NCBI GenBank assembly: GCA_963509895.1 | Contig: CAUPCW010000003.1 | Location: forward strand, 31,575-95,574 | DNA from: an uncultured Flavobacterium sp. | Lineage (GTDB): Bacteria > Bacteroidota > Bacteroidia > Flavobacteriales > Flavobacteriaceae | DNA length: 64,000 nt | Reading direction: 5' to 3' | Shown: in pieces, positions 1 to 64,000 of the stretch | Position numbering within the stretch: the stretch's first letter is position 1 | How the letters are laid out: every line of letters starts with the position of its first letter | Translations under genes and position numbers: made by a program | Notes under the pieces: model-generated | Database searches by the model: none | Told to the model about the DNA's origin: nothing | What the model saw: the letters and a program-made list of their open reading frames with translations, nothing else

Positions 1-210
1 TCAGAAATTATTACGAATAATGTTGATGGGTTTCTCGTTAATAGTTTTTCTGTCGAAGAGTATTCTGATAGAATTAATGTTATTCTCGCGGATGGACTAT
101 TAAGAGACTCTTTTTCAAAGAAATCTAGAGAAAGAGTAGTTATGAAATATAGTTATGAAACAATAGGGGGGGTAATGAATGATTATTATAAAAAAATAAT
201 AGATGCGTAA
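1..210 (+). CDS. Glycosyltransferase (GT4-like), 3' fragment; truncated by window edge
   Basis: Frame 1 reads SEIITNNVDGFLVNSFSVEEYSDRINVILADGLLRDSFSKKSRERVVMKYSYETIGGVMNDYYKKIIDA*, resembling a GT-B C-terminus. Confidence 0.65.
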   Translation, partial: SEIITNNVDGFLVNSFSVEEYSDRINVILADGLLRDSFSKKSRERVVMKYSYETIGGVMNDYYKKIIDA

Positions 211-994
211 AAAGTTAATAAGTATTTCATACACGCTTTACGGTAGGAATTATGACTATTATTTGCCGATTGTCAAGCAATTTGATTTTTTTAATGTTTT
301 TTTTAAGGAAACTTTAAATTCTGAATACGAATTTGAAATTGTGGTTTTTATAGATAATTCTGTAGATTTAAGTTATTTTAATGAACTGCCTATACAGTTC
401 ATTATGAATACGGATCACGTTTTATTGTCGGATGTCCCTCCAAAAATGTGGAGATTTTATAATATTTTTTTTACTAAAGCTGATGTATATTTATTTCGCG
501 ATTCAGATTCGGTTATTTCAAAAAGAGAATTATCATTATTAAAAACCTGGTTAGATTCGAAGTATGATTATAATGTAATAAGAGATACAAGATTACATCT
601 ATATCCTATTATGGCAGGAACATTTTCTATTAAACAAAGCGGTATAGAATTATTTAAAAATGTTTTAAGTGAGAATCCTTGTTTAATTAAAAATAGGAAA
701 CATTTTTATGACCAGATTTATCTTGCAGAAATTTTGTATCCTAAAATAATATCAAACCTTTTGGTTTTTTCAAATTTTTTGGTTTTTAAGAAAGAGCATT
801 ATATTAAAACGGATTATCGTACTAAAGATTTTATAGGTGGATACTATTTAAATAATGAATTGGAAAAACATTGGCACGATTTTAAGTTTGTTGAAGATTT
901 CCCCTTAAGAAGCCTTAAGATTATGAAATACAGTACAAGATTGGTTTTGCTGTATATAAGTTGCATTTTACTCAAAAAAAGAATTTCATTTTAG
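203..994 (+). CDS. Hypothetical protein, possible glycosyltransferase-like
   Basis: ISISYTLYG, MWRFY, DVYLFRDSDSVISKRE and RDxxxH motifs; located inside a glycan cluster. Confidence 0.5.
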   Translation: MRKKLISISYTLYGRNYDYYLPIVKQFDFFNVFFKETLNSEYEFEIVVFIDNSVDLSYFNELPIQFIMNTDHVLLSDVPPKMWRFYNIFFTKADVYLFRDSDSVISKRELSLLKTWLDSKYDYNVIRDTRLHLYPIMAGTFSIKQSGIELFKNVLSENPCLIKNRKHFYDQIYLAEILYPKIISNLLVFSNFLVFKKEHYIKTDYRTKDFIGGYYLNNELEKHWHDFKFVEDFPLRSLKIMKYSTRLVLLYISCILLKKRISF

Positions 995-1040
995 AAATAA
1001 CTTACAAAATATCCGTATAATTTATAATACACTCATTTAA

Positions 1041-1814
1041 ATGAATAATGCTAATATTTGTATACTCATCCTTTCTACAAAGGCAGAGAGTTATAGAGGT
1101 TTTATAACTTCAATTGAAAATAGCTGGTATAAAGATGCAGTTGATAAAGGTTTTAAAGTTTTCTTTTATAGTGGGGGACATTCTGAAAATTGTGTTTATA
1201 GTCATAATGAAATTAGAGTTGCTGAAGATGATTCAATTGAAAATTGTTACAGAAAATTTGTTAGCGCAAAAAGTGTTTTATTAGATAATTATCCAGATGT
1301 TGAACTAATATACAGAACTAATCTTTCCTCTTATATTGATATTTCTAATTTTAGTAAATATATCAAGAAGTGTTCTTTTAGTGATGATTCCTATCATGGT
1401 TTACAAGGAAAAGCAAATTTATGGAGTGAGATTTTTTTTAAAAATAAATATCTTCATTTATTATTAAAATATTTGCATCTAGGACCTAAGGTTAGTTTTT
1501 TTAGTGGAGCAGGTTTCTTTATTGGTACAAAATTGTGCAATAGCCTTTCTTTAGATAATTCTAAGAATTATTTAATTGATGATGTTGAGATTGGTAGACA
1601 GATTACAAAATTTAAAGCGCATAACGTAAAATATGAAAGGATTTATGTTACAGATTCTTATGTGAAAATAAAAAAAAGAGATTTAAATAATTTGGTTAAC
1701 AATTCTATGCTTTTTCATTATAAGTTTAAAACTTCAGATCGAAATGCTGACATTGATAATATTGCAAAATTTTCTAGTTTAGATTTTAGGAATAACTTGT
1801 TGACCACCTCTTAA
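1041..1814 (+). CDS. Hypothetical protein, possible GT-A fold (GT31-like) transferase
   Basis: YRTNLSSY, FFSGAGFF and IDDVEIG motifs; operon context. Confidence 0.45.
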   Translation: MNNANICILILSTKAESYRGFITSIENSWYKDAVDKGFKVFFYSGGHSENCVYSHNEIRVAEDDSIENCYRKFVSAKSVLLDNYPDVELIYRTNLSSYIDISNFSKYIKKCSFSDDSYHGLQGKANLWSEIFFKNKYLHLLLKYLHLGPKVSFFSGAGFFIGTKLCNSLSLDNSKNYLIDDVEIGRQITKFKAHNVKYERIYVTDSYVKIKKRDLNNLVNNSMLFHYKFKTSDRNADIDNIAKFSSLDFRNNLLTTS

Positions 1815-1831
1815 ATATTAAAAAAAAGACA

Positions 1832-2575
1832 TTGAAAATTTCATTAATTACAGTTTGTTATAATGGTGCAGCCACTATCGAAAAAACAATTCTTTCAGTA
1901 GCTAGTCAAACTTACAAAAACATTGAATATATCATTATTGATGGTAATTCAAAAGATAGTACTTTAGATGTTATTAAAAAACACGAAACTATAATTACCA
2001 AGTGGATATCAGAACCAGATAATGGCCTTTATGATGCCATGAATAAAGGAATTGCAATGGCAACAGGAGATTTGATTGGGATTTTAAACTCAGATGATAC
2101 TTTCAACTCTGACACAGTAATTGAAGAAATAGCTAATTTTCATAGCCAAAATAGTATTGAGGCTTCTGTTGGAAATATTATACAACATAAAGAAAACGGT
2201 AAAATTGTAAGATTGTATTCTTCTAAATACTGGAGTCCAGAAAAACTTAAAATTGGGTTTATGCCTCCTCATCCCTCTATATTTTTCAAAAGAGCCCTTT
2301 TCGATAAATATGGTAATTATGATCTAGGTTTCAAAATTGGAGCTGATTATGAATTAATTACCCGTTTTTTTCTTAAAAATGTAATCACTTGGAAGTATTC
2401 TGGAATTACTACTACTGCCATGTTAGTAGGAGGGTTGAGTAGCTCAGGTTCTTCATCTTATCAACTGATTACTAAAGAAATTCAAAAGGCACTTACAATG
2501 AATGGGATATTTTTTTCTCCATTTAAGATTAAAATGCGTTTTATTTGGAAAATAATAGGTTTTTTAAAAAAATGA
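1832..2575 (+). CDS. Glycosyltransferase family 2 (WcaE-like)
   Basis: KISLITVCYN, IIIDGNSKD, EPDNGLYDAMNKG, ILNSDD; TTG start. Confidence 0.92.
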   Translation: MKISLITVCYNGAATIEKTILSVASQTYKNIEYIIIDGNSKDSTLDVIKKHETIITKWISEPDNGLYDAMNKGIAMATGDLIGILNSDDTFNSDTVIEEIANFHSQNSIEASVGNIIQHKENGKIVRLYSSKYWSPEKLKIGFMPPHPSIFFKRALFDKYGNYDLGFKIGADYELITRFFLKNVITWKYSGITTTAMLVGGLSSSGSSSYQLITKEIQKALTMNGIFFSPFKIKMRFIWKIIGFLKK

Positions 2576-3468
2576 ACATAACAATCACAGGAGCCAAGGG
2601 CTTTGTTGGTAAGAATCTTCAAAACTATTTACAAAGTTTGCACCAGATAGAAACTAGAAGCATTCGTTATATTCCTCATCAGCATTTTGAGATAAAAACT
2701 GATGCTATTATTCATCTAGCTGGCAAAGCCCACGATTTAAAAAAAGTATCGCATCCACAGGATTATTACGAAGCCAATTTTGAGTTAACGAAGCAACTAT
2801 TTGAGGCTTTTTTGGTTTCGGAGGCGGCTGTTTTTATTTTCATGAGTACGGTGAAGGCGGTGGCTGATGAGGTAAAAGGGATATTGAATGAAGATGAGGT
2901 GCCCAACCCAACGACTCATTATGGTATCGCAAAGCAAATGGCAGAGCAGTACATTTTGAGTCAAGATATACCAAAAGGGAAACGAGTTTATATTCTTCGT
3001 CCTTGTATGATTCATGGGCCTGGCAATAAAGGGAATTTAAACTTGTTATACCAATTAGTTGCTAAAGGACTGCCTTGGCCTTTGGGAGCTTTTGATAATC
3101 AGCGCTCTTTTTTGAGTATAGAGAATCTTTGTTTTGTAATTAAGGAGTTGTTAGAAAATGAAACTATTCCTTCTGGAGTTTATAATGTTGCGGATAATAA
3201 AGCCTTATCCACCAATGAGCTGATTGCAGTATTGAGCAGTAGTTTGGATAAAAAAAGCAGTATTTGGTCCGTTCCCGTTTCTTGGATTAGAAGCGTTGCC
3301 CAATTGGGAGATACCCTGCATTTGCCTTTAAATTCTGAGCGTTTGCAGAAACTAACAGAGAATTATGTAGTAAGTAATAAAAAGATAGTGAAGGCCATGG
3401 GGAAATCGTTGCCTGTTTCGTCAAGAGAGGGGTTGCGGAGGACGTTTGAGTCGTTTAATAATTTATAG
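2572..3468 (+). CDS. NAD-dependent epimerase/dehydratase
   Basis: ITGAKGFVG Rossmann motif and YGIAK (YxxxK); ATG at 2572 overlaps the upstream TGA (ATGA), so it is preferred over the track start 2545. Confidence 0.9.
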   Translation: MNITITGAKGFVGKNLQNYLQSLHQIETRSIRYIPHQHFEIKTDAIIHLAGKAHDLKKVSHPQDYYEANFELTKQLFEAFLVSEAAVFIFMSTVKAVADEVKGILNEDEVPNPTTHYGIAKQMAEQYILSQDIPKGKRVYILRPCMIHGPGNKGNLNLLYQLVAKGLPWPLGAFDNQRSFLSIENLCFVIKELLENETIPSGVYNVADNKALSTNELIAVLSSSLDKKSSIWSVPVSWIRSVAQLGDTLHLPLNSERLQKLTENYVVSNKKIVKAMGKSLPVSSREGLRRTFESFNNL

Positions 3469-3474
3469 GCTTAA

Positions 3475-3791
3475 ACCCAGATTCCGCATTAGAAATCTAC
3501 TACAACTAAATTACTTCACTATTTTAATATTTTTCTAGCGGAGTTCAGTGAATAAATTTCTTCTTCAAAACCAAGAACTTTTTTCACGCGTTTATATTTT
3601 TTTCTGGTGTTCAAGATACGCTTCGATTAGTTCTCCTATTTTTAAATTCAAAATACAAAAGTATTAGCTCATTGGTTTATATGTATATAGGTATTCGCTG
3701 AACGTTGTTTCCTTCTCCAGAAATAGTCCGTGAGCTCTTGCTTTTATTGAATAATTCAGTTTAGCTACGAAGTCTAATGCGGATTCTGGGT
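3475..3791. mobile_element. 317-bp MITE-like / IS-remnant element with 19-bp terminal inverted repeats
   Basis: ACCCAGATTCCGCATTAGA (3475-3493) versus TCTAATGCGGATTCTGGGT (3773-3791), 18/19 match; TAA directly flanks both ends; no long ORF inside. Confidence 0.7.
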
Positions 3792-3855
3792 TAAAACGAT
3801 TCTACTACTTGAATGCGTATACTTGGTAGTTATCACTTGTAATGTACGGTAAAAT

Positions 3856-5355
3856 ATGGATAAAAATAAAACAAAAGCGTTTAATCCTAGAGAATATATG
3901 GAATTGGCGATAGTAGAAATGCACAAGTCCATTCAAGAACCACGTCAGGATAAAGTAAGTCCCAAAGTTGGTGCTATTTTAATACAACCCAATGGAGCAA
4001 TAGATACAGCTTACCGGGGAGAGTTGCGGCATGGTGACCATGCTGAATTTACACTATTGGAAAGGAAACATCGAAGTGACAAGGTTGATGGTTCAGTTTT
4101 ATTTGCAACCTTAGAACCGTGTGCTCCCGGAGCAAGAAAACATCCAAAATTAGGTTGTGCAGAAAGAATAGTAAATGCGCGAATAAAAAAAGTTTACATA
4201 GGAATTGAAGACCCTGATCCATCTGTTGATCGTAAAGGGATACAATTTTTAATTGATAACGGCATTGAAGTGGAAATGTTTGATGCCGATCTTCAAAAAG
4301 AGATAAGAGAAGCAAACAAGCAATTTATAGAAGAAGCAGAAGACAGGGCAAAAGAAGTTCAGAATCATAACAAAGAGGTGTTGCTTTCTGTAACTGAGAA
4401 AGGTTCCTTGAATGCCATATTATCTGACTTGTCAGAAGAAAAAATCAACAAGTTTATTAGTGTAGCAAAACTAAACGTTGACTTTGGTTCGCAGGAGTTC
4501 AATCATATATTTAAACAATTAGGGCTACTTGAAGGTAGTAAAAGCAAGTTAATGCCAACTGGTATAGGATTGTTGCTTTTTGGTAAACGACCCCAATTGA
4601 TTTATCAAAACGCTTTATTGCGAGCAACTTATAAAACCAAAAATAGAGGTGAGAAATTAAAAACTTTTGAAGGGCCAATTATCGATCAAGCCGATGAAGC
4701 TATGAATTGGTTTAAGGAAGTTATTGATAAACAGATTGATCGCTCGGATGCACAAAGGGAAGAAGTTTATGATTATCCTTTAGTAGTAGTAAGAGAAGCA
4801 GTGGTTAATGCAATAGTGCATAGGGACTATGATATTCAAGGAGCTCCTATTTATTTGGAAGTGAACGACGATGCTATTGTTGTTAAAAGTCCTGGTTATC
4901 CTGTGAAACCTATTCAGTTGGAACAAATCCAAAAGTTTAATGCCCCTTCATTGAGTAGGAACCCAAAAATAATGTATGTGTTCGATCAATTGAAGCTAGT
5001 AGAGCAACGAGGGTTAGGGTTCGAAACCATAAAAGAATTGCCTACGAAATATAATTTACCTCTTCCTATAATAACGTATGAAGCGCCTTATTTGGTTTTT
5101 AGTTTTCCGAGAACAATGCAGTCTGTAATTAATGTTACTGCAAACGAATCATTAAAAGGATTGAATAAAGACCAATTAAAAGGATATGAATGGTTGAGAT
5201 CCGTTGGGGAGGCAAGCACAAGAGAATATGCAGTTCAATTTGGAATTGGATATAAAACAGCCCAAAGACATCTTGCGGTAATGAAAGAACTACGTTTGCT
5301 AGAAGATAACGGACTAGAGGTCAATTCACCAAATTATAAATACAAAGTTAACTAA
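3856..5355 (+). CDS. Fusion protein: RibD-like Zn deaminase + HATPase_c_4-type ATP-binding domain + C-terminal winged HTH
   Basis: HAE...TLEPC-x11-C...IEDPDP; REAVVNAIVHRDY...SPG...SRNPKI...EQRGLG; STREYAVQFGIGYKTAQRHL. Confidence 0.8.
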   Translation: MDKNKTKAFNPREYMELAIVEMHKSIQEPRQDKVSPKVGAILIQPNGAIDTAYRGELRHGDHAEFTLLERKHRSDKVDGSVLFATLEPCAPGARKHPKLGCAERIVNARIKKVYIGIEDPDPSVDRKGIQFLIDNGIEVEMFDADLQKEIREANKQFIEEAEDRAKEVQNHNKEVLLSVTEKGSLNAILSDLSEEKINKFISVAKLNVDFGSQEFNHIFKQLGLLEGSKSKLMPTGIGLLLFGKRPQLIYQNALLRATYKTKNRGEKLKTFEGPIIDQADEAMNWFKEVIDKQIDRSDAQREEVYDYPLVVVREAVVNAIVHRDYDIQGAPIYLEVNDDAIVVKSPGYPVKPIQLEQIQKFNAPSLSRNPKIMYVFDQLKLVEQRGLGFETIKELPTKYNLPLPIITYEAPYLVFSFPRTMQSVINVTANESLKGLNKDQLKGYEWLRSVGEASTREYAVQFGIGYKTAQRHLAVMKELRLLEDNGLEVNSPNYKYKVN

Positions 5356-5360
5356 AGAAG

Positions 5361-5494
5361 TTGGACAGTAACTTGGACACATTGTCCAAGTTGTTGGTTA
5401 TTTTGATGCTAAAATCCAATAACTTGGACAGTAACTTGGACACATTGTCCAAGTTGTTGGTGAATTTAAAAGAAGAAAGAATCTAAGTTGGACA
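5361..5494. repeat. Two identical 38-bp direct repeats (period 63), each with a 9-bp-arm palindrome, plus a partial third copy
   Basis: TTGGACAGTAACTTGGACACATTGTCCAAGTTGTTGGT at 5361-5398 and 5424-5461; TTGGACA again at 5488. Confidence 0.9.
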
Positions 5495-5611
5495 TAGTAT
5501 TGAAGTAGTCAGTGTTAAGAAAGACGTAGCCTCTCATTCCGTTTTGAATCATTAAGTAAGGTAACATAGCTACTGGGTGTACATAAATAATTGATTAAAA
5601 AAACATAGAAA

Positions 5612-6730
5612 ATGAAAACAGCCCTTATTACAGGAATTACAGGACAAGACGGGTCGTACTTGGCAGAATTATTATTAGAGAAAGGATATATGGTACATGG
5701 GGTGAAAAGAAGGGCTTCTTCTTTTAATACCCAACGTATAGATCATATCTACCAAGACCAACATGAAGTCCATGTGAATTTTAAATTGCATTATGGAGAC
5801 TTGACGGATTCTACTAATATCATCCGCATCATCCAAGAGGTGCAACCGGATGAAATTTATAATTTAGGAGCCATGAGTCATGTGAAAGTTTCTTTTGATT
5901 CTCCTGAATATGTAGCCAATGTAGACGGTATTGGAACACTTCGTATTCTAGAAGCCGTTCGTATTTTGGGATTGGAGAAAAAAACCCGTATTTACCAGGC
6001 CTCTACTTCAGAATTGTATGGAGGATTGGCTGAAAATAAAAACGCTAAAGGGTTCTATGATGAACAATCGCCTTTTTATCCGCGTTCTCCATATGGAGCG
6101 GCTAAAATATATGGTTTTTGGATTACTAAAAACTATAGAGAGGCCTATGGCATGTTTGCTTGTAATGGAATTTTGTTCAACCATGAATCGCCACGTAGAG
6201 GAGAAACCTTTGTAACTCGTAAAATTACGATGGCCACGGCTGCGATCGCTTTGGGTCAACAAGACTGTTTGTATTTAGGGAATTTGGATGCGCAACGCGA
6301 TTGGGGACATGCCAAAGATTATGTAGAAGCGATGTGGCGTATATTGCAGCAAGAGGTACCTGAGGATTATGTAATTGCTATGGGAGAAACTACTTATGTG
6401 CGTGATTTTGTGCGTATGGCATTTGCCGAAGTAGGTGTTGAAATTGAGTTCAAAGGCGAAGGAGTAGCAGAAAAAGGATATGTGAAGTCTTGTGCGAATC
6501 CTAGTTATCAATTAGAAATTGGAAAGCAAGTAATTGCAGTCGATCCGCAATATTTCCGTCCTACAGAAGTAGATTTGTTGATTGGTGATCCTACGAAGTC
6601 TAAAACCAAACTAGGATGGGTGCCTCAATATGATCTGGCCGGATTGGTAAAAGAGATGATGGAAGGGGATTTGGCGTATTATCAAAAGAAAAAAATGTTG
6701 AGAGAAGCTGGGTTTTCAGTGGAGAACTAA
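5612..6730 (+). CDS. gmd: GDP-mannose 4,6-dehydratase
   Basis: [44 protein letters not shown]. Confidence 0.98.
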
Positions 6731-6794
6731 TAGTCAGTGCTCAGTTTTTGAGTGTTCAGTAGTCGGTTATCAGTTTTCGGGTTTCTGCTGCTAT

Positions 6795-7175
6795 CTTCAG
6801 TTCGATTGATTTTAGGAAGATGCGATAGCTTTTTTTGAAAATGTAGAGACCACGTTTGGCAGTAGTAAGGTTCTCGATATAATTTGAAAAGCTGTCGCAT
6901 TTCAAATCTACTCGAACTGACGATAAGGAAAAACTAGACGATCTCAGATACACAATCGTCAGTTCGAGTGATTTTAGGAAAATGCGGATAGCTTTTTCAT
7001 AAAATTGTATCGAGAACGTTTAGGTTGCAGTAAGGGTTCTCGATACATTTTTTATACCCTTGCTATCGCAGGGCATCAAAAACACTCGAACTGACGCCTC
7101 TATATGATTTGAAAAGCTGTCACATTTCAAATCTACTCGAATTGACGCACTAGTATAACTCTACTCGAACTGACC
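6795..7175. repeat. Cluster of CGTC-tagged palindromic elements (~130-140 bp)
   Basis: Copies at 6795-6922 and 6957-7096 (perfect 14-bp TIR CGTCAGTTCGAGTG; inner 12-bp hairpin TGTATCGAGAAC/GTTCTCGATACA); right-half fragments at 7103-7147 and 7161-7175. Confidence 0.9.
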
Positions 7176-7199
7176 AAATTTGTTAAGAAAAGTAAAAAA

Positions 7200-8132
7200 A
7201 TGAACAAACAAGATAAAATTTATATTGCAGGACACCGCGGGATGGTAGGGTCTGCTATTTTACGAAATTTAGAAGGAGCTGGCTACACTAATTTTGTATT
7301 GCGTACTTCAAGTGAATTGGATTTGCGTAATCAACAAGCAGTCGCTGATTTTTTTGCAGCTGAAAAACCAGATTATGTTTTTTTGGCAGCTGCTAAAGTA
7401 GGCGGGATTATCGCTAATAATACCTATAGAGCCGATTTTATTTATGAGAACATGATGATTCAAAGTAATGTGATTCATCAGGCTTATGCGCATCAAGTGA
7501 AGAAACTGCTATTTTTAGGTTCTTCTTGTATTTACCCAAAGCTAGCACCGCAACCCTTGAAAGAAGACTATTTGTTGACCGGCCTTTTGGAACCGACTAA
7601 TGAACCTTATGCCATTGCTAAGATTGCAGGCATTAAAATGTGTGATGCCTATCGTTCGCAATACGGTTGTAATTTTATTTCAGTGATGCCTACTAATTTG
7701 TATGGCCCTAATGATAATTACGATTTGAACAATTCGCATGTTTTACCTGCCTTGTTGCGAAAATTCATAACCGCTAAAAATTCAGGAGTTCCTACTGTTG
7801 AATTGTGGGGTACAGGAAGTCCAAAAAGGGAATTTTTGCATGCCGATGATTTAGCAGCGGCTTGTGTGTATTTGATGCAGACTTATGAAGCAGAAGGCTT
7901 GGTGAATATTGGAATAGGCGAGGATGTTTCTATCTTAGAGTTAGCGCAATTGGTTCAGAAAATTGTGGGATACACGGGAGTTATCGAAACGGACCCCAGC
8001 AAACCTGATGGGACTCCAAGAAAACTCATGGATGTTTCTAAATTAACAGCCTTGGGTTGGAAAGCTCAAATTTCTTTGGAAGAAGGTATTCAACGGGTGT
8101 ATGGAGAAATTAAGGATAAGGACTGGAGGTAA
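7200..8132 (+). CDS. fcl: GDP-L-fucose synthase
   Basis: [49 protein letters not shown]. Confidence 0.98.
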
Positions 8133-8138
8133 GCGGCG

Positions 8139-8235
8139 GTTTTCAGTTGTCAGTTTTCCGTTGTCAGTTTTCAGTTGTGCAAGGTTCTCGATACACATTA
8201 AATAGCTATCGCAATTTAATGAACTCGAACTGACG
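8139..8235 (+). repeat. GTT(T/G)TC(A/C) heptamer tract followed by the right half of a CGTC element
   Basis: Six heptamers at 8139-8180, then GTTCTCGATACA...ACTCGAACTGACG ending at 8235. Confidence 0.8.
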
Positions 8236-8320
8236 CTTAGGTTGCCCAGTTCATACTTAAGGGAACCCGAGAACATTTTGGAGTATCGTTGGTCTTGATA
8301 TATAGCGTAAAAAATTTTAG

Positions 8321-8351
8321 ACCTTTCAGCTTTTTACAATCTGAAAGGGTT
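8321..8351. repeat. CCTTTCAG...CTGAAAGG hairpin (family with 4 copies in window)
   Basis: Similar hairpins at 14088-14120, 22731-22765 and 37081-37110. Confidence 0.7.
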
Positions 8352-8393
8352 GTTTGTGAATTATAAACTAGTATTTTTTTAATAAAAAAAATA

Positions 8394-9476
8394 ATGCAGC
8401 AAAATAATACCTACGTCCTGATTATGGCAGGCGGTGTGGGGAGTCGATTTTGGCCTAAGAGCAGGAATCACTTTCCGAAACAATTTATCGATATTTTAGG
8501 AACAGGGCAGTCGTTGTTACAAATGACGTATGCCCGTTTTTTACAAATATGCCCTAGTGAAAATATTTATATCTTAAGTAATCAGGGTTATAAAGGCTTG
8601 GTGCTAGAGCAATTGGCAGGAATAGGGGAGGAAAACATCCTTTTAGAGCCTAGCCGTAATAATACAGCGCCATGTATTGCGTATGCTACTTACAAGATTT
8701 TACAACAGAACCCTGTGGCGAATATCGTCGTAGCGCCATCCGATCATTTGATTTTGAAGGAAGCAGCGTTTCTAGATAAAATTACTCAAGCCTTGGCGTA
8801 TACTTCAAAATATGATGCCTTACTCACTTTGGGGATTAGCCCTACACGACCAGATACAGGCTATGGATACATTCATTTTGAACAGGAGGCGATATCGGGT
8901 GTACATATAGTCAATCGCTTTATGGAGAAACCTGTGCTTGAAAAAGCTAAGGAATACCTAGCAAGTGGGGATTATTTGTGGAATGCGGGTATTTTTATTT
9001 GGAGTGCCCAAAGCATACAAAAAGCATTTCAAGCCCATGTGCCAGAAATTGCCAAATTATTTGAACTGGGCAAGCCCTTTTATAACACTCTTGATGAACT
9101 GGGTTTTATTCAGGAAAATTATCCTAAAAGCCCTAACATCTCTATCGACTACGCTATTTTAGAAAAAGCGACGAATGTCTTTACGATTCCTGCTGACATC
9201 GGTTGGAGTGATTTAGGGACTTGGGCGTCTTTGCACGAGGTGTTGCCTAAAGATGCACTTAACAATTCGAAGAGTACTGATCATTTGCATTTAGAAGCGA
9301 CTTCCAATTGTATCATTCATTTGCCGAAGGGAAAAGCAGCTGTCATCAAAGGGTTGGAGGATTTTATTATTGTAGATGATGAAAAAGTACTATTGATTTA
9401 TCCTAAAAGTTGCGAGCAGGAAATTAAGGGGGTTGCTGGAGAGATGGTGAAGGATTTTGGAGCGGGGTATTTGTAG
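8394..9476 (+). CDS. manC: Mannose-1-phosphate guanylyltransferase
   Basis: IMAGGVGSRFWP, PKQF, EPSRNNTAPCI, FMEKP, WNAGIF, WSDLGTW. Confidence 0.96.
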   Translation: MQQNNTYVLIMAGGVGSRFWPKSRNHFPKQFIDILGTGQSLLQMTYARFLQICPSENIYILSNQGYKGLVLEQLAGIGEENILLEPSRNNTAPCIAYATYKILQQNPVANIVVAPSDHLILKEAAFLDKITQALAYTSKYDALLTLGISPTRPDTGYGYIHFEQEAISGVHIVNRFMEKPVLEKAKEYLASGDYLWNAGIFIWSAQSIQKAFQAHVPEIAKLFELGKPFYNTLDELGFIQENYPKSPNISIDYAILEKATNVFTIPADIGWSDLGTWASLHEVLPKDALNNSKSTDHLHLEATSNCIIHLPKGKAAVIKGLEDFIIVDDEKVLLIYPKSCEQEIKGVAGEMVKDFGAGYL

Positions 9477-9477
9477 G

Positions 9478-9589
9478 GTTGTCAGTTGTCGGTTGTCAGT
9501 TGTCGGTTATCAGTTGTCGGTTATCAGTTGTCGGTTATCAGTTATCCGTTATCCGTTATCAGTTATCCGTTATCAGTTATCCGTTATCA
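9478..9589 (+). repeat. 16 x GTT(A/G)TC(A/G/C) heptamer tract
   Basis: Starts 1 nt after the manC stop codon; unbroken 7-nt phase. Confidence 0.95.
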
Positions 9590-9604
9590 GTGGGCAGGTG
9601 CTGT

Positions 9605-9951
9605 CGTCAGACCGAGTGGTTTTAAAAATATGCAGTAGCTTTTTTTGAAAATTGTGTCGATGGTGTTTGATGCATAGAAGGATTCTCAATATAAATTGAA
9701 AAGCTGTCGCGTTTCAATTCTACTCGAACTGAGCCCTAGATCCTTCGATAAAGACTCAAGAGAGACTCAGGACAGGCTTTTGGAGAACTCAAGATGTTTT
9801 CGAAACACGAATCGTCAGACCGAGTGGTTTTAAAAAAATGCGGTAACTTTTTTTTAAAATTGTATCGAGGACGTTTGGATGCACAGAAGGGTTCTCGATG
9901 CATTTTCTATACCCTTGCTATCTCAGGGCATAGAAAACACTCGAACTGACG
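9605..9951. repeat. Two CGTC-tagged palindromic elements upstream of GIY-YIG
   Basis: 9605-9733 and 9813-9951; same architecture as 6957-7096. Confidence 0.88.
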
Positions 9952-9984
9952 GTAGATTTGAACAGTAATTGTTGATAATAATCT

Positions 9985-10277
9985 ATGAAACTTTCCTATG
10001 TTTATATTTTAAAATGCGCTGATGGTAGTTATTATACTGGTGTAACTAGTAATTTAGAACAAAGGCTATTTCGACATAATACTGCTTATTTTCCTGAGAG
10101 CTATACTGCAAGTAGAAGGCCTCTTGAACTCGTTTTTTATTGTGAGTTTACGGATATTACTATAGCAATTGAAAAAGAGAAACAGATTAAAAAATGGTCA
10201 CGAGCCAAAAAGAGGCATTAATTAATGGTGATTTTGAAGCCTTGGTAAATCTGGCCAAGAAAAAGTTCTCGATATGA
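9985..10277 (+). pseudogene. GIY-YIG nuclease family protein, apparently frameshifted near the 3' end
   Basis: YVYILKCADGSYYTGVT, EKQIKKWSRAKK; adding one A to the A5 run at ~10207-10211 gives ...RAKKEALINGDFEALVNLAKKKFSI* ending at 10277, whereas the current ORF stops at 10221. Confidence 0.75.
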
Positions 10278-10354
10278 TTTGAAAAGCTATCGCATTTCAA
10301 ATCTACTCATCTGATTCCTCGATAAAAACTCGGGGCAGGCTCTAATCGCACGAT

Positions 10355-10584
10355 CGTCAGTTCGAGTGATTTTAGGAAAATGCGATAGCTTTTTCATAAA
10401 ATTGTATCGAGAACCTTGGGTGCATTAAAGGTTCTCGATACATTTTAATCGCCTTCGCTATCGCTAGGCAATTAAAACACTCGAACTGACGTACAGGTGT
10501 CGAGAACATTTGGTAGCAGCGTTGTTCTCGATACATTTTCTATACCCTTGCTATTGCAAGGCAGAGAAAACACTCGCGCTGATG
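10355..10584. repeat. CGTC-tagged palindromic elements downstream of GIY-YIG
   Basis: Full copy at 10355-10491 with 14-bp TIR; partial copy at ~10497-10584. Confidence 0.88.
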
Positions 10585-10619
10585 AGTGAGAGTTATCAAT
10601 TAAAATCTATTTATAAAAA

Positions 10620-11558
10620 ATGATATATATAGTATTCTTTATTGTTCTGCTCTTAGCGGAACTTTTTTATTTTAAAATCGCAGATTGGTCCAATATTATC
10701 GACAAGCCTAATTTGCGCTCTTCGCATACTCAAATTACCTTACGTGGAGGTGGGATTTTGTTTCCTATTGCTGTGGTACTCGGTTTTGGGATGGGGTATG
10801 TGAGTTGGGCTTTGGCCTTGGCTGTTTTATTGGTGGCGGTGGTCAGTTTTGTGGATGATATACGGCCCTTGTCGCAATTGCCGCGTTTGGTAGCACATTT
10901 ATTAGCTATTGGTTTGGTGTTGTATGATTTAGAGCTCATCACCATAGGTTGGTGGTGGTTGCCTGTAGTGACCATTTTGCTCATTGGTTGGATCAATGCG
11001 TTTAATTTTATGGATGGGATCAATGGGATTACGGTCTTGTATGCTTTGGTAAGTCTCGTTTCTTTTCGTTTTTTACCTGAATTGGCTGCTGCTATCCCTA
11101 TGCTCGATGTAATGGGAATAGCCTGTTTGGTATTTGCCTTGTTTAATTTGAGAAAACGCGCTAAAACCTTTGCGGGAGATGTTGGGAGTGTAGCTATGGC
11201 GTTGTTTTTGGGTTATTATATGGTGGAGCTGATTGTCGCTAGCCAACAAATAGGTTATTTGCTTTTCTTTGCCGTTTACGGTATAGATGCGGTACTTACC
11301 ATCATAAATCGCTTACGAAAAAAGGAGAATATACTAGACGCACATCGTTCGCACTTGTATCAGTATTTGGCTAATGAAAAGGGATTGCCTCATGTGGGAG
11401 TGGCTGTCGGGTATGCTGTGATGCAGTTGCTGGTGAATTGTTTTGCGTTTTATTTGATAGAACAAGAGGCTCTGGCTCTAGGTGTTTTTGTATTGATTTT
11501 AGCGGTGATGAGTGTGGTATATTTGGGAGCTCGGTATTGGGCGACGAAAGGGGTTTAA
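10620..11558 (+). CDS. MraY/WecA-like undecaprenyl-phosphate HexNAc-1-phosphate transferase
   Basis: RSSH, RGGGI, VSFVDD, NAFNFMDGINGI, FAGDVGS, HRSHLYQ; multi-pass hydrophobic pattern. Confidence 0.92.
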   Translation: MIYIVFFIVLLLAELFYFKIADWSNIIDKPNLRSSHTQITLRGGGILFPIAVVLGFGMGYVSWALALAVLLVAVVSFVDDIRPLSQLPRLVAHLLAIGLVLYDLELITIGWWWLPVVTILLIGWINAFNFMDGINGITVLYALVSLVSFRFLPELAAAIPMLDVMGIACLVFALFNLRKRAKTFAGDVGSVAMALFLGYYMVELIVASQQIGYLLFFAVYGIDAVLTIINRLRKKENILDAHRSHLYQYLANEKGLPHVGVAVGYAVMQLLVNCFAFYLIEQEALALGVFVLILAVMSVVYLGARYWATKGV

Positions 11559-11562
11559 TAGG

Positions 11563-11743
11563 TTAATTGTTTAAGGTTATTTAAAATTGTTTAATCGGTT
11601 AACTGTTTAATCGGTTAATTGTGTGGTTGTTTAAAATTGTTTAACTGTTTAATTGTTTAACTGTTTAATTGTTTAACTGTTGGGGTTGTGTAAAAAATTA
11701 AGCTTTAACCGCGAAGGTCGTAAAGGATTACACAAGGTTCGCT
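11563..11743 (+). repeat. TTAA(T/C)(T/C)G(T/G) octamer tract followed by TTAACCGC-AAG motif
   Basis: Octamers at 11563-11680; motif at 11705-11743. Confidence 0.85.
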
Positions 11744-11805
11744 ACCATACATTCTAATTTAATAAATCCAAACTATACGTAACCAAGATACGATTACGGT
11801 TATCA

Positions 11806-11834
11806 CTCCCCTCTAGAGAGGGGTTTGGGGTGTG
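11806..11834. repeat. CCCCTCT-ag-AGAGGGG palindrome with G-rich tail
   Basis: Perfect 7-bp arms at 11808-11823; related motifs at 23730, 24001 and 57684. Confidence 0.7.
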
Positions 11835-12065
11835 TTTTGAAGAAAGATAATGTGAGTTTACGTTTTGTTTAAGCGCTAAAGAGAACCGAGAACAAGGCTT
11901 TATTGATACAAAGTCTCTCGACTGTACTTCGACTTCGTTCAGCATAAACTACTCGAGGTGACAATCAAAGGTAGAAGATAGAAGATAGAAGGTAGAGGTT
12001 AGACGTGGTAGGCAGTTAACAATGTACAGGAAAGTTCAGTTAGAATAAAAAGATAAGAAAATAAT

Positions 12066-12503
12066 ATGGGAGCTATAGTGAAACAACCTAGGCTAATAGA
12101 AGGGGGTATTCATACCGATCATAGAGGGCAAATTTCGTTTGTCAACGGAATGGTCTTTGACGCCATTGTTCGGTTTTATATTATTAGTAATTCGGAGGAG
12201 CAATCGTTGCGTGCATGGCAAGGACATCGCATAGATAATAAGTATTTTTATTGTGTGCAAGGTTCGATCAGAGTGCATTTTGTTAAAGTGGACCACTGGG
12301 AATCCCCTTCGAAAGACTTACCTGTGCAAAGTGTTTTGCTTTCGGCTAACGAAAGTAAAGTGTTGCACATACCAGAAGGCTATGCTAATGCCATTGAGTC
12401 CTTGGAAGTGGGTTCGAAATTGATTTCTTTTTCGACTTTGTCGCTTGACAGGACTTCGGAAGATGATGTACGGTTTCCGGTAGATACGTGGAAGGTTGTT
12501 TAA
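12066..12503 (+). CDS. Cupin-fold sugar epimerase/isomerase (WxcM/FdtA-like)
   Basis: HTDHRG, RAWQGH, YFYCVQG, LHIPEGYA; RmlC-like cupin pattern. Confidence 0.8.
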   Translation: MGAIVKQPRLIEGGIHTDHRGQISFVNGMVFDAIVRFYIISNSEEQSLRAWQGHRIDNKYFYCVQGSIRVHFVKVDHWESPSKDLPVQSVLLSANESKVLHIPEGYANAIESLEVGSKLISFSTLSLDRTSEDDVRFPVDTWKVV

Positions 12504-12802
12504 AAGGTTAATCGGTTAATTGTTTAATCGTTTAAAAGTTTAAATTTTAACCGCAAGGGACGCAAAGAATTACGTAAATGTTCGCTAGGAAAAATATGCA
12601 ACTACATGTAAACAAGATTCTATTGGGGGTTTTCAGTTGTCTGTTTTTAGTTATTGGTTATCGTTTGTCGGTTTCTGTTCTCGGTTTTCTGTTAGGGAGT
12701 ATTGATTTTGATAGACGATTGCAACTATAGGGATCATTATTGTGATGAAGTAAAACAAATTTGTTTATTACTTTTAAGTTTCTATTTTTTAAATTTTCGT
12801 TT

Positions 12803-13633
12803 ATGACAAAGCATCAAGCCTTACAGTTATTTGAAGAAAAAAATGTAAGAACCCTTTGGGATTCTGATCAAGAACAATGGTATTTTTCTATTGTAGACAC
12901 GATTGCTGTTTTGACAGAAAGTGTTGATGCTCCTGCGTATTGGAGAAAATTAAAGCAAAGGCTTAAGGCAGAGGGGAATGAAACCGTGACGAATTGTCAC
13001 GCTTTGAAAATGAAAGCTTCTGATGGAAAAATGCGAATGACCGATGTAGCGGATACCGAGCAGCTTTTTCGATTGATTCAATCTATTCCTTCGCCAAAAG
13101 CAGAGCCTTTTAAACTTTGGTTGGCACAAGTGGCTTCGGATCGATTGGACGAAATGCAGGATCCTGAGCTTTCTATTGATAGGGCTTTAGCGCGCTATTT
13201 GCAATTGGGTTATTCGGCAAACTGGATTAACCAAAGGCTGAAAAGCATTGAGGTACGCAAAGAACTAACAGACGAATGGAAAAAAAGGGGGCTAAAAGAA
13301 GGAGTGCAATTTGCTACACTAACGGACATCATCACCAAAGCCTGGTCGGATAAAACAACTAAAGAATACAAGGTTTTGAAAGGGTTGAAAAAGGAAAACC
13401 TGCGTGACAATATGACGAATACAGAATTGATTCTGAATATGCTTGCGGAGGCTTCCACTAAAGATATTTCTCAGGCTGTAAATCCTGAAACTTTTGAAGC
13501 CAATCAATTAGTGGCACAGCAAGGAGGCAACGTTGCCAAAGTGGCTTTGAAAGAGTTGGAAGCTAAAACAGGAAAAAAAGTAGTAACGGCATTGAATGCC
13601 AAATCGCTGGATCAACTGAAATCTGAAGAATAG
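12803..13633 (+). CDS. BRO-N domain (phage antirepressor-like) protein
   Basis: VRTLWD..QEQWYFSIVD, YWRKLKQRL, ASDGKMRMTD, IPSPKAEPFKLWLA; in-frame ATG at 12803 preferred over the track TTG. Confidence 0.85.
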   Translation: MTKHQALQLFEEKNVRTLWDSDQEQWYFSIVDTIAVLTESVDAPAYWRKLKQRLKAEGNETVTNCHALKMKASDGKMRMTDVADTEQLFRLIQSIPSPKAEPFKLWLAQVASDRLDEMQDPELSIDRALARYLQLGYSANWINQRLKSIEVRKELTDEWKKRGLKEGVQFATLTDIITKAWSDKTTKEYKVLKGLKKENLRDNMTNTELILNMLAEASTKDISQAVNPETFEANQLVAQQGGNVAKVALKELEAKTGKKVVTALNAKSLDQLKSEE

Positions 13634-13715
13634 CAGCAACAAGCACCCATGGTAAATTTTTAAACTTTTCCCAAGGTTTTTACTATAAAAAATGAACAAG
13701 TAAGATGAAATATAC

Positions 13716-13895
13716 ATGGCAGGGTACCTAGGAATGGTTGGGTTTGATTATAATCGAAGCCTACCGGAGTACCATTTGGATTTTGATTCCGTAGCGACTA
13801 CCTTTTATTTAGGTTCAACTACTACAACCGAACAAGTAACCGAACAAGTACAGGTACTGATTCAGTTATCGGTTATCGGTTATCAGTTTGTTTAA
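13716..13895 (+). pseudogene. Short remnant carrying a TEQVTEQV linker; possible decayed HATPase_c_4- or Fic-type gene
   Basis: Manual translation MAGYLGMVGFDYNRSLPEYHLDFDSVATTFYLGSTTTTEQVTEQVQVLIQLSVIGYQFV*; its 3' end runs into a heptamer tract. Confidence 0.4.
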
Positions 13896-14130
13896 TTGGT
13901 TAATGGTTTAAAAGTTTAAGGTTTAACCGGAAAATTTCTAGGGTAAATTCCAATTTTTAAAATTCCAAAAGGGTAACCGCTAAGAAGCAGGAAGGCAAAG
14001 TTTTTTAGGAGGGATTGCCACGAATTCACGAATTGTAATTTGAAATGCTGTGTGTTTGAATGGCAACGAATGCATAATTTTTTTTATACCCTTTCTGAGT
14101 TTTGGACTCTGAAAGGGTTTTTTATTGGGG

Positions 14131-14964
14131 TTAGGAAAAGGTAAATGGAGGTTTTACATTTTCGGTAGAGGTTTCTCCTGGGGCAGCATTAGATTCGTTG
14201 GGATGTTTTGGATAATATTGGTAAGCGATCAGGGTTGCCGTGTTGTATTTTCGATGGAGTGGCACGTGTTTACTCCCTTGTTGTTTGGAGAATCCAATGA
14301 ACAAGAAAGTGAGGTGGAGGTCTTGGTCTGTTGGGGGTATGGCTGTAATAGTGACGTCTTGAGGACTAGCGGATTTTGAAAATAATTGAGGTCTGGCATA
14401 GTGAGTGGTATGATGATTGGTTTCAATGTTCCAATTGGCAATCGCTAAACTAAAGGTGATATGAGTGGCATCTACCGGCCATTCGATGTCGGCTGCAAGT
14501 TTGCACTTTGGAAAATGAAAGGTGTCGTCTTTTATTTTCCATTTTTTATTTTTAAGGACTAACGGTAACGGCCGCAAGGTGTTGCTCTCAAAACCTACTA
14601 GCTGCTCTTGTCCGTTTTTGGTTTTTATGCCTTCTGGAAATTGGCGCGATCCTAGTTCGTTGAAGTTGTCATTTTGTAAGATTTCGATAAGTAACTTGTT
14701 TGTTCTGCCTGCAAAGTTGCCATTTTTGGCCTTTTTATTGAATTGCAGCGCTAATAATCTGAACGTTTTGGCAATTGTTGCGCATTGTGCAAATTCTTGG
14801 TTTTGCATTCTCATTTTATGAAAGCAAGGGTCTTTTTAGTATCGTTCAGCCGTTATGCTAGACTCTGCTTTTGTTCTAACACGGTTCACCTTGTTTTCAT
14901 CCAAATAAAAGTTGAGGTCGTTTAGTGTACCTTCTATTTGAAAGGGTGCTATTACTTTTGCCAT
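14131..14964 (-). pseudogene. Conserved Bacteroidota hypothetical protein with an in-frame premature stop
   Basis: ATG at 14964 gives MAKVIAPFQIEGTLNDLNFYLDENKVNRVRTKAESSITAERY*KDPCFHK, in frame with the 227-aa ORF; single TAA at 14838-14836. Confidence 0.7.
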
Positions 14965-14992
14965 AGGATTTTTATTGCAATATAAGAAAAAA

Positions 14993-15136
14993 GTTATCAG
15001 TTGTCGGTTATCAGTTGTCTGTTATCGGTTATCAGTTATCGGTTGTCGCTTATCAGTTAATGGTTTAAGGTGGTTTAAGGTTGTTTAAAATTGTTTAAAG
15101 GTTTAAAAGTTTAAGCTTTAATTGCGAGGTTCGCTG
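14993..15136 (+). repeat. Heptamer tract, then octamer tract, then TTAATTGCGAGGTTCGCT motif
   Basis: Nine heptamers at 14993-15055; octamer-like units to ~15118; motif at 15119-15136. Confidence 0.8.
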
Positions 15137-15199
15137 GTGTAAATTGCAATTAATACATTTCCAAATTCACAATGTCGGTTTTTATCACTTTTGGTTTTC

Positions 15200-15241
15200 G
15201 TTCCTTTTCCACCCTTTAGGTAGCGGTAAGGGAAAAGGAAC
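15200..15241. terminator. 11-bp-stem hairpin, possible terminator or structural element
   Basis: GTTCCTTTTCC / GGAAAAGGAAC with a 20-nt loop. Confidence 0.4.
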
Positions 15242-15388
15242 AATTCTTTGTCACATCAAGTTCAATCAATAGGTTGTAAAGGATTCTTGGTATCGTTTAA
15301 AATGATACTACAGTAATCAATTCAACAGTTAACCGATTCAACAATTAACCAATTCAGTGATTGACCTTTCATTTCTTAAATAAAAATA

Positions 15389-15396
15389 TAAATTTG
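15389..15396 (+). promoter_or_regulatory. Bacteroidota -7 promoter element (TAnnTTTG)
   Basis: TAAATTTG just upstream of the rfbC ATG; very close to the start codon, so uncertain. Confidence 0.4.
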
Positions 15397-15400
15397 TAGC

Positions 15401-15949
15401 ATGAATAAAGAAGAAACATTTATTAAAGATTTAGTAGTCCTTACACCAGACGTTTTTGAAGATGCTCGTGGGTATTTTTTTGAAGGCTATAATAAAAACA
15501 AGTTCAGTGCCCTTGGCATCGATATTGATTTTGTACAAGACAATCAGTCGTTTTCCCAAAGAGGCACTTTAAGAGGTTTGCATTATCAAAATCCACCGTT
15601 TGCACAAACTAAGTTAGTTCGGGTGTTGCAAGGGGAGATTATGGATGTGGCTGTCGATTTGAGAAAAGACTCCCCGACCTACGGACAGCATTTTGGCATT
15701 AAATTAACGGCCGAAAATAAAAAACAATTGTTAGTGCCTCAGGGTTTTGCTCATGGCTTTTCGGTCTTGAGTGAAACGGCGGTGGTGTTGTATAAATGTG
15801 ATCAGTTTTATAACAAAGCCAGTGAAGGTGGGATTCGTTTTGATGATCCTACGTTAAACATTGATTGGGGAATGGATTTAGCAGCAGTGATTGTATCTGA
15901 AAAGGATTTGGTTTTACCTGATTTCGCTAATTGCAATAGTGAGTTTTAG
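15401..15949 (+). CDS. rfbC: dTDP-4-dehydrorhamnose 3,5-epimerase
   Basis: DARGYFFE, FVQDNQS, RGLHYQ, QTKLVRV, DVAVDLR, PQGFAHGF. Confidence 0.97.
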   Translation: MNKEETFIKDLVVLTPDVFEDARGYFFEGYNKNKFSALGIDIDFVQDNQSFSQRGTLRGLHYQNPPFAQTKLVRVLQGEIMDVAVDLRKDSPTYGQHFGIKLTAENKKQLLVPQGFAHGFSVLSETAVVLYKCDQFYNKASEGGIRFDDPTLNIDWGMDLAAVIVSEKDLVLPDFANCNSEF

Positions 15950-15965
15950 GAAATGAGGTTAATCG

Positions 15966-16112
15966 GTTGTCAGTTATCGGCTATCAGTTATCGGTTGTGA
16001 GTTATCAGTTGTGAGTTATCAGTTGTGAGTTATCAGTTGTGAGTTATCAGTTGTGAGTTATCAGTTGTGAGTTATCAGTTGTTAGTTATCGGTTATCAGT
16101 TGTGGGTTATCA
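15966..16112 (+). repeat. 21-heptamer tract containing a perfect (GTTGTGAGTTATCA)x6
   Basis: Perfect 14-mers at 15994-16077. Confidence 0.95.
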
Positions 16113-16211
16113 GTTAATTGTTGTTTGCTACTTTTAGTGTTAAGTCTATTTTGTATGTTGTGATATACAAAAAATATTTAATTTTGTATATTTTAGTAAG
16201 CGAAATAAATA

Positions 16212-16219
16212 TATATTTG
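16212..16219 (+). promoter_or_regulatory. Bacteroidota -7 promoter element
   Basis: TATATTTG 18 nt upstream of ATG 16238. Confidence 0.5.
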
Positions 16220-16237
16220 TGTAGTTAACTATGTATT

Positions 16238-17434
16238 ATGGAAGATTTATTTAGAAAATACACCAATAAGTTACAACGAGTCGAAACTAATTTTGTTAGG
16301 AGTTTAATTCATGATGTCAATTGGAATGCTCGTCTAATTGGAATTAAAGGCGCTAGAGGGGTAGGGAAAACAACGCTACTGCTGCAGTATATGAAGCTTA
16401 ATTTTAGTGATCAATTGGAGGAGTCGTTATACGTTAGTTTAGACACCTTTGGATTTAAAGATAGGACTTTAGTTGGTTTAGCAGATGAGTTTGTAAGAAA
16501 TGGAGGAAAGTACCTTTTTTTGGATGAAGTTCATAAGTATGAAAATTGGGCACAGGAACTAAAAAATATTTATGATGACCATGCTGAGTTAAAAGTAGTG
16601 TTTACAGGCTCTTCGCTATTGGAAATATTGAATGCTCGGGCTGATTTGAGTAGAAGGGCAATAGTTTATTATATGCAAGGGCTCTCCTTTAGGGAATATC
16701 TTGAAATGGAAACAGGGCAAAAGTTCGACAAAGTATCGTTGGAAGCTATATTGAACAATCATCTGAAGATTGCGACACAGATCAATAGTAAGGTAAAGCC
16801 CTTTCAGTATTTTGAAAGTTATTTGAAGTATGGATATTATCCTTTTTATAAAGAAGATAAGGATTTGTATGAGCAACGGTTGGAAGAGGTTATCAATATG
16901 ATGCTTGAAATTGAGTTGCCTTTATTGAGGGGTGTTGAAGTGGGTTTGGTTCCAAAAATCAAGCAATTGTTAGCTATTATCTCTGAATCCGTTCCTTTTA
17001 TCCCTAATGTGAGTAATTTAAGTCATAAAATCGGCGTAAATAGAGCTACTATGATGACCTATTTGCATTATTTAGAAGAAGTAGGTCTGACTATAAACTT
17101 GCAAAAAGAGGCAAAAGGAACTGTGAAATTGCAAAAACCTGCTAAAATTTATTTAGAAAACACCAACCTAATGTTTGTTCTTTCTTCGTCAAAAGCAAAT
17201 ATTGGTAACGCAAGAGAAACTTTTTTCACCAATCAATTAGGGTATAAAAATAAGTTGAAACATCACGAAAAAACTGATTTTTTTGTAAATGACTTATACA
17301 CTTTCGAGATTGGAGGTAAGGATAAATCCAGAAAACAAATTGAAGGCATTGAAAACGCTTTTATTGTTGTAGACAATATTGAATATGGTTTTCAAAACAA
17401 AATACCACTATGGTTGTTTGGTTTTTTGTATTGA
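16238..17434 (+). CDS. AAA+ ATPase (AAA_14) with DUF4143-type C-terminal domain
   Basis: Walker A GARGVGKT, Walker B LFLDEVH, FTGSS, DLSRR, GYYPF, KIYLENTNL. Confidence 0.88.
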   Translation: MEDLFRKYTNKLQRVETNFVRSLIHDVNWNARLIGIKGARGVGKTTLLLQYMKLNFSDQLEESLYVSLDTFGFKDRTLVGLADEFVRNGGKYLFLDEVHKYENWAQELKNIYDDHAELKVVFTGSSLLEILNARADLSRRAIVYYMQGLSFREYLEMETGQKFDKVSLEAILNNHLKIATQINSKVKPFQYFESYLKYGYYPFYKEDKDLYEQRLEEVINMMLEIELPLLRGVEVGLVPKIKQLLAIISESVPFIPNVSNLSHKIGVNRATMMTYLHYLEEVGLTINLQKEAKGTVKLQKPAKIYLENTNLMFVLSSSKANIGNARETFFTNQLGYKNKLKHHEKTDFFVNDLYTFEIGGKDKSRKQIEGIENAFIVVDNIEYGFQNKIPLWLFGFLY

Positions 17435-17439
17435 TTTCG

Positions 17440-17557
17440 GTTGTCAGTTATCGGTTATCAGTTATCGGTTGTCAGTTATCAGTTATCGGTTGTCAGTTGT
17501 CAGTTGTGAGTTATGGGGTGGTTATAGTATTGTAATTTAACCGCAAAGTTCGCAAAG
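17440..17557 (+). repeat. 11-heptamer tract followed by TTAACCGCAAAGTTCGCAAAG motif
   Basis: Heptamers at 17440-17516; motif at 17537-17557. Confidence 0.9.
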
Positions 17558-17671
17558 TTGCATAGGTAAGTAGTGCTTGTTGAAATGGATGGGATAGATA
17601 GTACTTGATTTACTTAGCCCTTTATCATTACTGGCTGCTAATCACTAATTACTAAGTACTAAAATAAACAT

Positions 17672-18535
17672 ATGAAAAAAATACTAGTTACGGGCTCGAA
17701 TGGACAATTGGGTTCTGAGTTGAGGGTAATGTCAAATACTTATACTCAATTTCATTGGGATTTTACTGATAGGGCAACACTGAATTTATCTGATTTAGAG
17801 GGATTGGTTACTGTTTTGTCGAATAGTCAACCGGAGTATATCATCAATTGCGGGGCTCATACTGCGGTAGATCGTGCTGAATCCGAGTTGGAACTGGCCG
17901 ATGTTTTGAATCATCGAGCGGTTGCTGTATTGGCCAAATGGTGTACTGAGAACAATTGTAAGTTGATCCATATTTCTACCGATTATGTTTTTGATGGCAC
18001 GGCAGCTACTCCTTTAACGGAGTCCGCTCTTACGGGTCCGATTAACGTCTATGGACAAACGAAACTAGCGGGAGAGTTGGCTTGTTCTAAGGAATGTCCT
18101 ACCGGTATCATTATCAGAGCTTCATGGGTGTATTCAAGTTTTGGTGCTAATTTCGTAAAGACGATGTCGAAGTTGATGCAAGAAAGAGATACCTTGAATG
18201 TGGTCAACGATCAAATTGGTAGCCCAACTTATGCGGCAGACTTAGCACAAGCCATTATGACCATTCTTACTCATCCCAATTGGCAATCGGGTATCTATCA
18301 TTTTTCTAATGAAGGCGAAATCAGTTGGTATGAATTTGCTCTAGCTATCCAAGAAATTGGCGAATTTGATTGCAAAGTAAGTGGTATTCCAACTTCGGCA
18401 TATCCGACTCCAGCGAAACGTCCACAGTATTCTTTATTGGATAAAAGTAAAATTAAAGCTACTTTTGGAGTGATTGTTCCGGAATATAGGGAGAGTTTGA
18501 TTGCATGCATGAGGCAATTAATTAACACGAATTAA
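17672..18535 (+). CDS. rfbD: dTDP-4-dehydrorhamnose reductase
   Basis: LVTGSNGQLG, HISTDYVFDG, YGQTKLAGE, DQIGSPT, PAKRP. Confidence 0.97.
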   Translation: MKKILVTGSNGQLGSELRVMSNTYTQFHWDFTDRATLNLSDLEGLVTVLSNSQPEYIINCGAHTAVDRAESELELADVLNHRAVAVLAKWCTENNCKLIHISTDYVFDGTAATPLTESALTGPINVYGQTKLAGELACSKECPTGIIIRASWVYSSFGANFVKTMSKLMQERDTLNVVNDQIGSPTYAADLAQAIMTILTHPNWQSGIYHFSNEGEISWYEFALAIQEIGEFDCKVSGIPTSAYPTPAKRPQYSLLDKSKIKATFGVIVPEYRESLIACMRQLINTN

Positions 18536-18559
18536 AAACGAATTTTACGAATTGTGCTA

Positions 18560-18949
18560 ATGGATAAAATACTTTTTAAGGAAGAGAGCTTTAAAATTAT
18601 TGGTGCTTGTATGAAAGTACATCGTACATTAGGAGCTGGATTTTTGGAGGCGGTTTATGAGGAAGCTTTGGCAAAAGAATTTTTAATCCAAAATATTCCT
18701 TTTAAGAGGCAGCTGAAATTGGAATTGTATTATGAAAAGGAGAAATTGAATAAACATTATAGAGCAGATTTTGTTTGCTATGATACTATTATTTTAGAAA
18801 TAAAAGCAGTACGGCATATTCCAGATGTGTTTTCTGCACAGTTGAGAAATTATTTAAAATGTACTTCTATGGAATTGGGTATGCTGATTAATTTTGGTAC
18901 ATCCTCATTAAATTATAAAAGAATAATTAATTTGAAAAATTCGGATTAA
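18560..18949 (+). CDS. GxxExxY protein (PD-(D/E)XK nuclease-like fold)
   Basis: [39 protein letters not shown]; in-frame ATG at 18560. Confidence 0.92.
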
Positions 18950-18969
18950 TTCGTAAAATTAGAATACCT

Positions 18970-19839
18970 ATGAAAGGAATAATACTAGCCGGTGGATCCG
19001 GTACTCGTTTGCATCCGTTAACACTTGCGATGAGCAAGCAGATGATGCCGGTTTATGATAAGCCAATGATTTATTATCCGTTGTCGACCTTGATGTTGGC
19101 GGGGATTCATGAAATATTGATTATTTCGACTCCTCACGACTTGCCCAATTTTAAAAAATTATTGGGTGATGGGAGTCAAATTGGGTGTCAATTCAGCTAT
19201 GCTGAGCAAGCAATTCCCAATGGACTAGCGCAAGCTTTTGTGATTGGGGAAGACTTTATCGGTGCGGATTCGGTTGCCTTAGTTTTGGGAGATAACATTT
19301 TCTTTGGGGCGAATATGCATGAGTTGTTGCAATCGAATACGAATCCAGAAGGAGGTGTAGTTTTTGCGTATCATGTTTCGGATCCTGAACGTTATGGGGT
19401 GGTGGAGTTTGATAAAGACCAAAATGCCCTTTCTATTGAAGAAAAGCCATTGGAACCCAAATCTAATTTTGCTGTTCCGGGATTGTATTTTTATGATAAT
19501 TCGGTAGTGGAAATTGCCAAAAACATTCAGCCTAGTGCTAGAGGTGAATATGAAATTACAGATGTGAACAAAGTGTATTTGGCACAAGGAAAACTAAAAG
19601 TGGGTATTCTAAGTAGAGGAACCGCTTGGTTGGATACGGGTACTTTTTCCAGTTTGATGCAAGCGGGTCAATTTGTGCAAGTACTAGAAGAACGTCAAGG
19701 ATTAAAAGTAGGTTGTATTGAAGAAATTGCTTGGCGACAAGGCTTTATTTCTGATGCTGAATTAAAAGCTATCGCGGAACCTTTGCGTAAATCGGGTTAT
19801 GGTGACTATTTGTTGGGCTTGTTGAAGCAAACGATGTAG
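18970..19839 (+). CDS. rfbA: Glucose-1-phosphate thymidylyltransferase
   Basis: [39 protein letters not shown]-like [15 protein letters not shown]. Confidence 0.98.
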
Positions 19840-19846
19840 GTTTTTG

Positions 19847-19944
19847 GGTGTTAGGTGATAGGTGTTGGGTAATAGGTTTTAGGTGTTGGGTAATAGGTTT
19901 TGGGTAATAGGTTTTAGGTCTTGGGTAATGGGTGTTGGGTTAGT
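19847..19944 (+). repeat. 14 x GGT(N)(A/T)T(A/G)-type heptamer tract
   Basis: ggtgtta ggtgata ggtgttg ggtaata ...; reverse-complement type of the 55970-56102 tract. Confidence 0.9.
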
Positions 19945-20024
19945 GGTTTTTATAAATAGTTAACGATTTTATCATTATCCGTAAAACAAGTAATCAATTG
20001 ATTAGCAAAACGATTTATAAGTTA

Positions 20025-20527
20025 AACAATTCACCCGAATAATAAGTAATCAATTCAAAAAATAACCAATACAACGACTAAACGGTTAAACGATTAATCA
20101 TTTCGACGATTAACCATTTGAACAATTCACCCGAAAAGCAAGTAATCAATTCAAAAAGTAACTAGCACAACGATTAAACGGTTAAACGATTAACCCTTTC
20201 AACGATTAAACGGTTAAACGATTAATCATTTCGACGATTAACCATTTGAACGATTCACCCGAAAAGCAAGTAATCAATTCAAAAAGTAACTAGCACAACG
20301 ATTAAACGGTTAAACGATTAATCATTTCGACGATTAACCATTTGAACGATTCACCCGAAAAGCAAGTAATCAATTCAAAAAGTAACCAGCACAACGATTA
20401 AACGGTTAAACGATTAATCATTTCGACGATTAACCATTTGAACAATTCACCCGAAAAATAAGTAATCAATTCAAAAAGTAACCAGCACAACGATTAAACG
20501 GTTAAACGATTAACCCTTTCAACGATT
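20025..20527. repeat. Tandem array of ~5 copies of a 96-bp unit (one copy carries a 32-bp insert)
   Basis: ATTCACCCG anchors at 20029, 20125, 20253, 20349, 20445 (spacings 96, 128, 96, 96). Confidence 0.93.
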
Positions 20528-20639
20528 ACCAGTTAATCAGCAATAAATACCACTGGTAGGATATATTAACATTTTTCTTGTCCATGCTTTCCCAATAATT
20601 TGTATTTTTGTTTTAATTAATTTATAAAGAAATTCTATT

Positions 20640-22583
20640 TTGAGTACAGCTACACAAAATTTTTTCTCTAGGGCGAATCTGAAATTTAATATCCATAATC
20701 TGAGTTATTTGCCTAGGTGGATTATAGTGGTGATGGATGCCATGGTGCTTAATGTCTCTTTTTTCTTTACGGTCCTGATTTTTAAAGGGACAGGTTTAGA
20801 ATATATACTTACCCCGCATTACTTGATTTACATCTGTTTATTGATGGCGGTAAATGTGTTTTTCTTTTGGTTGTTTCGAACTTATTCGGGAATCATTCGG
20901 CACTCTTCTTATATTGATGCTGTAAAGTTGTTGTTTTCTCAGTTGGCAGTATTGGTGGTTTTTTTGATAGGTAACTTTTTTTATGAAATAAGTACGGGAG
21001 AGAAAGCAATCTTAAATACGGCTTTATTTATTAATATCGTACTTTCTTTTTGTGGGTTGTTTTTGTACCGAGTAGTGGTAAAACAGACTTTCGAGTTGTA
21101 TTTTTCAGACAAGGGTACCAATAAACTAATCCGTACGATTATTTATGGAACAGATGCGAATGCCATTTCAGTAGCCAATGCTTTGAAATTTGAAACCCCA
21201 ACTCGATTTAAGATAGTAGGTTTTGTGGACAAGAATAATTTGAACTCTAATAAGCGAATGTTGGATTTGCCTATATTGATTCAAAAGAAAAAGTTACCCA
21301 CTTTAATGCGTTCCGTTGGAGCAGAAGCCATTATTATTGCCGACAAGTCTTTGACTAAAGAAGAACAATTATTGATTGTAGATAAGTGTTTAGAGTATAA
21401 TTATCGTGTGTATACCGTACCTTTGATATCGAATTGGGAAAACCAAAAAGAAATTTCTGACAAGGTAAAAAACATACAGATTGAAGACCTTTTGGAACGA
21501 AATCCTATTATTTTGGATAATAAAACGATTTCTAAGGATTTAAAAGAAAAAACGATTATGATTACGGGTGCGGCCGGTTCCATAGGGAGTGAAATTGTGC
21601 GCCAAGTGATTCATTTTAAGCCCGAAGCTATTGTTTTAGTTGATCAAGCGGAAACTCCTTTACATCAGCTAACGCTTGAGTTGGGAGAAATTGTTACTGA
21701 AACCAAATTGCATAGTGTGATTGCGGATGTTCGTAACAAAGAAGTGATGAAAAGAGTTTTCAAAGAGTTTCAGCCCCAAGTGGTGTATCATGCCGCGGCC
21801 TACAAGCATGTGCCTTTGATGGAAGATAATCCCGCACAAGCCATACAAACCAATGTAGAAGGTACCAAAAACGTAGCAGATTTAGCTTGTGAATTTAGAA
21901 CCAAAAAATTTGTTATGGTCTCAACCGATAAGGCTGTTAATCCTAGCAATGTAATGGGGGCAAGTAAGCGTATTGCTGAAAAATATGTACAATCGTTACA
22001 GTTGAGAAGCATCAAGGAAAATAACGGAAAGGGGACTAAATTTATTACGACCCGTTTTGGGAATGTATTAGGGTCTAACGGCTCCGTAGTGCCTTTGTTT
22101 ACTAAACAAATTGCAGCTGGTGGACCTGTAACTATTACCCATCAAGATATTATTCGTTATTTTATGACGATACCCGAAGCTTGTCAGTTGGTGCTAGAAG
22201 CAGGATCTATGGGAAAAGGAGGGGAAATCTATATTTTTGACATGGGGAAACCGGTTAAGATAATCGATTTAGCTCGCAAAATGATCAAATTGGCTGGGTT
22301 TATTCCTGATAAAGATATTCCGATAAAAATTGTGGGTTTGCGTCCAGGTGAGAAATTATATGAAGAGTTATTAAATGACACCTCTAAAACAATTCCAACC
22401 TATCATGAAAAAATTATGATTGCTGAGGAAATTCAAGAGGAATTCGAAAGCTTGCATATTGAAATTGAGGAACTCATCGGCATGTCGCCTTTCTTTGGCA
22501 ATGATGATATAGTAGGCAAAATGAAAAAAATTGTCCCTGAGTTTAAAAGCATGAATTCTACCTATCAGTTCTTGGATAAATAA
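20640..22583 (+). CDS. CapD/WbpM/PglF-like nucleoside-diphosphate sugar epimerase/dehydratase
   Basis: N-terminal TM segments, IEDLLER, ITGAAGSIGSE, HAAAYKHVP, STDKAVNP, RFGNVLGSNGSV, RPGEKLYEEL. Confidence 0.95.
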   Translation: MSTATQNFFSRANLKFNIHNLSYLPRWIIVVMDAMVLNVSFFFTVLIFKGTGLEYILTPHYLIYICLLMAVNVFFFWLFRTYSGIIRHSSYIDAVKLLFSQLAVLVVFLIGNFFYEISTGEKAILNTALFINIVLSFCGLFLYRVVVKQTFELYFSDKGTNKLIRTIIYGTDANAISVANALKFETPTRFKIVGFVDKNNLNSNKRMLDLPILIQKKKLPTLMRSVGAEAIIIADKSLTKEEQLLIVDKCLEYNYRVYTVPLISNWENQKEISDKVKNIQIEDLLERNPIILDNKTISKDLKEKTIMITGAAGSIGSEIVRQVIHFKPEAIVLVDQAETPLHQLTLELGEIVTETKLHSVIADVRNKEVMKRVFKEFQPQVVYHAAAYKHVPLMEDNPAQAIQTNVEGTKNVADLACEFRTKKFVMVSTDKAVNPSNVMGASKRIAEKYVQSLQLRSIKENNGKGTKFITTRFGNVLGSNGSVVPLFTKQIAAGGPVTITHQDIIRYFMTIPEACQLVLEAGSMGKGGEIYIFDMGKPVKIIDLARKMIKLAGFIPDKDIPIKIVGLRPGEKLYEELLNDTSKTIPTYHEKIMIAEEIQEEFESLHIEIEELIGMSPFFGNDDIVGKMKKIVPEFKSMNSTYQFLDK

Positions 22584-22793
22584 TTTTTTTGGTTAATTGT
22601 TTAAAAGTTTAACCGCAAAATTCGCAAAGGATTACGCTGGGGTCGCTATTGTATTGCGCAGTGAGAAAGTGGTCAGTGTAAGTTTTTGCCAAGGTCAAAA
22701 CATTAAGTGTTATTCATCTACGAAATATAAAGCCCTTTCAGTGTCTTGCGCGCTGAAAGGGTTTTTCATTGTATAGGATTAGAAGATTATAGT

Positions 22794-22801
22794 TATCTTT
22801 G
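22794..22801 (+). promoter_or_regulatory. Bacteroidota -7 promoter element upstream of the wzm operon
   Basis: TATCTTTG. Confidence 0.55.
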
Positions 22802-22860
22802 TCGTAAACAAGATAGAAATCTGTTGTTACTGATTTTTAGCTATAGCTTTTGCATCCAAA

Positions 22861-23730
22861 ATGAATACCACTCCTACCCCAAATGAAGATTGGTTGTTTG
22901 AAATAACACCCAAGAATTCTTTTTTTTCGTTGCCTCTGAAAGAGGTGTGGCGCTATCGCGATTTGTTGTTGCTGTTCGTGAAACGCGATATTGTAACGGT
23001 ATACAAACAAACCGTTTTGGGACCTCTTTGGTACTTGATTCAGCCCTTATTTACTTCGATTACTTTTACCATCATTTTTAATTCGGTTGCAGGAATCGAA
23101 ACGGGAACGGTGCCTCCATTTTTATTCAATATGGCTGGGATCACAGTTTGGAACTATTTTACCGCTTGTTTGAATGGTACTTCCGACACGTTTAGAGCCA
23201 ATGCAGGGATTTTTGGAAAAGTCTATTTTCCCAGAATCATCACTCCCATTTCTATAGTAGTTTCCAATTTAGTAAAGTTGGGGATACAGGTGCTTATTTT
23301 TCTAGTCTTTTATGTTTATTTTTATGTTCAAGGAGCGGGTGTAAATATGCATTGGACAGTAGTTTTTTTTCCATTACTTATTCTTGTTATGGGAATTTTA
23401 GGCTTAGGTTTAGGGATGATTATCTCTTCCTTGGTGACCAAATACCGCGATTTTACCCATTTAATCGGTTTTGGAGTACAACTGTTGATGTATTTATCGG
23501 CTGTAATGTATCCACTGGCATTGATTCAAGACAAACTGCCTAAATACGGATGGCTCGTGCATTATAATCCTTTGGCTTATATCATCGAAACGTCACGTTA
23601 TATGTTGCTAAATGTGGGAACCTTGTCTGTAAAAGGACTGCTTTTTACTTTTGTAGTTACGATACTTGTTTTCTTTGTAGGACTTCTCGTTTTTAATCGA
23701 ACCGAGAAAAGTTTTATTGATACGGTGTAG
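22861..23730 (+). CDS. wzm: ABC-2 polysaccharide exporter permease
   Basis: EVWRYRDLL, YKQTVLGPLW, KVYFPR, KYRDF, YNPL. Confidence 0.93.
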   Translation: MNTTPTPNEDWLFEITPKNSFFSLPLKEVWRYRDLLLLFVKRDIVTVYKQTVLGPLWYLIQPLFTSITFTIIFNSVAGIETGTVPPFLFNMAGITVWNYFTACLNGTSDTFRANAGIFGKVYFPRIITPISIVVSNLVKLGIQVLIFLVFYVYFYVQGAGVNMHWTVVFFPLLILVMGILGLGLGMIISSLVTKYRDFTHLIGFGVQLLMYLSAVMYPLALIQDKLPKYGWLVHYNPLAYIIETSRYMLLNVGTLSVKGLLFTFVVTILVFFVGLLVFNRTEKSFIDTV

Positions 23731-23907
23731 CCCCCTAACCCCAAAGGGGGAAAAGTGTAGCTAAAAGCCGTAAAGTAGGGTTGCATCATTTTAAAAGATT
23801 TCATTTGAAATTTAAGTATAGTTTGAAATTTGAGGTTATTGAATAGTAATTTAGCAGTCAATTTTTTGAATTTTGGAAATATTAAAACACTAAATAATTG
23901 ATTAATC

Positions 23908-25284
23908 GTGAACGGTAAACAGGACATTTCAACTCCTTTAATATCTCCTTCGGGAGCCAGTAGGCAACTCTCCAATGATGTGCTGTCCTCTACTTCAACT
24001 CTCCCTTATGGGGGCGGGGGCGCTGTTATCTTAAAAGCCGAAAACATCTCCAAACAATACCGTTTAGGTACCGTTGGGACAGGTACGCTAAGTCACGACT
24101 TGAACCGTTGGTGGTACAAAATACGAGGAAAAGAAGATCCTTATTTGAGAATTGGAGAGACTAATGATCGAACCACAAAAGGAGTGTCGGATTATGTATG
24201 GGCTTTGCAAGACATTAATTTTGAGGTACAACGAGGCGAAGTGTTGGGAATCATAGGTAAGAATGGCGCTGGGAAATCGACTTTGTTGAAGATTTTATCC
24301 AAAGTAACCGCACCAACCACGGGGAGCATCAAATCACGGGGACGTATTGCCTCTTTATTGGAAGTAGGTACTGGATTTAATGGTGAACTCACTGGTCGTG
24401 AGAATGTCTATTTGAATGGTGCGATTCTGGGTATGACCAAAAAAGAAATCACCCAGAAATTAGAAGAAATTATCGCTTTTTCAGGTTGTGAGCGTTATAT
24501 TGATACTCCAGTTAAACGCTACAGCAGCGGAATGACAGTACGTTTGGCCTTTGCCGTCGCCGCATTTCTAGAACCTGAAATATTAGTAATCGATGAGGTA
24601 TTAGCCGTAGGCGACGCCGAATTCCAAAAGAAAGCCATTGGAAAAATGCAAGACATCTCCAAAGGCGAAGGAAGAACGGTCTTGTTTGTGAGTCATAATA
24701 TGGCGGCGGTGAAGAGTTTGTGTACGAGGGGGATTGTGATGGAGCAGGGGATGATTCTATTTAATGGAGATACACAGAGTGCATTAGATTTTTATAATAG
24801 CAGGTTTTTAGAGGATACCGATTTTATATATAATGGAAAAATTGGTTCTAATTATATAGAACAATTGTATCTGTTTTCAGAAAAGAAAAATAAAATTTTA
24901 AGATCGATTGAAAAAGAAGATGAAGAGGTTTTTTTATATGTAAATATTGTAATGGCCTTTCAAAATGGTTACACTTTAGGCTTTACCATTTTCAATACGG
25001 ATGGCATTGCAATAGTATCAATGCCTCCTTTTGAAGATTTCTCTAAGGATACAAATAATAAAGCATTTGTAAAAATTAAATTACCAATTGAAATTTTAAA
25101 AGCAGGAACTTATTATTTAGAAGGAATATTTTGTCGAAGTAATGATGTTTTTGATAGAAACGATAGTTTTATAAAAATAGTTATAGAACCCAAGAATCGT
25201 TTTGAAATGTCTGGACAAGGTATATTAGGATTATTATTAAATAATAACGATTGGTCAGAAAGAAAACAGGATGAGAGAATATGA
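23908..25284 (+). CDS. wzt: ABC polysaccharide exporter ATP-binding subunit with C-terminal Wzt_C-like domain
   Basis: GKNGAGKST, YSSGM, LVIDEVLAVGD, VSH; start uncertain (GTG 23908 or GTG 23980). Confidence 0.93.
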   Translation: MNGKQDISTPLISPSGASRQLSNDVLSSTSTLPYGGGGAVILKAENISKQYRLGTVGTGTLSHDLNRWWYKIRGKEDPYLRIGETNDRTTKGVSDYVWALQDINFEVQRGEVLGIIGKNGAGKSTLLKILSKVTAPTTGSIKSRGRIASLLEVGTGFNGELTGRENVYLNGAILGMTKKEITQKLEEIIAFSGCERYIDTPVKRYSSGMTVRLAFAVAAFLEPEILVIDEVLAVGDAEFQKKAIGKMQDISKGEGRTVLFVSHNMAAVKSLCTRGIVMEQGMILFNGDTQSALDFYNSRFLEDTDFIYNGKIGSNYIEQLYLFSEKKNKILRSIEKEDEEVFLYVNIVMAFQNGYTLGFTIFNTDGIAIVSMPPFEDFSKDTNNKAFVKIKLPIEILKAGTYYLEGIFCRSNDVFDRNDSFIKIVIEPKNRFEMSGQGILGLLLNNNDWSERKQDERI

Positions 25285-26377
25285 TTTTTTAATAGTTGGT
25301 TCAGGACTTTTTGGTGCTGTATGCGCAAGAGAATTAACTATGGCAGGGTTTAAATGTTTGGTAGTAGAAAAGCGAAATCATATAGGAGGGAATATATACA
25401 CTGAAACCATTGAAGGAATAAATGTGCATAAGTATGGTGCTCATATTTTTCATACCAACGATAAAAAAATATGGGATTATATAAACCAATTTGCTGAATT
25501 TAATAATTATAGAAATTCCCCTATTGCCTTATATCGAAATCGCTTGTTTAATTTGCCATTTAATATGAACACTTTTTATCAGTTATGGGGTGTAACAAAG
25601 CCAGAGGAAGCCAAGAGTATCATTCAAAATCAGATTGAGGAATATAATTGCAGCTCTCCTAGGAACTTAGAAGAACAAGCGATAAACTTAGTTGGTAAAG
25701 ACGTTTATGAAGCTTTGATAAAGGATTATACTGAAAAACAATGGGGTAGGCCTGCAACAGAATTGCCTGCTTTTATAATAAAACGCTTACCGCTACGATT
25801 TACCTTTGATAATAATTATTTTAATGACAAATACCAAGGGATTCCTATGGGAGGATACACTCCGATTATAGAAAAAATGTTAGACGGAATTCCTGTAGAG
25901 TTAGAGAAAGATTTTTTAAAAAATCGCTCAGAATATCAATCAAAAGCAAAGAAAATCATTTATACTGGAGCTATAGATGCATTTTATGATTACAAATTGG
26001 GCACATTAGATTACCGAAGCTTGAATTTTCAAAGTGAAAGCTTAGCTATTGATAATTATCAAGGAAATGCAGTAGTAAATCATATTGATAAGGAAATACC
26101 TTATACTAGGATTATTGAACATAAACATTTTGAATTTGGAACACAACCCAGCACTATTATAACTAAAGAATTTCCAAAGGAATGGAAATTAGGGGATGAA
26201 CCTTATTACCCTATTAATGATCAGAAAAATGATGATTTATCTGAAGCATATAAAACTTTATCTAAGAAAGAGGGAAATGTCTATTTTGGTGGAAGATTAG
26301 CTGAATATCGTTATTATGATATGCATCAAGTGATTGCATCAGCTTTGAATTTGATAAAAAAAATTAAGTCATCATGA
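25271..26377 (+). CDS. glf: UDP-galactopyranose mutase
   Basis: IVGSGLFG, HKYGAHIFHT, RLPLRFTFDNNYF, EPYYP, GRLAEYRYYDM. Confidence 0.97.
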   Translation: MREYDFLIVGSGLFGAVCARELTMAGFKCLVVEKRNHIGGNIYTETIEGINVHKYGAHIFHTNDKKIWDYINQFAEFNNYRNSPIALYRNRLFNLPFNMNTFYQLWGVTKPEEAKSIIQNQIEEYNCSSPRNLEEQAINLVGKDVYEALIKDYTEKQWGRPATELPAFIIKRLPLRFTFDNNYFNDKYQGIPMGGYTPIIEKMLDGIPVELEKDFLKNRSEYQSKAKKIIYTGAIDAFYDYKLGTLDYRSLNFQSESLAIDNYQGNAVVNHIDKEIPYTRIIEHKHFEFGTQPSTIITKEFPKEWKLGDEPYYPINDQKNDDLSEAYKTLSKKEGNVYFGGRLAEYRYYDMHQVIASALNLIKKIKSS

Positions 26378-27474
26378 TCAAAGATAAAATTTTGATTTTT
26401 CATTCATTTACCCCAAATATAAATATTGGAGGACCTACTGGATTTTTTGCACACAATCTAATTGGAAGTAAAGGGGGAAATTATATTCTTAGTTCTCAGC
26501 TACAAAAGCGAAATAAATTAATTGATAAAGTTTTAAAAAAAGTACAACTTCTAGTCCATAAGAATACAAATGATTTTTTCAAAAATGAACTTGAAAGGAT
26601 TTCTAATGTTTACTTAACTCATAGATGTTCAGATTTTAAAATTATTTTTTTTCACACGTGTTTAGAGCTTTATGCGTGTAGACATTTTTTAAAAAAAAAT
26701 CAAATAATCATTTTGCAATCTCACTCTCCTGAGTTGCCATCAGAGGAACTCAAGGGGATTAGTAAGAATGAAGGCGAGATTTTATTTATGAAAGAAATTG
26801 AAAAATTTTCTTTTGACAGAGCTCAATATATAGTTTTTCCCAATGAAGGTTGCGTACCTATTTACAATTCAGTTTTAAAAGCTGAACATAAATTAGAGTT
26901 TTTGCTCTCAGGATCAAAAAAGAACGAGACTGTATTCGAATATCCTTTAGATAAGTCAAAAATAAATATTTTGTACATAGGAAGAAGGAATGCAATTAAA
27001 GGATTTGATATTATTTTAGACAATTTCAAGAAAGTTTATGAAGTAAGGAAAGATATCAGGTTAATTGTTGTAGGTAGCGGCGATTGTTTTGAGCAAGAAG
27101 GAGTAGTTGATGTAGGATTTTCTAGTACACCATTGGCATGGTATAATAGTGTTGATTATGTTATTAATTCTAATAGACAAAGTTATTTTGATTTATCAAT
27201 ATTAGAAGTGTTATCAATTGGAACTCCAATAATAATGGCATCAAATTTTGGGCATGCATTTTTTAAAGGAAAGTCTATGGGGATTTTAACGTTTGAAGAT
27301 GAAGGTAAGGGACTTTTTGATATTTTGATTCAATTAGAAAAGGATGAAATTAAAAAAGCGCAAATGATTCGAGAAAATTTAAAACTTTATAATGATTTAT
27401 TTACGGATGTTCATTATCAAGAAAGATTAGAGGAGATATCAAAAAAAATAGTTATTAATTCTGAGTATGAATAG
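26374..27474 (+). CDS. Glycosyltransferase family 4-like
   Basis: YIGRRNAIKGFD, SYFDLSILEVLSIGTPII. Confidence 0.75.
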   Translation: MIKDKILIFHSFTPNINIGGPTGFFAHNLIGSKGGNYILSSQLQKRNKLIDKVLKKVQLLVHKNTNDFFKNELERISNVYLTHRCSDFKIIFFHTCLELYACRHFLKKNQIIILQSHSPELPSEELKGISKNEGEILFMKEIEKFSFDRAQYIVFPNEGCVPIYNSVLKAEHKLEFLLSGSKKNETVFEYPLDKSKINILYIGRRNAIKGFDIILDNFKKVYEVRKDIRLIVVGSGDCFEQEGVVDVGFSSTPLAWYNSVDYVINSNRQSYFDLSILEVLSIGTPIIMASNFGHAFFKGKSMGILTFEDEGKGLFDILIQLEKDEIKKAQMIRENLKLYNDLFTDVHYQERLEEISKKIVINSEYE

Positions 27475-28285
27475 TAAAATATCCATCATCGTACCTTGTT
27501 ACAACCAAGCGGAGTATTTACCCGAGGCTTTACAATCAGTATTGAACCAAACGTATCAGAACTGGGAATGTATTATTGTAAACGATGGTAGTCCAGATAA
27601 TACAAAAGAGGTAGCTCTAGAATGGGTAAAGAAAGATTCTAGATTTATTTATTTGTATAAAGAAAATGGCGGATTGAGTAGTGCAAGGAATGCTGGTATT
27701 GCTAATGCAGAAGGAGAATTTATTTTGCCCTTAGATGCAGATGATAAAGTGGCACCGAAGTATTTAGAATTAGCCATACAATCTTTTGAAATTGATACTG
27801 CATTGAAAGTAGTATATTGCAAAGCAAAAAAGTTTGGAAATGAGTTGGGAATATGGCAATTGGCACCATTTTCTATTTATGATTTAGGCTTGTACAATAT
27901 GATTTTTTGTTCTGCTGTTTTTAAAAAGAAAGATTGGGAATTAGTAGGTGGTTATGATGTGAATTTGATTTATGGTCTGGAGGATTGGGAGTTTTGGATT
28001 GCTATATTAAAGAATGGTGGAGCGGTAAAATGTATAGATGAAGTTGGTTTTTATTATAGAATCAAAGAAAAATCAATGTTGAAATCGATGGAAATTCGAG
28101 AAGCTGATTTTTCAAAAGATTATATTAGAAGAAAACATTTAGATTTTTTTATTTCAAATTATTCCAAATTAAACCAAAAAAGAAAGAAAGCAGAAGAACA
28201 ACTTAAAAGTGAAAAATTTGTAATAAATCTTTTTGGTAAAACCTTTTTCAATTTTCAGCCATTTACTAAGCATAAAATAGAATAG
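27467..28285 (+). CDS. Glycosyltransferase family 2
   Basis: SIIVPCYN, VNDGSPD, NGGLSSARN, LDADD, EDWEFW. Confidence 0.93.
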   Translation: MNSKISIIVPCYNQAEYLPEALQSVLNQTYQNWECIIVNDGSPDNTKEVALEWVKKDSRFIYLYKENGGLSSARNAGIANAEGEFILPLDADDKVAPKYLELAIQSFEIDTALKVVYCKAKKFGNELGIWQLAPFSIYDLGLYNMIFCSAVFKKKDWELVGGYDVNLIYGLEDWEFWIAILKNGGAVKCIDEVGFYYRIKEKSMLKSMEIREADFSKDYIRRKHLDFFISNYSKLNQKRKKAEEQLKSEKFVINLFGKTFFNFQPFTKHKIE

Positions 28286-28299
28286 ATATTAAAAACAAT

Positions 28300-29298
28300 A
28301 TGGAAATAGCTTTTACAATTTGCTCCAATAATTATTTAGCAATGGCTAAGACCTTAGGAGATTCTTTTTTGAAATACCATCCCAACTGGAAGTTTATAAT
28401 CGGTTTAGTTGACGAATATGACAATTCTTTTGATTATAGCTCTTTAGCTAATTTTGAAATAATTAAAGTAAGTGAAATAAATGTTAGAGACTTTGACTGT
28501 TTAATTGAAAAATATAATATAATTGAATTAAATACAGCGGTTAAACCTTCCTATCTCAATTACATTTTCACTAATTATAATGCTCAAAAGTTAATTTATT
28601 TGGACCCAGATATATTGGTAGTTAGTTATTTAAAAGAATTAATAGAGGCACTTGATACTGTTGATATTGTAATCACTCCACATATATGTACACCTATCGA
28701 TGATGATTTTGCACCTACTGACTACCATACATTAAGAGGAGGTGTATATAATCTTGGTTTTATCGCTTTTGCAAGATATGAAAAAGTTAAGAACTTTATT
28801 GATTGGTGGAATGAGCGTGTTTTGAAATATGGTTATTGTGATTTTAGCAGAAATTTGTTTTATGACCAAATGTGGATAAACTATTTGCCCTCTATCTTCG
28901 ATAATTATTTGTTAATTAAGCATTATGGTTATAATATGGCCAATTGGAATTTACACGAAAGGGTCATTACAAATTCATTGAATGAAAATTATATAATAAA
29001 TGATTTAATTCCCCTCAGATTTTTTCATTTTAGCGGTTATAAATATAATAATCCAAACAAAATTGCTTCATATTTGACAAGGTACAGTTTTGAAACAAGA
29101 CCAGATTTGTTAGATTTATTTACGAATTACCATAAACTATTGGTTTCTAATCAAATTGAAAAGACAAGTAAATTAAATGTCGCTTATAAAATATTAAATG
29201 AAAACGCTAAATTAAAAAAAAATAAAAAACCTATTTCTAAAAGAATACTTCATCGAATTAAGGTTACAATAAAAGTTTTTTTTACTGGGAACAAATAG
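28300..29298 (+). CDS. Glycosyltransferase (GT-A-like)
   Basis: FTICSNNY, ELNTAVKP, YLDPDI, GVYNLGF, FYDQMW, GYNMANWN. Confidence 0.8.
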   Translation: MEIAFTICSNNYLAMAKTLGDSFLKYHPNWKFIIGLVDEYDNSFDYSSLANFEIIKVSEINVRDFDCLIEKYNIIELNTAVKPSYLNYIFTNYNAQKLIYLDPDILVVSYLKELIEALDTVDIVITPHICTPIDDDFAPTDYHTLRGGVYNLGFIAFARYEKVKNFIDWWNERVLKYGYCDFSRNLFYDQMWINYLPSIFDNYLLIKHYGYNMANWNLHERVITNSLNENYIINDLIPLRFFHFSGYKYNNPNKIASYLTRYSFETRPDLLDLFTNYHKLLVSNQIEKTSKLNVAYKILNENAKLKKNKKPISKRILHRIKVTIKVFFTGNK

Positions 29299-29365
29299 TT
29301 TTTTTGTAAATTTAAATAGTACATAACGACTGTGTAAAGAATGATATTCTATAACATAATAAATC

Positions 29366-30172
29366 ATGCAAAAACCCCTAGTTTCGATTGTTATTACCTG
29401 CTACAATCTTGGGGAATATCTTCAGGATGCTATTGACAGCATCAAGGAATATTCTAAAAGACAGGATTACGAAATCATTTTGGTTAATGATGGTTCTACG
29501 GATACAAATACAAATGCTGTTGTACAATCAATAGCAGAAAATGACAAGGCAATACAACTCATCAACCAACCCAATATGGGTTTGGCCAAAGCAAGAAATA
29601 ACGGTATTAAATTGGCCCAAGGTCGTTATATTATTCCTCTAGATGCTGATAATAAAATAAGACCCGAATTTATAAGCGATACCATTGCTATTTTAGATAA
29701 TTTTCCAAATATAGATGTTGTCCATGGCGATGCTCAAAATTTTGGCACTAAAACAAATGTTTGGAAAGCGAAACCTTTTTGTTTCCCTGAAATGTTACTC
29801 AATAATTATATCGATGCTTGTGCAGGTTTTAGAAAATCAGCATGGAATAGATTAGGAGGCTATGATGAGAAGATGCCTGTTATGGGATTTGAAGATTGGG
29901 ATTTGTGGTTGCGAATGGGTAATGCAGGTTGTGAGTTTCAATATGTGAACAAAATATTTTTTGATTACAGAGTTAGGGATAATTCGATGTTGGCAGATGC
30001 TTGGAAGAAAAGAGAAACGTTATTGCAGTACATTTTTAACAAAAAGGAATTGAAACATTTGCTGCCTTTTCGAAATTGTCTGATCGAAAACCAAAAGCTT
30101 AAAGAAGAGCCTTCTGTCAATACAATATTTCAAGTTGTTGTTAAAAAGATTAAACGAAAATTGTCTTTCTAA
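29366..30172 (+). CDS. Glycosyltransferase family 2
   Basis: VSIVITCYN, VNDGSTD, GLAKARN, LDADN, EDWDLW. Confidence 0.93.
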   Translation: MQKPLVSIVITCYNLGEYLQDAIDSIKEYSKRQDYEIILVNDGSTDTNTNAVVQSIAENDKAIQLINQPNMGLAKARNNGIKLAQGRYIIPLDADNKIRPEFISDTIAILDNFPNIDVVHGDAQNFGTKTNVWKAKPFCFPEMLLNNYIDACAGFRKSAWNRLGGYDEKMPVMGFEDWDLWLRMGNAGCEFQYVNKIFFDYRVRDNSMLADAWKKRETLLQYIFNKKELKHLLPFRNCLIENQKLKEEPSVNTIFQVVVKKIKRKLSF

Positions 30173-31318
30173 ATGGGAAATTCTAAAAAAGTACTCTTTA
30201 TTTCAGAAAATAGCTCTTGGGGTGGTAGCGAGTTGCTGTGGTCAAGAACGGTTGCAGAGTTATTGCCTTTTGGTTTTATGATGGCGATTTGCGTTCGTTC
30301 AAAATTTATGTTGCCAAAAGAGATTCTTTTATTAGGTAAAGAAAAGAAGGTAATCATTCATGAATTTTCTACTATTCCTTTGCCTATTTGGAAAAAAATA
30401 GCCAATCGTTTTTTGTCATATGCAAGAAGATTTAAGCCTGCCAATGCAAAACGTGATTTTATTTTGGAATTTAAGCCCGATTTGGTAGTCATCAATCAAG
30501 GATTTAATTTCAATGGGGTAGAAACTATGGATTTCGCTTTTCAAAATAAATTTAAGTATGTTACTATTTCCCAAGCTGTGAATGAAGGGATGTGGCCTAA
30601 TTTAATCTTGAGAAAAAAAATGAAATTAGGATTTCAAAAGAGTGAATGGAATTATTTTGTGAGTGAGGATAATCGTCAGGTTACTCAAAATCAACTTGGA
30701 GTTATTTTGGATAATGCTTCGGTTGTTCGAAACCCATTTAATGTTCCTTTTGAACCCGATTTAGTATTCCCACAACAAAACGATTTTCATTTGGCTTTTG
30801 TGGGGCGTTATGATTTTTATGCCAAAGGGCAAGATGTTTTGTTACAGGTTTTAGCGCAAGAAAAATGGAAAAACAGAGCGCTATACGTTAATTTTTACGG
30901 AGATGGAAATGATATTGAAAATTTAAAAGATTTAATACATTTATACGAAATCAAAAACGCGATTATCCATCCGCATACTAATACACTTGATATTTGGAAA
31001 AACAATCAAGGTTTAATTTTGACTTCCCGATTTGAGGGATTACCTATCGTTATCGTCGAAGCCATGCTATGCAAGCGTTTGGTAATTGTTACCAATGTAA
31101 GCGGGAATCAAGAATTAGTTTTAGATAATAAAACAGGATTTATAGCTGCTGCACCCCGACCAGAGTATGTAGATGAAGCCTTGGAAAGAGCTTGGCAAGT
31201 TCGGGAAAATTGGCAAAAGATGGGCGAACAAGCTAGATGCCAAATTACAAAACAGATTCCAGAAAATCCTGCTTTGGTTTTCGCGAATGAACTCGGTTCC
31301 ATTTTAAATTCACTATAA
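30173..31318 (+). CDS. Glycosyltransferase family 4
   Basis: WGGSE, FVGR...KGQD, SRFEGLPIVIVEAM. Confidence 0.9.
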   Translation: MGNSKKVLFISENSSWGGSELLWSRTVAELLPFGFMMAICVRSKFMLPKEILLLGKEKKVIIHEFSTIPLPIWKKIANRFLSYARRFKPANAKRDFILEFKPDLVVINQGFNFNGVETMDFAFQNKFKYVTISQAVNEGMWPNLILRKKMKLGFQKSEWNYFVSEDNRQVTQNQLGVILDNASVVRNPFNVPFEPDLVFPQQNDFHLAFVGRYDFYAKGQDVLLQVLAQEKWKNRALYVNFYGDGNDIENLKDLIHLYEIKNAIIHPHTNTLDIWKNNQGLILTSRFEGLPIVIVEAMLCKRLVIVTNVSGNQELVLDNKTGFIAAAPRPEYVDEALERAWQVRENWQKMGEQARCQITKQIPENPALVFANELGSILNSL

Positions 31319-32221
31319 ATGTACCTAAAAGTATATTGTATTTTGGCTCATAAAAATCCAAAACAGCTGAAGGATTTAATTTTGCTATTGCAAGATGAAA
31401 GATCCTTGTTTTTTATTCATTTGGACCAAAGCGTAAATCTAAGAGAATACAAAGCTCTTATTCAAAATGCTAATTGTCATTTTGTAAAAAATAGAGTAGC
31501 ATGTTCTTGGGGAAAATATAGTCTGGTGCAAGCAACATTAAACACGTTGCAAGAAGTTCATGATTTTATGAGCATTAAATATTCGAATACAAACTACCAT
31601 TTTATTATGTTGTCTGGCGAAGATTTACCAGTAAAATCGAATCAATACATTCATGATTTTTTAGAAAAAAACAAAGAGACTTCTTTTGTGCATCATTGGC
31701 AATTGCCCTATGAAAATTGGTGGGGTGGTGGTTGGTTCCGAATGGAGAATCTTTATTTTTTTGATTATAGAAAACATCAAAAGTATAATTATTGGGTAAA
31801 CAAGTGGATAAGAAAAATTCAATTGTCTTGTCTATTGCCAATAAATCAATTCAAGAAACGTTTTCCTTCTTTTACTATCTATGGTAGTAGTCAGTGGATG
31901 ATTTTGAATCAAGATTTAGTTTCATTTGTAGTTCAAGAAAGCAATGAAAACCCAAAATTTAATGCAATTTTTAAACACGTCCTTGCTCCGGATGAATTGT
32001 ATTTTGCTACTTTGATAGCCAATTTTGACCTAGAAAAAAAGTATATTTTAAGAAATAGTGCTATGCATTTTGTTTGTTTTGAAGGAGCTGCAGCTAGTCC
32101 AAAATACCTTGAAGTGGATGATTTAATAAATTGTACTAGTACAGAGATATTGTTTGCTAGGAAATTCGATTCAGATGTGAATAGTCAATCCATTGCATTT
32201 GTAAAAAAAATGATTTCATAA
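31319..32221 (+). CDS. GT14 (Core-2/I-branching) beta-1,6-N-acetylglucosaminyltransferase-like
   Basis: YCILAHKNP, FIHLD, WGKYSLVQA, LSGEDLP, GSSQW, PDELYF, LFARKF. Confidence 0.88.
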   Translation: MYLKVYCILAHKNPKQLKDLILLLQDERSLFFIHLDQSVNLREYKALIQNANCHFVKNRVACSWGKYSLVQATLNTLQEVHDFMSIKYSNTNYHFIMLSGEDLPVKSNQYIHDFLEKNKETSFVHHWQLPYENWWGGGWFRMENLYFFDYRKHQKYNYWVNKWIRKIQLSCLLPINQFKKRFPSFTIYGSSQWMILNQDLVSFVVQESNENPKFNAIFKHVLAPDELYFATLIANFDLEKKYILRNSAMHFVCFEGAAASPKYLEVDDLINCTSTEILFARKFDSDVNSQSIAFVKKMIS

Positions 32222-33231
32222 TGAAAAAATTAGCGGTTTTAATGCCAACGTACAACTGTGCACAGTATTTACAAGACAGCATAGATTCTATTTTGAATCA
32301 AACCTATTCAGATTTTGATTTTTATATTTATGATGATTGTTCTACAGACACTACAAGCCAAGTTATTTCTAATTATGGTGACAAGAGAATTTTTTATATA
32401 AGAAATAATGAAAATATGGGAATTGCAAGAACCCTTAATTTGGGTTTAGAAGCTTTATTGCCCCATTATGAGTATATTGCTAGAATGGATGCCGATGATT
32501 GGAGTTTTCCTGAACGCTTTCAAAAACAAATTGATTTTATGGACTCAAATTCAGATGTAGCCATATCTGGGACACAGGGATATTGGTTGAAGGAGATGCA
32601 TAAAATACTTTTGAATGCTTGGGAGTATCCAACAAAATGTGAATATCTAAAATTTTACCTGCTTTTTGGTGCTTCGTTTGGTCACTCATCTTTGATTTTC
32701 AGAACTAACTTTTTTATAAAAAATAATTTAAAATATAATCAATTAATAAAGACATGTGAAGATTGGGATTTATGGATAAAAGTATCTCTAAAAGGTAAGA
32801 TTGAAAATTTGCCTGATTTTCTAATGAAATACAGGATACTTCCAAATAGTAATCATCGTTCAGCAGAAAATAAAAAAACACATCTTAAGGAACGGTGCAT
32901 AATTATTTCCAACTATTGGAAAACATTTAATATTATGTTGTCGCCAGAGCAGGTGTTTGAATTTTATTATGATTCAGGACTAAGCATGCAAGATGATTTT
33001 AGTACTAAATTGAAAATTCTTATACAGTCATTTAATGAGTTGTTTTTAAAACATACTGAAAATTTAGAAATTGAAGACAAGAAAAAATTTAGTTATCTCT
33101 TAGCCCGTAAAATACTGGACTATTGGAAAAGATCTAATGTTAATAGATACCATCCAGTTATTTGGATATTGATATTGTCTAGGGTAAAGTTTATGGGTAA
33201 AGTAAGATTAATTAAGAGCCAATTCAATTAA
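32221..33231 (+). CDS. Glycosyltransferase family 2
   Basis: VLMPTYN, DDCSTD, ARMDADD, EDWDLW. Confidence 0.92.
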   Translation: MKKLAVLMPTYNCAQYLQDSIDSILNQTYSDFDFYIYDDCSTDTTSQVISNYGDKRIFYIRNNENMGIARTLNLGLEALLPHYEYIARMDADDWSFPERFQKQIDFMDSNSDVAISGTQGYWLKEMHKILLNAWEYPTKCEYLKFYLLFGASFGHSSLIFRTNFFIKNNLKYNQLIKTCEDWDLWIKVSLKGKIENLPDFLMKYRILPNSNHRSAENKKTHLKERCIIISNYWKTFNIMLSPEQVFEFYYDSGLSMQDDFSTKLKILIQSFNELFLKHTENLEIEDKKKFSYLLARKILDYWKRSNVNRYHPVIWILILSRVKFMGKVRLIKSQFN

Positions 33232-33235
33232 AAAA

Positions 33236-34312
33236 ATGCATAACAATAGAATTGCGATATTAGATAGTTTTAGAGCAATTGCCATTTTAATGGTAATTCT
33301 TTTTCATTTTTTCTCCCGTTGGACGTCATTGTATCCTTACGCAGATGATTATGATTTCTTTGGCTACGGTAAGTTTGGGGTTCACTTTTTTTTTATGATT
33401 AGTGGGTTCGTTATTTTTTTTACCCTTGAGAGAACCAATACTTTCAAGCAATTTTGGTTGAATAGATACATTAGATTGTTACCATCTATGTTTTTTGCAT
33501 CTATTTTTACCTATCTTTTTTTTGTTGTATTCGATACTGATTTTTTGTTTCCAAAGAGTCATTATCTTAAAAATATTCTAGTTAGTCTTACTTTTGTTCA
33601 ACCGGATTTAATTTCTTCCTTAACGAGTTACCGTTTTGAATTGGACTATATAAGTGGTTCTTATTGGAGTCTTTGGGTTGAGATTCAGTTTTATTTCTTG
33701 GCAGCTACGATTTATTTTATTTTTTCAAAAAGGTTTTATGTTTATTTCTTTTTAATAGCCGGAATACTTGTCTGTGTGAATTTTTCCCTATCGCATTGCT
33801 ATATAGATTATTGGTTAATTGTCAAATTAAAGTCATTAAGGTCTGTTTTTAATTTGATGCCTGCTTTGCCCTTTTTTTGTTTAGGGTCTATTTTTTTTAT
33901 TTTTTATAAAAATTATGTAAACCAAATAAAGAGTTCCTTTTTTTTGAAAATCAGCTTTATTTTTTTTACAACTTTTTTAGTTTTAAATAATTGGCAAGAT
34001 TTAAGATTATTAGGTTTGATACTATTCTTTATTTTATTGTTTTTCTTAATGATTTATTATCAAAAAAGCATTTCGTTTTTAGACAACAAACTCTTGAATA
34101 CAATAGGTGTTTCGTCTTATTTTCTTTATTTGATACATGAAAATATTGGGGTTTTTCTAATTCATAAAAATCTATTAGCAATAAATAGTTTTTATTTTTT
34201 TCAACCAGTTCTTATCATTGTATTTCTTATAATTGTAAGTGTTTTGTTTTCAAAATATGTAGAAAGCAATGTTATTCAGTTTTTGAAAATCTTAATAAAA
34301 AAACGTCAATAA
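33236..34312 (+). CDS. Acyltransferase family 3 (OafA-like)
   Basis: LDSFRAIA, GVHFFFMISGFVI, RYIRLLP, YWSLWVEIQFY, SYFLYLIH. Confidence 0.92.
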   Translation: MHNNRIAILDSFRAIAILMVILFHFFSRWTSLYPYADDYDFFGYGKFGVHFFFMISGFVIFFTLERTNTFKQFWLNRYIRLLPSMFFASIFTYLFFVVFDTDFLFPKSHYLKNILVSLTFVQPDLISSLTSYRFELDYISGSYWSLWVEIQFYFLAATIYFIFSKRFYVYFFLIAGILVCVNFSLSHCYIDYWLIVKLKSLRSVFNLMPALPFFCLGSIFFIFYKNYVNQIKSSFFLKISFIFFTTFLVLNNWQDLRLLGLILFFILLFFLMIYYQKSISFLDNKLLNTIGVSSYFLYLIHENIGVFLIHKNLLAINSFYFFQPVLIIVFLIIVSVLFSKYVESNVIQFLKILIKKRQ

Positions 34313-34313
34313 A

Positions 34314-35198
34314 ATGCGAGCTTCAATTGTAATAGTATCCAAAAACCGAAAAGAAGAGTTGTTAAAAACTTTAAAAATAATTGGTTTATTGATAGATAAA
34401 TTCCAAGTTGAGGTTTTGGTTTTTCTAGACGGATGCACTGATGATTCTGAAGTATTAATGAATGAACTAAAATGGGTTAGTTGGTTTGTTTCTGCTAAGT
34501 CAATTGGAGCGTCTGCAGCGAGACAACGACTTTATCCTTTTGCGAAGGGGGAGCTACTCATCGGCCTTGATGATGATGCACATCCATTAACAAAAGATTT
34601 TGTATCTAAAATTGAAATTTTATTTCAAGAAAACGCAACGGTAGGGGTTTTGGCTTTTGAAGAAGTAAAAGGTGTTTTTGAATCAGATAGTGCCGCACTA
34701 GAACAATCTGAAAAGATCAAAAAGGAATTTCTTTGTTCTGAGTTTATTGGTTGTGGCTTTGCTATTCGAAAATCAGCTTATTTGGAAACAAATGGTTTTC
34801 CAGTTTGGATTGATATTTATGGAGAAGAATCCTGTGTTGCAATAGAAGTTTTAGCAAAAGGATTTGATATTCTTTATACCAATCAAATAAAAGTAAATCA
34901 TCGGGTAAATAAGGAGCAACGAAAGTTAAGAAAACAAAATTATTTTAGATTTGGGAAACAATTAAAAAATTCAACATACTATTTTTTAGTGTACTATCCA
35001 TACCCTTTGTATGCTATTTTGAAATTGTATTGGCATAACTTAAAAAAATATGCTTTAACTGATTGGGAATTTAGTAAAATATATTTTAAAACAATTTTTA
35101 TAGTATTAATTAATGTGCCAAGAGTTTTAAGATATCGGAATCCTGTTGATAAAACATTGATTATAAAAATGAGAGAATTGTTAGTTTTAAAATTTTAA
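34314..35198 (+). CDS. Glycosyltransferase family 2
   Basis: FLDGCTD, GASAAR, GLDDDA, FIGCGFAIR, YGEE. Confidence 0.88.
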   Translation: MRASIVIVSKNRKEELLKTLKIIGLLIDKFQVEVLVFLDGCTDDSEVLMNELKWVSWFVSAKSIGASAARQRLYPFAKGELLIGLDDDAHPLTKDFVSKIEILFQENATVGVLAFEEVKGVFESDSAALEQSEKIKKEFLCSEFIGCGFAIRKSAYLETNGFPVWIDIYGEESCVAIEVLAKGFDILYTNQIKVNHRVNKEQRKLRKQNYFRFGKQLKNSTYYFLVYYPYPLYAILKLYWHNLKKYALTDWEFSKIYFKTIFIVLINVPRVLRYRNPVDKTLIIKMRELLVLKF

Positions 35199-35199
35199 A

Positions 35200-35877
35200 A
35201 TGAAAAACATAGCCATAATTCCAGCCCGTGGCGGATCAAAACGTATTCCAGAAAAGAACATTCAGTTGTTTGCTGGGGTACCTTTATTGGTACATTCCAT
35301 AAGGTATGCTTTGGCGAATTCTGAAATTATCGATGCAGTCTATGTTTCTACAGATGATGAGCGGATTAAAAAAATAGCCTTAGCGAATGGAGCTCAAGTT
35401 ATTGATAGACCAAACGCTATTTCGGGAGATTTGGAACCTACCGTTTCGACATTGAAACATGTTTTAGAATCTATTGAATCTGAGGTCGACAATATTATTT
35501 TGCTACAACCGACAAATCCGCTTCGACCACAAAATTTGGTAAAGGAAGCTTTTGATAGCTATGAAAAAGGGAAATATGACAGTCTTTTTACCGTTACCCG
35601 GAACCATCAGAAATTCGGGAAAATAATTAACAATAAATTCCTACCCTTTAATTACAGTATTGGACAACGCAGTCAGGATTTGAAACCTTTGTTTTTCGAA
35701 AACGGATTGCTGTACATAACCAAAGCGTCCTTGATTTTTGAAGATATTATTATTTCAGAAAATGCTTTTCCTCTAGAAGTAAATCATATTTTTGCCAATG
35801 TTGATATCGATACTCTTGAAGATCTACAGTATGCGGAGTATTTGATTGATAAAGTGTCTCGACTGAGCTCGACTTGA
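35200..35877 (+). CDS. neuA: Acylneuraminate cytidylyltransferase
   Basis: IIPARGGSKRIPEKN, VSTDD, LQPTNPLR, ENG, DIDTLED. Confidence 0.92.
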   Translation: MKNIAIIPARGGSKRIPEKNIQLFAGVPLLVHSIRYALANSEIIDAVYVSTDDERIKKIALANGAQVIDRPNAISGDLEPTVSTLKHVLESIESEVDNIILLQPTNPLRPQNLVKEAFDSYEKGKYDSLFTVTRNHQKFGKIINNKFLPFNYSIGQRSQDLKPLFFENGLLYITKASLIFEDIIISENAFPLEVNHIFANVDIDTLEDLQYAEYLIDKVSRLSST

Positions 35878-35940
35878 CAAAATACGATATATTTGTCACA
35901 TCGAGCCCTTCGACTTCGCTCAGGACAGGCTAAGTCGAGA
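35857..35940. repeat. TGTC-tagged REP-like pair with nested CCTTCGAC...CAGGACAGGC insert
   Basis: TCTCGACTGAGCTCGACTTGACA (35857-35879) faces TGTCACATCGAGC[insert]AAGTCGAGA (35894-35940). Confidence 0.8.
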
Positions 35941-35942
35941 GG

Positions 35943-36019
35943 CATAACCCATAACTCATAACTCATAATTCATAACTCATAATTCATAACTCATAATTCA
36001 TAACTCATAATTCATAACT
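35943..36019 (+). repeat. 11 x CATAA(C/T)(T/C) heptamer tract
   Basis: Ends 13 nt before the neuB ATG. Confidence 0.95.
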
Positions 36020-36032
36020 AATAAATCTTTTC

Positions 36033-37073
36033 ATGAATCCCTATATAGAAATTGCTGGAAGAAAAATTGGACAGGATTATCCACCATTAGTCATAGCCGA
36101 AATCGGTATAAACCACGAAGGTTCTTTGCAAATTGCAAAGGAAATGGTGGATGCAGCCCAACGAGCAGGAGTCGAGATAGTAAAACACCAAACCCATATT
36201 GTTGAAGACGAAATGTCTGGAGCTGCTAAAAAAGTAATTCCAGGTAATGCGGATGTTTCTATTTACGAAATTATGGAGCGCTGTTCATTGAACGAAGTTG
36301 AGGAATTAGAATTAAAAAACTATGTCGAAAGTAAAGGGATGATTTTTATCTCAACCCCCTTCTCCCGAGCCGCTGCCGAAAGATTGAAAAAATTCGATAT
36401 ACCCGCTTATAAAATTGGATCGGGGGAGTGCAATAATTATCCGCTTCTAGAGCATATTGCTTCTTTTGGAAAACCGGTTATTTTGAGCACTGGAATGAAT
36501 ACTATTGAAAGTATTCGCAAAGCCGTGGCTATTTTTGACAAACATAAAGTTCCTGTTGCCTTACTGCATACCACTAATTTATATCCTACACCTATGCATT
36601 TGGTGCGATTTGGAGCCATGACGCAAATGCATGACGCTTTTCCAGATAAAGTGTTTGGATTAAGCGATCATACACTGAATAATAATGCCTGTTTGGGAGC
36701 AGTGGCTTTGGGAGCCAGTATTTTGGAACGCCATTTTACGGATCATATGCAGCGCACCGGACCCGATATCGTGTGCAGTATGGATGAGCCAACTACCAAA
36801 GAATTGATTGTTAGTTCGAATGAAATTTGGCAAATGCGAGGCGGTGTTAAGGCGCCTGCTAAAGAAGAGCAAGTGACCATTGACTTTGCTTTCGCGACCG
36901 TTTGCGCTATTGCGGATATCAAAGAAGGGGAGCCATTTACCAAAGACAATATTTGGGTAAAACGTCCAGGAACAGGAAAGATTTTGGCGGAACATTTTGA
37001 ATCGCTATTAGGTAAAAAAGCGACTCGAGTTATAGCTAATGATGAACAGTTAAGTTGGGAGGATGTAGAATAA
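36033..37073 (+). CDS. neuB: N-acetylneuraminate synthase (with C-terminal SAF domain)
   Basis: [38 protein letters not shown]. Confidence 0.95.
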
Positions 37074-37129
37074 ATTGTTAACCCTTTCAGAGTTCAAAAC
37101 TCTGACAGTTTTGATTGACTATAAAATAA

Positions 37130-38251
37130 ATGAAAAAAATCGTATTTCTTACCGGTACTCGTGCCGATTTTGGTAAAATAAAATCATTGATTTCAATTTT
37201 GGAAGGGCAACCTGAATTTGAAGTTTTTGTTTTTGTGACTGGTATGCATTTGCAGGAGGAATATGGCTATACATTATTAGAAATTGAGCGCTGCGGTTTT
37301 AAAAACATTCATACTTTTTCTAATCACACCCATGAAACGACTATGGATTTGACTTTGGCCAAAACCATAGAAGGCTTGTCGGTTTATGCAAAAGAAATAC
37401 AACCTGATTTAATCGTCGTTCATGGGGATCGAGTAGAGACTTTGGCGGGAGCCATTGTAGGATCTTTGAATAATATTTTGGTAGCACATATAGAAGGAGG
37501 AGAGGTGTCGGGAACAGTCGATGAATTGATTCGGCATAGTGTAAGTAAATTGTGTCATATTCATTTTGTTTCTAATGCGGAGGCTGCACAACGATTGCAA
37601 CAAATGGGAGAAATCAAGGAGTCTATTTTTACTATTGGTTCACCTGATATTGATATCATGTTCTCGGAACAACTTCCAGATGTAGCTGTGGCTAAAAACT
37701 ATTATCAATTGGATTTTGAATCTTATGCTATTGCTATGTTCCATCCAGTAACGACCGAGATTGATCAGATTGAAGCCTTCGCCCAGAACTTCGTTGAAGC
37801 CTTGCTTGCTGATCATCATAATTATTTGGTGGTATATCCTAATAATGATTTAGGCAGCCGATTTGTTTTAAAAGCCTACGAAGCTTTGAAAGAAAATCCC
37901 AGATTCCGCATCATACCTTCTTTGCGTTTTGAATGTTTTCTGACCTTATTAAAAAACAGTCAATTCATCATTGGTAACAGCAGTGCTGGGATACGAGAAG
38001 CACCTTATTACGGCATTCCTATTATAAATATCGGAACTCGTCAACAAAATAGAGCGGTGCATGCAGATATCCTTCATGTAAATTATCAAACAAAGTATAT
38101 TTTGGAAGCACTCAATACTATCGATACTCATAAGGTAAACGTAGGGGATTCGGATTTTGGACAAGGGAATAGCGCACAGTTGTTTTTGGATTGTCTTAAG
38201 GAAGAAACGATATGGAATAGTAATCATCAGAAACAGTTTAGAGACAGCTGA
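37130..38251 (+). CDS. neuC: UDP-N-acetylglucosamine 2-epimerase (hydrolysing)
   Basis: TGTRADFG, TGMHL, HGDRVE, HIEGGE, GNSSAGI, IGTRQ. Confidence 0.95.
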   Translation: MKKIVFLTGTRADFGKIKSLISILEGQPEFEVFVFVTGMHLQEEYGYTLLEIERCGFKNIHTFSNHTHETTMDLTLAKTIEGLSVYAKEIQPDLIVVHGDRVETLAGAIVGSLNNILVAHIEGGEVSGTVDELIRHSVSKLCHIHFVSNAEAAQRLQQMGEIKESIFTIGSPDIDIMFSEQLPDVAVAKNYYQLDFESYAIAMFHPVTTEIDQIEAFAQNFVEALLADHHNYLVVYPNNDLGSRFVLKAYEALKENPRFRIIPSLRFECFLTLLKNSQFIIGNSSAGIREAPYYGIPIINIGTRQQNRAVHADILHVNYQTKYILEALNTIDTHKVNVGDSDFGQGNSAQLFLDCLKEETIWNSNHQKQFRDS

Positions 38252-38335
38252 TTTTCTCTAAGCCTATTTTTTAACTCTTTCATAGTTTTGAATTCAGAAA
38301 ATGTAAAAAAATAATAAAATTATAAGCAGAAAGAA

Positions 38336-39733
38336 ATGAAAAAAATAGGAATTGTAATCACAGATGGAGTAGGGTTTAGAAACTTTATAATGAGTGATTT
38401 CGTGAATGAAGTAATACTAGAATTTGATAAGGTTTTTATCTATTCTGGATTGCCAATAGAATGTTATTCAGATTATGTAGTAAGTCCTAAAGTCACCATT
38501 AAAGAATTGCCTATTTTTAAAGAAAGGAAAGGTACCTGGTTTTTTAGAAAATGGAAAGAATTAGCACATTTGCAAAGGCACCAAGATTACTACGGCATGA
38601 AAGATAATTTGGTTTCGGGTTATCCAAAAAGCAATTCTATTCGTTCCTTATTGATCAAAATACTGTACTTTTTTACTCGATATATACATTCAAATACCAG
38701 TATACTGTTTGCTGAAAAAATGCAATTTTTATCTTTTTCACGTCATGAAATAACCAAAGAATATAGTGATGTACTTGATAGAGATAAGCCCACTCATTTG
38801 TTTTTTACGCATCAGCGTCCACCCTATTTAGCCCCTTTCTTGTATGCTGGAATTCAAAATAAAATCCCAACGAGCACTTTTATTTTTAGTTGGGATAATT
38901 TAGCTTCAAAAGGAAGGATGTTAGGTACTTTTGATTATTTCTTGGTGTGGAGTGATTTAATGAAAAAAGAGTTACTCTATTTTTATCCTAATGTAAAATC
39001 AGAAAATGTAAAAGTGGTTGGAACACTTCAGTTTGAGCCTTATGTGATTGAAAAATATGAAAGCACAAGAGCAAATTTCATCAAAAAGTTTGGATTAGAT
39101 AGCAATAAAAAAACAATTTGTTACAGCTGTGCTGATGTTTCGATTGGCCCCAATGACCCAATTGTAATTGAAGCAATAGCACAAGCAATACAAAATAATG
39201 AAATTAATTTTCCAGTACAGCTCATCGTAAGAACTTCTCCCGCTGAAGATGATAGTAGATTCAAAACGATAAGAGAGAAATATCCGGAAATTATTTGGAA
39301 TGTGCCGAAATGGGTTTTGACGCGTGAGAACCATGTCGAAAGTTGGTCACAACGTATCCCAAGTGAAGAGGATATTATTGATTTGCGGTCACTACTGGAA
39401 AATGTAGATTTGAATGTCAATATGTGTTCAACCATGAGTTTGGACTTCATGTTGTTTGATAAACCAGTAATCAATACTGTATTTGGAAATTTGGAGAATG
39501 GACGTTATAATGATCAACGATTTTTAGAGTACAGTCATTTTAAAAAAGTGGTCGATAGTGAATCGGTTTCCATTGCTAAAAATGCAAGTGAACTAACTGC
39601 GCAAATTAATGAGGCGCTGAGTAAACCTGAAAAAAGAAGGTTGCAAAGAAAGGAATTGATTGCTCTTCAAATTAGTCAGGATTTAAAAGGAACTAGCCAA
39701 AGAATTGCAAAAACGTTGGTTAAGTTTCATTAA
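38336..39733 (+). CDS. Uncharacterised GT-B-like protein; candidate nonulosonate transferase
   Basis: SWDNLASKG, LVWSDLM, STMSLD, KPVIN; directly follows neuC. Confidence 0.55.
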   Translation: MKKIGIVITDGVGFRNFIMSDFVNEVILEFDKVFIYSGLPIECYSDYVVSPKVTIKELPIFKERKGTWFFRKWKELAHLQRHQDYYGMKDNLVSGYPKSNSIRSLLIKILYFFTRYIHSNTSILFAEKMQFLSFSRHEITKEYSDVLDRDKPTHLFFTHQRPPYLAPFLYAGIQNKIPTSTFIFSWDNLASKGRMLGTFDYFLVWSDLMKKELLYFYPNVKSENVKVVGTLQFEPYVIEKYESTRANFIKKFGLDSNKKTICYSCADVSIGPNDPIVIEAIAQAIQNNEINFPVQLIVRTSPAEDDSRFKTIREKYPEIIWNVPKWVLTRENHVESWSQRIPSEEDIIDLRSLLENVDLNVNMCSTMSLDFMLFDKPVINTVFGNLENGRYNDQRFLEYSHFKKVVDSESVSIAKNASELTAQINEALSKPEKRRLQRKELIALQISQDLKGTSQRIAKTLVKFH

Positions 39734-39770
39734 ACCATAGTAAGAATTAATGATTGTTTATTTTATCTAA

Positions 39771-40826
39771 ATGGATGTAACACATACAAATCGGATAGCG
39801 GTATTGGACAGTTTTCGGGCTATTGCAATTTTAGCTGTTGTTTTTTATCACTATTTTTACAGATGGAACGATTCTAATGTGCCTTATTTTGGAGCGGATT
39901 TTTTTCATTATGGGTTTAAAGGAGTTCCTTTCTTTTTTATGATAAGCGGTTTTGTAATTTGTTATACCCTAGAAAACACGACTAGTTTTATATTGTTTTG
40001 GAAAAAAAGATTTGTTCGCCTATTTCCATCAATGCTTGTGGCTTCAGTTGTTACTTTTGCTTTTTTGCGTTTATTTGATTCAGATCTAATTTTTGAAGAC
40101 AGTAATCATTTTCGAAATTTGTTGGCAAGTTTAACTTTTTTGCCACCCAATTTGTTCGATTGGATTTTAGGAACTAAGAATCATTTTAGCTATTTGAATT
40201 ATTCCTATTGGAGTTTATGGCCCGAAATTCAATTCTATTTTTTGTCAAGCACACTCTATTTTTTGGATAAAAATAATTTCAGAAGAAATTTTGTTAGTTG
40301 TTGTTTTGTATTTGTAATTCTTTATTTTTTAGTTCTTTATTTCAATTACAATCAAATTAAGATAGTCGAGAAACTAATCAATTTATTCAATCTCATAAAA
40401 TTTCTCCCTTTTTTTCTTTCGGGATCCTTGTTTTATATTTTATATCGTAAAGGAAAATCCTATATGTTGACCCTTTTGTTATTGATTCTTTTCATGATAA
40501 TCAATTTTTCCTTATCAATAGTTGAATTCATTTCAAGCTCAATTATGTTTGGTTTGTTTTTTTGTTTTATTTATTATCCAAGCCTTTTGTCTTTTTTAGA
40601 AAATAAGGTAATGATGTCTATTGGAGTTTCTTCCTATTTTTTATACCTGATACATGAATACGTGGGAGTGGTCTGGATCCGTAATTTTGTGTCTATGTTT
40701 TATTCATTCAGTTTTATGGCACCTATTGTAATGATTGTAATCATGATAATGGTAAGCATTTTTTATACATTAGAGATTGAGCCAAAAATCACTTTGCGTT
40801 TAAAGAATTATTTATTAAAAAAGTAA
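39771..40826 (+). CDS. Acyltransferase family 3, paralog of 33236..34312
   Basis: LDSFRAIA, FFMISGFVI, RFVRLFP, YWSLWPEIQFY, SYFLYLIHE. Confidence 0.92.
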   Translation: MDVTHTNRIAVLDSFRAIAILAVVFYHYFYRWNDSNVPYFGADFFHYGFKGVPFFFMISGFVICYTLENTTSFILFWKKRFVRLFPSMLVASVVTFAFLRLFDSDLIFEDSNHFRNLLASLTFLPPNLFDWILGTKNHFSYLNYSYWSLWPEIQFYFLSSTLYFLDKNNFRRNFVSCCFVFVILYFLVLYFNYNQIKIVEKLINLFNLIKFLPFFLSGSLFYILYRKGKSYMLTLLLLILFMIINFSLSIVEFISSSIMFGLFFCFIYYPSLLSFLENKVMMSIGVSSYFLYLIHEYVGVVWIRNFVSMFYSFSFMAPIVMIVIMIMVSIFYTLEIEPKITLRLKNYLLKK

Positions 40827-40827
40827 A

Positions 40828-41904
40828 ATGACAAAAATAGCCATTCTTTGTAATTATATCCTTTTGCCTGAAAGAGTGGGAGGCATGGATCATTTTTTTT
40901 GGCAATTTGATGCCACCTGCAGGGCGAATAACATTCAAGTAGATTGGTTTTTTCCTAATAGTGCTCAGCATGGCGAATATGGTACTTTGACTATTTTTGA
41001 CAGTAACCATCAAAGTGTGGAGTCTTTTTTTCTTGATTTTTGTTTCCGAAAGGATTCTGGATACACCCATGTTATAACCCATTTTGTGGAGTTGTGCACT
41101 CCTTTTTTTAAGAAATTAAAACAAGTAAGCCACGCTAAGATTATTGCGATAGACCACAATCCAAGACCCATAAAAGGCTATCCTTTCAAGAAGAAGTTAG
41201 AAAAGAAAGTAAAAGGCTTTTTATATTCAAAATACATTGATCAGTTGGTTGGGGTTTCAAATTATACTGTAGGAGCGATTATAAAAGATTTTGGATTTCA
41301 AGTAAAATCTAAAACAACGACTATCTATAATGGTGTTCTTATTCAGGATATAGATGTGAGAACAGAAAGAAATTGTAATACTCTTACTTTTTTGGTAGCT
41401 TCACATTTGCGGGAGTCCAAAGGAATTCAGGATTTGATTATGGCAGTTCAACTTCTTCCTTTAGAAATAAAAAACGAAATAAAAATCGACATATATGGAG
41501 ATGGGCCGTACAAAACTCAGTTAATAGAAAAAATTAAAAAGTACCAACTTGAAGATTGTTTTTCTTTTAAGGGAAACCAATCGAATCTAAATGAAATTTT
41601 TTCGCAATATGATTATATGTTGCAACCTACCCATATGGAATGTTTTAGTTTGTCTATACTAGAGAGTTTAGCTGCTAATGTTCCTGTCATTACAACCAAT
41701 GTTGGTGGAAATGAAGAAGCGGTAGTGGACGGTAGTAATGGCTATGTTTTTAAAGCCAAGGATACTATTGCATTAGCAGCTATTCTTGAAGAGGTTTTTT
41801 TAGGTACAAAGAAGATTCATGCTAATACAAGAATTGCCATTGAAGATAAATTTTCTTTGGAAAAAATGGTAAGTGAACATTTTGCCTTACTACTGAAGAA
41901 ATAA
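40828..41904 (+). CDS. Glycosyltransferase family 4
   Basis: KGIQDLI, ECFSLSILESLA, TTNVGG. Confidence 0.9.
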   Translation: MTKIAILCNYILLPERVGGMDHFFWQFDATCRANNIQVDWFFPNSAQHGEYGTLTIFDSNHQSVESFFLDFCFRKDSGYTHVITHFVELCTPFFKKLKQVSHAKIIAIDHNPRPIKGYPFKKKLEKKVKGFLYSKYIDQLVGVSNYTVGAIIKDFGFQVKSKTTTIYNGVLIQDIDVRTERNCNTLTFLVASHLRESKGIQDLIMAVQLLPLEIKNEIKIDIYGDGPYKTQLIEKIKKYQLEDCFSFKGNQSNLNEIFSQYDYMLQPTHMECFSLSILESLAANVPVITTNVGGNEEAVVDGSNGYVFKAKDTIALAAILEEVFLGTKKIHANTRIAIEDKFSLEKMVSEHFALLLKK

Positions 41905-41941
41905 TCTTATTTTTGCCGAACTTAATTAGTTCGATTCTTTT

Positions 41942-43375
41942 ATGTTTTTCAACTCCCTAGCGTTTGCCATTTTTCTGCCTCTAGTATTTTTTTTGTATTG
42001 GTTTGTTTTTAATAAAAACAAAAACACTCAAAATGCTTTACTGATACTAGCCAGTTATTATTTTTACTCCTGTTGGGATTGGCGGTTTTTATTCTTATTG
42101 GTGTTTTCTACTTTTTTGGATTATTATACGGGTATCCGAATTGAAAAAAGTACAAATGAAAAAGGGCAAAAATTTTGGTTTTGGCTTAGTGTTATTGTTA
42201 ACTTAGGACTTTTAGGAGTTTTTAAATATTTCAATTTTTTCTCGGATTCGTTTGCTCAATTACTTACTTCTGTTGGGTTTAAAGCGAGTCCAATACTTCT
42301 AGATGTGATTCTTCCCGTTGGGATTTCTTTTTACACCTTTCATGGCTTATCCTACGTCATTGATATTTATTACAAGCGCATCAAAGCGGAGTATAACTTT
42401 GTCGATTATTCTTTGTTTGTGAGTTATTTTCCTTTATTGGTGGCTGGACCTATTGAAAGAGCCACTCATTTGTTGCCACGGGTCAAAGTGCAACGTAGCT
42501 TCGATTTGGAAAAAGCCAAAGATGGCTTGGCTCAATTCGTTTGGGGATTGGTCAAAAAAGTTGTGATTGCCGATACTTGTGCTACTTATGCCAATGCAGT
42601 TTTTGATAACTATCCGGCTATGAATTCGCTATCCTTGATGCTGGGAGCTATTTATTTTGCGTTTCAAATTTATGGGGATTTTTCAGGATATTCCGATATG
42701 GCTTTAGGGATGTCAAAACTGTTTGGGATTGATTTATTGAAAAACTTCAATTATCCCTACTTTTCAAGAGACATCGCCGAATTTTGGAGACGCTGGCACA
42801 TTTCGTTGTCCTCTTGGTTCAGGGATTATTTATATATTCCGCTAGGAGGTAGTCAAGGCGGAATGTGGTACAAGATCCGCAATACTTTTATTATTTTCTT
42901 GGTGAGTGGTTTTTGGCACGGCGCTAATTGGACGTATGTCGTTTGGGGATTACTAAATGCCATTTATTTTCTACCTTTATTGGTATTGCAAAAAAACAGG
43001 AACAATACCGGCCCTGTAGTAGTTAACTTCGATTGGAAGGGATTACAAACTGTAGTAAACATCTTGATTACTTTTCTTTTAAGTACTATTGCGTGGGTCT
43101 TTTTTAGAGCAAAATCCATAACCGATGCGGTTTTGTATTTAAAGCAAATGGTCATCAACGGAGATTTTAGTTCGCAGTATTTGTCAAACGAAAGGTACAA
43201 TTACGAAATACTCCTTTTAATTGGTGCTTTTGTAGCGGTAGAATGGAATAACAGAAACCGAGTAGAGCCCTTATCAGGACGCTATAGTCTTGTGAAATTT
43301 GGTTTAGCCATTGCAGCGATTATGGCTTTAGGGACTTTTTCGGATTACAAAGAGTTTATTTATTTTCAGTTTTAA
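41942..43375 (+). CDS. MBOAT family O-acyltransferase (AlgI/DltB-like)
   Basis: LPVGISFYTF, FPLLVAGPIER, DFSGYSDMA, FWRRWHISLS, SGFWHGA. Confidence 0.95.
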   Translation: MFFNSLAFAIFLPLVFFLYWFVFNKNKNTQNALLILASYYFYSCWDWRFLFLLVFSTFLDYYTGIRIEKSTNEKGQKFWFWLSVIVNLGLLGVFKYFNFFSDSFAQLLTSVGFKASPILLDVILPVGISFYTFHGLSYVIDIYYKRIKAEYNFVDYSLFVSYFPLLVAGPIERATHLLPRVKVQRSFDLEKAKDGLAQFVWGLVKKVVIADTCATYANAVFDNYPAMNSLSLMLGAIYFAFQIYGDFSGYSDMALGMSKLFGIDLLKNFNYPYFSRDIAEFWRRWHISLSSWFRDYLYIPLGGSQGGMWYKIRNTFIIFLVSGFWHGANWTYVVWGLLNAIYFLPLLVLQKNRNNTGPVVVNFDWKGLQTVVNILITFLLSTIAWVFFRAKSITDAVLYLKQMVINGDFSSQYLSNERYNYEILLLIGAFVAVEWNNRNRVEPLSGRYSLVKFGLAIAAIMALGTFSDYKEFIYFQF

Positions 43376-43385
43376 GAATAAAGCG

Positions 43386-43862
43386 TCTCGACTACGATCG
43401 ACTTGACAGAGTGATATGATTTAATTAGTTGTCAAATCGAGCGCAGTCGAGATTGTCAGGAACCGGACTTTTCTCTGTAAATAAAAATATCGCTAGGGCA
43501 ATTGTCAAATCGAGCGCAGTCGAGATTGCTTTATTAAAAAGGAAAATTGCTGTTTAAAAGGGCCTCGACTGCGCTCGACCTGACAGTTTGAGTTGAGATT
43601 ATTTGTTGTCAAATCGAGCGCAGTCTAGATTGTTGTTATAAAGGAAAATTGCTGTTTAAAAGGGCCTCGACTGCGCTCGACCTGACAGTTTGAGTCGAGA
43701 GTTTTGTTGTCAAATCGAGCGCAGGCGAAATTGTCAGGAACCGGACTTTTCTCTGTAAATAAAAATATCGCTAGGGCAATTGTCAAATCGAGCGCAGTCG
43801 AGATTGGTTCATTAGAAAAAAATTTGAGTATACAGTAGAGTCTCGACTGCGCTCAAACTGAT
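43386..43862. repeat. BIME-like mosaic of nine TGTC-tagged REP-like units
   Basis: Forward TGTCAAATCGAGCGCAGTCGAGA-type units at ~43430, 43503, 43607, 43708, 43781; reverse units at ~43386, 43564, 43666, 43841; duplicated linkers. Confidence 0.92.
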
Positions 43863-43911
43863 ATAGAGCATAAAATATCATAGGAATAAAATAGAATCAC
43901 AAGAATCACAA

Positions 43912-44799
43912 ATGAAACAGTTTTTACTATATACATTTAAAATAGGATTACTTACAGTTTTTATCGCTGTCGTATTGGATTTTGGGTATACCAAAGTTTT
44001 TTTGCAATCTTCGGATAGAGGGAAAATTGAAAAAGTATTCAATTCCAAAGACGTAAAGTATGATGTGGTAATTTTAGGTTCATCAAGAGCTAATAATCAT
44101 TTTGTGTCCCAAATGTTTGAAGACAAAGGATTAAAAACTTTTAATTACGGTATGAGTGGCGGCCATTTGTTTGAAGCTTCGTTATTGTTAAAACTGATGA
44201 TAGAGCGCAACTACCAAATTAAGGATGTGGTTTTAGAAGCCGATTTGAACTTGTCAAACGACCATCAAGCGGAAGGAATATCCGCAAAATTCTTACCATT
44301 CCTCCACGAATCCGAAACGATAAGAAGGCATTTTGAAAAGGAAGTAGATTATAGAGAGTTGTATTATATTCCATTTTACCGTTATGTGAAATACGATGTC
44401 AAAATAGGAGTTCGTGAAATTTTCTTTACTTCGATTGGGAAAAAAACGTCTCATCTAGACAACCAAGGATACTATCCTCTGGGGAAGAAATCGAATGCCA
44501 ATATGAAAAATAATATTGCGAATTTGAACCCTTTGCAAAAGAATAAATATTATAATGAAATTAAGCAGCTTTGTGAACAAAAAGGAATTAAATTTATTGC
44601 TGTAATGACCCCAATGTGTGAAAACACCAAAGGGATGAATTATTTTGATAAAGTAAAACAATTATATCCAGAAATTCATAATTATGAAAATGTAGTATTT
44701 GAGGATCAATATTTTTCATCTTGTGGACATTTAAATGATGCTGGGGCTAGATTGTTTACGGCTAGAATTTTAAAGGATTTTTTTAATACCCCTAACTAG
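43912..44799 (+). CDS. Membrane-anchored SGNH-hydrolase-like protein (probable MBOAT partner)
   Basis: N-terminal TM, LGSSRA, NYGMSGG, C-terminal DQYFSSCGHLN. Confidence 0.7.
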   Translation: MKQFLLYTFKIGLLTVFIAVVLDFGYTKVFLQSSDRGKIEKVFNSKDVKYDVVILGSSRANNHFVSQMFEDKGLKTFNYGMSGGHLFEASLLLKLMIERNYQIKDVVLEADLNLSNDHQAEGISAKFLPFLHESETIRRHFEKEVDYRELYYIPFYRYVKYDVKIGVREIFFTSIGKKTSHLDNQGYYPLGKKSNANMKNNIANLNPLQKNKYYNEIKQLCEQKGIKFIAVMTPMCENTKGMNYFDKVKQLYPEIHNYENVVFEDQYFSSCGHLNDAGARLFTARILKDFFNTPN

Positions 44800-44835
44800 T
44801 AATTTTATCAGTTTTTAAACTTGAGTAACGAAAAA

Positions 44836-45993
44836 ATGAATATAGCTTTTTTAACTCCAGAATATCCTCACCCCAATACGGGCCACTCTGGTGGTATTGG
44901 CACCAGTATTAAAAATTTAGCCATTGGTCTTTTGGCTCAAAAATGTAAAGTACGAGTATTAGTGTATGGGCAAAGAGTAGATGCTGTTTTTGAGGATGAA
45001 GGTATTTGTATTCAACAAATAAAAAATGTAAAATTCAAAGGATTATCTTGGTGGTTGACTCGAAAAAAGATTCAAACAATCATCAATCAATTGTATGAAG
45101 CTAGTGAAATAGATGTAATTGAAGCTCCTGATTGGACGGGTATCACTTCTTTTATTACACCCAAGAAATGTCCAATTGTAATTCGATTGCATGGATCTGA
45201 TACTTATTTTTGTCATTTGGATAAACGTCCTGTGAAATGGATTAATAAATTTCATGAAAAAAGAGGTATACAAAATGCTGATGGATTACTGTCGGTGAGT
45301 GACTATACGGCTGAGGTTACCAATGTCCTTTTTGGATTGGATAAAGAATTTACAATTATTCCAAATCCAATTGATACTCTGTTGTTTAGTGCTAATGCTG
45401 AAAAATCAAATGAAGAAAAAAGCATATTGTATTTTGGAAGCCTGATTCGAAAAAAAGGGTTGTTGGAATTGCCTTTGATTTTTAATAAGGTTATAGAAAA
45501 AAATCCTAAAGCAAAATTGGTTTTGGTAGGCAAAGATGTTCCTGATATTACTACAGGAAATTCTTCTACTTGGCAAATGATGCAGGTTTTATTTTCGGAA
45601 GAAGCTAAGGAAAAAGTGCTGTATTTAGGAAGTATTCATTATACTGAAATAAAAGCTAAAATAGCTGAGGCCACGCTATGTGTTTTTCCCTCATTTGCAG
45701 AGGCCTTCCCCGTTTCATGGTTAGAAGCGATGGCAATGGAAAAGCCAATTGTAGCTTCTAATATTGGATGGGCCACAGAAATGATTGATGATGGTAAAAG
45801 TGGTTATTTGGTAAATCCTAAAGACCACAATTTATTTGCAAATAAAATAATTGATTTATTAAAAAATGAACACTTGCGATTAGAGATGTCTAAACAAGCT
45901 AGATACAGAGTGGAGTCCATTTTTGATATCCAAAAAATAGCTTTACAAAATGTCAAATATTATCAAGAAATAATTACTAAATCACTTAACTAA
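44836..45993 (+). CDS. Glycosyltransferase family 4
   Basis: GGIG, YFGSLIRKKG, EAFPVSWLEAMA; in-frame ATG at 44836. Confidence 0.92.
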   Translation: MNIAFLTPEYPHPNTGHSGGIGTSIKNLAIGLLAQKCKVRVLVYGQRVDAVFEDEGICIQQIKNVKFKGLSWWLTRKKIQTIINQLYEASEIDVIEAPDWTGITSFITPKKCPIVIRLHGSDTYFCHLDKRPVKWINKFHEKRGIQNADGLLSVSDYTAEVTNVLFGLDKEFTIIPNPIDTLLFSANAEKSNEEKSILYFGSLIRKKGLLELPLIFNKVIEKNPKAKLVLVGKDVPDITTGNSSTWQMMQVLFSEEAKEKVLYLGSIHYTEIKAKIAEATLCVFPSFAEAFPVSWLEAMAMEKPIVASNIGWATEMIDDGKSGYLVNPKDHNLFANKIIDLLKNEHLRLEMSKQARYRVESIFDIQKIALQNVKYYQEIITKSLN

Positions 45994-45994
45994 A

Positions 45995-47533
45995 ATGAAG
46001 TTAGACGAATACAAAACGAATTCGGGTGAAATTATTCTCTATGTTGGTCAGCCTAATTTTGAAAAATTAGAACAGCTTGCATTAGGAACTGGAGATATTT
46101 GGCACAGTTCTTTTGAACAAGGCTATAAAAATGTTTTTCCTGAATTGGTGTATCAAACGGCTACATTTTTTTGGTATTTAAATGATTTCGAGGAATTAGA
46201 ACAATGTGTAAGTTGGAGGGTAAATCCGTATGCATTTGCAGTTCGAAAAACAGTTTGGGATACCTTAAACGGTTTCGATACGGAATACAAAAATCCTCAA
46301 ATGCAAGCTTTGGATTTTGGTTATAATTCAGTACGAAATTCTGGAGCAGTTGCATTATATGTAAAAGATTTATTTGCCACTAGTGAAATAGAAAAAATAA
46401 ATATAACGACAAGAGACCGTTATACTTTTTTTATAAAAAATTTTAAGTTAGATCATGCTTTATTTATGATTTATAGGCAAGGTTTATGGAAATGGAAGGA
46501 ATGGGATGCTTTTTTTTATGCAAAAAAGAATTTAAAAAAATCTAAATTAAAACCAAAAGTTAAACCAAAAGTTTTAAATGCAATAGAAGGAAATCCAAAG
46601 GTGAGCTACATCATTCCTACTATGTTTCGCCAGGAGTATACCTTGCAATTACTTGAGGATTTGAGTCAACAATCTTATTTGCCTGCACAAGTTGTGGTCG
46701 TTGATGCTACCCCAATCAATAATCGTGAAGAGAGTTTGTACTCACAAAAAGGATATTCGTTTGAATTAATTGTGAAATGGCAAGAATCCAAAGGGAGCTG
46801 TAGGGCAAGAAATGAAGCTATTGATTTGTGTACGGGAGATTATATTGTTTTTGGAGATGATGATATTCGAGTTCCATCAAATTTTATAGAAAATCATATT
46901 CGATTTTTGCAAACCAATAAAGCTGGAGCGTGTAATGGATTGGATATTAGAGCGGATCATCAAAAACAAAATCTACAAGATTTGGAAGATAAATTGCAAC
47001 AGCTAGGTGATAAAAGATGGATTGCTGGTTGCTCACAAATGTTTAGTAATGCCAATTCATGTGTAAAAAGCGATTATGTTAAGCAGTTGGTCGGTAACGA
47101 TGTCAATTTTGATGGTGGTTACGGGGAAGACAGTGATTTTGGGATGTCATTATCAAAAATTGGGGTTGCGGTATTGCATAATCCTTTTTCAGTAAATTTA
47201 CATCTTAAACCTCCCACGGGGGGCTACCGATTTTGGGGTACACAAGCAAAGATTAGAGGGAAGAAACGAAAATCACAACCTTGGGAATTGGATACTCCTG
47301 TAAAATGGATTACTCCTGTGCCAAGCCCAACAGTAATGTATGGAATTGTCAAACATTTTAGCCCACAACAAGTAATCGAATACAAACAAAAGCATTTTTT
47401 CTTATACCTGTTCAAAGGAGCAAAAAGCTCTTTTTTATATCGATTCATTCGATTGCCTTACAAAAATATTCAATTCAACAAATCCCTTTTTTATGCTAAA
47501 AAATTAGTAGCACTAGGAAAAAGAACTCAATAA
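45995..47533 (+). CDS. Glycosyltransferase family 2 (two-domain)
   Basis: VSYIIPT, GSCRARN, FGDDD, GYGED. Confidence 0.85.
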   Translation: MKLDEYKTNSGEIILYVGQPNFEKLEQLALGTGDIWHSSFEQGYKNVFPELVYQTATFFWYLNDFEELEQCVSWRVNPYAFAVRKTVWDTLNGFDTEYKNPQMQALDFGYNSVRNSGAVALYVKDLFATSEIEKINITTRDRYTFFIKNFKLDHALFMIYRQGLWKWKEWDAFFYAKKNLKKSKLKPKVKPKVLNAIEGNPKVSYIIPTMFRQEYTLQLLEDLSQQSYLPAQVVVVDATPINNREESLYSQKGYSFELIVKWQESKGSCRARNEAIDLCTGDYIVFGDDDIRVPSNFIENHIRFLQTNKAGACNGLDIRADHQKQNLQDLEDKLQQLGDKRWIAGCSQMFSNANSCVKSDYVKQLVGNDVNFDGGYGEDSDFGMSLSKIGVAVLHNPFSVNLHLKPPTGGYRFWGTQAKIRGKKRKSQPWELDTPVKWITPVPSPTVMYGIVKHFSPQQVIEYKQKHFFLYLFKGAKSSFLYRFIRLPYKNIQFNKSLFYAKKLVALGKRTQ

Positions 47534-47535
47534 TC

Positions 47536-48534
47536 ATGAAATTCTCTCTAATTATCTGTACTTACATGCGTCCAAAACCTTTGTTGCAATTATTGCACTC
47601 GGTGAAGGAACAAACTTTATATCCTGATGAAATTTTAATTATTGATGGGTCTACTAATGATGAAACAGAGCAAATACTAGCAAACAACTCTTTCCTAAAT
47701 TTAAACTATTTTTTAATACCCAAAGAACAAAGAGGATTGACCAAACAACGTAATTATGGTATAGCAAGGGTAGGTTTTGACAAGGAGTTGGTCTGTTTCT
47801 TAGATGATGATACGGTTTTGTCAACCGATTATTTTGAACAATTAGTTAAAACGTTTGAATCAGATGCAACGATATCAGGGGTTGGTGGAGTAGCTACTAA
47901 TGAAAATAAATGGAAGGCTAAAAAGAAGGAAGAATATTTGAATCCTAACCACTATTATGAGTGGGAAGGATATGTTTATAAAGAAGGACAACGCAATGTA
48001 CTGCGCAATTACTTGAGACTTCAATCTAATGAAGGACCCGCAAAGATGCCAAATTATTCCCATGGGCGAACCTGTGGATTTCCTTTGAATGGTAAAACAT
48101 ATGAAGTTGATTTATTGATAGGGATGTCAATGGCTTTTAGAAGATCTATTTTTAATCAAATTCAATTTTCTTCCTACTTTGAGGGATATGGATTATACGA
48201 GGATGCTGATTTTAGCATCAGAGCCCAGCATTTTGGGAAAAATGTCATCAATACAAAAGTACAATTAAGTCATTTTCATCATCCTTCAGGCCGCCCCAAT
48301 CAATTCCATTATGGGAAAATGGTCGTGCGAAATGGTTGGTACGTTTGGCGGGTGAAAAATCCAAAACCTATATGGAGAGACCAATGCAAATGGCATGCGA
48401 TTACTTTGCTGTTGACTTTCATTCGATTTAGCAATACCTTTACTTCAAAACAACGTAAAGCTGCATTTACTGAAGCTTGTGGAAGAACCGTAGGGTGGTG
48501 GAGTTTGATGTTTAATAAACCAAAAGAGAAGTAA
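47536..48534 (+). CDS. Glycosyltransferase family 2
   Basis: SLIICTY, IDGS, GLTKQRN, FLDDD, YEDADF. Confidence 0.9.
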   Translation: MKFSLIICTYMRPKPLLQLLHSVKEQTLYPDEILIIDGSTNDETEQILANNSFLNLNYFLIPKEQRGLTKQRNYGIARVGFDKELVCFLDDDTVLSTDYFEQLVKTFESDATISGVGGVATNENKWKAKKKEEYLNPNHYYEWEGYVYKEGQRNVLRNYLRLQSNEGPAKMPNYSHGRTCGFPLNGKTYEVDLLIGMSMAFRRSIFNQIQFSSYFEGYGLYEDADFSIRAQHFGKNVINTKVQLSHFHHPSGRPNQFHYGKMVVRNGWYVWRVKNPKPIWRDQCKWHAITLLLTFIRFSNTFTSKQRKAAFTEACGRTVGWWSLMFNKPKEK

Positions 48535-49340
48535 TGAAAACACTAGAATCAACCGTCGCCATAAATAAAAAACAAGCGGAATTTTACAATACCAAAGAGA
48601 AAAATTGGGTTACTAAGATTTGGTCTGCATTTAGAAATGGGACTTTGAATAGGATAAAAAAAGGTGTAGGCATACAAGATCAGGCTTATCTAAAACACAA
48701 GGAATGGTTTGGTGATTTGAGTTCGAAACGAGTTTTGGATTTAGGGTGTTTTTCTGGAAATTATTGGTCAATGTACTTAGCTGAGCATTCAAAAGTTTAT
48801 ATTGGAATTGATTTGAGTGATGTGGCTATTGAAAAGCTTCGTCAACGTTTAATTCCTTACCCCAATGCTAGTGTTTTAGCTATTGATTTTTTATCATCAG
48901 AATTTAAAGAAAAGGATTTCGATTTAATATACGCCTACGGTGTTTTACATCACTTTGAAAGTACAAAAATCATAATTGATAAGCTCAATGAAAAATTAGC
49001 ACCAAAAGGGCAAATTATAAGTTATGACCCTTTGCAAACAAGTTTACCCATAAAAATAATCCGATGGCTATACCGTCCATTTCAATCCGATGCTGCATGG
49101 GAATGGCCATTTACTAAAAAAGTGTATGATCAGTATAAAGATGCTTTTGCAATTATAGAAAGACATGGACTTTTAGGGAAATCAAAATGGATGGCTTTGA
49201 TGTCATTGCTGCCGTTTTCTGAAAAATGGAAAACTAATTTGGGACAAAAGTGGCACAAAGGGGACTGGGATAATTCTAGAACATCAGATTCCGTATTGTT
49301 TAGTTGTATGCATTTGACTATGTTAATGCAAAAAAAATAA
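48534..49340 (+). CDS. Class I SAM-dependent methyltransferase
   Basis: VLDLGCFSG, GIDLS, FDLIYAYGVLHH. Confidence 0.88.
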   Translation: MKTLESTVAINKKQAEFYNTKEKNWVTKIWSAFRNGTLNRIKKGVGIQDQAYLKHKEWFGDLSSKRVLDLGCFSGNYWSMYLAEHSKVYIGIDLSDVAIEKLRQRLIPYPNASVLAIDFLSSEFKEKDFDLIYAYGVLHHFESTKIIIDKLNEKLAPKGQIISYDPLQTSLPIKIIRWLYRPFQSDAAWEWPFTKKVYDQYKDAFAIIERHGLLGKSKWMALMSLLPFSEKWKTNLGQKWHKGDWDNSRTSDSVLFSCMHLTMLMQKK

Positions 49341-49346
49341 CTTCAA

Positions 49347-49901
49347 ATGAATTTATTTCAACTCATATTAACCGACTTCAAGAAGCATCAAAAATATGGA
49401 GGACATTTTTTTGGGATTGTGTTTTTTACCCAAGGATTCTGGGCTGTTTTTCAATATAGATTAGCGCATTTTACTTATTGCAAAATAAAATGGCAACCTT
49501 TTCGATTCATATTCTTAATGTTATTTCTCATATGGCAAAAAGTTATAGAAATTACTACTGGAATTTCAATTCCTGCTTCTGCAAGAATAGGACATTCATT
49601 TTACATTGGACATTTTGGAAGAATCATCATTAATGCTGATGCTTTAATTGGGAATGATTGTAATATTTCACAAGGGGTTACTATTGGTGTTAGTGGAAGA
49701 GAAGAAAAAAGGGGGACTCCAAGTATAGGTGATAAAGTGTATGTTGGTGCCAACGCAGTTGTTTCAGGAAATATTACCATCGGTAATGAAGTTTTGATTG
49801 GGGCTTGTTCTTTAGTAAATAAATCTATTCCAGATAGTTCGGTGGTTTTGGGTGTTCCAGCCATAATCATTTCTGAAAAGGGATCTAAAGGATATATCTA
49901 A
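49347..49901 (+). CDS. Serine acetyltransferase-like hexapeptide-repeat O-acetyltransferase
   Basis: IGHFGRIII, IGNDCNISQGVTIG, IGDKVYVGANA, GVPA. Confidence 0.88.
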   Translation: MNLFQLILTDFKKHQKYGGHFFGIVFFTQGFWAVFQYRLAHFTYCKIKWQPFRFIFLMLFLIWQKVIEITTGISIPASARIGHSFYIGHFGRIIINADALIGNDCNISQGVTIGVSGREEKRGTPSIGDKVYVGANAVVSGNITIGNEVLIGACSLVNKSIPDSSVVLGVPAIIISEKGSKGYI

Positions 49902-51025
49902 TGAAGTTACTCATTGTTTCAACAGCTCCATTCGTTTTTAAAGGTAAAAAATGTTTTGCTTACAGCCCGTATGTAAAGGAGTTGGTCATTTGGAAAAAAT
50001 ATGCCAATGAAGTTTCATTTTGTTGTCCAATTTGGCAAAATCAAAACGGATTATTAGTTGAAGAAGTTTCATTTGAAATAAAAAAGCATTATAAATTAAT
50101 TGAGTTGAACTTAAATAGTTTTACAAATGTCATCCAAGCTTTTTTTTCTGCTTTCTGGAATGGTTTACTTATTTTCAAAGCGATGTACCAAGCCGATCAT
50201 ATTCATTTGCGTTGTCCTGGGAATATCGGTTTGATTGGATGTTTGGTTCAAATTTTATTTCCTTTCAAATCGAAAACGGCCAAGTACGCTGGCAACTGGG
50301 ATCCTAAAGCCAAACAACCTTGGAGCTATCGTTTGCAAAAATGGCTCTTGAGTAATACCTTTCTAACTCGCAACATGCAAGTATTGGTCTATGGAGAATG
50401 GGAAGGCAGTAGTAAAAACATACTCCCTTTTTTTACTGCCACGTACTGGGAAGCCGAAAAAGAACCGTTACAATCTCTTAGTTTTACTAACACCATTCGA
50501 TTTGTTTTTGTAGGGACTTTATCTAAAGGGAAACGTCCCTTATATGCTGTAAATTTGGTTCAAGCTTTGTTTAAACGAGGGTATGACGTTCAGTTAGAAT
50601 TGTATGGCGAAGGGTCAGAAAGAGCAGAATTAGAACAGCATATCAAAACTAATCAGTTGGGAAGCTTTATAGCATTGAAAGGTAATCAATCAAAAGAAAT
50701 TATTAAGGTAGCTTACCAAAACAGTCATTTTGTACACTTGCCCTCTCAAAGCGAGGGTTGGCCTAAAGCCATAGCGGAGGGGATGTTTTGGGGATGTGTC
50801 CCACTGGCGACTTCGATTTCCTGTGTCCCATTTATGTTGGATTATGGCAATAGAGGGGTGGTGTTAACTACTAATTTAGAACAAGATGTTCAGCAAATAA
50901 TTGTCATTTTGAATGATGAGGTAGATTATTTAGAAAAAAGAGAGCAAGCCTCTGAGTGGTCCAGAAAGTATACTTTGGATGTTTTTGAAAATGAAATAAA
51001 AAGAATAGTTTTTAGTTCTCAGTGA
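49901..51025 (+). CDS. Glycosyltransferase family 4
   Basis: FVGTLSKGKR, PSQSEGWPKAIAEG. Confidence 0.88.
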   Translation: MKLLIVSTAPFVFKGKKCFAYSPYVKELVIWKKYANEVSFCCPIWQNQNGLLVEEVSFEIKKHYKLIELNLNSFTNVIQAFFSAFWNGLLIFKAMYQADHIHLRCPGNIGLIGCLVQILFPFKSKTAKYAGNWDPKAKQPWSYRLQKWLLSNTFLTRNMQVLVYGEWEGSSKNILPFFTATYWEAEKEPLQSLSFTNTIRFVFVGTLSKGKRPLYAVNLVQALFKRGYDVQLELYGEGSERAELEQHIKTNQLGSFIALKGNQSKEIIKVAYQNSHFVHLPSQSEGWPKAIAEGMFWGCVPLATSISCVPFMLDYGNRGVVLTTNLEQDVQQIIVILNDEVDYLEKREQASEWSRKYTLDVFENEIKRIVFSSQ

Positions 51026-51067
51026 GTAGTCCTTAGTTTCTTATTCCATTAAATTTAATATCGTTAT

Positions 51068-52138
51068 ATGCGCATTTTACAACTCATAGACTCCTTAGAA
51101 GCTGGTGGTGCAGAGCGAATGGCTCTAAATTATGCCAACGCACTTGCGGATATCCTAGAGTTTTCAGCGCTTGTAGCTACACGAAAGGAAGGGGCTTTGT
51201 TAGAACAAATCGATTCGAAAGTGACTTATCTTTTTTTGCATAAAAAAATGCAACTCGATTTTAGAGCGCTATGGCGTTTGCGTTCTTTTGTTCTGCAGCA
51301 TACTATCACCCATGTTCATGCCCATAGTACCTCTTTTTTTATGGCCTTTCTTCTTAAACTGACTTTACCATCTTTGAAGATAATTTGGCATTATCATTAT
51401 GGAAATTATAAAGGAATATCAAAAAAAAGAATTTTTATTTTTAAGAGTATAATCCCCTTTTTTAATGCGGTAATTTCAGTAAATCTGAATTTGAAAAGTT
51501 GGATTGAAACTGAGCTAAAATCTAAAAATGTTACTTATTTGCCCAATTTTTCAGTGATAACTAAAGTGGAGAATAATACCAATCTACTAGGTAATGAAGG
51601 TAAACGGATACTGTCCTTAGCTAATTTTAGAGCGGATAAGAATCAATTCTTACTTTTGGAAATTGCTACTATGTTTAAAATTATTCATCCTGATTGGACG
51701 TTTCATTTGGTAGGCAAAGATTTTGAAGATGAATATTCTCAAGAAATTAAAAGTAAAATAAAGGAATTAGAACTAGAAAATCAGGTATTTTTGTATGGTT
51801 CTAGAACTGATATCAGTTTTATTTTGAATCAAAGTGATATTGGAATTTTGACTTCTGTTTCAGAGGGGTTGCCTGTAGCTTTGCTAGAGTATGGGATGCA
51901 ATCGTTACCTGTTGTAGTAACAGCTGTGGGCGAATTGCCGAATATTATAAGTAATGGTGTCAATGGTTTAGTTGTGCCTTCGAATGATGCTGAGTCTTTT
52001 TGCAAAGCCTTAGTTGCTTTAATTTCAGATGGCTCAATGCGTAAAAGGATGGCTTTGGCATTACATCAAACAGTTTCAGAGGAATATTCTTCAAAAGGGG
52101 TTTTACATCAGTATCTTCAATGGTTAGAAAGTTTATAA
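51068..52138 (+). CDS. Glycosyltransferase family 4
   Basis: LEAGGAER, SEGLPVALLEYG, TAVG. Confidence 0.9.
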   Translation: MRILQLIDSLEAGGAERMALNYANALADILEFSALVATRKEGALLEQIDSKVTYLFLHKKMQLDFRALWRLRSFVLQHTITHVHAHSTSFFMAFLLKLTLPSLKIIWHYHYGNYKGISKKRIFIFKSIIPFFNAVISVNLNLKSWIETELKSKNVTYLPNFSVITKVENNTNLLGNEGKRILSLANFRADKNQFLLLEIATMFKIIHPDWTFHLVGKDFEDEYSQEIKSKIKELELENQVFLYGSRTDISFILNQSDIGILTSVSEGLPVALLEYGMQSLPVVVTAVGELPNIISNGVNGLVVPSNDAESFCKALVALISDGSMRKRMALALHQTVSEEYSSKGVLHQYLQWLESL

Positions 52139-52139
52139 A

Positions 52140-53483
52140 ATGAAAAAAGAAGAGGTCGTTTATCTTTATTTATTAGCCCTACATGCTTTTTTAGGCTTTG
52201 TGTTTTTTTTGTTTCCTTTTCTTAGTAAAGTGTATGGTATTGCGATATTGGTTTTCGGAATATATTACATTACTCAATCCAAAAATAAACAAAATGAAGC
52301 GCTATTAATGGCGGCTTATGCAGTAGGTGCCGAAATCATGCTCCGAATGACGGGAGGAGCTTTTGTTAATGAGTATGGAAAATATCTCGTCATGATTTTT
52401 CTTTTTTTAGGAATGCTTTTTTCAGGGTTTTCTAGAAATGCCTTGGTGTATTGGTTGTTTTTGTTTTTTTTAGTGCCAAGTGTGGTACTTTCAACTATAA
52501 CTTTAGATGTTACTACTGACGTTAAAAAAGCCATAGTTTTTAATATATCGGGACCAGTTTGTTTGGGGATTGCAGCCATTTATTGCTTCAAAAGAGAGCT
52601 TACTTTTCAGCGATTGCTTGGAGTAATCACAGCTTTTTCTTTGCCTTTACTTTGTTTGATTACCTATTTATATTTTTACACCCCCAACATACAAGATGTA
52701 GTTACGGGTACACAATCTAATTTTGAAACTTCGGGCGGATTTGGCCCAAATCAAGTTTCTACCATTTTAGGTTTAGGTGTTTTTATCTTTTTTGTGCAAT
52801 TGATGCTCAATTCTTCTAATGGATTACTTCAAATTATTAATGGAGGTTTAGTGTTGTTTTTTGCTTACAGAGGGTTAATTACTTTCTCTAGAGGGGGCGT
52901 TTACACTGGTGTAGCCATGATTCTTTTGTTATTAGCGATTTTGTATTTTCAAGCTAATTTTAAAACTAAGCCCAAAATTGCAGGGATTATATTGTTGTCT
53001 TTTTTAGCGACTTTGGCGGTTTGGAGTTATAGTTCTATAAAAACCAATGGGTTGTTAGATAAACGCTATGCCAATCAAGATGCGGCAGGAAGAGAAAAAC
53101 AAAGTCAACTTTCAGGAAGAGAAGTTTTAATAGAATCGGAATTGAAGATGTTTTATGAAAACCCTATTTTTGGTGTGGGGGTAGGAAAGAATAAAGAGCT
53201 TAGAAAAAGTCAAACAGGTATTGATTTGGCTACTCATAACGAAATTACTCGAATGTTGGCAGAGCACGGAACTCTGGGTGTGATAGGGCTGTTGATTTTA
53301 GTATTGACACCACTTTATTTATTTGCGGTGGACAGACAAAACATACTAGCGCTTTCTTTTTTTATATTTTGGTTATTGACCATCAATCATGCTGCTATGC
53401 GTTTAGCAGCACCTGCCTTCATTTATGCCTTATCACTTTTAAAAGTTCACCGCGTTGAAGCACTTACTGTACCTCGGGAATAA
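52140..53483 (+). CDS. O-antigen ligase/polymerase family membrane protein
   Basis: Multi-TM; TFSRGG, SGR, PIFGVGVG, HNEITRMLAEHG (Wzy_C-like pattern). Confidence 0.82.
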   Translation: MKKEEVVYLYLLALHAFLGFVFFLFPFLSKVYGIAILVFGIYYITQSKNKQNEALLMAAYAVGAEIMLRMTGGAFVNEYGKYLVMIFLFLGMLFSGFSRNALVYWLFLFFLVPSVVLSTITLDVTTDVKKAIVFNISGPVCLGIAAIYCFKRELTFQRLLGVITAFSLPLLCLITYLYFYTPNIQDVVTGTQSNFETSGGFGPNQVSTILGLGVFIFFVQLMLNSSNGLLQIINGGLVLFFAYRGLITFSRGGVYTGVAMILLLLAILYFQANFKTKPKIAGIILLSFLATLAVWSYSSIKTNGLLDKRYANQDAAGREKQSQLSGREVLIESELKMFYENPIFGVGVGKNKELRKSQTGIDLATHNEITRMLAEHGTLGVIGLLILVLTPLYLFAVDRQNILALSFFIFWLLTINHAAMRLAAPAFIYALSLLKVHRVEALTVPRE

Positions 53484-54471
53484 ATTAGCTCAAAATGGGG
53501 CAAATCCAACGACTATTGACACCTTGGGGCCACTACTAGAAAAAGAGGGGTTCAAAATAAGCTATGCTTCTACTAAATCTAACAAAGTAGTGCGCCTACT
53601 AGACATGATTTTTACCACTTGTTTTACTAGGAAAGTAAATTATGTATTGATAGACACTTATAGTACGACAAATTTTTGGTATGCTTTTATAGTGAGCCGA
53701 ATATGCTACATGAGGAATTTGAAGTATATTCCCATTTTGCATGGTGGCAATTTGCCTCATCGATGGCAAACTCATCCTAAAAGTTGTAAGTTACTTTTTC
53801 ATCATGCCTTTCGAAATGTTTGTCCCTCGCCCTATTTATTACAAGTATTCGAGGAGTTGGCATGCCCGAATTTAGTGCACATACCAAATGCTCTAGAAAC
53901 AAGAAACTATACTTTTAAAGAAAGAACTGCAATACAGCCTAAACTCCTATGGGTGCGCGCTTTTACCGAAATATATAATCCTACTATGGCCATTCAGGTT
54001 CTGGATCGACTAGTTAAAGAATTCCCTGAGGCGGAACTTTGTATGGTAGGACCCGATAAAGATGGGAGTCTAGAAAAAACGAGACTATTAGCCCAAAGCT
54101 TAGGCTTAAAAGTCACTTTTCCGGGACAATTATCTAAATCAGCATGGATACAACTTTCGGAGCAATATGATGTTTTTCTCAATACTACCCATTTTGACAA
54201 TATGCCTGTGAGTGTTATTGAGGCTATGAGTTTAGGATTGGCTGTAGTTTCTACTAGAGTAGGAGGTATTCCATTTCTGATTGAAGATAGTAAAGAGGGA
54301 CTTTTAGTAGACGACAACGATATACAATCGATGAGTGATGCTATTCAGTTTTTATTGGAAAATCCTTCAGAATTTAGTAGAATTACAAAAAAAGCGAGGA
54401 AAAAAGTGGCTCTTTTTGAATGGGAAAGGATCAAAGAAAAATGGGTCACAATTTTGAATAATCCCTGCTAG
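53455..54471 (+). CDS. Glycosyltransferase family 4
   Basis: LWVRAF...YNP, DNMPVSVIEAM, STRVGGIP. Confidence 0.9.
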   Translation: MKHLLYLGNKLAQNGANPTTIDTLGPLLEKEGFKISYASTKSNKVVRLLDMIFTTCFTRKVNYVLIDTYSTTNFWYAFIVSRICYMRNLKYIPILHGGNLPHRWQTHPKSCKLLFHHAFRNVCPSPYLLQVFEELACPNLVHIPNALETRNYTFKERTAIQPKLLWVRAFTEIYNPTMAIQVLDRLVKEFPEAELCMVGPDKDGSLEKTRLLAQSLGLKVTFPGQLSKSAWIQLSEQYDVFLNTTHFDNMPVSVIEAMSLGLAVVSTRVGGIPFLIEDSKEGLLVDDNDIQSMSDAIQFLLENPSEFSRITKKARKKVALFEWERIKEKWVTILNNPC

Positions 54472-54513
54472 TATAGTTAAATTTCAGTAACTTGCGTTCG
54501 AATACCACCGTTT

Positions 54514-55905
54514 ATGAACAAGAAGAGAATGCATTTCGAACTTTCGGAAAGAAAGTTTCTATTACGTATAATCGATGTCCTCGTAGTAATGGGTGCATTG
54601 TATTTGTTGACCCAAGTATTTCATTTTACTTATTTTAATTTTTCTACTGAAACATTTTATTGGTCAATTGTTTTTTCTATTTATTTGTTGCTCTTTGGTG
54701 GTGTTTTTGAAATGTATAATCTTCAAGTGGCTAGTAATCCATTTCAGATATTGAAAAGCACCATTTTGACGACTACCGCTACTGTTTTCGTCTATTTGCT
54801 GACACCTATTTTATCTCCTCAATTGCCCAAAAGTAGATTACAATTGATTGTTTTTTATGCCACTGTTTTTTTAGCCTTATATCTTTGGCGTATTTTTTAT
54901 GTAAAATTTTTAGCCACAAATAGGTTTGTGCAAAATGTAGTATTGATTTGTGATAAGGGGCAGTTAGAACAATTAGTGGTTGACTTAGAAGATGCAGATC
55001 CTTATTATAGAATCATAGGATATGTAAATTCAGATAAATCAAATGTAAAAGAACAAGAGTACAAACTTAAAAAAGAAATTCCAGTAGAACTGTTAACCAA
55101 ATTTGTCACTAGAACTGGTGTCTCAGAGATTGTGGTCGCTTCTCAAAAAACAGATGGTATTACCACAGAATTGTATCAGCAACTCTTGCATTTACTCGAG
55201 TCTGGTAAAAGCATCAGAGAATATGTTCATGTGTATGAAAATAAAACACAGCGCATACCAGTACACCAAATAGCTGAAGATTTTTATCGTTTTTTTCCTT
55301 TTAGTAGGAGCAATCAAAACAAATTGTATTTGTACCAAGTTCGATTATTTGAACTTTTGTTTTCTTTTACGGGTATTATAATTGGTGCGCTGCTAGTTCC
55401 TTTCTTGGCAATCGCCAATTGGTTTTGGAACCGAGGCCCTTTGTTTTATACTCAGGAACGAGTAGGGAAAGATGGTGTTTTATTCAAAATCTATAAGTTC
55501 AGAAGTATGGTAGAAAATGCTGAGAAACATGGAGCAGTGTTCTCTATGATTGGCGATACTAGAGTTACTCCCTTTGGAAAATTTTTGAGAAAAACCAGAA
55601 TTGATGAAATTCCACAGTTTTTGAATATTCTAAAAGGGGATATGGGGGTTATTGGCCCACGTCCTGAGCGACCTATGTTTGTAGAAGAAATTTCGGCTAT
55701 TATGCCATTTTATGAAACCCGACACATCATCAAGCCAGGGCTAACCGGATGGGCACAAGTAAACTATAACTATGGAGAGTCTATAGAAGAGAGTTTAGTC
55801 AAACTTCAATATGATTTGTATTACATCAAACATCGAAGTGTTTTTATAGATGTTAGTATCATTTTTAAAACCATCTCCACTGTGGTGTTTTATCGAGGGC
55901 AATAA
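54514..55905 (+). CDS. Priming sugar transferase (polyprenyl glycosylphosphotransferase)
   Basis: QERVG, IYKFRSM, RKTRIDEIPQ, IGPRPERP, KPGLTGWAQV, YDLYYI. Confidence 0.95.
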   Translation: MNKKRMHFELSERKFLLRIIDVLVVMGALYLLTQVFHFTYFNFSTETFYWSIVFSIYLLLFGGVFEMYNLQVASNPFQILKSTILTTTATVFVYLLTPILSPQLPKSRLQLIVFYATVFLALYLWRIFYVKFLATNRFVQNVVLICDKGQLEQLVVDLEDADPYYRIIGYVNSDKSNVKEQEYKLKKEIPVELLTKFVTRTGVSEIVVASQKTDGITTELYQQLLHLLESGKSIREYVHVYENKTQRIPVHQIAEDFYRFFPFSRSNQNKLYLYQVRLFELLFSFTGIIIGALLVPFLAIANWFWNRGPLFYTQERVGKDGVLFKIYKFRSMVENAEKHGAVFSMIGDTRVTPFGKFLRKTRIDEIPQFLNILKGDMGVIGPRPERPMFVEEISAIMPFYETRHIIKPGLTGWAQVNYNYGESIEESLVKLQYDLYYIKHRSVFIDVSIIFKTISTVVFYRGQ

Positions 55906-55969
55906 GGATCTTAAATCTTAAAAGAGTAAGAAGGCAGAAGTAAAATGGAAAGATTCCTTACTCTTAAAT

Positions 55970-56102
55970 CCCATCACCCATCACCTAATACCCAACACCC
56001 AATACTTAACACCCAATACTTAACACCCAATACTTAACACCCAATACCTAACACCCAATACCTAACACCCATCACCTAATACCCAACACCTAATACCCAA
56101 CA
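55970..56102 (-). repeat. 19-heptamer tract (G/T-rich on the minus strand) between convergent genes
   Basis: cccaata cttaaca ... on the + strand; lies 3' of the minus-strand gene ending at 56117. Confidence 0.95.
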
Positions 56103-56116
56103 CCCTAATCAAAAAA

Positions 56117-57283
56117 TCACTTGTTGCTTTGATGTATTCGGTAGACTAAAAATGAAGTAACACCAATTAAGGGGAATAGGAATAAGAAAGGTGCTTTATT
56201 GACTAATAATATCGTGTACAACAAGAAGCATCCCCAGTTAATATAAACCAACCATTGCGTAGCTTTTTTGTTTTTTTGAAGGACAAAAAACACCAATAAA
56301 AGTAAAGTGGGATTAAATAAAAGGACATTATAATTATTAGCCAATTCAGGATGCAAAGAATAGCAACCCATAAATAGGAAGAACAGTCCCAAAATCCCCA
56401 TCAAAGTCAAAAAAGTCAACATAACACTTCTTTTTCTCCAGAATACCAACACTAACAAAAAGGCGCCATACGTATAAGCATTATTCCACCAAGAATTTGG
56501 AATTGAGGGTGTAACTGTTAAAAGAGAAGCAACAGGTTCGCTAAGGGTTTGGTTATGAAATTTAGCCGATGTAAGACTTTCCAATAAATCAAAGGGAAGA
56601 AAAAGAGTAGTCGCTTTTTCGTCTACTTTTGTGCCAAAGATAATGCTGGTGCCCAATTGCTCATAAAAATGATGATTGAAATAAGGAAATAACACACTAC
56701 GATACGTACTGTCGCTAGCTTTGGTTTTGGTTATCACCTTGGAACCTAGAGCGTCATTAAGTAAATCGACTACCATTGTAGTACAATTTTTATCTATGAA
56801 TTTATAGGTGTAAAAGCGCTCTTCCGATTGTAAAGTATGGTTGAGTTGATCAAAAAGGTGTTGTTTTAAAGGGAGTGCTATGCGCAATTTTTGTTCATAC
56901 ACACTTCTTTCTTCATATTGGTATTGGTTGATGAAATCCAAATAGGAGTGAGCGACAACAAAATATTGTAAATCACCCTTAGCAAATTGCGCCACAAAAT
57001 TGGGCGTCGAAAAATCAAAGGCGCCGTAATTATAGACTACATCTAAAGATTGGTTAGGATCACTAATTCGAAGTGCGGTATGTCCGAAAAGAGAATAGGA
57101 TGCATTACCCGTTGAACACGTCAACACACTCACTGTCGCTTTTGGTGAAAGTGGTGAAAGTTGTGCTGAAGCCCATGAACTCCATAAGATGAGAACTATG
57201 AGTGAAAATTTATTTAGAGCAGCAGATGAAGGAATCCAATTCATAAAAACAAGCCAATTAGTAGTGGTGTAAAAATAGCGCAT
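56117..57283 (-). CDS. DUF4105 / Lnb-like protein
   Basis: VLTC, YSLFGHTALR, YNYGAFDF, YKFIDKNCTT; C-terminal TM helices. Confidence 0.85.
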   Translation of the reverse strand: MRYFYTTTNWLVFMNWIPSSAALNKFSLIVLILWSSWASAQLSPLSPKATVSVLTCSTGNASYSLFGHTALRISDPNQSLDVVYNYGAFDFSTPNFVAQFAKGDLQYFVVAHSYLDFINQYQYEERSVYEQKLRIALPLKQHLFDQLNHTLQSEERFYTYKFIDKNCTTMVVDLLNDALGSKVITKTKASDSTYRSVLFPYFNHHFYEQLGTSIIFGTKVDEKATTLFLPFDLLESLTSAKFHNQTLSEPVASLLTVTPSIPNSWWNNAYTYGAFLLVLVFWRKRSVMLTFLTLMGILGLFFLFMGCYSLHPELANNYNVLLFNPTLLLLVFFVLQKNKKATQWLVYINWGCFLLYTILLVNKAPFLFLFPLIGVTSFLVYRIHQSNK

Positions 57284-57683
57284 TCTATTGAGTTGTTAGT
57301 ATTCTCAACGAAAAATATATGTTTAAGTTTTCATCAGAAATTGAATCTAATTTGGTTAATCGTGTAAATGTTTAATCGTTTAACCGTTTGTTTACTTTGT
57401 TGTTAAGTTTTAGCCACGTATTTTGGGCATAGCATTTATTTGTAAATTAGTTAATCGTTTAATTATTTTAAACTTTGTGTAAATCTTTGCGCCCTTTGCA
57501 GTTAAACTTTTTAACCAAGTATTTTTAGCTAAACTTGAATGTCCTTTTCTATGTGCCGCATTACAAAGCAGCAACAGTTTGTAGGAACCTACATGTCTTA
57601 TATGTTTGTTTTTTTTGGTGCACTTTGCTTAAACCTTTGCTCACTTTGCTGTTAAGTTTTAGCTACTATTTTTGCTGTTATCA

Positions 57684-57710
57684 TTCCCTCTTCTTGGGGT
57701 TAGGGGGCTT
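57684..57710 (-). repeat. CCCCCTAACCCC...GGG palindromic motif directly 3' of a stop codon
   Basis: Reverse complement AAGCCCCCTAACCCCAAGAAGAGGGAA matches 23730-23752 GCCCCCTAACCCCAAAGGGGGAA. Confidence 0.75.
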
Positions 57711-57711
57711 T

Positions 57712-58782
57712 TTACTTTCTAAATTGACCCAAATCGACTTTTACCGAAAAAATATTCGAATACAAAGCTACGCCTTGGTTACCTAAATTGGTCAAGGCAT
57801 AATCTATTTGGATGCCTTTGTACTGAAATCCCAATCCGATGTTGGGTTGGAAATTGGTTTTTTCGCTAGCGTCTAATTGAGTTACTTTTTGAAAATTACC
57901 CACACCTGCTCTCAGAAAAACCAAATCCGTATAGCCCAATTCGAAGCCCAAAGCCGGATCAATACTCACAAGGTCAGTTGCTATGATATCATTCGTTTTG
58001 GTGAATCGCATGTTGAGGTTGGCAGCAGCCAATAGGCTATAATCGTAGTGAATAATAAATTTTTTAGAAATCCCTAATTGTGCTTTTGGTGCTGTAATTT
58101 CAGTGCTTTCAGGAAGTTCTTGGTTTTGTCCCGGAATGGCATCGGCAATGGCTTGGTATTTTTTTTCGTCGATATTCCAGATATTATAAGTGGTGGTTAA
58201 GTCTCGAATAAGCAAACCGAATTGCCAATTGTTGCGTTCGAATTGTAACCCTACATCAAAACCAAAACCCCAAGAATTGGCAAAATCTCCAATAATTCGA
58301 CGCACTACTTTGGCATTAACACCATATTGAAAACCAGGAACCGGGAGTTTTCGAGCATAGGAAAAAGTAAAACCGTAATCGGCAGTAGAGAATAACTCAA
58401 TACGATTGTAATCGATATTTCCTTGATTGTCTATTAATTCGGTGGTATTTAATATATCATCTACCCCAAAACGAATCAATGAAATTCCCCAACTGCTTCT
58501 ATCGTCTATGGGTGTGGCATAAGCCAAATAGTCATATTGCGCAATATTAGCAAAATAATTGGCGTGCATAGCCGCTACCTGATGGTCTTTGAGATGCGTC
58601 AAACCAGCAGGATTCCAATAGCCAGCATTGACATCGGCCGTGAAAGAAACGGCGGTATTCGACATGCCCAAAGCTGCCGCATCTACTCCAATACTTAAAA
58701 ACTCATTAGAATATTTCCGAACCGATTGGGCATATAATGAGCAAGTACCAAGTACTAAAAAAAACGAAAGAATCTTTTTCAA
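57712..58782 (-). CDS. PorV/PorQ-family outer-membrane protein (T9SS-associated family)
   Basis: Signal peptide, FLSIGVDAAALGM, YWNPAGL, C-terminal beta strands (IDYAL). Confidence 0.75.
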   Translation of the reverse strand: MKKILSFFLVLGTCSLYAQSVRKYSNEFLSIGVDAAALGMSNTAVSFTADVNAGYWNPAGLTHLKDHQVAAMHANYFANIAQYDYLAYATPIDDRSSWGISLIRFGVDDILNTTELIDNQGNIDYNRIELFSTADYGFTFSYARKLPVPGFQYGVNAKVVRRIIGDFANSWGFGFDVGLQFERNNWQFGLLIRDLTTTYNIWNIDEKKYQAIADAIPGQNQELPESTEITAPKAQLGISKKFIIHYDYSLLAAANLNMRFTKTNDIIATDLVSIDPALGFELGYTDLVFLRAGVGNFQKVTQLDASEKTNFQPNIGLGFQYKGIQIDYALTNLGNQGVALYSNIFSVKVDLGQFRK

Positions 58783-58967
58783 AAGCTATGAGGGCTAGTT
58801 GTGGTGAATAATTTTTCAAAAATAGAATTTTTTAGGGAGCTTATTCCTCACTTTCAACAGAATTCTGTTTTCTTTGACTACTATAGAAGAAACTCTGATA
58901 AAAAACGTACTTCTCTTTCAGTTATTATCTTAATTTTGCCCTTTACATATTTTAATTAAAATCTAAA

Positions 58968-59693
58968 ATGGCTATCAAAAAACACATTCCTAATATCATT
59001 ACGTTGTTGAACTTATTTTGTGGTTGTATTGCTGTAACTTTTGTAGTGCAACAACAATTCGAAATGGCTTTTTATTTTGTTTGTTTAGGCATTTTTCTTG
59101 ATTTTTTTGATGGTTTCTTTGCACGTCTTTTTCAGGTTGCAAGTCCATTAGGACTGCAATTAGATTCTTTGGCTGATATGGTGACTAGCGGTGTGGTTCC
59201 TGGTTTGACGATGTTTTACATGATGTTGGAAGCCTTTGGTTTACAAATTAGCGATCCATTTACCGGCCAATATGCATTGGCTTTTTTGGGTTTTTTGGTT
59301 ACGCTGGGTTCTTGTTATCGATTGGCTAATTTTAATATTGATACACGACAAACCGACTCTTTTATTGGTTTACCAACTCCAGCCAACGCTTTGTTTATTC
59401 TGAGTTTGCCCTTGGTTATTCGTCATTTTGATTCGTTTATGCTGTTCGAATTATTGTCGAATTATGGGGTGCTTTTGGTAATCAGTATAGGAAGCGCTTA
59501 CATCCTGAATGCTGAAATTCCTTTGTTTTCCTTGAAAGTCAAAAAGCTGACTGTTAAAGATAATAAACTAACTTTTTTCTTTTTGGCCGTTTCTTTGTTG
59601 TTATTGGTAACCCTACAGTTTTTAGGAATTCCGTTGGTTATTCTTTTTTATGTTTTTCTTTCTATTATTAATAATAAATGGATAAAGCAATAG
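58968..59693 (+). CDS. pssA: CDP-alcohol phosphatidyltransferase (phosphatidylserine synthase-like)
   Basis: PNIITLLN, DFFDGFFAR, LGLQLDSLADMVT, RLANFN, FIGLPTP. Confidence 0.85.
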   Translation: MAIKKHIPNIITLLNLFCGCIAVTFVVQQQFEMAFYFVCLGIFLDFFDGFFARLFQVASPLGLQLDSLADMVTSGVVPGLTMFYMMLEAFGLQISDPFTGQYALAFLGFLVTLGSCYRLANFNIDTRQTDSFIGLPTPANALFILSLPLVIRHFDSFMLFELLSNYGVLLVISIGSAYILNAEIPLFSLKVKKLTVKDNKLTFFFLAVSLLLLVTLQFLGIPLVILFYVFLSIINNKWIKQ

Positions 59694-59703
59694 GGATTTC
59701 AAT

Positions 59704-60546
59704 ATGAGGAAAGTCACAAAAACCTATTCCAATCGTCGTTCGAATAAAAAAAATAAAGGAGTAATCACCTCCCTAAAAAAATATGTATGGGCGGTAGTAC
59801 TACTGCTTTTTTTGGGATGTATTGGCTATCATTATCGTACGGCCCTTGCTTATTACTTGGGTTTTAAATCCGATAAAATAAGTAAGATGGATGTTTTTTC
59901 GGAAGCCAGAAATTTACGAGTACTCGAAAAACATGAGGGAATGACCGTTGGGATTGATGTTTCTGAGTACCAAGGAAAAATTAGCTGGTCTTATGTAGAT
60001 ACGATTGAGAAGAAATATCCTTTGCATTTTGTCTTTATCAGAGCAACTGCGGGCAATAATGTGGTTGACAGACGATTCAAACGCAATTGGGAAGGAGCCA
60101 AAAAGAATAAAATGATTCGTGGCGCTTATCATTATTATCGCCCTAATGAGAATTCTTTGGAACAAGCCGAGTTATTTATTAAAACAGTTCGATTGAAAAC
60201 CGGAGATTTGCCGCCGGTGTTGGATATTGAAAAATTACCCAAAAATCAATCGATGACCAATCTCAAGAAAGGACTTCGAAGATGGTTGCAAGCCATTGAA
60301 AATCATTATAAGGTGAAACCCATTATCTACACTGGGGAGAGATATTATGATGATTTTTTAAAAGAAGAATTCAGCGATTATCTCTTTTGGATTGCCAATT
60401 ATAATTTTTATAGGGAAGAAATTCAGGACGGTTGGCTGTTCTGGCAATTTACAGAAAGAGCTATCGTTCCGGGAATTAAAGAAAATGTCGACGTTAATAT
60501 CTATAATGGTGACTTACAACAATTGCAGTTTATTACAGTTGAGTAG
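59704..60546 (+). CDS. Glycoside hydrolase family 25 (lysozyme-like), membrane-anchored
   Basis: GIDVSEYQG, RATAG, GAYHYY, PVLDIE, FWQFT, VDVN. Confidence 0.92.
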   Translation: MRKVTKTYSNRRSNKKNKGVITSLKKYVWAVVLLLFLGCIGYHYRTALAYYLGFKSDKISKMDVFSEARNLRVLEKHEGMTVGIDVSEYQGKISWSYVDTIEKKYPLHFVFIRATAGNNVVDRRFKRNWEGAKKNKMIRGAYHYYRPNENSLEQAELFIKTVRLKTGDLPPVLDIEKLPKNQSMTNLKKGLRRWLQAIENHYKVKPIIYTGERYYDDFLKEEFSDYLFWIANYNFYREEIQDGWLFWQFTERAIVPGIKENVDVNIYNGDLQQLQFITVE

Positions 60547-60600
60547 AGGATTAATGAGTAAAGTTGTTACTAGTAATTTAATTCTTTTATTTGATTCGAC

Positions 60601-61353
60601 CTATTTTGGCGCATTGAAATCAATCTTGGTTTTTCTTAATTCAAAATTTTGACCCAAGTATACTCTTCTAACCATTTCATCTTCTACCAGTTCTTCTGGA
60701 GTTCCTGCTTTTAAGATACCTCCTTCAAACATCAAATAGGTTTTGTCGGTAATGGCTAAAGTCTCTTGTACGTTATGATCGGTAATCAAGATACCAATGT
60801 TTTTGTTTTTTAATTGTGCTACAATACGTTGAATGTCTTCTACTGCAACAGGGTCAACACCCGCAAAAGGTTCATCTAATAAGATGAATTTTGGGTCGGT
60901 AGCTAAACAACGTGCGATTTCGGTTCTTCTTCGTTCGCCTCCTGATAGTAAATCACCTCGATTAGTTCGGATGTGTTCTAAACTAAATTCGGCAATTAGG
61001 TTTTCCATTTTTGCAATTTGTTCTTCTTTGGTATAATTGGTCAATTGTAAGACACTCAGTATATTATCTTCGATACTCAATTTTCTAAAAACAGAAGCCT
61101 CTTGTGCCAAATAACCTACGCCTTGTTGCGCACGTTTGTACATCGGATATTCAGTAATATCTAAGTTGTCTAAGTAGATATGACCAGAGTTTGGTTTTAC
61201 CAATCCTACAATCATATAAAAAGAGGTGGTTTTACCTGCGCCGTTTGGTCCCAGAAGACCAACAATTTGTCCTTGGTTTACTTCCAAAGAAATACCCTTT
61301 ACAACACTACGTCCTTTATACGTTTTTATGAGGTTTTCTGCTCTTAATTTCAT
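60601..61353 (-). CDS. lptB: LPS export ABC transporter ATP-binding protein
   Basis: GPNGAGKTT, YLAQEASVF, LSGGERRR, LDEPFAGVDP, ITDHNVQETL. Confidence 0.97.
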   Translation of the reverse strand: MKLRAENLIKTYKGRSVVKGISLEVNQGQIVGLLGPNGAGKTTSFYMIVGLVKPNSGHIYLDNLDITEYPMYKRAQQGVGYLAQEASVFRKLSIEDNILSVLQLTNYTKEEQIAKMENLIAEFSLEHIRTNRGDLLSGGERRRTEIARCLATDPKFILLDEPFAGVDPVAVEDIQRIVAQLKNKNIGILITDHNVQETLAITDKTYLMFEGGILKAGTPEELVEDEMVRRVYLGQNFELRKTKIDFNAPK

Positions 61354-61461
61354 GGTGTTTGAATTGCTAAGATCTTGATTTTTATTGATTAATAAGTGGA
61401 AAAGGTTACGTCATGGAAAAACTTAGTTGCTAAGCAACTTAGAAAATCAATAACTTCAAGT

Positions 61462-61809
61462 CTAGTGTTGCTCTTCCAACGCTTCCCAAAATTCGTAGGC
61501 TCTACGTAAATGAGGTACTACTATTGTTCCTCCTACCAAAGTAGCGATTCCCATAGCTTCCATCATTTCTTCACGTGTCACTCCTTCTTTATAGCTGGTT
61601 TCTAAATGGTATTTTACACAGTCGTCACATCGTAAAACCGCTGAGGCAACTAAGCCTAATAGCTCTTTGGTTTTTACATCCAAAGCACCAGCAGCATAGG
61701 CATTAGTGTCTAAATTGAAGATGCGTTTTACAATTTTATTATTATCTGCTAATAATTTTTCGTTCATTTTTGAACGGTAGTCGTTGAATTCTTGAATTAT
61801 ATCAGCCAT
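61462..61809 (-). CDS. Carboxymuconolactone decarboxylase (CMD/AhpD) family protein
   Basis: LDVKTKELLGL, RCDDCVKYH, GGTIVVP; in-frame ATG at 61809. Confidence 0.88.
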   Translation of the reverse strand: MADIIQEFNDYRSKMNEKLLADNNKIVKRIFNLDTNAYAAGALDVKTKELLGLVASAVLRCDDCVKYHLETSYKEGVTREEMMEAMGIATLVGGTIVVPHLRRAYEFWEALEEQH

Positions 61810-62617
61810 TTTGTTTCTTTTGGTTGCGAACAACAAGTTTTGAAATTAATATACTTACTTCATAAATCAATAGCATCGGTATAGCTACGATAGTTTGACT
61901 TACTACATCTGGAGGGGTAACAATGGCAGCAACAATCAAAATAATGATTACGGCATACTTCCAGTATTTTCTTAAAAATTCGGGGGTAACTAAGCCTAGT
62001 TTGGTCAAGAAATAAATTACGATAGGTAATTCGAAAAATAAACCACCTGCTAAAACAGAAGTTTTCACTAGACCTATATATGATTCCAGTGTAAATTGGT
62101 TTTTAACGACATCGGATACCGTAAAGGTAGCCACAAAGTTGACCGACATTGGGATAATTACAAAATAACCAAAAAGGACACCCAAAAAGAAAAGTACCGA
62201 AGAAACTCCTATAAAGAACTTGGCTCCTTTTTTTTCTTTGTCATATAAAGCAGGACTAATGAATTTCCATACTTCAAACAAAATATATGGAAAACTCAAG
62301 ATAAAGCCCGCTAATAAACACATCCAGACGAACATATTCACTTGTCCTTCCATTTGGGTATTTTGAATGATAAAAGGAAGTTCTGTAATGCAAATGCTAT
62401 CAACAAAGCCTAATTGATGTGATAGTTCGCAAAAAAAACGATAAGTGAAAAAAGTGGGCCGTGTTGGTCCAAAAATAATATCGTTGAACAAGAAATCACT
62501 GATAAAATAGGTCACAAAAGCCATAATCAATATAGCAGTTGTACTTCTTACTAAAACCCATCTTAATTCTTCAAGATGGTCTAAGAACGACATTTCGTTT
62601 AGGTTTTTCTTCGCCAT
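61802..62617 (-). CDS. tatC: Twin-arginine translocase subunit TatC
   Basis: MSFLDHLEELR, WKFISPALY, FELP, AAIVTPPD, LIYEVSI. Confidence 0.96.
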   Translation of the reverse strand: MAKKNLNEMSFLDHLEELRWVLVRSTTAILIMAFVTYFISDFLFNDIIFGPTRPTFFTYRFFCELSHQLGFVDSICITELPFIIQNTQMEGQVNMFVWMCLLAGFILSFPYILFEVWKFISPALYDKEKKGAKFFIGVSSVLFFLGVLFGYFVIIPMSVNFVATFTVSDVVKNQFTLESYIGLVKTSVLAGGLFFELPIVIYFLTKLGLVTPEFLRKYWKYAVIIILIVAAIVTPPDVVSQTIVAIPMLLIYEVSILISKLVVRNQKKQNG

Positions 62618-63582
62618 TATACAATTCCTTCTTTTAAAATGTCATGTAAATGCAAAACCCCTTTGTAACTCCCGTTGTCAATTACAATTAATTGAGTAAT
62701 AGAGAAATCTTCCATTAAGTTGAAGGCATCAATGGCCATGGCTTCTGAATGGATTTGTTTTGGATTTTTAGTCATAATATCTTTTGCAGTTAAATCCGCT
62801 ATGCTGTCTCGATCGTTTAGCATTCTTCTAATGTCCCCATCGGTAATAATACCTATCACTTTCTCGTTATCTACAACAGCGGTTACTCCTAATCTTTTTT
62901 CTGAAATTTCAAAAATCGCTTTTTTGATAGAGGTTTCTGGAGTTACCATCGGTTTAAGGGAATGTTCAATTAAGTCTTTTACTTTTAACAAAAGTTTTTT
63001 TCCAAGGGCACCACCAGGATGGTATTTGGCAAAATCTTCGGCTTGAAACCCTCTCATTTCCATCAAGCAAACCGTAAGAGCATCTCCCATTACTAATTGT
63101 GCCGTGGTACTATTGGTTGGAGCCAAATTCATAGGACAAGATTCCGCATCAACAGTAGTGTTCAGTACAAAATGAGAGCCTTTCGCTAAAAACGAACTCA
63201 TGTTACCGGTCATACCAATTAAGGTATTTCCGAAACGTTTTAACAATGGGACTAACACCTTGATTTCTGGACTGTTTCCACTTTTAGAAATACAAATAAT
63301 GACATCTTCATCTTGTATCATTCCTAAGTCCCCATGAATCGCTTCTGAGGCATGCAAAAACAGCGATGGAGTGCCAGTAGAATTAAGAGAGGCTACAATT
63401 TTTTGAGCAATAATAGCACTTTTCCCAATACCAGTAATGACTACACGACCTTTGGATTGGTATATTTTTTGAACGGTTGATAGGAACTGATCATCCAAAA
63501 AAGTGGTCAATTTGGCAATAGATTCACTTTCAGAAAGTATTGTTTTTTTGGCCAAAGCCAACAGGTTTTCGTTGCTTATCAA
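62617..63582 (-). CDS. kdsD: KpsF/GutQ arabinose-5-phosphate isomerase (SIS + CBS)
   Basis: GIGKSA, EAIHGDLG, APTNST, YHPGGALG, ITDGDIRR. Confidence 0.9.
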   Translation of the reverse strand: MISNENLLALAKKTILSESESIAKLTTFLDDQFLSTVQKIYQSKGRVVITGIGKSAIIAQKIVASLNSTGTPSLFLHASEAIHGDLGMIQDEDVIICISKSGNSPEIKVLVPLLKRFGNTLIGMTGNMSSFLAKGSHFVLNTTVDAESCPMNLAPTNSTTAQLVMGDALTVCLMEMRGFQAEDFAKYHPGGALGKKLLLKVKDLIEHSLKPMVTPETSIKKAIFEISEKRLGVTAVVDNEKVIGIITDGDIRRMLNDRDSIADLTAKDIMTKNPKQIHSEAMAIDAFNLMEDFSITQLIVIDNGSYKGVLHLHDILKEGIV

Positions 63583-63665
63583 AACAGAATGTTTAAATTT
63601 GTATGTATAAAAGATTTTTGTATCTTTAGTGATGCAAATTTATACAAAATACCACATAATAAAGA

Positions 63666-64000
63666 ATGAATTCAAACGAAATTGATATACACAAAGAATT
63701 AAAAAAGTATTTTGGCTTCAGTCAATTCAAAGGATTGCAAGAGCAAGTCATAAAAAGTCTCCTAAATAACGAGAATACTTTTGTAATTATGCCAACCGGT
63801 GGAGGTAAATCGCTTTGTTACCAATTACCTGCTTTAATTCTAAACGGAACAGCAATTGTAGTTTCCCCATTAATTGCTTTGATGAAAAATCAAGTGGATG
63901 CCATAAGAAGTTTATCCTCGGATAATGGCGTGGCGCATGTGTTAAATTCTTCATTGACAAAAACTGAGATTACTCAAGTTAAAAAAGACATTACTTCAGG
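63666..64000 (+). CDS. recQ: ATP-dependent DNA helicase RecQ, 5' part; truncated by window edge
   Basis: Manual translation MNSNEIDIHKELKKYFGFSQFKGLQEQVI...IMPTGGGKSLCYQLPAL...VSPLIALMKNQVD. Confidence 0.95.
   Translation, partial: MNSNEIDIHKELKKYFGFSQFKGLQEQVIKSLLNNENTFVIMPTGGGKSLCYQLPALILNGTAIVVSPLIALMKNQVDAIRSLSSDNGVAHVLNSSLTKTEITQVKKDITS

Follow-up and report, generated by a model that had tools for sequence, protein, structure and literature searches.

A candidate site-reading, ATP-gated deaminase module on a Schlafen-type chassis in an uncultured Flavobacterium

The stretch of DNA analysed here (the window) comprises 64,000 nucleotides of an uncultured Flavobacterium sp. (assembly GCA_963509895.1, contig CAUPCW010000003.1, positions 31,575 to 95,574, forward strand). 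It contains an intact open reading frame, with an ATG start and a TAA stop, that encodes a deaminase-like protein and is followed, 5 bp past the stop codon, by an array of short repeated sites (Table 1). The flanking genes are those of a surface-glycan locus: a GT2 gene and an epimerase gene upstream, and gmd, an fcl-like epimerase gene, a nucleotidyl transferase gene and a GT4 gene downstream.

Table 1. Positions of the features described, in window coordinates
Feature	Position	Strand	Basis or remark
MITE-like element, 23-nt terminal inverted repeats at 3471-3493 and 3773-3795	3471..3795	.	Independent of the module
Whole gene, 499 aa: RibD-like deaminase, GHKL (PF13749) ATPase, winged helix	3856..5355	+	ORF, Pfam, NCBIfam, AlphaFold model, fold match
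Deaminase domain, residues ~10-168	3883..4359	+	Pfam PF00383 3e-11; RibD structure 3zpc 7e-13
Zinc/catalytic residues H62 and E64; C89; C101	4039-4047; 4120-4122; 4156-4158	+	
GHKL-type ATPase body, residues ~178-420: N-terminal subdomain and PF13749 core	4387..5115	+	Pfam, PADLOC partial matches, alignment, fold
C-terminal winged helix, residues ~430-499	5143..5352	+	AlphaFold secondary structure, pLDDT 86-94
Site unit 1: TTGGACA (5361-5367), 5 nt, TTGGACA (5373-5379), 3 nt, TGTCCAA (5383-5389)	5361..5389	+	
Site unit 2: same composite 63 bp downstream (5424-5430, 5436-5442, 5446-5452)	5424..5452	+	
Seventh half-site TTGGACA, 64 bp past unit 2	5488..5494	+	

An insertion of 2.1 kb contains the gene and separates two glycan genes that are direct neighbours in a congener: the epimerase-gmd gap measures 15 bp in the congener and 2143 bp in this genome, the ends of the insertion being approximate since the congener flanks are only about 67 to 80% identical. 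The gene was found in 1 of 24 congeners; it is an accessory, horizontally acquired, mobile module. A preliminary description of this DNA had the gene standing alone in a glycan locus, between a MITE and an operator-like repeat. The glycan flanks are as described, but the surroundings are not free of other defence-type genes, as two PADLOC candidates, PDC-S13 (12761-13633) and PDC-S01 (16238-17434), are no more than 13 kb away. Both the MITE and the repeat are real; the former, however, shares the 2.1-kb insertion without being related to the module, and is dispersed, with at least six further copies in the genome (76 to 94% identity).

Two Pfam domains were found in the protein, dCMP_cyt_deam_1 (residues 13-116) and HATPase_c_4 (residues 329-406, 1.6e-14). 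The motifs read from the sequence in the preliminary description are all present: the intact zinc-deaminase set (H62-A63-E64, and P88-C89 followed by C101 with exactly 11 residues between) and the SPG, RNP and GxG motifs of the ATP-binding domain (R313-EAVVNAIVHRDY-325, S345-P-G347, R368-N-P370, G386-L-G388). More than 3456 homologues have equal length and the same Pfam pair, and the family forms 241 clusters at 50% identity. No full-length model of PADLOC-DB v2.0.0, whether system or candidate, was matched by the protein; partial matches were to pAgo and Aga_SIR2 modules via the GHKL region (residues 137-380), with a marginal match to dCTPase through the zinc motif only (E = 0.016). A literature search found no paper describing the deaminase, GHKL and winged-helix architecture, and we consider the protein a member of a large, uncharacterised family.

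Compared with RibD structures, the deaminase domain superimposes with an rmsd of 3.0 A over about 150 residues, at 24 to 29% identity. It shares with RibD/RibG the CDA fold, the HAE and TLEPC motifs, the DPxP ribose loop (D119-P-D121-P) and, where the 5'-phosphate would bind, a basic residue. In BsRibG, K79 contacts the phosphate, and D101 and N103 the ribose (PMC8256712). In our alignment, K79 corresponds to R94, and the two residues at the ribose 2'/3'-OH to D119 and D121, with N103 replaced by D. The zinc loop is three residues longer than that of RibD (PC-x11-C vs PC-x8-C), with extra K95, H96 and K98. Across 28 aligned sequences (61 to 87% identity), H62, E64, C89, C101, R94, E314, N318, G386 and G388 are invariant, and the HAE and PC-x11-C motifs are retained in 59 of 66 distinct full-length relatives. 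The retained ribose and phosphate contacts of RibD are the sole basis for the term 'nucleotide-targeting' used in the preliminary description, which would apply as a prediction from sequence; a RibD-like pocket is by itself insufficient to name a substrate, and this one has the N103 to D change and the longer zinc loop.

The question arises as to whether the protein could be a housekeeping deaminase of the riboflavin pathway, in the sense of a RibD that has been split or placed under regulation; RibD is its closest family in both sequence and fold. The NCBIfam RibD model (TIGR00326) matched at 62.4 bits, over model positions 16-136 of 343, against a curated cut-off of 156.35 bits that applies to the whole protein. 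Because the model covers the deaminase part alone, at 62 bits vs 156, the protein is without the reductase domain, as the preliminary description had it; neither RibD_C nor any other reductase was matched in Pfam or NCBIfam, and the GHKL and winged-helix regions occupy the sequence beyond residue 168. A canonical ribD is found on contig C97, scoring 319 bits with TIGR00326, and its deaminase ORF is intact. This gene has an in-frame TAA near its domain junction. Such a stop codon could speak for a second, partial RibD; however, the low score, the missing reductase, the separate ribD and the presence of our gene in so few congeners, outside any riboflavin context, led us to reject a riboflavin role, and the N103 to D change and the longer zinc loop also argue against it. 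Moreover, the families listed for the immediate neighbours of family members include no riboflavin gene, and consist of restriction-modification, defence and assorted housekeeping genes. We regard this scenario as highly improbable.

The body of the protein points to a different parentage. Its best fold match is DIP2311 (PDB 3lmm, 424 columns), a Schlafen-HATPase_c_4-HTH protein, and residues 217-394 of an SLFN_AlbA_2+HATPase_c_4 paralogue encoded in the same genome align to its residues 235-409. PF04326 (SLFN_AlbA_2, carrying Ex4ExK) gave no match in the deaminase protein at E <= 0.1, while the paralogues of the genome matched at 5e-12 and 7e-14; this excludes a deaminase simply added before a retained Schlafen domain. 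The paralogue alignment and the DIP2311 match support the earlier proposal that the deaminase replaces an AlbA_2/Schlafen-like domain, so that a RibD-derived zinc deaminase would occupy the place of the Schlafen RNase on a GHKL and winged-helix chassis. In the ATPase body, E314/N318, S345-P-G347, S365-LSRNP-370 and G386xG388 are invariant. The terminal winged helix announced in the preliminary description is borne out by the AlphaFold model, in which residues 438-498 adopt an alpha1-alpha2-alpha3-beta-beta topology with a predicted recognition helix at 466-478 (YKTAQRHLAVMKE) and a wing at 482-498; one family member (P0167) matches HTH_24/TrmB/IclR at this position. Family variants of about 620 aa carry a beta-rich insert of about 130 aa, which has neither a Pfam match nor the Ex4ExK motif.

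When the chassis alone (residues 175-499) was used as query, every full-length protein among the best 120 matches carried the deaminase; the few deaminase-less proteins, of 360 to 438 aa, are probably truncated. As only deaminase-type full-length forms appear among these 120, the deaminase-bearing chassis forms a distinct clade; the nearest Schlafen-bearing cousins did not appear among them in this region-restricted search. The protein thus resembles the Slfn-HisKinase-HTH proteins ('Schlatpase'+HTH, COG2865, including DIP2311) in its PF13749 GHKL body, its C-terminal HTH and its overall length, and both tend to occupy restriction-modification and defence loci. It differs from them in having a zinc deaminase instead of the Schlafen RNase (Ex4ExK) and a chassis clade of its own. 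The pSlfn-HisKinase-HTH architecture accounts for 19.2% of pSlfns (PMC13056530). In the only panel published so far, that of the same report, pSlfn-HisKinase fusions did not protect, and for this reason the parent chassis cannot be credited with a proven sensing role (PMC13056530). In SLFN-pAgo, binding of ATP by the PF13749 domain triggers tetramer formation and switches on the effector (bioRxiv 10.64898/2026.05.29.728809).

The downstream repeat is built from units of 50 nt with a 63-bp spacing (5355-5404 and 5418-5467) and a third, weaker one. Relatives as distant as 38% identity share its geometry: among 72 non-redundant loci, same-sense sites lie 61 to 64 bp apart in 46 (exactly 63 in 32), and the full triple unit is present in 36. 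In an alignment of the 3' flanks of ten loci, the sole invariant columns are the six GGACA/TGTCC cores. The heptamer varies along with the class of the winged helix. It was predicted by the nearest neighbour of the C-terminal domain in 32 of 46 cases, compared with 18 of 46 for the protein body, a result reached by none of 1000 permutations. Since the array directly adjoins the segment that encodes the winged helix, this co-variation could partly reflect their joint replacement by recombination instead of binding. Some Schlafen-type relatives also have repeats immediately 3' of the stop codon, and a term search of the Schlafen-type (PMC13056530) and SLFN-pAgo papers returned neither a 3' array with a 63-bp phase nor phage-borne copies of it. 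Integron attC sites, REP/RAYT-like elements and transposon ends were rejected as readings of the repeat: its units are direct and do not form one overall inverted pair, the heptamer tracks the winged-helix class, the site is confined to a single locus, and there is no linked recombinase.

A whole-genome search for TTGGACAnnnTGTCCAA returned the two array copies alone, and nine other genomes contained 0 to 2 copies each of the palindrome, 63 bp apart wherever there were two. On this basis a regulon was rejected. An autoregulatory operator at the gene's own promoter was also rejected, as the class heptamers of 49 loci number 0 in the 220 nt upstream, 9 inside the ORFs and 218 in the 220 nt downstream. 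The preliminary description had the repeat as operator-like and lying beside the gene; it proves instead to be a conserved component of the module, matched to the winged-helix class and with no site of its kind elsewhere in the genome, and we propose that the array holds private, putative binding sites of the winged helix.

A protein bound to the array could nevertheless act as a local transcription regulator or insulator, which terminates, roadblocks or controls the downstream genes (gmd/fcl here, hsdM elsewhere), the deaminase being then a metabolite sensor or a minor metabolic enzyme. A winged helix with cognate palindromes is what such a regulator would have; hsdR and hsdM often flank the array, which then occupies the expected position of an internal promoter, and 35 of 45 loci have their next gene in the same orientation. 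In addition, the palindrome of unit 1 doubles as a terminator-like hairpin (5366-5396, with a T-tail), a plausible intrinsic terminator, such that some of the signal may operate through RNA. However, the position of the array is tied to the stop codon (median distance 10 bp) and not to the next gene (0 to 1100 bp), the array is intact in ten loci where the next gene is convergent, and the neighbours are not conserved. The lack of sites at the gene's own promoter and elsewhere in the genome points the same way, and a pure sensor would need neither the invariant catalytic Glu and zinc ligands nor an intact ATPase. Local regulation therefore appears unlikely.

The same composite sites occur in phages. 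With the same 63-bp phase, the TTGGACA composite was found in 48 viral contigs and the ATAGACA version in 39, against 2 for the control, which was one scrambled pattern only; a further half-site at +62/63 is present at 13 of 58 non-redundant viral sites. The sites lie in replication/recombination modules, between ssb and uvsX-like genes. They keep fixed syntenic spots, and their class is swapped between near-identical phage genomes (L125 vs L158). A phage-encoded homologue was searched for and rejected: a pattern scan of 2.9 million IMG/VR contigs detected no family member, GenBank phages had no homologue matching more than 47% of the protein length, and in the 92 site-bearing viral loci neither a family member nor a matching winged helix was present, an HMM of the C-terminal domain giving nothing better than E = 0.05.

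These observations bear on two further scenarios. Gene and array might be of no benefit to the host, as a cassette of the selfish or addiction type or as a regulator derived from a phage, and persist by co-movement, while the phage sites would be operators of a phage factor of the same specificity. The patchy distribution, the insertion into unrelated loci and the fixed spots and class swaps of the phage sites are compatible with this. Against it, neither a family member nor a matching winged helix was detected in the viral contigs and loci scanned, the gene travels without a transposase or integrase, and two enzymatic domains are under purifying selection; we hold this scenario to be quite improbable. 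Alternatively, the winged helix may tether the deaminase to DNA, or to a hairpin in RNA or single-stranded DNA, so that nearby cytosines are deaminated, which would amount to targeted mutagenesis or damage of site-bearing phage DNA or of neighbouring host genes. CDA-fold lineages have shifted from nucleotide to polynucleotide substrates before, and here a sequence-specific reader is fused to a CDA-fold enzyme. The location of the phage sites in replication/recombination modules would suit such an editor, as would the secondary Pfam matches of the deaminase domain to nucleic-acid deaminases (Inv-AAD 1.8e-9, MafB19-deam 5e-6). The best sequence and fold matches, however, are to RibD, an enzyme acting on free nucleotides, with ribose and phosphate contacts retained. 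Site-directed editing is distinctly unlikely in our opinion.

A defence system had been proposed in the preliminary description. The case for that role is circumstantial, drawing on the defence neighbours of relatives, on the architecture and on the phage-borne sites. Of the closest relatives, at 78% identity, one (P0006) lies between the Septu genes PtuA (2.5e-118) and PtuB (1.2e-68) on one side and a type III restriction enzyme (2.5e-299) on the other, and another (P0007) adjoins an AriA/OLD/GajA-like ATPase. Restriction-modification genes make up about a quarter of the immediate neighbours in 64 loci: upstream, in these 64, we found ResIII (7), Eco57I (4), N6_Mtase (3) and GmrSD (2), and downstream, in 59 loci, HsdM (5) and Eco57I (5). 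Family-wide, the majority of immediate neighbours are housekeeping genes, and the gene studied here is set amid glycan genes.

Taken together, we consider it slightly more probable than an even chance that this one-gene module is a DNA-site-reading, ATP-gated nucleotide deaminase serving defence. The C-terminal winged helix would read NNNGACA heptamers, TTGGACA in this case. The two units of the array, spaced by 63 bp, would face the same side of the DNA helix, each made of a half-site, a second half-site 12 bp further on and an inverted partner. An assembly dependent on both DNA and ATP would gate the deaminase, whose substrate is most likely a free 5'-phosphorylated ribo- or deoxyribonucleotide. 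By analogy with known effectors, its purpose is most likely defence against phages or mobile elements through nucleotide conversion or depletion, and the phage composite sites may be either the cue read by the protein or decoys mimicking the chromosomal dock. In this scheme, DNA binding, oligomer stoichiometry, substrate, trigger and protection are what we infer; computation provides the architecture, the conservation of the catalytic and ATP motifs, the geometry of the array and its class match with the winged helix, the confinement of the sites to one place in the genome, the insertion, the defence genes beside relatives and the sites in phages. A more detailed version, which we put forward as tentative and rather doubtful, is that of an innate immune sensor-effector: newly made protein would be captured in cis by the array, acting as a dock, and held as an ATP-dependent inactive oligomer; the phage composite would then fire the deaminase, or stacked multi-class decoys in the ssb-uvsX interval would recapture and silence it. 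Winged-helix classes of hosts and site classes of phages would be engaged in an arms race over short DNA sites, with the winged helix and array acting as a swappable specificity cartridge.

Deaminases with comparable roles exist. The dCTP deaminase attributed to Tal and colleagues (2022) and AvcD, a dCMP/dCTP-type deaminase attributed to Hsueh and colleagues (2022), are reportedly single-gene anti-phage effectors that deplete the nucleotide pool. Like them, the protein is a CDA-fold zinc deaminase fused to a nucleotide-binding regulatory domain, and depletion of a pool is proposed here by analogy. It belongs, however, to another deaminase clade, with RibD closest and the match to PADLOC dCTPase confined to the zinc motif; its partner is a GHKL domain, whereas theirs is a kinase or P-loop domain, and they are not known to have a DNA-binding tail or a cognate site array. 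Cad1, a CARF-adenosine deaminase (cited in PMC13462974), and RdrB of RADAR are likewise ATP- or signal-gated immune deaminase effectors activated by oligomerisation. Their fold, unlike that of the present protein, is that of amidohydrolases; they deaminate adenosine, respond to cyclic oligoadenylate or to RdrA, and are not known to read DNA sites.

If this interpretation is correct, a RibD-derived deaminase would represent a new effector chemistry on the widespread Schlafen-type GHKL/HTH chassis, and the chassis would gain a concrete, testable input in the form of short DNA sites with a defined layout. The private array and the class-matched winged helix lend themselves to direct tests of binding, of gating and of swapped specificity, and the natural pairing of a modular sequence reader with a deaminase may be of interest for targeted deaminase tools. 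A literature search found no published account of phage-DNA site recognition or of DNA decoys for the GHKL/HTH chassis; the phage-borne copies of the sites suggest that members of this family may perform a sequence-based innate recognition of phage DNA, or that phages may oppose them with DNA decoys as counter-defence.

The deaminase-ATPase-winged-helix gene of the preliminary description is borne out by an intact 499-aa ORF, Pfam, AlphaFold2 and Foldseek, and all the motifs listed for its protein, P0001, are present: H62-A-E64, P88-C89-x11-C101, REAVVNAIVHRDY (313-325), SPG (345-347), RNP (368-370) and GLG (386-388). The AlphaFold2 model, built from 28 homologues (mean pLDDT 77), has as top Foldseek match DIP2311 (PDB 3lmm, 424 columns), a Schlafen-HATPase_c_4-HTH protein, followed by RibD deaminase domains (rmsd 3.0 Å, ~150 residues, 24-29% identity). 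The NCBIfam RibD model matches the deaminase third only (62 bits, cut-off 156).

Features of the window and of P0001
Feature	Position	Strand	Source
P0001 gene	window 3856-5355	+	
dCMP_cyt_deam_1	residues 13-116		Pfam
HATPase_c_4	residues 329-406		Pfam
CDA-fold domain	residues 10-168		AlphaFold2 model
alpha/beta body	residues ~178-420		AlphaFold2 model
C-terminal winged helix (alpha-alpha-alpha-beta-beta)	residues 438-498		AlphaFold2 model
MITE-like element	window 3471-3795		
TTGGACA half-sites	window 5361, 5373, 5424, 5436, 5488	+	
TGTCCAA half-sites	window 5383, 5446		
Bro-N protein, candidate PDC-S13 (5e-136)	window 12761-13633	+	PADLOC
AAA_14/DUF4143 ATPase, candidate PDC-S01 (8e-24)	window 16238-17434	+	PADLOC
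ORF 1	window 203-994		
ORF 2	window 1041-1814		
ORF 3	window 14131-14814	-	

The proposal that an effector swap gave rise to this protein is supported. The source genome has two ordinary SLFN_AlbA_2+HATPase_c_4 paralogues, and residues 217-394 of one align with residues 235-409 of P0001, so that a ~170-residue deaminase module occupies the place of the ~150-residue Schlafen domain. Addition of a deaminase to a retained Schlafen domain was rejected, since the Pfam search gave no PF04326 match in P0001. When the chassis (GHKL ATPase and C-terminal winged helix, residues 175-499) served alone as query, every full-length protein among the best 120 matches had PF00383+PF13749; the P0001 chassis therefore forms a separate clade. 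According to PMC13056530, this chassis is known as pSlfn-HisKinase-HTH and represents 19.2% of prokaryotic Schlafens, and the HisKinase fusions assayed in the panel gave no protection. Another name for it is the 'Schlatpase' supradomain; in SLFN-pAgo, ATP binding by this supradomain drives the formation of tetramers (bioRxiv 10.64898/2026.05.29.728809). Our literature search found no paper with a deaminase on the pSlfn-HisKinase-HTH chassis, and none on 3' arrays of such genes.

The Pfam pair is shared by more than 3456 proteins of ~499 aa, which databases name 'ATP-binding protein' or, wrongly, 'RecG'; clustering at 50% identity gives 241 groups with E <= 1e-30. The 78 genome loci that we fetched belong mostly to Bacteroidota, and also to Ignavibacteria, Oligoflexia, Lentisphaeria, Kiritimatiellae, Verrucomicrobiota, Izemoplasma and Bacillales. 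Across 28 sequences that are 61-87% identical, there is no or almost no variation at the zinc and catalytic residues, at R94, in the D119-P-D121-P loop or in the GHKL motifs (E314, N318, SPG, SLSRNP, GxG). DHAE and EPC-x11-C are retained in 59 of 66 distinct full-length relatives, one distant subgroup has EHCE, and cysteines are lost in two. Members L062 and L019 lack full zinc ligands (EPS...GS; C101 to Y); their deaminase domains are probably inactive or repurposed, the chassis being otherwise intact. In variants of ~620 aa (L078, L081, L082, L084, L085, P0123), a beta-rich stretch of ~130 aa is inserted at the position of P0001 residue ~227; it matches no Pfam family and lacks a Schlafen motif.

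K79 of B. subtilis RibG forms a salt bridge to the 5'-phosphate of the substrate, whose ribose 2'/3'-OH groups are bound by D101/N103 (PMC8256712). By HMMER alignment, the P0001 equivalents are the invariant R94 and D119/D121, and the P0001 zinc loop is three residues longer, with added K95, H96 and K98. From these alignments we infer that the substrate would be a free 5'-phosphorylated nucleotide. The genome's canonical ribD (319 bits) lies on another contig (C97:9907-10869, minus strand); one in-frame TAA near the deaminase/reductase junction leaves ORFs of 182 and 163 aa, so the gene could be split or a pseudogene, or the assembly could be in error.

The P0001 gene is an acquired, mobile one: of 24 congeners, only one has a family member, 41% identical and of another site class. 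In the congener G012 the end of the epimerase-like gene is 15 bp from gmd; in the source genome the interval is 2143 bp (3469-5611) and holds a MITE, the P0001 gene and the array. The gene had been placed between a MITE and an operator-like repeat, and both are present, but the MITE (325 bp, 23-nt terminal inverted repeats) is independent of the P0001 module, with at least six further copies in the genome (76-94% identity; contigs C30, C44, C16, C24, C131, C57), and the repeat is part of the module.

In PADLOC, P0001 was matched only through residues 137-380, by models of pAgo-associated proteins, with a marginal dCTPase match. Two further PADLOC candidates, PDC-S13 and PDC-S01, lie in the same glycan region. 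They break its rml/glycan gene run, so that the surface-glycan locus gathers defence-type insertions. Three ORFs of 227-263 aa had no Pfam or PADLOC match; ORFs 1 and 2 lie at the left end of the glycan locus, where GC is low (25%). Among relatives, P0006 (78% identical) has PtuA (2.5e-118) and PtuB (1.2e-68) of Septu on one side and a type III restriction enzyme (2.5e-299) on the other, and P0007 (78%) adjoins an AriA/OLD/GajA-like ATPase. Nearest ORFs include ResIII (7), EcoEI_R_C (6), Eco57I (4), N6_Mtase (3), GmrSD (2) and RhuM (1) upstream at 64 family loci, and HsdM_N (5), N6_Mtase (5), Eco57I (5), HsdR (2), AAA_15 (1) and HipA (1) downstream at 59; the others are unrelated housekeeping genes, one of them gmd, as in the window. 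In several loci hsdR-type ORFs end 0-12 bp upstream of the family gene, which suggests an operon. A defence role for P0001 is likely, on circumstantial grounds.

The array comprises two units, A-5nt-A-3nt-A' (A, TTGGACA; A', its inverted partner), 63 bp apart; the first unit begins 5 bp past the stop. Same-sense sites are 61-64 bp apart in 46 of 72 non-redundant loci (exactly 63 in 32), the triple unit is complete in 36 of the 72, and of the 71 loci having any site, 51 have the first one no more than 20 bp from the stop. In ten aligned 3' flanks (38-78% protein identity, five site classes), only the six GGACA/TGTCC cores are invariant, in exact register. The three variable bases of the heptamer track the winged-helix class: TTGGACA goes with GYKTAQRHL..NSPNYKY, ATAGACA with QRTASRHL..KSPKLRY, CGCGACA with KKKAERHL..GPGTYYE, AAGGACA with KKAQRHLFKF..GPSAKY, CTGGACA with DKKAQRHLSKF, TCGGACA with TKTASRHL..GEKKGTRYF, and a non-GACA site with ARTAEREL. 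Prediction of the heptamer from the nearest neighbour succeeds in 32 of 46 cases when nearness is judged by the C-terminal domain and in 18 of 46 when it is judged by the protein body, a result reached in 0 of 1000 permutations. For pairs with 75-90% body identity, C-terminal identity falls from 0.70 with a shared heptamer to 0.38 with different ones. As a caveat, winged-helix segment and array lie side by side on the DNA and can be exchanged jointly. Unit 1 doubles as a terminator-like hairpin. A simple hairpin does not account for the first direct half-site changing together with the second and A'.

The sites are private to the module and do not form a regulon. The 3.5-Mb assembly has no 17-bp palindrome outside the two array positions, single heptamers being about background (524 observed against ~419 expected). 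Nine other genomes of the TTGGACA class have 0-2 copies of the palindrome each, pairs being 63 bp apart. Counts of the class heptamer at 49 loci are 0 for the 220 nt upstream, 218 for the 220 nt downstream and 9 within ORFs, and the array is intact in 10 loci with a convergent next gene. Some other PF13749 genes also have repeats immediately past the stop: six tandem repeats, written ACACTTTTAA or ACACTTTT(TT)AA, at the SLFN_AlbA_2+HATPase_c_4 paralogue of the source genome on contig C4 (L003:853-2514; 3' flank in L097), GTGGGTAGAAAAG twice in L091 (genome G014), and ~20-nt repeats in L089 and L092. This may be a general trait of the PF13749-HTH chassis.

The same composite, A-N5-A-N3-A', was found in IMG/VR on 48 viral contigs for TTGGACA, 39 for ATAGACA, 5 for CTGGACA and 2 for a same-composition scramble. 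Neither a P0001 homologue nor a matching winged helix is encoded in the 92 viral loci, and searches of viral contigs and of GenBank phages gave no family member. Most often the composite follows a gp32-like SSB gene (..DDLPF; phrog_224/1192) at 9-26 bp from its stop and precedes a UvsX-like recombinase gene (phrog_97) by 34-56 bp. An additional same-sense half-site lies at +62/63 in 13 of 58 non-redundant viral sites, in several overlapping the start codon of the next gene. Two near-identical phages (L125, L158) differ at the same spot only in the class carried, and some phages (L103, L119, L129, L139) have composites of two or three NNNGACA classes one after another in an intergenic spacer, often ssb-uvsX. 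The viral composites may be targets, decoys or operators of a phage factor. Of the new points, the most informative are the 63-bp-phased site array, private and matched to the winged-helix class, and the viral composites that correspond to it.

Follow-up and report, generated by a model that had tools for sequence, protein, structure and literature searches.

The hotspot without an integrase that had been proposed for this Flavobacterium sugar-gene region is real; its simple repeats look like what is left of small gene elements, and a role as landing pads for recombination is not supported. Our best overall explanation, to which we give about an even chance of being right, identifies the locus as the conserved nucleotide-sugar end (GDP-fucose/mannose, dTDP-rhamnose and UDP-sugar genes) of a Flavobacterium surface-polysaccharide super-locus. 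Within one Flavobacterium branch, the intergenic junctions of the sugar genes would have turned into a sink that collects passengers of two types: very small genes set inside inverted arms, each family having its own, accompanied by many ORF-less arm copies, and two larger stand-alone genes with putative promoters of their own, an AAA+ ATPase fused to DUF4143 and a BRO-N gene.

The 64,000-nt stretch analysed here (the window) belongs to a 3.5-Mb metagenome-assembled genome of 187 contigs, so exact tract lengths may be imprecise; positions 15001-20162 are matched at 99.98-100% by independent Logan contigs from three runs. Gene calls are based on Pfam and NCBIfam profile matches. The gene order and all repeat tracts listed in the initial annotation are present, the observation is stronger than was claimed, and the reported absence of an integrase agrees with our search, in which no tyrosine recombinase was found on the 98-kb contig. 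The features, in window coordinates, are:

5612-6730, + strand: gmd, GDP-mannose 4,6-dehydratase (Pfam PF16363, E 6e-147)
6793-7175: two complete ~140-nt palindromic elements (6793-6922, 6955-7096) and two partial right halves, ORF-less copies of the GIY-YIG element
7200-8132, + strand: fcl, GDP-fucose synthase type epimerase/reductase (Pfam Epimerase, E 2e-63), 80% identical to the gmd-adjacent gene in genome G012
8139-8235, + strand: heptamer tract touching the fcl stop codon (8139-8178), then a solo right half-element (8184-8235)
8321-8359, + strand: terminator-like hairpin CCCTTTCNG...CNGAAAGGG preceding a T run, a repeat family recurring at 14089-14127 and 22733-22771
8394-9476, + strand: manC, mannose-1-phosphate guanylyltransferase type (Pfam NTP_transferase, E 8e-38)
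9478-9591, + strand: heptamer tract GTTRTCR x16 (TRF), starting 1 nt past the manC stop codon
9603-9951: two palindromic elements upstream of the GIY-YIG gene (9603-9733, 9811-9951)
9985-10221, + strand: GIY-YIG gene, catalytic domain only, 78 aa (Pfam PF01541, E 5e-17)
10265-10584: a right half-element with a complete element (10353-10491) and a partial one (fold z -11.3)
10620-11558, + strand: GT4/WecA-like initiating transferase (Pfam PF00953)
11553-11744, + strand: octamer array GTTTAAYN (11553-11681) touching the WecA-like stop codon, then the iteron box TTTAACCGCGAAG...
12066-12503, + strand: WxcM/FdtA-like cupin (weak Pfam matches), with orthologs 57-88% identical in the same position in relatives
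12498-12693, + strand: octamer array (12498-12544), iteron box and heptamer tract (12628-12693)
12803-13633, + strand: BRO-N domain gene (Pfam Bro-N)
13717-13926, + strand: short remnant ORF with a TEQVTEQV end, running into heptamer (13865-13888) and octamer (13890-13926) tracts
14134-14964, - strand: member of a 277-aa Flavobacterium family, interrupted by a single in-frame TAA (14836-14838), confirming the reverse pseudogene of the initial annotation
14993-15114, + strand: heptamer tract (14993-15058), then octamer array (15061-15114)
15401-15949, + strand: rfbC, dTDP-4-dehydrorhamnose 3,5-epimerase (Pfam, E 2e-72)
15962-16124, + strand: heptamer tract, 14-nt unit GTTATCAGTTGTGA
16147-17451, + strand: AAA cassette, ~90 nt of operator/promoter repeats and an AAA_14+DUF4143 ORF (16238-17434)
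17437-17516, + strand: heptamer tract touching the AAA stop codon
17672-18535, + strand: rfbD, dTDP-4-dehydrorhamnose reductase (Pfam, E 6e-95)
18524-18960, + strand: GxxExxY/PDDEXK_3 mini-cassette, ORF 18554-18949 (TIGR04256, E 2e-41)
18970-19839, + strand: rfbA, glucose-1-phosphate thymidylyltransferase (Pfam, E 6e-71)
19844-19940, + strand: heptamer tract GGTGTTR/GGGTAAT touching the rfbA stop codon
20025-20528, - strand: 96-bp-period array of reverse-orientation octamers (AACGATTA), right-arm type (TRF 96 nt x3.4, 96% match)
20640-22583, + strand: CapD-like UDP-sugar 4,6-dehydratase (Pfam PF02719, E 3e-119)

Terminator-like hairpins recur within the locus, which disfavours a single operon; from sequence, the region is probably not one transcription unit.

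In other Flavobacterium species rfbC, rfbD, rfbA and capD form a tight block; the inserts are therefore derived, bearing out the view that they are lineage-variable additions to an ancestrally tight arrangement. The rfbC-rfbD spacing is at most 15 nt in 17 of the 19 relatives sampled, and the block is compact in G012, G015, G008 and G001; the G012 order, gmd-fcl-wecA-wxcM...rfbC-rfbD-rfbA-capD-ABC2, has spacers of 2-157 nt and no tracts. Since the compact relatives have no tract at the corresponding junctions, the tracts arrived together with the inserts or later. G390 shares the order found here (manC-GIY-wecA-wxcM-rev-rfbC-rfbD-rfbA-capD) without the BRO, AAA and GxxExxY genes. Cargo at one junction differs by species, rfbC-rfbD holding the AAA gene here, a BRO pseudogene in G011 and repeats only in RSSA_27 and G390; the rfbD-rfbA spacer of RSSA_27 is likewise repeat-only, and the empty slots suspected in the initial annotation have gene-free counterparts in relatives. 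Gain, loss and relocation between species are plain to see, and comparison of the genomes suggests that these changes, together with swaps, took place in one Flavobacterium branch.

Block-wise exchange is observed for the AAA+/DUF4143 gene, which occupies the rfbC-rfbD slot in at least nine other genomes and retains a TAnnTTTG box upstream in its orthologs. Its alleles form two classes. Four species share class B genes at 97.5-98% identity, with far lower values for their rfbC (65-83%), rfbD (68-83%) and rfbA (82-91%). Between TH-M1 and F. laiguense the flanks are close (81-89%) but the AAA genes are of different classes (70%). Identity rises abruptly from ~60-70% to 97-100% within the operator repeats and falls again where the stop codon is reached, with the adjoining TTTAGAA heptamer tract outside the block. 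This pattern suggests that the AAA gene is a gene-sized block swapped between species, the rfbC-rfbD slot being kept while alleles are exchanged. In RSSA_27 the cassette block is conserved at 86.8% and the gene has been relocated upstream of rfbC. Gene conversion requires a resident copy, and it leaves both the first arrival of the gene and the RSSA_27 relocation unexplained.

As had been proposed, the accessory genes are of nuclease types or candidates for defence. Both DUF4143 and PDDEXK_3 belong to the PD-(D/E)XK families (PMC3424549), the AAA gene matches PADLOC candidate family PDC-S01, and the BRO-N gene matches the candidate defence family PDC-S13 (E 5e-136); the defence labels of both are those of PADLOC candidate families only. 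By tblastn, the BRO-N and GIY-YIG genes are single-copy and no insert shows a recent duplicate elsewhere in the genome, so there is no sign of active transposition here. Orthologs of the reverse gene occupy the same relative position in G006 (44%) and G390 (65%).

The gene-in-arms architecture is clearest for the GIY-YIG gene. All nine genome copies of the palindrome core ACTCGAACTGA lie in this locus, around that gene, and the predicted folds of the elements of 6793-7175 are four-way junctions (z -5.4 and -10.1). Left-arm and right-arm cores flank the ORF in 29 of 30 ortholog loci, with the right arm alone in the other; the element stems are conserved, one side hairpin showing compensatory changes, and the repeat is present in 44 of 46 genomes with a GIY-YIG ortholog versus 108 of 355 without one (P 2e-18). 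The CGTC palindromes are not neutral pads; they are elements in their own right, copies without an ORF of the one that holds the GIY-YIG gene between its arms.

The GxxExxY gene is similarly enclosed, by a left arm of three ACGAATT units at ~10-nt spacing and a right arm of AATTCG/AATTCGT, in this genome and in G011 alike. The last codons and stop codon of rfbD fall inside the ACGAATT arm, and rfbD homology between this genome and RSSA_27 stops at 18498. Five of seven GxxExxY paralogs have short iterons of their own, unlike ACGAATT, four of them as an inverted pair. Linkage to rfbA is stable across species, and the boundaries are the gene's own arms, not heptamers.

Simple tracts are strongly concentrated here: 16 of the 27 GTTRTCR heptamer tracts in the genome fall within C3:16.5-49 kb, a 33-kb span of this polysaccharide region (0.25 expected; P about 1e-23), and short-period tracts of all kinds are five times denser in this region, where they make up 5.4% of bases, versus 0.57% elsewhere. 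Four-helix-bundle cassettes are enclosed by inverted short-period arms of their own motif in seven of seven cases with full context, the arms of one, on contig C26, sharing a motif family with the GGTGTTR/GGGTAAT tract, and in a repeat search the 96-bp array proved complementary to the forward octamer arrays. The heptamer and octamer tracts look like the arms of these mini-cassettes, and they grow in place as well: the rfbD-rfbA site has two GTTATCN units in G390 and ten in RSSA_27. At the rfbC-AAA site the GTTATCAGTTGTGA-unit motif occurs only in this genome among those compared, the tract being absent or of another motif in other species. Across the genome, the sense strand is G-rich in tracts that touch a stop codon (39:12) and C-rich in the others (31:57). 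Solo tracts in this locus are nearly all in left-arm orientation, an excess not expected from random decay of paired arms and thus a point against their derivation from arm debris.

The initial annotation held that ectopic recombination between similar microsatellite or palindrome tracts moves single genes in and out without damage to the operon, which we consider quite improbable. As it stated, GTTRTCR tracts of one orientation bracket the AAA gene (15962-16124 and 17437-17516) and the reverse gene (13865-13888 and 14993-15058); repeat-only junctions occur at matching sites in relatives, the extra rfbC-rfbD DNA relative to RSSA_27 is tract-AAA-tract with outer edges at tract ends, and, as limited support, a heptamer tract that is unbroken in strain ZB4P13 is split by small hairpin elements in F. 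rhamnosiphilum and F. yafengii. Yet TH-M1 has the AAA gene in the same slot with no tract between it and rfbC and a three-unit heptamer remnant after it, other species fill that slot amid unrelated tract motifs, and exchange ends at operator repeats and stop codon; compact relatives lack tracts at these junctions, GxxExxY and GIY-YIG are bounded by arms of their own, and an empty site can grow its tract in place. Presence or absence across relatives agrees with the prediction made; the edges of the AAA exchange block do not agree with breakpoints inside tracts. Inserts fixed across relatives, or breakpoints unrelated to the tracts, had been named beforehand as evidence against the model, and two inserts supply it, AAA by its shared slot and GxxExxY by its stable link to rfbA. 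We find it very improbable that anciently opened spacers simply gathered slippage repeats and decayed DNA, with species differing through vertical descent and differential loss only. Such a history would fit the lack of recent paralogs, the GxxExxY-rfbA linkage with GxxExxY diverging more than rfbA, the pseudogene and remnant ORF, and microsatellite growth in place; it is contradicted by AAA genes 98% identical across species between flanks at 65-83%, by AAA classes incongruent with flank relatedness, by the RSSA_27 relocation, by family-specific arms and by the genus-wide co-occurrence of the repeat family with its GIY-YIG gene.

Free-standing homing endonuclease genes copy themselves between conserved genes of T-even phages. 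The inserts here could be likened to them, small nuclease genes cutting empty alleles of the same junction and copying themselves in, with the nuclease setting junction specificity; we regard this as unlikely. Three of the four intact inserts have nuclease folds (GIY-YIG, PDDEXK_3, DUF4143), they sit only between conserved genes and differ from one relative to another, and a site-specific process would explain the AAA gene occupying the same slot between flanks only 66-68% identical. However, flanking sequence was not co-converted with the 98%-identical AAA block, the GIY-YIG protein consists of a 78-aa catalytic domain alone and has no domain for DNA binding, and the BRO and GIY-YIG genes occupy many different junctions in different species. 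Somewhat less probable again is that tracts and hairpins are kept for acting on the transcript, as processing stems (likened to rRNA intervening sequences), C-poor spacers avoiding Rho loading, all-frame stop pads or length-variable tuners of expression, the inserts being not selfish genes but regulators of polysaccharide synthesis. Roughly half of the tracts start no more than 12 nt from the stop codon upstream of them, with a G-rich, C-poor sense strand, inverted arms on either side of the small ORFs would base-pair, tract length at one site varies between species, and the AAA and BRO genes are associated with polysaccharide loci across genera; but tract motif, length and presence are unconserved between species at every junction, most of the genus lacks the tracts, and paired cassette arms predict the same polarity.

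We therefore favour the two-passenger account, in which repeat-filled junctions would be mostly arms of gene elements and their debris, with simple tracts additionally lengthening through slippage. The armed members would be the GIY-YIG nuclease in its four-way-junction palindrome, the GxxExxY PD-(D/E)XK protein in ACGAATT iterons, and a four-helix-bundle gene in inverted heptamer tracts directly upstream of the window. Turnover may proceed mainly by homologous recombination and gene conversion after interspecies DNA transfer, producing gene-sized mosaic blocks, and local copying of the armed mini-elements is probably the work of their own nuclease. REP sequences rely on a RAYT gene; by the likeness proposed here, the armed mini-elements would rely on a nuclease of their own.

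Profile searches identified the genes of the reported interval, in which nucleotide-sugar genes alternate with accessory genes and repeats, and bore out every gene named in the initial annotation; its repeat tracts are all present as well, and its reverse-strand 'pseudogene' is real. Plain coordinates are window positions, the prefix C3 marks coordinates on the contig bearing the window, and x|y denotes the junction between two genes.

Genes of the reported interval, 5612–20640 (profile searches, except the reverse-strand gene)
5612–6730, gmd
7200–8132, fcl
8394–9476, manC
9985–10221, GIY-YIG gene, 78 aa
10620–11558, GT4/WecA-like gene
12066–12503, WxcM-like gene
12803–13633, BRO-N gene, true start at 12803
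14134–14964, reverse strand, gene of a 277-aa Flavobacterium family with one in-frame TAA at 14836–14838
15401–15949, rfbC
16238–17434, AAA_14+DUF4143 gene (AAA)
17672–18535, rfbD
18554–18949, GxxExxY/PDDEXK_3 gene, named GxxExxY by NCBIfam
18970–19839, rfbA
20640–22583, CapD-like gene

The source is a metagenome-assembled genome of the genus Flavobacterium (3.5 Mb, 187 contigs). Three independent Logan assemblies match 15001–20162 at 99.98–100%, and exact-protein look-ups returned just short contigs of the same population, supporting the assembly and revealing no variants. By gene size and homology, C3:10–35 kb forms a Wzx/Wzy-type polysaccharide locus with putative Wzc and Wza-like proteins, UDP-glucose dehydrogenases, rfbB, a NusG/UpxY-like gene, a flippase and glycosyltransferases; the reported interval comes after it and runs into an ABC-transporter-type locus. 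Two low-GC (26–29%) stretches with few tracts, at 25000–29500 and at C3:25.7–35 kb (the latter, upstream of the window, with glycosyltransferase and flippase genes), represent the variable cores of both polysaccharide loci, the tracts and inserts being concentrated instead in conserved sugar-nucleotide and export genes. Directly upstream of gmd lie a deaminase and HATPase_c_4 fusion gene (3856–5355), with weak PADLOC matches to Argonaute-associated and SIR2 models, and then duplicated TTGGACA palindromes (5361–5494).

The hotspot is integrase-free, as had been proposed: a whole-genome search for the tyrosine recombinase family PF00589 gave four matches, none of them on C3. The accompanying view of the interval as a single co-transcribed operon appears doubtful, since a terminator-like hairpin of the CCCTTTC type is repeated at 8321, 14089 and 22733. 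A generic terminator scan did not pick up these hairpins, and a sigma-70 promoter scan, based on a model uninformative for Bacteroidota, did not exceed shuffle expectation. PDB sequence searches with AAA and BRO found nothing, NCBIfam put a name to GxxExxY alone, and no family could be matched to the TEQV remnant.

Relatives were compared as one genome per species, and recognition of neighbours at distant loci relied on a small query panel. The gap between rfbC and rfbD is at most 15 nt in 17 of 19 other species sampled from the genus, and four relatives (G012, G015, G008 and G001) carry rfbC-rfbD-rfbA-capD as a tract-free block with spacers of 2–157 nt, so that the inserts are derived. One relative, G390, retains the backbone order seen here (manC, GIY-YIG, wecA, wxcM, reverse gene, rfbC, rfbD, rfbA, capD) and lacks BRO, AAA and GxxExxY. 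Another, RSSA_27, encodes AAA (93% amino-acid identity) upstream rather than downstream of rfbC, and its rfbC|rfbD and rfbD|rfbA spacers hold repeats only; in a third, G011, rfbC|rfbD is occupied by a BRO pseudogene. Across species, BRO is found at gmd|fcl and AAA|rfbD, and GIY-YIG at gmd|fcl, fcl|manC, manC|wecA and rfbD|rfbB; no recent second copy of any insert was found within this genome. The predicted variation of inserts at fixed junctions and the repeat-only slots are thus real in G390, RSSA_27 and G011, and gene order in the relatives demonstrates that inserts have been gained, lost and relocated between species. The rfbC of G390 (locus L165 on its contig C8, ~17631–18088) aligns in two pieces with ~20 residues absent around a T run, and may be disrupted.

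A recent private insertion of AAA, considered against 24 relatives, was ruled out by occupancy of the same slot elsewhere. In a scan of one genome per species, AAA occupies the rfbC|rfbD position in at least nine more genomes (F. yafengii, TH-M1, F. micromati, F. gawalongense, ZT3R18, ZB4P13, F. rhamnosiphilum, F. laiguense and UBA5153), being followed by rfbD in the first eight. More distant orthologs, in a metagenomic Flavobacterium and in Psychroflexus, are found within polysaccharide loci or at their ends. The spacers flanking the gene are unrelated between species and contain heptamers with different motifs (TTTAGAA, GGTGAGAAGTTAGA), hairpin elements or additional ORFs; TH-M1 has three heptamer units after AAA and none before. 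What remains stable is a unit (16147–17451) made up of the ORF and ~90 nt of operator-like repeats that include a conserved TAnnTTTG box. At 16147–16237 and in orthologous loci L055–L076, the repeats comprise two to three copies of a ~33-nt unit with TTTTGTATAG...TATACAAAA palindromes, present with the box upstream of AAA in all species, and look like an autoregulated promoter travelling with the gene. The DUF4143 domain is of the PD-(D/E)XK type (PMC3424549).

By pairwise nucleotide identity, AAA alleles fall into two classes. Class B alleles are 97.5–98% identical among four species in which rfbC (65–83%), rfbD (68–83%) and rfbA (82–91%) diverge far more, and TH-M1 and F. laiguense, with flanks 81–89% identical, carry AAA of different classes (70%). 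Identity steps from ~60–70% to 97–100% inside the operator repeats and falls at the stop codon, dropping to 35–70% immediately outside the block. Given these class identities relative to the flanks and these profile steps, the alignments establish AAA as a gene exchanged horizontally between species, as a gene-sized block at a fixed slot. The initial annotation had cast microsatellite and palindrome tracts as landing and recombination pads for the inserts, and aligning the locus across relatives upheld the variable presence of inserts and not the expected breakpoints: those of the AAA exchanges are unrelated to the tracts, the adjoining heptamer tract lying outside the block. The landing-pad role finds no support, save for one limited case: in two species a heptamer tract is interrupted by small hairpin elements. 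The identity profiles revealed no co-conversion of the AAA flanks, and gene conversion of a resident copy fits the pattern better than either homing or tract-mediated recombination; it accounts for neither the first arrival of the gene nor its relocation in RSSA_27.

Most close AAA orthologs recovered by protein search lie on metagenomic contigs of just 1.3–2.5 kb, barely exceeding the gene, a sign that in many populations it may be bordered by repeats that break assemblies. In the metagenomic Flavobacterium loci L051/L052 (9615–12693), an AAA ortholog and a DUF1016/YhcG nuclease gene have a 109-aa fragment of a Bac_transf sugar transferase gene on one side and a full-length copy on the other, which looks as though part of the target gene was duplicated on insertion.

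The 'CGTC repeats' near gmd/fcl and the GIY-YIG gene are ~140-nt palindromes built from a basal stem in which CGTCAGTTCGAGTG pairs with CACTCGAACTGACG, a central stem formed by TGTATCGAGAAC and GTTCTCGATACA, and two side hairpins. A single copy folds much more stably than shuffled sequences do (z down to −11), with a predicted four-way junction; the two long stems are invariant across species, and one side hairpin shows compensatory changes. All nine genome copies of the core ACTCGAACTGA lie at this locus. Restriction of the family to this locus was nevertheless ruled out, as 152 of 401 genomes of the genus contain the half-element pattern (a reversed control pattern gave two matches only), with up to 28 matches per genome in relatives, where copies are dispersed. 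Among 30 loci with GIY-YIG orthologs (70–91% identity), the ORF lies between left and right half-elements in 29, at the position of the apical loop of the central stem, the remaining locus showing the right half only. The repeat is present in 44 of the 46 genomes with a GIY-YIG ortholog versus 108 of the 355 without (Fisher P = 2e-18). The ORF-in-arms loci and this co-occurrence argue that the 'CGTC repeats' are ORF-less copies of a GIY-YIG-bearing element. Rfam returned nothing at gathering score for the palindromes, weak ctRNA and miRNA matches being attributable to chance.

A gene inside arms recurs with GxxExxY, which immediately precedes rfbA in this genome and in TH-M1, G011, G006, F. 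yafengii, F. micromati and F. gawalongense (73–90% amino-acid identity) and, to judge from these orthologs, is a long-term resident beside rfbA. Its left arm consists of three ACGAATT units at ~10-nt spacing and supplies the last codons of rfbD; the right arm carries the inverse units. Seven paralogs (28–50% identity) are encoded in the genome, five of them with short iterons of other types (CACAGATT, CGCAGATT, CGCGGAT, CTTTGCG), which in four of these five form an inverted pair. The empty junctions of G390 and RSSA_27 are filled by ORF-less arrays of these paralog iteron types, and in species lacking GxxExxY its place is taken by a short spacer or a heptamer microsatellite.

The same architecture is most regular in genes for four-helix-bundle proteins (PF05635). 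All seven copies with full context in this genome sit inside inverted short-period arms between housekeeping genes, the left arm abutting the upstream stop codon and the arm motif being particular to each cassette (GGGTGTT, GTTATGA, octamers and others). A truncated gene of the family, ~11 kb upstream of the window start, is enclosed by inverted heptamer tracts (C3:19590–19687 forward, 20236–20347 reverse). The reported interval contains no PF05635 gene, only solo tracts, whose motifs (GTTRTCR, GGTGTTR/GGGTAAT, and GTTTAAYN with its reverse in the 96-bp array) belong to the four-helix-bundle arm families. Genome-wide, the sense strand is G-rich in tracts abutting stop codons (39:12) and C-rich in the remaining tracts (31:57), exactly the split that paired arms predict. 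Also considered as candidate functions were Chi-like recombination stimulators and UpxY/ops-type antiterminator loading sites, and the C-poor sense strand may conceivably reflect Rho avoidance. Nearly all solo tracts in the interval are left-arm oriented, which falls outside the arm explanation.

Tract density is highly uneven, with 16 of the 27 GTTRTCR tracts of the genome within C3:16.5–49 kb, where 0.25 would be expected; short-period tracts of all kinds are five times denser in this region, covering 5.4% of bases versus 0.57% elsewhere. A tract has also grown in place: the same position at rfbD|rfbA holds two heptamer units in G390 and ten in RSSA_27 (two species compared). The tract at 17437–17516 is spanned by one sequencing run with no indel.

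Several further repeats were recorded. A NusG/UpxY-like gene (C3:20360–20830) lies directly downstream of the truncated four-helix-bundle cassette, and a second inverted tract pair (C3:23878–23940 and 24462–24615) encloses hairpin repeats only; the position of inverted tracts beside such a gene may recall the invertible promoters of Bacteroides capsule loci. Reverse heptamer tracts of right-arm type at 35943–36024 and 55970–56105 (CATAACT; CCCAACA/CACCCAATACCTAA) share motifs with the arms of four-helix-bundle cassettes on C76 and C26, two other contigs of this genome. Two more small repeat families, TTTTCGTTTTGCCCC...AAAGGGAGCCGAAAA hairpins and CCTCTCGACTGCGCTCGAAGTGACA boxes, recur across species (11880–11962, C3:16770–16850, C3:24050–24460 and the spacers of loci L056 and L072), some copies sitting within heptamer tracts. 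At 43502–43733, a 102-bp tandem repeat (2.3 copies) contains a long TCGAGCGCAGTCGAG...CTCGACTGCGCTCGA palindrome.

Phages and recombination have surface-polysaccharide loci among their main targets, and the present locus indicates that conserved sugar genes can host recurring nuclease and defence-candidate passengers over long periods, among them an AAA+/PD-(D/E)XK gene swapped between species with its slot unchanged. PADLOC assigned BRO to PDC-S13 (E = 5e-136) and AAA to PDC-S01 (E = 8e-24), both candidate families only, from which a role of the two genes in phage defence may be proposed; it returned no match for GIY-YIG, GxxExxY or the reverse gene, and no validated defence system in the interval. 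Insert turnover would proceed mainly by homologous recombination after DNA transfer between species, yielding a mosaic locus. GIY-YIG, GxxExxY and four-helix-bundle genes all sit inside arms, and these armed mini-elements may multiply through their own products. A broader and bolder reading, which we consider less likely than not, is that the locus houses three co-resident families (a GIY-YIG nuclease, a GxxExxY PD-(D/E)XK protein and a four-helix-bundle protein) of one undescribed class of integrase-free mini-element, in which a tiny gene in family-specific inverted arms settles after a host stop codon, is copied with help from the protein it encodes and leaves a residue of arms lacking the ORF. 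The match to arms of small gene cassettes offers a concrete, testable origin for the repeat tracts, and across the genus the GIY-YIG gene is linked to a structured family of palindromic repeats. According to PMC6344855, heptamers are the most abundant intergenic periodic repeat and no function is known for them. If the mini-element reading holds, it would address the question raised there of why tandem heptamers are so common between prokaryotic genes; arms would then explain much of the abundance of heptamer and other short-period repeats.

Literature searches on GxxExxY, DUF4143, Flavobacterium O-antigen repeats, GIY-YIG palindromic elements and intervening-sequence proteins in polysaccharide loci did not find the architecture described, and no earlier description of the gene-by-gene interleaving or of the GIY-YIG/palindrome partnership was found. 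Among known systems, the interval resembles integron arrays and CALINs in its single-gene units, mostly in one orientation, with imperfect palindromes between them. An integron has an IntI-type tyrosine recombinase beside its array and a CALIN consists of attC sites alone, the attC site having an R''-L''...L'-R' organization with a GTTRRRY core at the cassette 3' end. Here, however, units alternate with housekeeping genes, palindromes enclose an ORF instead of trailing it and AAA has its own promoter-like box; no attC-type sites were recognised, the palindromes ending in CGTCAGTTCGAGTG and CACTCGAACTGACG, GTTRTCR not fitting GTTRRRY and Rfam matches remaining below threshold. The integron/CALIN reading was ruled out by the lack of both an integrase on C3 and attC-like sites. 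Defence islands and integration hotspots likewise cluster candidate defence genes (here PDC-S01 and PDC-S13) with nuclease genes in variable, horizontally exchanged regions, but in this locus the genes are interleaved singly with conserved biosynthetic genes and have no mobile-element backbone.

The free-standing homing endonuclease genes of T-even phages (Seg/Mob, 'intronless homing') are similar in that small nuclease genes, GIY-YIG among them, lie between conserved genes that stay intact, with variable presence among relatives; they differ in that the host here is a bacterial chromosome, the AAA flanks show no co-conversion, the GIY-YIG protein lacks a DNA-binding domain and arms also exist ORF-less. 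ORF-bearing intervening sequences of 23S rRNA (four-helix-bundle 'S23p' genes) also place a small gene between pairable inverted arms, and the same family, PF05635, has that architecture here in seven of seven cases, although between protein-coding genes rather than in rRNA. Cyanobacterial STRRs, the heptamers of the intergenic survey (PMC6344855) and phase-variable tracts are comparable in that the present tracts, too, are strand-polar 7-nt tandem repeats situated in spacers and differing in length among relatives; those of this genome cluster in one locus and have motifs in common with four-helix-bundle cassette arms. REP/RAYT systems (REPtrons) and MITEs are, like the present family, short structured intergenic palindromes. 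REP/RAYT further matches in the lone small nuclease gene flanked by inverted repeat copies, in gene/repeat co-occurrence across genomes and in the dispersal of ORF-less copies, which is seen here in relatives. The differences are a 78-aa GIY-YIG domain instead of an HUH/Y1 (IS200/IS605-type) transposase, a ~140-nt unit with a four-way-junction fold and the confinement of all copies in this genome to one locus. REP/RAYT is the closest known analogue of the GIY-YIG/palindrome element, which, if the mini-element reading is true, would represent a REP/RAYT-like system that relies on another nuclease and has a four-way junction as its DNA substrate.
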